Assembly (NCBI GenBank): GCA_964247135.1
Contig: CAXTTL010000105.1
Coordinates: forward strand, 1 to 16,188
DNA length: 16,188 nucleotides
Source of the DNA: an uncultured Deinococcales bacterium
GTDB lineage: Bacteria; Deinococcota; Deinococci; Deinococcales; JAAFIG01
Direction of reading: 5' to 3'
Part shown: piece after piece, positions 1 through 16,188 of the stretch
Position numbering within the stretch: the first letter of the stretch is position 1
Layout of the letters: each line of letters begins with the position of its first letter
The notes under the pieces: generated by a model
Database searches by the model: none
What the model was told of the DNA's origin: nothing
Seen by the model: the letters and a program-made list of their open reading frames with translations, nothing else
Program-made: the position numbers and the translations under genes

Positions 1-46
1 GAGTCCTTTGACCCGTTCAGGATGCCAGCAACAGGACGGGGGCGCG
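1..46 (+). ncRNA. ssrS: Probable 3' end of 6S RNA (truncated by the window edge)
   Basis: CCTTTGACCCGTTCAGGA...ACAGGACGGGGGCGC resembles the 3' part of bacterial 6S RNAs (CCTTGAACC..GTTCAAGG hairpin, then a G-rich closing-stem strand). No ORF covers it. Recognised from memory of the family; the 5' half lies outside the window. Confidence 0.45.
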
Positions 47-88
47 AAAAGAAAGGTAAAGACTGATTTTCATAAATCCTGATGTTGT

Positions 89-1339
89 TTACAAACCAGC
101 TTGGGTGCTGAGTGTCACCATCTCAAAGCCCGCAGCTCGAGCGTCTTGCAACAAGTCCACCAAGATTGGCGCGGTCTGCTGGGCGTTATCGTGAAGCAAG
201 ACGATAGCACCAGGATGCAATCGTCTGAGGAGGCGATTCTCGAGGACAGTTGCACCAAGGTTGTTGAAATCCCCTGGATCATCGGTCCAAAACGCGGTCG
301 TCATGCCGAGTTGCCGTGCGATTTTCAAGACGTTGCTCGAGTAACGCCCGCCAGGAGGACGGAAGAAACGTACGGGTTTGCCACTGATGGCGCTAATCAC
401 CCGATTCGCTCGAGCGAGTTCGGTTCGGATGGCAGCGTTCGAGAGGTTGTTCAGACGCACATGATGGTAGGTGTGGTTGGCGAGTTCGTGTCCATCCTTC
501 ACCAGGTCGCGCACGAAATAAGGGTACGCCTCGACATTGCGACCCACCAGGAAAAAGGTTGCCTTGCCACCACCAAATTTAAGCGCATCGAGCACCAACG
601 GCGCGTAGATGGGATGCACCGCATCGTCAATCGTCAATGCCACCCGTTTTGAGTTTGGCGAGCCATGATAGTACACGAGGTGCGAAGGCTGAAAACCATT
701 TTGCGCCTGCTCGAGTTTTAACGCCCGTTGTGTTTGCACATCTGCGCTCGAACCCTCGAGCTTTGGTTTGATTTCTTTTACTGTTGGATCGGTTGCGCCG
801 GTGGCTTCGATTTCTGGAGCCTCTGGCGTATTTGGATTGACCCACAAGCGGTCGTAATCATCTTTTCCAGGTTTGAGGTTCAAAAATTCTGCAAGGCGGG
901 CGCGTGGCACACTGGCGGTGAAGTACGGCAGTGGTCCACCGAATCCAGCGTAATCCTCACGGCGGTAAACGCTGACATCCACTTCAGCCAAGCTTGGTCG
1001 CGCCCCAAATGCCTGTTTCACCACCATTTGCGCCAGTGGCAAAATCAAATCAAGCTTGCCGTTTTTGCTTGGCACAAGCACCAGCGCTCCAGCCACCTCG
1101 ATGTGACCATTGCTCAGATACTCGAGCTTTGCAAGTTCGCGGATTCTGGGCACGAGTTTGATTTTGGAGAGTGCCGCGACTTTCCTGAAACCTGGTGCAA
1201 TTGGTTGTCGTGCGCCGGGTGTGGCTTGATTGAGCGTGAGGCTTGGCATTGTTGAAATGGTGTTTGGATTTGGACGGGCAAACGACCACGATCCTACGGC
1301 AACGGCAAGCAGCATAACGATGATCCATACATGTTTCAC
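89..1339 (-). CDS. Exported polysaccharide deacetylase (CE4/NodB domain) with an N-terminal domain of unknown function
   Basis: C-terminal CE4 motifs TIDDA, HELANHTYHH, RFFRPPGG, DPGDF and IVLLHD. Hydrophobic N-terminal signal. GTG at 1339 follows an AGGAG RBS; the ORF track start TTG 1375 is in frame but has no RBS. Confidence 0.9.
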   Translation of the reverse strand: MKHVWIIVMLLAVAVGSWSFARPNPNTISTMPSLTLNQATPGARQPIAPGFRKVAALSKIKLVPRIRELAKLEYLSNGHIEVAGALVLVPSKNGKLDLILPLAQMVVKQAFGARPSLAEVDVSVYRREDYAGFGGPLPYFTASVPRARLAEFLNLKPGKDDYDRLWVNPNTPEAPEIEATGATDPTVKEIKPKLEGSSADVQTQRALKLEQAQNGFQPSHLVYYHGSPNSKRVALTIDDAVHPIYAPLVLDALKFGGGKATFFLVGRNVEAYPYFVRDLVKDGHELANHTYHHVRLNNLSNAAIRTELARANRVISAISGKPVRFFRPPGGRYSSNVLKIARQLGMTTAFWTDDPGDFNNLGATVLENRLLRRLHPGAIVLLHDNAQQTAPILVDLLQDARAAGFEMVTLSTQAGL

Positions 1340-1390
1340 AAGGTCTCCTGATACGTTTTTTGCACTTTGCTTCAATTGACCTGTCGCTGT

Positions 1391-1573
1391 TCAAGGCAAG
1401 ATATTGACCGCCCGACCAGCGACCAATGCCACCGTCACTGGTGTAAGCAGTGCCAATTCAAAGGTGGAAGCCAACCAATTTGGTTCGAGCGTCAATTTCT
1501 CGAGCAAGGTCAACTGAAATCCCGATGATAATGATGACCGCCACCGTGGCAGGCAAGCAGCTTCTGAGCGCAT
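1391..1573 (-). CDS. Small 60-aa ORF, possibly a leaderless small protein or a decayed membrane-protein remnant
   Basis: ATG lies exactly 6 nt after a TGn-CAAAGT extended -10 and 21 nt after a conserved box, mirroring the divergent gene at 1659. The C-terminal half is hydrophobic. No family recognised. Confidence 0.4.
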   Translation of the reverse strand: MRSEAACLPRWRSSLSSGFQLTLLEKLTLEPNWLASTFELALLTPVTVALVAGRAVNILP

Positions 1574-1658
1574 GTTGCCACTTTGTCACTGCGAGGTTTA
1601 GGTTCGGTATAGAAAAGTCTTATACCAAACCTAAACCAGCAGGTGGCATTCTGAAGCC
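1574..1658. promoter_or_regulatory. Symmetric divergent promoter pair with two inverted 17-bp tandem-repeat boxes (1595-1611 and 1621-1637)
   Basis: Plus strand: TATACCAAACCTAAACC-AGCAGG-TGG-CATTCT-GAAGCC-ATG(1659). Minus strand: TATACCGAACCTAAACC-TCGCAG-TGA-CAAAGT-GGCAAC-ATG(1573). Spacing is identical on both sides. Confidence 0.75.
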
Positions 1659-2060
1659 ATGAAACCAATCGTTCACCCCAACCACGCGTTGCCACCCAGT
1701 CAAAACCAGGCGATGCAGGTGTTCCACGATGACCTCGAGCCAGCAGCGCCCATATACCAGCGTGTAATTCCAGAATCAGCCGCCCATACGCTGGCGCTCG
1801 GTACAACCGATTACGGTGCAAACTATTACCTGAACGGAAAACCTTTGTATGACGGGTCAAAAATTGCGCTCGAGGTCTTCTGGGGCTGGATCGAGGGTTT
1901 GTTTACTTGGACGGGCAACTTGTACGACCAACCAAAACTGGTGTTCTTTGGGGGTCAAACTGCACTCGTCCTCGAGCCGACTGCGGTGTTGAGTTGGATG
2001 AATCCATGCGCGGCATCATTAAACCCAACGCGTCAACGCAAAGTCTCAGTCAGAGGTTGA
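1659..2060 (+). CDS. Hypothetical protein, possibly a DUF5348-like small beta domain
   Basis: 133-aa ORF with a leaderless promoter directly upstream. The segment YYLNGKPLYDGSKIALEVFWGWIEG loosely recalls DUF5348 proteins (weak, from memory). Confidence 0.65.
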   Translation: MKPIVHPNHALPPSQNQAMQVFHDDLEPAAPIYQRVIPESAAHTLALGTTDYGANYYLNGKPLYDGSKIALEVFWGWIEGLFTWTGNLYDQPKLVFFGGQTALVLEPTAVLSWMNPCAASLNPTRQRKVSVRG

Positions 2061-2359
2061 CCAATCCACCGAGCCTCGAGCAACTTGCTTTTTGCATCGC
2101 AACGCGTGAACCGACCAGGGGTTTGACGGGTTCAGGTCACACGGACTCAAATTGCTTGCGGCTGATTTTCTCGAGCCAAAAGGCATCACACGTTCCTTGA
2201 ATCGAGCGATGCAGGACTTCATCTCGAGTTCATTGGATCGGTAAATACTCGAGTATTAAAAGAAGGTGGGTGGAAGCGTTTGAACATGACAAAAACGACG
2301 AGGTTTGAACAGTCACCATTTTCATGGCTGCGAGATTTCTCAGCCACCGCGACACTTTA

Positions 2360-4258
2360 ATGCGCCGCATCAGCCTGGCTGACCGCATCCGTTACCGTTT
2401 TGACAGCGAAGTCGCTCGAGGTCCATCGGTCTTGGTGGTCTGGTTGATCGTCTTCGCCTTGCTGCTGGTGCTGATCTTGGCGTTCGCGGTGGTCATCACC
2501 CACCTCAGTCCATCCCAAGACAACAAAGTGCCCAGTGTCACGCAACAGCTTTGGACTGGACTGCTGCACTTTTTGGACAACGGCAACATCTCCAACGATG
2601 CCCTGGCTGGCGGTTGGGGTTATGTGCTCCTGATGCTCACCATCACCCTGGTTGGCATCCTCTTCTCGGGGGCATTGACGGGGATTATCACCAACGGGCT
2701 TGCCGCCAGACTCGATGCGATGCGCAAGGGTCGCTCGTTCGTGGTCGAAACCAACCACACCCTGATCCTCGGCTGGTCAAGCCAGATCATGCCCGTGATC
2801 GAAGAACTGGTGCTCGCCCACAACAATGGAACTCGAGCCTGCATTGTGATCTTGGCAGACCGCGATAAGGTCGAGATGGAAGACCAAATTCATGCCAAAC
2901 TGCCCAAAACAGGAATGGTTAAAATCGTTTGCCGCACCGGAGACCCAATCGACCTGACCGATCTCGAGTTGGTCAACCCGCACGCCGCCAAAAGCATCAT
3001 CGTGCTCGCCCCCGATGAAACCTCACCGGATTCCTCGGTCATCAGTTCGGTGCTGGCGATCACCAACAACCCCAACCGCCGCACCGAGCCGTACCACATC
3101 GTGGCGGTGATTCACGATGAGCACAACCTCGAGGCTGCCAAACTGGTCGGGCAGGAGGAGGCAGAATTTGTCTTGGCGGGACAATTGATCTCGAAAATCA
3201 CCGCCCAAACCTGCCGTCAATCGGGACTCAGTGTGGTCTATAGCGAATTGCTGTCCTTTGCTGGGAATGAAATCTACCGCTTGAGCCTGAGTGAGTTTTG
3301 GGGGAAAACATTTGCCGAGACCCTCTTTGCCTTCGAGCAAGCCAGTGTGATCGGACTGATTGAGCCAAACGGTACGGTTCGCTTAAACCCACCGTCAACG
3401 ACCGTACTCGAGGGGCAATCGCAACTGATTGTGATCGCGCAGGATTCGACTTCAATCCGACCCTCGAGCCGCCAAGCACTGATTGATCCAAACCTCATCG
3501 TCAAGGCACAAGCGCCAACCAAAACCACCGAAAGCACCCTGATTCTGGGGTGGAATCGCCGTGCCATGACAATCATCGATGAACTCGACGGCTATGTGAT
3601 GGCTGGCTCGAGCGTCACGGTGGTGGCTGATCTCGAGCAACCAAATGATTTCAACCAAAGCAACCGTGGCATCCGGCAACAAAGCCTTCGTTTTCAACGG
3701 GGTGATCCCACCGACCGCCGCGTCCTCACGGCGCTCAACCCCGAGCGTTACGATCATGTGGTCGTGCTAGCGAGCGAGGCGCTCAGCCCCAAACAGGCGG
3801 ACGCGGCAACCCTGGTCACGCTGCTGCACCTGCGTGAACTGAAAAGCCGTGCAAAAGCCGAGTTCACCATCGTCTCCGAGATGCTCGACCCGCGCAACCG
3901 CGAACTGGCTGAAGTCACGCAAGCCGATGATTTTATCATCAGCGAACGCCTGGTCAGCTTGGTCGTGGCGCAACTCAGCGAGGACTGGACGCGAGCCACG
4001 ATCCTCAAAACACTGTTCTCGAGCTTGGGCGGCGAGTTGTACCTCAAACCCATCTCGAGCTACGTCAAAACCGGAATCCCCGTTTCGTTCGATACCGTGC
4101 TGGAAGCCACGCGGTCTCGAGGGGAACTCGCCATCGGTTACAGGTTGTTGCGCTACGGGCGGGATGCCAGCAAAAACGAGGGCGTGGTGCTGAACCCAAA
4201 AAAGTCTGAGCTGATTGTTTTTGCCCCAGAGGATAAAGTCATCGTGGTCGCCGACTGA
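2360..4258 (+). CDS. CASTOR/POLLUX/DMI1-like ion channel (TM-pore-TM plus tandem RCK domains)
   Basis: N-terminal RIRYRFD, then TM1, pore helix LWTGLLHFLDNGN, TM2, RKGRSFVVETNHTLILGWS, CRTGDP, a second RCK starting LILGWN, and SEMLDPRNRELA. The start may be the in-frame ATG at 2324; 2360 better matches typical homolog N-termini. Confidence 0.88.
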   Translation: MRRISLADRIRYRFDSEVARGPSVLVVWLIVFALLLVLILAFAVVITHLSPSQDNKVPSVTQQLWTGLLHFLDNGNISNDALAGGWGYVLLMLTITLVGILFSGALTGIITNGLAARLDAMRKGRSFVVETNHTLILGWSSQIMPVIEELVLAHNNGTRACIVILADRDKVEMEDQIHAKLPKTGMVKIVCRTGDPIDLTDLELVNPHAAKSIIVLAPDETSPDSSVISSVLAITNNPNRRTEPYHIVAVIHDEHNLEAAKLVGQEEAEFVLAGQLISKITAQTCRQSGLSVVYSELLSFAGNEIYRLSLSEFWGKTFAETLFAFEQASVIGLIEPNGTVRLNPPSTTVLEGQSQLIVIAQDSTSIRPSSRQALIDPNLIVKAQAPTKTTESTLILGWNRRAMTIIDELDGYVMAGSSVTVVADLEQPNDFNQSNRGIRQQSLRFQRGDPTDRRVLTALNPERYDHVVVLASEALSPKQADAATLVTLLHLRELKSRAKAEFTIVSEMLDPRNRELAEVTQADDFIISERLVSLVVAQLSEDWTRATILKTLFSSLGGELYLKPISSYVKTGIPVSFDTVLEATRSRGELAIGYRLLRYGRDASKNEGVVLNPKKSELIVFAPEDKVIVVAD

Positions 4259-4275
4259 GTGGAATGGAGGATCGC

Positions 4276-4671
4276 GTGAAGCGATTGATGGTTTTAAGCC
4301 TACTGGTGGTGATTTGGAGTGTTCTGGCGACACCCTCCAAACCTGATGCCATGAGCGCTCGAGGTCAACAGATCAGTCATTCGCTGGCAGTGTTGCTTCA
4401 CGGCACGTCCAAAGTCTGTCCGATGTCCAACCAGGATCAGCCAGACCCGCGATGGAATTGTATTTCCAGTGAGTTGACTTTAGACCAGGTTGAGAACTTG
4501 ATGTCTCGAGCGACAAAAGGAAGCGGCGCACTGACTGGTTTAAAACAAACCGATCCTTGGGACGATGATGCCGGAACGCATTTGAGTTTCGGAGACTCGA
4601 GTTTGTACTCAGCCAATGTTTTTGTTGAAAACCAATCGCGGGTGTTGGTGCTGCATGAAATTCACCCTTGA
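4276..4671 (+). CDS. Hypothetical secreted protein
   Basis: GGAGG RBS at 4266-4270 before GTG 4276. Signal peptide MKRLMVLSLLVVIWSVLA. Two Cys. Lies 17 nt after the channel stop. Confidence 0.7.
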   Translation: MKRLMVLSLLVVIWSVLATPSKPDAMSARGQQISHSLAVLLHGTSKVCPMSNQDQPDPRWNCISSELTLDQVENLMSRATKGSGALTGLKQTDPWDDDAGTHLSFGDSSLYSANVFVENQSRVLVLHEIHP

Positions 4672-4758
4672 TGATGCACCCATTTTACAAACCAAAATCA
4701 CTGTTCCACAGCTTCATGATGCTATATTCAGACTGATCCAAGAATTTAATCCTCGAGT

Positions 4759-4806
4759 GATGGCGGGGTTTTGTGTTGGTCGGATAGACCACTCAAACCC
4801 GCCATC
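4759..4806 (+). other. Intergenic stem-loop upstream of the small ORF/ROK operon
   Basis: GATGGCGGG (4759-4767) pairs with CCCGCCATC (4798-4806). Inner TGGTC/GACCA stem with a GGATA loop. No U-tract. Confidence 0.55.
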
Positions 4807-4830
4807 TGATCCACCGAAAGGAAAACTGAC

Positions 4831-4986
4831 ATGACCATGACCCCTATGTTGTACCAAAACAGCTTGTTATCTCCGCCGCGAATTCACACTCGAGATGGAC
4901 TCGAGTTGGACCAATTCAAGCAAGTCGCAGGTTTGTCTGCCAACACGCGAATTGCCTTCAACACAATTGCCCAGGTATTGCAATGA
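4831..4986 (+). CDS. Small 51-aa ORF translationally coupled to the ROK kinase
   Basis: GAAAGGA RBS before ATG 4831. Reads MTMTPMLYQNSLLSPPRIHTRDGLELDQFKQVAGLSANTRIAFNTIAQVLQ. Its TGA overlaps the ROK ATG (ATGA 4983-4986). Absent from the ORF track, whose shortest entry is 60 aa. Confidence 0.5.
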   Translation: MTMTPMLYQNSLLSPPRIHTRDGLELDQFKQVAGLSANTRIAFNTIAQVLQ

Positions 4987-5696
4987 AGGTGCTGGTCATT
5001 GACGTAGGCGGAACGCACGTCAAAATCCTGGTTAGCGGTCAGACCGAGATGCGCCGCTTCGATTCCAATCCAAAACTGACCCCAGAAAAAATGATCGTGC
5101 AGGTGCTCGAGTTGTCCAAAGGCTGGGATTTCGAGGTCATCAGCCTGGGTTATCCAGGCTCGGTGCTGCACGGCAAACCACTGGTAGAACCAAGCAATCT
5201 GGGCAAAGGCTGGGTTGGCTTTGATTACGCCAAAGCCTTGGGTAAGCCCGTCAAGATCATCAACGATGCCGCGATGCAGGCGCTCGGCGGTTATTCATCG
5301 GGGAAAATGTTGTTTCTGGGATTGGGGACTGGTCTTGGAACGGCGATGATCGTCGATGGTCTGATCGAACCGATGGAATTGGCGCACCTGCCATACAAAA
5401 AAGCCACCTTTGAAGATTATGTCGGTCAGCGCGGTCTTGACAAAAATGGCAAGAAAAAATGGGAAGCCGATGTCAATGATGTGATTGAACGCTTGCGCCT
5501 GGCGCTCGAGCCAGACGAGGTGGTGCTCGGCGGTGGCAACGCTGCCAAGCTCAAAAAACTCCCCGCGAAGGTCAGACTCGGCGACAACGCCAACGCGTTT
5601 AAGGGTGGTTTCGCGCTCTGGGAGGGGGCTGCCACGACCGTAAATGCGAGCACGACACCAGCACCTCAAGCTTCAAAAAAGCCAGCGAAAAAATAA
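4983..5696 (+). CDS. ROK-family sugar kinase, polyphosphate glucokinase-like
   Basis: IDVGGTHVK phosphate-1 motif, GYPG, INDAAMQA, LGLGTGLG, MELAHL and VLGGGNA. Low-complexity Lys/Pro/Ala C-terminal tail. Confidence 0.88.
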   Translation: MKVLVIDVGGTHVKILVSGQTEMRRFDSNPKLTPEKMIVQVLELSKGWDFEVISLGYPGSVLHGKPLVEPSNLGKGWVGFDYAKALGKPVKIINDAAMQALGGYSSGKMLFLGLGTGLGTAMIVDGLIEPMELAHLPYKKATFEDYVGQRGLDKNGKKKWEADVNDVIERLRLALEPDEVVLGGGNAAKLKKLPAKVRLGDNANAFKGGFALWEGAATTVNASTTPAPQASKKPAKK

Positions 5697-5710
5697 CCAA
5701 GGAGTCAGTT

Positions 5711-6817
5711 ATGAACTCGAGCCGTCTGCGTTTGCTTTGGATTGCCGGTGTGTTCCTCGCGTTGACCGTCAATGCAAGCGCGGCGAGAAATCCGCAACTT
5801 CGCGTCCCAGCAGGGTTTTCAGTGCAGACCTACGCCACTGGACTCAAAGGCGTTCGGTTGATGGCACTCGCTCCCAACGGTGATCTGTTCGTGAGCGAAA
5901 CCAAAGCCGGTCGGGTGCTTGTCTTGCCTGACCGCAATCACGATGGGCGACCAGATCGGGCGGTTGTCTTCGCCTCTGGTTTGAATCGACCTCATGGCTT
6001 GGCATTTCACGGCGGCTTTTTGTATGTGGCAAACACCAATGCGGTGCTGCGCTTTGCCTACCGAGATGGTGATCTCAAAGCCCGCACCCGAGGGATTCGG
6101 GTGGTGAGCCTGCCAGATGGGGGCGAGCACTTCACCCGCAGCTTGGTGTTCGGTTCAGATGATTTGATGTACGTTTCCATCGGCTCGAGCTGCAATGTCT
6201 GCGAGGAGTCTAACCCGCAACGGGCTGCGGTCTGGGTCTACGACGCCAACGGACAGCACGGGCAGCGCTTTGCCAGTGGATTGCGCAACGCCGTTGGTTT
6301 GACCTGGTTTCAAGGTCAGCTTTACGCCAGCGCCAACGGACGTGATTACCTCGGGGATAACCTGCCCCCAGAGGCGTTCTACCAACTGAACGCGGGCGGC
6401 TTTTATGGCTGGCCATATTGCTATCCTCGAGCGAACGGTCTTCAAGTTTTTGATGCTCGTTTTGGCAAGCAACATCCAAAACTCTGCAACACGGCGCAGA
6501 AAGCTTTTGCGACCATCACCGCCCATTCGGCACCGCTCGGGTTGAGGTTTTACACGGGTCTCAGTTTCCCAGCTTCCTATCAAGGGATGCTGTTTGTGGC
6601 GCTGCACGGTTCAATGAACCGCTCGAGAAAATCGGGTTACAAAGTCATTGTGCTCAACCCCAAGACTGGGCAAAGCCAGGATTTTCTGACGGGCTTTCTG
6701 TCTGGTCAAACCACCCTGGGACGACCCGTGGACGTGATTGTCAACAGCGACGGCGCACTTTTGGTCAGCGACGATTTCAATGGCACGATCTACCGCATCA
6801 GCTACACCAAAAATTGA
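5711..6817 (+). CDS. Exported PQQ-dependent sugar/L-sorbosone dehydrogenase family beta-propeller
   Basis: AAGGAG RBS and signal peptide. Motifs GLNRPHGLAF, SIGSSCNVCEE, GLRNAVG, YGWPYC, HSAPLGL, ALHGS, GRPVDV and LVSDD. Confidence 0.88.
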   Translation: MNSSRLRLLWIAGVFLALTVNASAARNPQLRVPAGFSVQTYATGLKGVRLMALAPNGDLFVSETKAGRVLVLPDRNHDGRPDRAVVFASGLNRPHGLAFHGGFLYVANTNAVLRFAYRDGDLKARTRGIRVVSLPDGGEHFTRSLVFGSDDLMYVSIGSSCNVCEESNPQRAAVWVYDANGQHGQRFASGLRNAVGLTWFQGQLYASANGRDYLGDNLPPEAFYQLNAGGFYGWPYCYPRANGLQVFDARFGKQHPKLCNTAQKAFATITAHSAPLGLRFYTGLSFPASYQGMLFVALHGSMNRSRKSGYKVIVLNPKTGQSQDFLTGFLSGQTTLGRPVDVIVNSDGALLVSDDFNGTIYRISYTKN

Positions 6818-6831
6818 GCCTGTGAAACCAT

Positions 6832-7761
6832 TCAGCGCAGATTGGTCTTAAAAAAAGCTGTCGCCCTCGAGATCAACAACGCGTCATTTGCCCCTTGAAA
6901 GGTATGCCCTGCCTTAGGGTAGGTGTAGCACGAGACTTGCTTGCCAAGTGCTTTGAGTTTCTGGCACAACTCGAGCGACCAACCGAGCGGCACTTGGCTG
7001 TCACGCCCACCGTGGTGGATGCTGACGGCTGCCCGAATGCGACCCAGAAACCCGATGGGTGAAATCTGGGCAAGCAGGGCTGATGTGGCTTTGAGTTCCG
7101 CCAGACCTCGAGTTCCACCCGACAAGACCGTCGAGATGTGCTGAAAGTTGCGTTGTTCATCGCCACTCATCGCACCGTAGAGCAATGCCGCCCGAATGCC
7201 CGCATCTACGGTGATGACCCGCAGGGCGATGCCGCCACCCATGCTGTGCCCAAAAAGCCCAATCGATTTCGGATTGGCTCGCTCGAGTGCGCCAGGCTTG
7301 CCAGCATGAGCGCGAAGGCTGGCGATCAAATTCAGCACATCCAGCGCATAACCCACCCGAAACAAGGGGTCTGGCTTGCCCTGGGACAGCCCATGACCGC
7401 GCAGGTTGGGATGGAGCACCACGAAGCCCGCTCGAGCCAGCGCGTCGGCGTAACGGGTGGTGTAGGGCAATGTGCGGTAGGTGCTTGGGTTGACATGACC
7501 GTGAATCACGATCACCACCGGGTGCAAACCCGTGGTGTTGGGAACATCCATGAATCCGTACTGCCGCAAACCCTCGCTGTTCCAATGCACCAGCGACCGC
7601 GTGAAGCTCCGATTGCGCTCGAGCAGCCGTTCGACCACCAATGCGCCACCATCGTAGCTGCGACTCGAGAGTGCCTTGATGCTGAGGTCAGATTGGGTTT
7701 GGGCACTGACCAAGCCAAAGACCGAAATCAGCATGACCAGAAAGTGCTGGAAGGGTTTCAT
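6832..7761 (-). CDS. Exported alpha/beta hydrolase (S9 prolyl-oligopeptidase-like)
   Basis: Signal peptide, VIHG oxyanion segment, nucleophile GHSMGG, HHGGRD (Asp) and AGH (His). Confidence 0.85.
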   Translation of the reverse strand: MKPFQHFLVMLISVFGLVSAQTQSDLSIKALSSRSYDGGALVVERLLERNRSFTRSLVHWNSEGLRQYGFMDVPNTTGLHPVVIVIHGHVNPSTYRTLPYTTRYADALARAGFVVLHPNLRGHGLSQGKPDPLFRVGYALDVLNLIASLRAHAGKPGALERANPKSIGLFGHSMGGGIALRVITVDAGIRAALLYGAMSGDEQRNFQHISTVLSGGTRGLAELKATSALLAQISPIGFLGRIRAAVSIHHGGRDSQVPLGWSLELCQKLKALGKQVSCYTYPKAGHTFQGANDALLISRATAFFKTNLR

Positions 7762-7773
7762 CTTAAGAGTCTA
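7762..7773 (-). promoter_or_regulatory. -10 element of a probable leaderless promoter
   Basis: TAGACT-CTTAAG-ATG: a TANNNT hexamer 6 nt before the hydrolase ATG, with no Shine-Dalgarno. Confidence 0.6.
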
Positions 7774-8085
7774 GTGCTTCTAAGACCAGCACAATGAGCT
7801 TAAAACCATCGACAAGTCAGAACCAAATGGGTCGTTTAAAAACCACAGAAACTAAAAACGCCCGATGGTCTGTTGCTCGAGGTTTCGGGGTCGTTCCAAG
7901 CCGATTGGGTCTCCGAACAATTTGGGCGAGTGGTTGATCAAACGCATCGGTATCATGTCACCTCATTGGTTTGAGGGTCGCTTCGATTCTTGACAATTGT
8001 GGCTGGTGTAGCTGACCTGTTGCTGACTGAACGTGCGTTAAATACAGCCACTGATTCGTTCATGCGGATTGGCTTTGGAGGCTGG

Positions 8086-9093
8086 ATGAAGAAAATAGCC
8101 CTTGGTATGCTTGCAGCAGGTGCGCTCGTCACGGTTGCATTTTCGCAATCGCCAACCCCAATCGTGTTGTACTCGGCAATTGGATACGGACAAGCCGTTG
8201 CGGATGCGTTCACAAAATCGACTGGAATCCCCGTCAAACTCGTTGACCTTTCGACGGGTCCATTGGTGGCAAAAGTTCAGGCTGAAAAGCAAAACCCGCA
8301 GTGGAATCTGGTTTGGTTTGACGGGGCTGAAGCCATGCGCGATCTCGCAAACCAGGGCTTGCTCAAAAAAGGCTGGTCTCCTTCAGTCAAGTGGAACGCG
8401 CTTTCCAAACAAGTTCGACCTGTTGACAAGGCATATGTTCCAGGTGGTGTCACCCTTGCGGGTGTCTTTTTGGTCAACACCAAACTGGTCGCCGAAGACA
8501 AAACCCCGCAAAGCTGGCAAGACCTGACCAAACCCGAATGGAAAGGCTTGGTTGGGATGCCAAACCCAGCCGTATCAGGACCAACCTATCCGTTGGTGGC
8601 TGGCTTGATGCAATCCCTTGGTGGCATCGATCAGGGCAAGGCATTCTTGAGTTCGCTCAAAAACAACGGTCTTCAGGTTTTTGATACCGGCGGTCCTCTG
8701 GTCAAGCAATTGTACGCCGGTGCAATTGCCGTGGCGGCGACCCAGAGCACCCGAGGTGTGGCTGGTTTGGTCAATAAGGAAGCGGTGCGGGTTGTTTTTC
8801 CAAAAGGCGTCAGTTTGTTGCCCTCTGACTTTGGTCTGAGTGCCAAGTCAAGCCCAGAGGTGCTGGCTGCCAGCAAGCGTTTTATCGAGTTTTTCTTGTC
8901 GCCCGAAGGACAAAAGGTGGCGCTCGAATCTGGCGACAGCGACGGCTATTACTACCCCGTCGTCGAGGGTGTCAGCGCAAATCCGCTCGCCATGCCAATC
9001 GAAAAAATTCAGTATCAAAAGGTTGACCCTCTGATCTGGGGTCCACGCGAAGCCGAGATCAACACCTGGTTTGCGAATTCGATTGCCAGGTAA
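8086..9093 (+). CDS. ABC transporter substrate-binding protein (Fe3+/AfuA/2-AEP/thiamine-like cluster)
   Basis: GGAGG RBS before ATG 8086. Signal peptide MKKIALGMLAAGALVTVAFS. Motifs AEKQNPQWNLVW, PQSWQDLTKPEWKG, NPAVSG and FFLSPEGQ. Confidence 0.88.
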   Translation: MKKIALGMLAAGALVTVAFSQSPTPIVLYSAIGYGQAVADAFTKSTGIPVKLVDLSTGPLVAKVQAEKQNPQWNLVWFDGAEAMRDLANQGLLKKGWSPSVKWNALSKQVRPVDKAYVPGGVTLAGVFLVNTKLVAEDKTPQSWQDLTKPEWKGLVGMPNPAVSGPTYPLVAGLMQSLGGIDQGKAFLSSLKNNGLQVFDTGGPLVKQLYAGAIAVAATQSTRGVAGLVNKEAVRVVFPKGVSLLPSDFGLSAKSSPEVLAASKRFIEFFLSPEGQKVALESGDSDGYYYPVVEGVSANPLAMPIEKIQYQKVDPLIWGPREAEINTWFANSIAR

Positions 9094-9099
9094 GACCAA

Positions 9100-10866
9100 G
9101 TGGCTGCACCAAGGTTCAAACCTGCCAACCTGAGTGCCCGACCAAGATTTGGTCGGGCGTTTGCTCATTTTCCACAGAGGCTGCTGGCTTGGTTGGGTGG
9201 CTGGTTTGTGGCGCTTGCGGTTGGGGTATTGTTGGTGTTTCCGTTGGTCAGTTTCTTGTTGTTGTCGTTCATTCCAGGCTTGTTTGGTCAGGCAGGCGGT
9301 GGAATTGGTTCGTTTCAGCGGGCACTTGATGGTTACGCGCTCGAGGCATTGCGCAACACCATGTTTGTTGGCTTGGTTTCGGCGCTGCTGTCGGCGGTGA
9401 TGGGTGTGTGGTTGTCTTGGCTCCGACAGCGCACCGCTTTGCGTGAGGCGAGCGCCATCGAAGGTCTGATGTGGGTCTTGTTGCTCGCACCGTCCTATCT
9501 GATTTCGGTCGGTTGGATGACTCTGGTGCAGCGCGGTGGGGTGCTCTCGAGCCTGGGTTTCGAGTGGTCATGGTTGCGCGATTTGATTCTGGGTCCATGT
9601 GGTGTGGTGATCGTGCTGGCACTCAAACACTTGCCATTTGCCTATTTGGCAATCGCTCCAGGTTGGAACGCAGTTGGTGGCGAACTCGAGGAGGCATCAC
9701 AGGTGCATGGGGTGACGGCGCGGCGCAGCATGAGGCTGACCGCACAGTTGCTGACACCAGCCTTTACGGCTGCCTTCGCGGTTTGTTTTGCCGAATCGCT
9801 GGGTGATTTTGGTGTCGCCAGCACCTTGGCGGCAAACGCGCATTTTCCGGTGGCGACGTTTGCCATCTACCGTGCCCTGTACGCCAATCCACTCGATTTT
9901 CCGCTGGCTTCAGCTACAAGCTGGCTGCTGCTGATCGCCTCGGGTGTGGCACTGGCAATTCAGGCTCGGGTGGCGCGTCGCGCTCGAGCCTATGCTGCTT
10001 TTGGTGGACGCTCGAGACCACCACGTCGGGTACGCCTCTCAAGGTCTGGTGCGCTTGCCACCCGGGTTGGTTTGTCTGGCTTGGTCTTGCTGGCATTGGG
10101 GATTCCCGCACTTGGAACGCTGGCGAGCGCCTTCACCAACAAGCTCTCGGACGGGCTGAGCCTTCACAATTTGACGCTCGAGCATTTTGTTCGGGCGGCA
10201 CGGGTTGGTCTGTTTGGCTCGTTTTCATTTTCGGCGTCTATGGCTTTGATTGCGGCAACACTGGCGGTGCTGCTTGGTTTGGGTTTGGCGGGTTTGCTGT
10301 CTCGTCCAACGCCCCTGGCTCGAGGGCTTGATCTGGCACTGCTCGGTGCGATGGCATTGCCTGGGTTGGTGCTGGCGGCTGGGTATATCTTTGCCTTCAA
10401 TCAACCGTTCTTGCCCTTGTACGGAACACCCATGCTGTTGTGCGCCGCCTATGCGGCTGGGGGAATGCCTGCCACCAGCCGTCTGCTGCTGGGTCCAATC
10501 GCACAATTGCATCGCAGCCTTTCAGAATCGGCGCAAGTTCATGGTTTGCGTCCATTTTCGGTGTTGCGTTCGATCACCATGCCGTTGCTGGCAGTTCCAA
10601 TGTTTTCTGCCTGGTTGCTGGCGGCAACCCATGTCATGTTCGAGCTGCCGATGAGCGAGTTGCTCTATCCGCCCGGTTCGCCTCCATTGCCGGTGGCGCT
10701 CGTGACGTATACCAACAATTTTGAGTTTAGCTTAGGTGCTGCCCTGGAACTCGAGGCGGTTGCGCTGGTCTTGCTCGGGGTCATGCTGGCGCGTTGGTTG
10801 TTCGCCCGCCTGACGCCTCCTGGCTGGCGACGCGGTGCGCTTGAACCAAACGGGCGGCGGCAATGA
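9100..10866 (+). CDS. ABC transporter permease, fused double domain (FbpB/AfuB-like)
   Basis: About 12 TM segments with two EAA loops (LEEASQVHG, LSESAQVHG). GTG start 6 nt after the SBP stop. Confidence 0.9.
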   Translation: MAAPRFKPANLSARPRFGRAFAHFPQRLLAWLGGWFVALAVGVLLVFPLVSFLLLSFIPGLFGQAGGGIGSFQRALDGYALEALRNTMFVGLVSALLSAVMGVWLSWLRQRTALREASAIEGLMWVLLLAPSYLISVGWMTLVQRGGVLSSLGFEWSWLRDLILGPCGVVIVLALKHLPFAYLAIAPGWNAVGGELEEASQVHGVTARRSMRLTAQLLTPAFTAAFAVCFAESLGDFGVASTLAANAHFPVATFAIYRALYANPLDFPLASATSWLLLIASGVALAIQARVARRARAYAAFGGRSRPPRRVRLSRSGALATRVGLSGLVLLALGIPALGTLASAFTNKLSDGLSLHNLTLEHFVRAARVGLFGSFSFSASMALIAATLAVLLGLGLAGLLSRPTPLARGLDLALLGAMALPGLVLAAGYIFAFNQPFLPLYGTPMLLCAAYAAGGMPATSRLLLGPIAQLHRSLSESAQVHGLRPFSVLRSITMPLLAVPMFSAWLLAATHVMFELPMSELLYPPGSPPLPVALVTYTNNFEFSLGAALELEAVALVLLGVMLARWLFARLTPPGWRRGALEPNGRRQ

Positions 10867-11933
10867 GCGGTATTCGACTCGAGGGGGCTTGGAAACGATT
10901 TGGTGGTGTTCAAGCCCTGGCGGGGGTTGATTTGCGGGTTGAACCAGGTGAATTTGTGGTTCTGCTCGGACCGTCGGGTTCGGGCAAGACCACCCTTTTG
11001 CGGGCGCTGGCTGGACTCGAGCCGCTCGATCAAGGGCAGGTCTGGTTGGGTGAGCGTTTGGTCGAGGATGCCAAAACGGGTTTGCGCCTGCCGCCCGAAG
11101 GTCGAGGTTTGGGTATGGTGTTTCAAGAATACGCGCTGTGGCCACATCTCAGTGTGCTCGAGAATGTCGCCCTGCCGCTCCGAGAACGTCGGATTTTGGA
11201 TTGGAAACCCAGGGCGCTGGAGGTGTTAGAAAGCGTTAGTTTGGATCAATTGACGACCCGTTTTCCATTTGAACTCAGTGGTGGACAGCAGCAGAGGGTG
11301 GCTCTGGCTCGAGCGCTCGCCGCCCGACCCCAAGTGCTTTTGTTCGACGAACCGCTCTCCAACCTCGACGCCCAATTGCGGGACGAGTTGCGCCTCGAGA
11401 TTGCTCGCTTGACCCGTACCCACGAGATCAGTGCCGTTTATATCACCCACGATCAATCGGAAGCATTTTTTCTGGCAGACCGCTTGGGTGTGATGTGCAA
11501 CGGGCAACTGGTTCAATTTGATCTACCAGAACGTGTTTACGCCGCGCCTGCGACTCCTTTTGTGGCGCATTTCACTGGGGCGCTCGGCAACCTCGAGGCA
11601 CAATTACACGGTCTTGACTTGCGGTTTCTTGGGTTGCAACTTGCGCTTCCAGCCTCTGATCCAAGCCCAAGTTACCCGCAGGGGCGGGTTCGGGTCAGCC
11701 TGCGTCCCGAAGCCTTGAGGGTACACCGCAGCCCGCAAGCGCAATCGCTTGAAGTCTCACTGCTTCATTGCGCCTACAGTGGCGGGCATTACCAGTGCTG
11801 GTTGGGTTTGCCTGACGGTGAACGCCTGCTCGCTCATAGCAATGAACGCCTGTCGAAACTTGGGCAGGTGTGGCTGACGTTTGATGCGGCGCGTTTGCTG
11901 ATTTTTAACTCAGATCCGAAGGGAGTAAGATGA
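10863..11933 (+). CDS. ABC transporter ATP-binding protein (FbpC/PotA-like)
   Basis: Walker A GPSGSGKT, signature LSGGQQQR, Walker B LLFDEP, H-loop ITHDQ and a C-terminal TOBE-like region. ATGA overlap with the permease stop. Confidence 0.93.
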   Translation: MSGIRLEGAWKRFGGVQALAGVDLRVEPGEFVVLLGPSGSGKTTLLRALAGLEPLDQGQVWLGERLVEDAKTGLRLPPEGRGLGMVFQEYALWPHLSVLENVALPLRERRILDWKPRALEVLESVSLDQLTTRFPFELSGGQQQRVALARALAARPQVLLFDEPLSNLDAQLRDELRLEIARLTRTHEISAVYITHDQSEAFFLADRLGVMCNGQLVQFDLPERVYAAPATPFVAHFTGALGNLEAQLHGLDLRFLGLQLALPASDPSPSYPQGRVRVSLRPEALRVHRSPQAQSLEVSLLHCAYSGGHYQCWLGLPDGERLLAHSNERLSKLGQVWLTFDAARLLIFNSDPKGVR

Positions 11934-11942
11934 TATTGTTCA

Positions 11943-11980
11943 ACAAAGCACTCGAGCCTCAGCACGCTCGAGTGCTTTGT
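11943..11980 (+). terminator. Perfect 15-bp stem hairpin after the ABC operon (terminator or mRNA stabiliser)
   Basis: ACAAAGCACTCGAGC (11943-11957), an 8-nt loop, then GCTCGAGTGCTTTGT (11966-11980). Starts 9 nt after the stop. Only a weak U-tract. Confidence 0.6.
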
Positions 11981-12028
11981 GATCTAGAATGAAGACCAGG
12001 ACAGGTTCTGAATGATTTGTCCAAGACT

Positions 12029-12048
12029 CAAAATTGAGATCAATTTTG
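12029..12048. promoter_or_regulatory. AT-rich 9-2-9 palindromic operator candidate
   Basis: CAAAATTGA-GA-TCAATTTTG is a perfect inverted repeat 24 nt before the ATG at 12073. A TAGAAT -10 candidate lies at 11985-11990. Confidence 0.5.
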
Positions 12049-12072
12049 TGACATGGCATGAGGGGTGGATTC

Positions 12073-12828
12073 ATGAGCGGATGGTTTTTATTTCTGGCAA
12101 CGTTCCTCGCAAGTGCAGTCGAGATGGTCGAAGCTTTGACCATCATCTTGGCAGTTGGTCTGACCCGAGGTTGGCGCTCCGCCCTGATCGGTACGACTGC
12201 GGCGCTGCTGGCATTGACCATCATCGTGGTTGTTTTTGGTCCCGCCCTCAGCCGGATTCCACTCGAGACTTTGCGCTTGGTGGTTGGCGGTCTGCTCTTG
12301 ATCTTTGGAGTCCAGTGGTGGCGCAAAGCGATCCTGCGTGCCAGCGGCTTCAAAGCCCTCCATGACGAAGATGCAACCTTTGTTGAGGAAACCGAAACCG
12401 CCAAACATCAACCACAAGATCAGCGCATTGGTCTTGATTGGTACGGCTTTACCTTGAGTTTTAAAAGCGTTTTGCTCGAAGGACTCGAGGTGGCATTCAT
12501 TGTCGTGACCTTTGGCGCAAGTGCGCAACGGGTTGATCTTGCCGCGCTCGGTGCTGTTGCCGCATTGTTGATCGTTTTATTGGCAGGTGTGTTGTTGCAC
12601 AAACCCCTCAGCCTCGTGCCAGAAAACACCCTGAAATTTGCGGTTGGTTTGATGCTTTCGAGCTTCGGGACATTCTGGGCTGCCGAAGGCGCGGGCGCAC
12701 ATTGGCTCGGCAACGACGCTTCAATCCTTGGGATATTGTTGGTCTATTCACTTGCATCATTTGTCTATGTCACAGTGCTGCGCCGCGAAAAACTGGCTCG
12801 AGTGACACTCAAAGAGGTGAGCGCATGA
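12073..12828 (+). CDS. COG4280-type membrane protein (putative metal transporter with duplicated ExxE motifs)
   Basis: GAGGGG RBS. Internal duplication with FLASAVEMVEALTI and FKSVLLEGLEVAFI. Also QWWRKAILR and VPENTLKFAVG. Multi-pass hydrophobic protein. Confidence 0.8.
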   Translation: MSGWFLFLATFLASAVEMVEALTIILAVGLTRGWRSALIGTTAALLALTIIVVVFGPALSRIPLETLRLVVGGLLLIFGVQWWRKAILRASGFKALHDEDATFVEETETAKHQPQDQRIGLDWYGFTLSFKSVLLEGLEVAFIVVTFGASAQRVDLAALGAVAALLIVLLAGVLLHKPLSLVPENTLKFAVGLMLSSFGTFWAAEGAGAHWLGNDASILGILLVYSLASFVYVTVLRREKLARVTLKEVSA

Positions 12829-13034
12829 AGTACCTGCTTGGCTTCCTCGGTTTTTGGTACGACTTTATCGTTGGTGATGACTGGACGGTGGCAGTTGCTG
12901 TCGTTTTTGCCTTGATTCTCACTGCGTTGATGGCGCGTCTCGAGTTTGCTTGGTTGGTACTGCCGGTGGTGGTGCTTGGATTTCTGGGTGTGAGTCTTTG
13001 GAAAATCACCAGCAAACTAACGAACAAATCATGA
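12825..13034 (+). CDS. Small 69-aa two-TM membrane protein (FWYDFIVGDDW motif)
   Basis: GAGGTG RBS and ATGA overlap with the upstream stop. Reads MKYLLGFLGFWYDFIVGDDWTVAVAVV, followed by two hydrophobic helices. Confidence 0.75.
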   Translation: MKYLLGFLGFWYDFIVGDDWTVAVAVVFALILTALMARLEFAWLVLPVVVLGFLGVSLWKITSKLTNKS

Positions 13035-13751
13035 ACTGCCATGAGCGCGACCACGAACGAGACCAGCGTACCCATAGAAAGCCACCCTGAACGCTCGAGA
13101 GGTCATGGCGTACCTTGTAGAGCTTGTACAGGCTTGACCGACCAATGAGGGGCATTCCCAAATAAAACGAAAATGCGGTTGCGGTCACGCGGTTCAATGC
13201 AGTCAGCATCCCACCGACAATGCTTGCATCAGACCTCGAGATACCAGGAATGAGGGCAACCGTTTGAGTCAGACAGGTGGCCAACGCCCGAACGGGTGTG
13301 ATTGCGTCAAAATCGGGCTGGAGCAGGTTTTCACTGCTGTCATCGTGAACAGCTTTTATTTGCTGCATTTCGATCCACCACAACAAAAACCTACCCACCA
13401 TCAGACTGAGTGCCATCGTGAAAGGCGACAATGATTTTTCTTCGATGGTTTTCTCGAATGCCAAACCAATCAGTGCCGCTGGGATTGTGGCAATCACCAA
13501 GTTCAGCCAAAACGCCGAGTACCACGCGACCCTTGAAACAATCTCGAGATGCGTTTGAGCAAATCTTGGCGGTAATACCAGACGACTGTTAGAATTGCAC
13601 CAATTTGAATCACCACCGTGAAAGTTGCAGCCGTGTCACATTAACCAATCAGGTACTCTGCGACAATCAGATGTCCCGTGCTTGAGATTGGCAGGAATTC
13701 GGTCAGCCCCTCGAGAATACCGAGGAGAACAGCTTGGAAGACTGGCTTCAT
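13030..13751 (-). pseudogene. uppP: Undecaprenyl-diphosphate phosphatase (BacA/UppP) pseudogene
   Basis: Starts [28 protein letters not shown] (BacA motif). In-frame TAA at 13641-13643. One-base deletion in the run at 13509-13512 (RF/WLNL). PGISRSD replaces PGxSRSG. A second frameshift near 13080 precedes GTLVSFVVAL. The C-terminus is missing. Confidence 0.92.
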
Positions 13752-14428
13752 ACATGTACCTCGAGTTTGGATTGAATATGTCCTGGAGGCAACCACAATG
13801 TCACGATGCTGACCCAAACGATAGAGAGAAGGCTGCCCGCGATCACATCTGACGGATAATGCACCCCCAAATACAACCTCGAGAGACTCACCGCTAGGGT
13901 AAAGCCCAAACCGAGCACCATTACCAGAGAGCGCCAGCGTGTCTGCCAGAGCAAAACGATCAATGCCAAGACCACCGCCATACTGCCCATCGCATGTCCG
14001 CTTGGAAAACCAAAATCATGCTCGGGAATCAAACGCGCCCAGAGTTCTGGTCGTGAGCGCTGAAACAAGAGTTTTAATGCCACGTTCATGGCTGCCGCGC
14101 CACCACTCGAGAGGGCTAAAAAAATGGTCTCTTGTGGAAACCCTCGAAACCATAAGACAAACAACAACACAATCACAAATCCAACCACCGAACGAACGTC
14201 ACCCACGTGGGTGATGGCAAGCATGATCTTGTCCAGGTTCGGCGTGGCTTGAGCGTGAATGGTCTTGAGGACAGACACATCCCAAGCGAATGCCTCATGT
14301 TTGAGGAGGTCTTCGGCAATCGTAGCAAAGACCAGGAGCGGCATAACAATACCCAAGGCAGCAACCATCCATTTTCGCCCATGCGTTTTGAAGGTTTGAA
14401 GCAGACTCGAGGGTGGACGGACGATCAT
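13748..14428 (-). CDS. PAP2-family membrane phosphatase (probable undecaprenyl-pyrophosphate/lipid phosphate phosphatase)
   Basis: Catalytic motifs [14 protein letters not shown] and [20 protein letters not shown]. The stop overlaps the uppP ATG. Confidence 0.92.
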
Positions 14429-14484
14429 GACTTCCTCCAGACTCGAGCTTTTGAATCACGTTGGCTCGAGGTTGTTCGGGATGG

Positions 14485-14516
14485 ACTTTATAGATTTGAG
14501 GTTTGGGTTTGGTAAA
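14485..14516 (-). promoter_or_regulatory. Tandem-repeat box plus -10 element for the PAP2-uppP operon
   Basis: TTTACCAAACCCAAACC (14516-14500), 9 nt, then TAAAGT (14490-14485). Region 14498-14521 matches 1593-1616 at 21 of 24 nt. Confidence 0.7.
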
Positions 14517-14553
14517 GAAAAATTCAACCCAGACGGGGGAATCTGGGCTGAAT
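14514..14553 (-). terminator. Rho-independent terminator of the fasciclin gene
   Basis: Minus strand ATTCAGCCCAGA-TTCCCCCG-TCTGGGTTGAAT is a 12-bp stem with one G-U pair, followed by TTTTCTTT, 28 nt after the stop. Confidence 0.8.
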
Positions 14554-14581
14554 CGTTGAACTCAAGATCAGATTGCTTGGG

Positions 14582-15076
14582 TTATTTCATTGCTTTGGGC
14601 ATCAGAACGGTGTCGATCACGTGAATCACGCCGTTGCTGGCGACAATATCTGCCTTCGTGACCTTGGCGTTGTTGATCTCGAGTACCTTGCCCATGACCG
14701 AAATGTTCAGGTCAGAACCTTGAACGGTTTTGGCGGTCTTGCCGTTCATCTTCATCGCGTCAACCGCCATGACGGTTCCAGACACAACGTGGTAGGTCAG
14801 CACTTTGGTCAGTTCTGCTTTGTTTTTCAGCAGGGCGGCAAGGTCAGCTTTTTTGATTTTGGCGAACGCCGCGTTGGTCGGTGCAAAGACCGTAAATGGA
14901 CCTTTGCCCTCGAGGGTCTTCACCAGACCTGCCGCCGTCAGTGCTGTCACCAGCGTACTGAACTGCGGGTCTGATGAGGCAACCTGCACGATGTTGAGCG
15001 AGGCGGCGCTGGTTTGGAACAAAACGGCGGGCATAAAAGCGGCGAGGGCAATGCCTACGAGTGCGAATTTTTTCAT
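14582..15076 (-). CDS. Secreted fasciclin (FAS1) domain protein
   Basis: Signal peptide. H1 motif GPFTVFAPTNAAF, LTYHVV, and H2 motif DIVASNGVIHVIDTVL. GGAGG RBS. Confidence 0.95.
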   Translation of the reverse strand: MKKFALVGIALAAFMPAVLFQTSAASLNIVQVASSDPQFSTLVTALTAAGLVKTLEGKGPFTVFAPTNAAFAKIKKADLAALLKNKAELTKVLTYHVVSGTVMAVDAMKMNGKTAKTVQGSDLNISVMGKVLEINNAKVTKADIVASNGVIHVIDTVLMPKAMK

Positions 15077-15209
15077 GGTTTCCTCCAGGTGAAGCGGTTG
15101 GTTTCGTATGCCGTGATTGATAAGAATGACTTGTTGAGATCACTCGAGGATACGGGTCTCGAGGAGGAATTGGTGCGTTAGACCGTATTCAGTTCAGGCT
15201 CGAACTGAC

Positions 15210-15530
15210 TTATTTGAAGACCACGTATTGCTCGATTTTGGGCCACAATTTTTTACCCGTGACCTCAATTTTGATCATAAATTCTTTACCGTCCTTGTAC
15301 GGACGGTTCAGAATCACGTCGTTGGCGATGCTGGTGACAAAACCTGGCAAGCACTTCATCTGCTCGAGCGGCGCTTTGTTGATGTTGACTTTGGCTTTTA
15401 GAACGGCAACGCAGTTGGTGGCGGCAATCGTTGGTGCGGGTTTGGTTGCGGGCGTTTTTGTTGTGGTCTGTGCGAGGGCGATTCCGGCAACGAGGGCAAG
15501 TGGAGCGAGGATAAACGTCATTTTTTTCAT
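15210..15530 (-). CDS. Secreted helix-hairpin-helix protein (ComEA/PsbU-like)
   Basis: GAAGGA RBS before ATG 15530. Signal peptide MKKMTFILAPLALVAGIALA, a Thr/Pro/Ala linker, then KVNINKAPLEQMKCLPGF..IANDVILNRPYK. Confidence 0.8.
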   Translation of the reverse strand: MKKMTFILAPLALVAGIALAQTTTKTPATKPAPTIAATNCVAVLKAKVNINKAPLEQMKCLPGFVTSIANDVILNRPYKDGKEFMIKIEVTGKKLWPKIEQYVVFK

Positions 15531-15585
15531 GATTTCCTTCTTTCTTTCTGAGCGACAAAGATCATGGTCTGGGTCGGACGAGATG

Positions 15586-15617
15586 AGCTTGACATTGAAT
15601 GGTTGAGATTCGGTATA
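15586..15617 (-). promoter_or_regulatory. Tandem-repeat box plus extended -10 for the HhH gene
   Basis: TATACCGAATCTCAACC (15617-15601; 15 of 17 nt match the box at 1595-1611), then ATTCAA-TGT-CAAGCT. Confidence 0.72.
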
Positions 15618-15688
15618 GCGGTTTGGGTTCATGAATTTGAGGCGTTGTACTCGAGTTTTTCTGAACAACAAGCTCGAGATCAATGCTT

Positions 15689-16090
15689 TTATTTCAGGGA
15701 GTCAATCACCGCGAGCATGTCCTCGAGTGCTTTGACACAGAGTGCCTTGTCGGGTTTGTCTGCCCGCAACTCGAACAAAACCCGATCAAGCGCCAGGTCA
15801 AGTTTGCGCCAACTGACCGTGTTCAGTTTTTTGAGTTTATTGGCTGAAACATTCCAAGCGCTTTCCATGTCTGTGATGCGCTTTTCTGAGGCTTTCAAAT
15901 TGCCAGTCTTGGCAATTTTTAAGCTGTCATCTGCGATCACACGGAATTTACTCAGGTCGCCCAAAGGGGCTTTCGCCTGTGATTGACCGATCCTGGCGGT
16001 TTGTGGTGTTGGGGTTGCAAAACCATTTGTTTGAGCGAACACAATGAGGCTCGAGGCGAGCATGGCAATGGTCAAGAGTTGTTTTTTCAT
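15689..16090 (-). CDS. Secreted all-helical hypothetical protein (LGDLSxFR family)
   Basis: AGGA RBS before ATG 16090 and a signal peptide. The pattern LGDLSKFRVIADD..RITDMESAW..W..LD.ALD..L..LRA resembles a conserved secreted helical family recalled as neighbouring or fused to COG4705 membrane proteins. Confidence 0.75.
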   Translation of the reverse strand: MKKQLLTIAMLASSLIVFAQTNGFATPTPQTARIGQSQAKAPLGDLSKFRVIADDSLKIAKTGNLKASEKRITDMESAWNVSANKLKKLNTVSWRKLDLALDRVLFELRADKPDKALCVKALEDMLAVIDSLK

Positions 16091-16188
16091 GGAATTTCCT
16101 ACTTTGGTTTTGAGGCTCGAGAATGCGTTAGGCGAGTGCATCCTTGTCAAGCACGATCAGGTCGCGTTTGGTGGTGGTCAGGAAAACA

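Follow-up and report, generated by a model that had tools for sequence, protein, structure and literature searches.

Introduction

Cyanobacterial genomes have been known for about thirty years to carry the palindrome HIP1, on whose function there is no agreement. Restriction targets are normally avoided in genomes. In Escherichia coli, very-short-patch repair by Dcm/Vsr results in an excess of CCWGG and a deficit of CTWGG, and the DNA uptake sequences of Neisseria (DUS) and of Pasteurellaceae such as Haemophilus (USS) are spaced rather evenly, have dialects in related groups and, as inverted pairs, terminate transcripts. As described by Elhai (2015) and Xu et al. (2018), the cyanobacterial HIP words (HIP1, GCGATCGC, and the alternates GGCGCC, GCsGC, rCCGGy, GGGATCCC and TCGATCGA) are 15- to 300-fold over-represented, occur in and between genes and are conserved between relatives; Elhai (2015) describes a methyltransferase specific for the word or its core in every HIP genome, and Xu et al. 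(2018) a periodic distribution on a scale of 10–90 kb. For uptake sequences, Findlay and Redfield (2009) report that the encoded tripeptides are approximately doubled, and that the words are absent from genes without homologues and lie at poorly conserved residues. We analysed the hexamer CTCGAG in a stretch of 16,188 nucleotides (the window), in the genome to which it belongs (G000; 5.09 Mb, an assembly of 386 contigs, 84% complete) and in related genomes. No description of this enrichment was found in the literature searched.

CTCGAG in the window

The window contains 86 copies of CTCGAG, exactly the number estimated in the initial annotation, against 3.37 expected (200 dinucleotide-preserving shuffles: sd 1.79, maximum 9, none reaching 86). 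The enrichment noted there is thus real, but the figure of 18- to 20-fold was somewhat low, the shuffles giving about 25-fold. The first copy is at 136 and the last at 16116–16121, and the features relevant to the distribution of the word are as follows.

136..16121, no strand: the CTCGAG set, 86 copies (5.3 per kb), 68 in ORFs and 18 in non-ORF DNA
2075..2253, no strand: four clustered copies between genes (2075, 2170, 2223, 2248), on the upstream side of the channel gene
2324..4258, plus strand: Castor/Pollux-type RCK channel gene (Pfam PF06241, PF02254, PF22614), 11 copies
7882..9339, no strand: CTCGAG-free stretch of 1,458 bases with normal G+C (53%), with a solute-binding-protein gene (7990–9093)
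11945..11980, plus strand: terminator-like hairpin with a 14-bp stem, just past the stop (11933) of an ABC ATPase gene
13006..13760, minus strand: broken uppP/BacA gene (PF02673, profile positions 88–209 only), frame split at least twice
14442..14470, minus strand: intergenic CTCGAG pair, 23 bp apart, 7-bp stem (dG −16.3, z −2.6)
15143..15163, minus strand: intergenic CTCGAG pair, 15 bp apart, short stem (dG −8.7, z −2.3)

The 68 ORF sites fall in the three codon phases as 32/15/21, and synonymous-codon shuffling of the 16 ORFs (1,000 runs) yields 8.3 ± 2.6 sites, with a maximum of 17. Within the channel gene, the split of the 11 copies is 4/3/4, as previously counted, and non-ORF DNA holds its 18 sites in 2,085 bases (8.6 per kb). 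The word also persists in the uppP pseudogene (sites 13094, 13235, 13543 and 13710), where at least three minus-strand frames are found at about 13760–13641, 13640–13503 and 13635–13006. The intergenic sites listed in the initial annotation are in place at 2075/2170/2223/2248, 11951/11967, 14442/14465 and 15143/15158, but the pair 15650/15673 lies inside a called ORF (15210–15683). The hairpin at 11945..11980 carries CTCGAG in both arms (11951 and 11967) and has a dG of −27.4 kcal/mol (z −6.6, matched by none of 200 shuffles); at the four-site cluster, folds of 2060–2110 and 2210–2265 were no better than shuffles (z −0.2 and −0.35), and no strong hairpin was found.

Genome-wide abundance

The genome contains 33,925 copies of CTCGAG, corresponding to 6.7 per kb, or about one per 150 bases, approximately 25-fold above chance, and all 297 contigs of at least 5 kb hold the word (2.6–10.5 per kb), so the enrichment extends well beyond one contig. 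The observed/expected ratio (O/E) is 24.7 with a zero-order, 35 with a first-order and 14 with a second-order model; protein-preserving codon shuffling leaves a 7-fold excess (5.6-, 13.6- and 11.8-fold for the three phases). The dicodon-preserving shuffle, proposed in the initial annotation as a means of refutation, keeps phase-0 hexamers by construction and is hence unusable for that purpose. CTCGAG is the top 6-mer of the genome, the next independent word having an O/E of 5.8 and the next palindrome 3.7; it is the most over-represented word of its length and a short G+C-rich palindrome, as are the words of the HIP class of Elhai (2015). Perfect sites outnumber the summed one-off sites (22,412), all nine pairs of one-off neighbours are near expectation (0.08–1.74), and the number of TCGA copies not within CTCGAG is as expected (20,685 versus about 19,800). 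Flank preference is weak (G at −1, 39%; A at −3, 37%), and beyond ±3 the flanks have background composition, with no conserved sequence past the core of the kind that would define a dispersed repeat element (REP/MITE).

Density is higher in non-ORF DNA (7.40 per kb) than in ORFs (6.52 per kb), and the genic sites are distributed over the phases as 17,072/4,419/6,468 (61/16/23%); like the HIP words, CTCGAG is found in all frames and in non-coding DNA. The suggestion that no Leu-Glu dipeptide effect is involved was half right, since all phases and non-ORF DNA are enriched, but the CTC-GAG phase accounts for 61% of genic sites and, genome-wide, 77% of Leu-Glu dipeptides are written CTCGAG. Among the 956 close non-ORF pairs, 140 have at least three extra stem pairs (14.6% versus 2.7% for the null); such pairs form terminator-like hairpins at gene ends, 36 of 88 lying between convergent genes, and account for less than 1% of sites. 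The CTCGAG-free stretch of the window is one of 26 gaps of at least 1.4 kb in the genome, and the orthologous segment of a relative (G011) has two copies in 967 bases. Most of the 26 gaps are foreign-looking islands of 27–45% G+C, and an island with an MvaI/BcnI restriction-modification (R-M) system has only 0–1.3 copies per kb. The word is consequently a sharp marker of resident versus newly acquired DNA in these genomes, and XhoI digestion would cut this DNA into fragments of about 150 bp.

Distribution and turnover

All 19 genomes of the family, one of which is a closed single contig, are enriched (4.3–6.8 per kb). The order carrying the word looks like Deinococcales; the best single-chain PDB match of RecA is that of Deinococcus radiodurans. 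Its sister families have weaker forms, either 2–3.4 copies per kb or the octamer GCTCGAGC, within which 2,645 of the 3,131 CTCGAG hexamers of one genome (G027) are found. Complete-looking genomes with the weaker forms (marker-gene completeness 99–100%; two are single contigs) may derive from cultured strains. Related genomes form a graded series of 0.1, 2.2, 2.5, 4.7 and 6.7 copies per kb, and the tendency, which most of the order shares, reaches its extreme in the family of the window. The description of CTCGAG as a highly iterated palindrome is thus confirmed genome- and lineage-wide, in coding and non-coding DNA, and the link to Deinococcota suggested in the initial annotation fits both the RecA match and the weaker enrichment of the sister families.

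A comparison of site gain and loss in relatives, as had been proposed, revealed CTCGAG to be the best-conserved hexamer between two congeners: 1,638 of 2,085 sites were kept (78.6%; mean hexamer 46.4%; rank 1 of 1,101). Non-ORF sites behaved likewise (204/263, 77.6%, against a background of 45.8%), and, where the amino acid was conserved, synonymous CTC was retained in 91% of cases before GAG and in 57% elsewhere. Conservation beyond background is a feature of the HIP class as defined by Xu et al. (2018). Loss of the word is about three to five times slower than that of comparable sequence, and losses are even across the three folded positions (138/129/129), so that none of these is an m5C deamination hot spot. 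At Leu-Glu positions shared between genera, occupancy is independent (45.8% versus 42.7%, p=0.62), so it is density that is maintained, not position. A fixation bias towards CTCGAG exists and acts on the DNA itself, affecting genes, spacers and a pseudogene. Under this bias, synonymous positions within the word change about five times more slowly, sites are recruited from all neighbouring words, and the density of sites is kept while their positions are not; newly acquired DNA is not yet affected.

Effect on the proteome

Leu-Glu has an O/E of 2.39, against 1.02 for Glu-Leu, and is 2.4–2.6 times commoner here than in relatives. In orthologue-like pairs its frequency is 0.0159, versus 0.0062 in an unenriched outgroup, which has Leu-Glu at 90 of the 421 positions coded CTCGAG here. 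Across five genomes, Leu-Glu O/E climbs with CTCGAG density (1.06, 1.28, 1.49, 2.07 and 2.39). Causation runs from the word to the dipeptide and not the other way, and the bias has made Leu-Glu about twice as frequent in the proteins. A DNA-level bias can evidently alter proteins to the extent that one word dictates more than three quarters of an encoded dipeptide.

Possible origins of the enrichment

We tentatively favour, by analogy, a recombination drive resembling that of DNA uptake sequences, which may hold CTCGAG in these genomes, although we would not call this reading probable. CTCGAG would be a lineage-wide 'self' word, and a weak, uniform fixation bias would keep about one copy per 150 bp along the chromosome. 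Cells of a naturally transformable group would favour the uptake or recombination of fragments bearing the word, and transformation would spread mutations that make sites and replace those that destroy them; the outcome would be molecular drive, with or without selection for the recognition of self DNA. Like DUS and USS, CTCGAG inflates the peptides that it encodes, lies at poorly conserved residues and is scarce in new genes. ComEC and secretin were found in all five family genomes tested, but ComEC also gives a hit in 10 of 14 controls and is therefore not discriminating. Thermus and Deinococcus are not known to prefer particular sequences when importing DNA, which counts against an uptake mechanism. 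Selection on a protein-binding site, or a repair-based drive acting on all mismatch types, would equally account for the conservation of sites, their even spacing, their effect on the proteome and their scarcity in new DNA.

A bolder reading, which we put forward with slightly greater reserve, is that CTCGAG may be a methylation-independent code for self DNA, with dialects (the hexamer and GCTCGAGC) across most of the Deinococcales-like order, read by a putative sequence-specific DNA receptor or nuclease regulator. If so, it would be the first 6-base palindrome among such words and the densest known, and over half of the Leu-Glu positions in the most extreme family's proteins would owe their existence to it.

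It is rather unlikely, but deserves consideration, that the word is maintained as has been proposed for HIP1, with a CTCGAG- or TCGA-specific methyltransferase marking it and methylation-dependent repair or mismatch correction turning near-sites into sites (Elhai's ratchet), or with the methylated word being functional, in strand discrimination or improved transformation. In form, CTCGAG matches HIP1 and its alternates, being short, G+C-rich and palindromic, present in and between genes and kept between relatives, and the sister-family octamer GCTCGAGC is shaped like GCGATCGC. A genome of the same order (G021) has an XhoI-type pair, a PF04555 endonuclease and a PF01555 methylase, and the octamer-bearing G027 has a homologue of this methylase (63% identity), with no XhoI endonuclease found. 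CTCGAG is reported to be methylated in hot-spring communities (bioRxiv 10.64898/2026.06.24.734251), and HIP1 is reported to aid transformation in a way that depends on methylation. Gene content, however, does not support the methyltransferase link made in the initial annotation. Neither an XhoI-type endonuclease nor the XhoI-linked methylase family (E≤1e-40) was found in any of the 18 other family genomes, yet the latter is present in 20 of 28 genomes of genus g9, itself unenriched (and in 1 of 53 in f2). The search for an orphan methyltransferase shared across the family yielded none: among the five best family genomes, no DNA methyltransferase family member was common to all, PF01555 not being found in the closed genome G011, nor PF00145 in G008. 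The proteins of about 500 aa with PF02384 in these genomes are type I HsdM with HsdS neighbours. D12-class methylases occur in 17 of the 18 genomes, but their main group matches (310 bits) the N4-cytosine enzyme M.CbeI (PDB 7m6b), which we take to be GGCC-specific, and is found in non-syntenic places, the slot of G000 syntenic with G005 holding a GGCC-type NgoPII system. No methylase was recognised as specific for CTCGAG or its core, in a set in which several specificities are unassigned and G000 is 84% complete. Moreover, no single neighbour word is depleted, unlike the expectation for very-short-patch repair, and the even losses give no sign of an m5C deamination hot spot.

It is less likely still that CTCGAG is bound by a chromosomal protein, abundant and dimeric, that is involved in nucleoid organisation, condensation or segregation, with selection keeping a minimum density, a role for which Xu et al. 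(2018) argue in the case of HIP1. A palindrome is a fitting target for a dimer, density hardly varies across genes and spacers (6–7 per kb), and density rather than position is conserved between genera. Locally, sites are spaced more evenly than at random (variance/mean of 0.81 at 250 bp; under-dispersed at 250–500 bp), and the pair correlation of 0.3–0.8 below 30 bp shows mutual exclusion at short range. This exclusion is, however, mostly an effect of coding regions, close non-ORF pairs being at or above expectation. Over the distances analysed (up to 1.5 kb), there was no periodicity in pair correlation up to 600 bp save the 3-base codon period; there is no candidate protein, and per-site selection would be needed at 34,000 sites simultaneously.

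A mutation bias that is neutral and dependent on context, arising in replication or repair and with neither function nor fixation drive, would affect all sequence classes and resident over newly acquired DNA, as is seen, but is highly improbable: six different changes would have to converge on one hexamer from all 18 neighbours, site loss is slowed, and TCGA elsewhere is not in excess. Finally, an artefact or trivial cause (Leu-Glu codon-pair usage, to which the predominance of the CTC-GAG phase might point, a dispersed repeat, or an XhoI-linked library or assembly artefact, the last already doubted in the initial annotation) can be considered refuted by the density of non-ORF DNA, the excess left by synonymous shuffling, the background composition of the flanks and the enrichment of 19 separately assembled family genomes, one of them closed.

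Comparison with known systems

CTCGAG is the target of XhoI, PaeR7I and BsuMI-type R-M systems, and a pair of this type is present in the order (G021), but searches of the enriched family revealed neither the enzyme nor its methylase family, and in the genome of the window the word is 25-fold enriched. Dcm/Vsr resembles the present case as a repair process raising the number of methylase targets; its effect is small and depletes one neighbour, whereas here a 25-fold enrichment depletes none. Chi, too, is a short word in excess, by which self DNA is marked for recombination enzymes, but it is asymmetric and oriented with replication, whereas a palindrome carries no orientation; Deinococcus is not known to have RecBC.

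Similarities to DUS and USS include the thousands of copies, the approximately two-fold inflation of encoded peptides, scarcity in new genes and the presence of competence genes, together with terminator pairs, even spacing and dialects. In contrast, the known uptake words are asymmetric, 9–12 bases long and present at about 1 per kb, whereas CTCGAG is palindromic, has six bases and occurs 6.7 times per kb; for the known words, uptake bias has been demonstrated by experiment.

Like HIP1, CTCGAG is over-represented tens-fold, in all frames of genes and between genes, and has variant words in related lineages. It differs in having six bases in this family rather than eight (with an octamer in a sister family), in its abundance (6,660 per Mb versus 300–2,700 per Mb), in its phylum and in that a cognate or orphan methyltransferase is reported for HIP1, whereas none was found for CTCGAG. 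A second, independent HIP-like case in another phylum, with a different word and graded intensities, provides a comparative handle on the question of HIP1.

Abundance of CTCGAG in the window and the genome

CTCGAG occurs 86 times in the window, against 3.37 ± 1.79 copies in 200 dinucleotide-preserving shuffles, the largest of which held 9 (0/200 reached 86). The 16 ORFs contain 68 sites (phases 32/15/21), and 1,000 synonymous shuffles of these ORFs yielded 8.3 ± 2.6 sites (maximum 17); the non-ORF DNA carries 18 sites in 2,085 bases (8.6/kb). For the 11 channel-gene sites, the initial annotation reported a 4/3/4 distribution across the codon phases, and this count was reproduced. The intergenic clusters that it described were found in place, except for the pair 15650/15673, which falls within a called ORF. 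The uppP pseudogene does retain its sites, as claimed, with at least three frames and 4 CTCGAG still present. The window features referred to here are:

2324-4258: channel gene
7882-9339: solute-binding-protein gene of an ABC operon, 1,458 bases without CTCGAG, normal G+C (53%)
11945-11980: terminator-like hairpin (dG -27.4, z -6.6)
13006-13760, minus strand: uppP/BacA, in three different reading frames (at least two frame breaks)
13748-14428: PAP2 phosphatase gene, directly upstream of uppP/BacA
15210-15683: called ORF containing the pair 15650/15673

The frame breaks in uppP may be due to assembly error, the genome being a metagenome bin. The permease and ATPase genes adjoining the solute-binding-protein gene have 8 and 6 CTCGAG, and the orthologous segment from G011, a closed genome of another genus of the family, has 2 in 967 bases.

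The whole genome (G000; 5,091,702 bases in 386 contigs, 84% complete, 52.7% G+C) contains 33,925 sites, or 6.66 per kb. The observed/expected ratio (O/E) was 24.7, 35 and 14 with zero-, first- and second-order models, respectively, and CTCGAG was by far the top hexamer (next independent word, 5.8). The maximum-order Markov value of 1.24 is uninformative, since the sites themselves supply the pentamers CTCGA and TCGAG, and lower orders were used in its place. Sites are present on each of the 297 contigs of 5 kb or more (2.6-10.5 per kb, median 6.8). The flanks show G at -1 in 39%, C at +1 in 38%, and A at -3 and T at +3 in 37% of sites, with background composition beyond; they are thus nearly free, and CTCGAG is therefore a word rather than a repeat element. 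Outside CTCGAG, TCGA occurs at expectation (20,685 versus about 19,800).

Short palindromes are strongly avoided in this genome, with O/E below 0.5 for 48 of the 64 hexamer palindromes and below 0.1 for 28. Copy numbers of avoided words include GAGCTC 0, GGGCCC 1, CGGCCG 3, AGGCCT 4, CGTACG 5 and GGATCC 7; among tetramers, GGCC has 380 copies (O/E 0.016) and CTAG an O/E of 0.07.

Coding DNA and protein composition

The CTCGAG enrichment is no coding artefact, yet it reshapes proteins. Genes were approximated by 4,233 greedily chosen longest ORFs (minimum 120 aa; 84% of the genome); site density is 6.52/kb in these ORFs and 7.40/kb in the rest of the genome. Genic sites number 17,072 (CTC-GAG), 4,419 and 6,468 by phase. 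A within-gene synonymous codon shuffle, which keeps the protein and a codon usage that is itself already word-inflated, left about 3,030, 325 and 550, giving a 5.6-, 13.6- and 11.8-fold excess by phase and 7.2-fold overall. Leu-Glu is written CTCGAG in 17,072 of 22,198 cases (77%), and its dipeptide O/E from residue frequencies is 2.39, versus 1.02 for Glu-Leu.

G000 was compared with G096, an unenriched outgroup of the order, over 105 orthologue-like pairs (53% amino-acid identity); here and in the comparisons with G005, G011, G042 and G147, the relatives were represented by 200-400 kb samples and orthology means best hits within those samples. Leu-Glu made up 0.0159 of aligned dipeptides in G000 versus 0.0062 in G096. 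Only 90 of the 421 CTCGAG-coded Leu-Glu of G000 were also Leu-Glu in G096, the counterparts of the remainder being Leu-Asp, Leu-Ala, Ile-Glu, Leu-Arg and others; 108 of the 204 Leu-Glu of G096 were retained in G000. Across five genomes, the Leu-Glu excess climbs with site density, from 1.06 at 0.12/kb through 1.28 at 2.2, 1.49 at 2.5 and 2.07 at 4.7/kb to 2.39 at 6.7/kb.

Spacing, neighbours and site-free DNA

The genome has more perfect sites (33,925) than sites with one mismatch (22,412 in total), where chance predicts a ratio of 1:18. Counts of the nine one-off word pairs lie close to expectation (0.08-1.74), with the transition neighbour exceeding the transversion neighbours at every position of the word. 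Pair correlation, computed for distances up to 1.5 kb, revealed short-range avoidance (0.30 at 7-12 bp, 0.81 at 18-30 bp, 0.93 at 45-60 bp), a value of about 1.05 past 60 bp and a sole periodicity of 3 bases. The variance/mean of site counts is 0.81 in 250-bp windows and exceeds 1 from 1 kb upwards because of islands. Tandem copies at 6-base spacing, which would make GAGCTC, never occur. A shortage of pairs at 8-base spacing is explained by the general avoidance of palindromes, here in GAGNNCTC, and was rejected as a special effect.

Across genes and spacers the density is level at 6-7/kb, apart from a rise to 12.5/kb within the first 25 bases past stop codons. Of 956 close pairs in non-ORF DNA, 140 (14.6%, null 2.7%) can be extended to a stem of 9 bp or more, and 36 of 88 strong stem pairs lie between convergent genes, versus a 19% baseline. 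The 66 predicted tRNA genes, some of which may be false predictions, contain 10 sites versus 34 at genome density. These sites lie in 8 of the 66 (e.g. C14:11589-11664 and C157:3282-3357), and two tRNA-Glu have CTCGAG at the 3' side of the acceptor/T stems.

There are 26 stretches of at least 1.4 kb without sites, most of them islands of 27-45% G+C. The following islands, with 27-33% G+C and 1.7-2.6 kb free of CTCGAG, are probably recently acquired DNA:

C13, 4764-6745
C13, 11899-14536
C70, 14174-16418
C20, 7992-9673
C1, 102567-104482

Conservation and turnover

The congener G005 was compared over a 400-kb sample (296,890 aligned columns, 85.7% identity). In this alignment, 1,638 of 2,085 sites (78.6%) were intact, against a mean of 46.4% (sd 8.2) over the 1,101 hexamers that occurred 100 times or more, among which CTCGAG ranked first. 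In aligned non-ORF DNA (30.1 kb), 204 of 263 sites were intact (77.6% vs 45.8%; rank 2/143). Where the amino acid was conserved, CTC was retained in 91.4% of cases before GAG versus 56.9% elsewhere, and GAG in 95.0% after CTC versus 72.8% elsewhere. Single transitions account for most gains and losses, in near-equal numbers at the three folded positions (138/129/129). In the comparison with G011 (139 pairs, 69% amino-acid identity), 163 of 647 phase-0 sites coincided; at shared Leu-Glu, G011 uses CTCGAG in 45.8% of cases where G000 does and in 42.7% where it does not (Fisher p=0.62). Conservation between congeners, together with this independence between genera, indicates that sites are protected in the short term and turn over in the long term. 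The density of CTCGAG, rather than its position, is what persists.

Distribution in the order and in viral contigs

Site density is 4.3-6.8 per kb in all 19 genomes of the family, which represent five genera and are apparently all metagenome bins, one of them closed; genome sizes of relatives are rounded, and relatives are not independent samples. The reversed control GAGCTC is nearly absent from most family genomes too (0-25 copies in 16 of 19). Among 201 sampled genomes of the order, the octamer form GCTCGAGC lies far above its reversed control in many genera of the sister family f2 (e.g. 2,879 vs 27; 3,795 vs 56; 2,645 vs 136) and likewise in three genera of the sister family f5; it is avoided or neutral in g7 and g9, the two largest genera. 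In G027, a sister-family octamer genome, 2,645 of 3,131 CTCGAG are embedded in the octamer.

The hexamer reaches 2.0-3.4 per kb in several of 18 chosen genomes of the order. A similar but less pronounced anatomy was seen in samples of the two closed genomes G042 and G147: O/E was 7.4 and 6.7, respectively, CTCGAG encodes 55% and 48% of their Leu-Glu dipeptides, enrichment extends to non-ORF DNA, and counts stay 3-3.7-fold above those of synonymous shuffles. The sister-family genomes with the weaker or octamer form are 94-100% complete, several of them closed, and G027, G147, G168, G165, G059, G132, G128, G116 and G042 represent possible experimental models.

We infer that the order is Deinococcales or a near neighbour. 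The best single-chain PDB match of the G000 RecA is 1xp8 (548 bits; next, 456), the RecA of D. radiodurans. The five families of the order also agree with Deinococcales in number and genome sizes. Neither ribosomal protein L2 nor RpoB was found in the 84% complete G000, and its RpoA had no PDB match at 1e-30. A search of genome contigs with the channel protein returned 31 loci from other phyla (38-51% identity), none of them CTCGAG-rich, and these loci are therefore of no use for taxonomy or orthology.

At least 120 stretches of viral contigs have three CTCGAG within about 100 bases. Most of these contigs are high in G+C and GAGCTC-rich too, so they are not informative on phages of the family. 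Among the matches listed, five IMG/VR contigs (L255, L247, L246, L329 and L308) combine a CTCGAG density of 3.3-4.9 per kb with near absence of GAGCTC; this order-like signature would be compatible with phages or prophages of these hosts.

Candidate writers or readers of the word

The restriction-modification repertoire of G000 includes four pairs (NgoPII-type, Eco29kI-type, MvaI/BcnI-type and another type II pair), a beta-class methylase that may be accompanied by an endonuclease, two MmeI-like enzymes and a 1,499-aa methylase-helicase fusion. HsdM-like, solitary beta-class and D12-class methylases are also present. The four pairs are located at:

C14, 36040-37936
C178, 2930-4752
C189, 4077-5632
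C51, 8405-10599

These pairs match avoided words of the genome (GGCC for the NgoPII-type and CCGCGG for the Eco29kI-type). CTCGAG density is 0-1.3 per kb in the MvaI/BcnI pair and 8-15 per kb in the genes around it, and the low value makes the pair look recently acquired. In the fusion protein (C112:1668-6167), an N6-adenine methylase domain (Eco57I/N6_Mtase) is combined with a helicase of the SNF2 type.

None of the restriction-modification genes profiled tracks the CTCGAG trait, and no methylase family member was common to all five best family genomes. As candidate writers, the beta-class methylase on C36 (5/18 family genomes), the C207 methylase (9/18) and the type II pair on C51 (REase NF052465; 8/18) were rejected, and the type I HsdM was dropped. 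D12-class methylases were promising candidates, with 17/18 family genomes and 17/17 of g13 against 7/28 of g9 and 15/51 of g7, but are found in 0/3 of the enriched g27. D12 group B was rejected, with 83% identity to another genus and 75% to the congener; it is probably mobile because it is closer to the former. Group A was rejected as M.CbeI-like. The main D12 group scores 310 bits to M.CbeI (PDB 7m6b) and has different neighbourhoods in three genomes. M.CbeI is an N4-cytosine enzyme specific for GGCC. The D12 locus of G005 (C6:78412-80266; M.CbeI-like alpha-class methylase and a 397-aa protein) is syntenic with a G000 slot (C14:35993-37983) occupied instead by the NgoPII-type endonuclease and C5 methylase. 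If both systems act on GGCC, one would have replaced the other at the same chromosomal slot.

The XhoI endonuclease family was found in one of 31 relatives, G021, outside the family. The adjoining methylase has 63% homologues in G027 and G022; homologues occur in 35 of 201 genomes of the order, including 20/28 of the unenriched g9 and 1/53 of f2, and in 0/18 family genomes. A [DNS]PP[YFW] motif scan of the 4,233 ORFs retrieved 38 proteins, and among the 16 searched against Pfam no new DNA methylase was found except C320; motif proteins on C237 (234 aa) and C32 (667 aa) had no Pfam family.

Processes that could maintain the word

A directional fixation bias towards CTCGAG exists at the DNA level. 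It is about equal for every route to the word, acts throughout resident DNA with diminishing returns at short range, and overrides amino-acid choice at weakly constrained residues. Two kinds of process fit: an uptake-like, recombination-coupled drive, and selection for the density of a protein-binding or modified site. We tentatively favour the drive, as a possibility rather than a probability. A recombination-coupled drive, like that described for uptake sequences, would raise and hold CTCGAG. Maughan, Wilson and Redfield reportedly put forward a drive model for uptake sequences in 2010. The group is known for natural competence. ComEC and a secretin were present in the five family genomes tested, and ComEC also gave matches in 10 of 14 control genomes.

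A methylation-linked model of the kind developed for HIP1, the cyanobacterial iterated palindrome, is a somewhat less likely possibility; in its favour, recent HIP1 work links methylation with transformation. Phylogenetic profiling against gene-family presence has been applied to HIP1 (PMC13756078). Elhai 2015 has 0 occurrences of CTCGAG, and no published description of the enrichment was found in a search with subscription journals, REBASE and supplements outside its scope, so prior notice is possible. A patch-repair ratchet on one mismatch type conflicts with the even neighbour spectrum, and a position-specific function of the sites conflicts with their turnover.

The recombination-coupled drive is favoured because the whole set of side effects matches that of uptake sequences. 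Uptake sequences are reported to inflate the proteome, to sit at poorly conserved residues and to be missing from new genes (Findlay & Redfield 2009). CTCGAG is like them in its proteome inflation, its location at poorly conserved residues and its absence from new DNA, and further in its terminator pairs and dialects.
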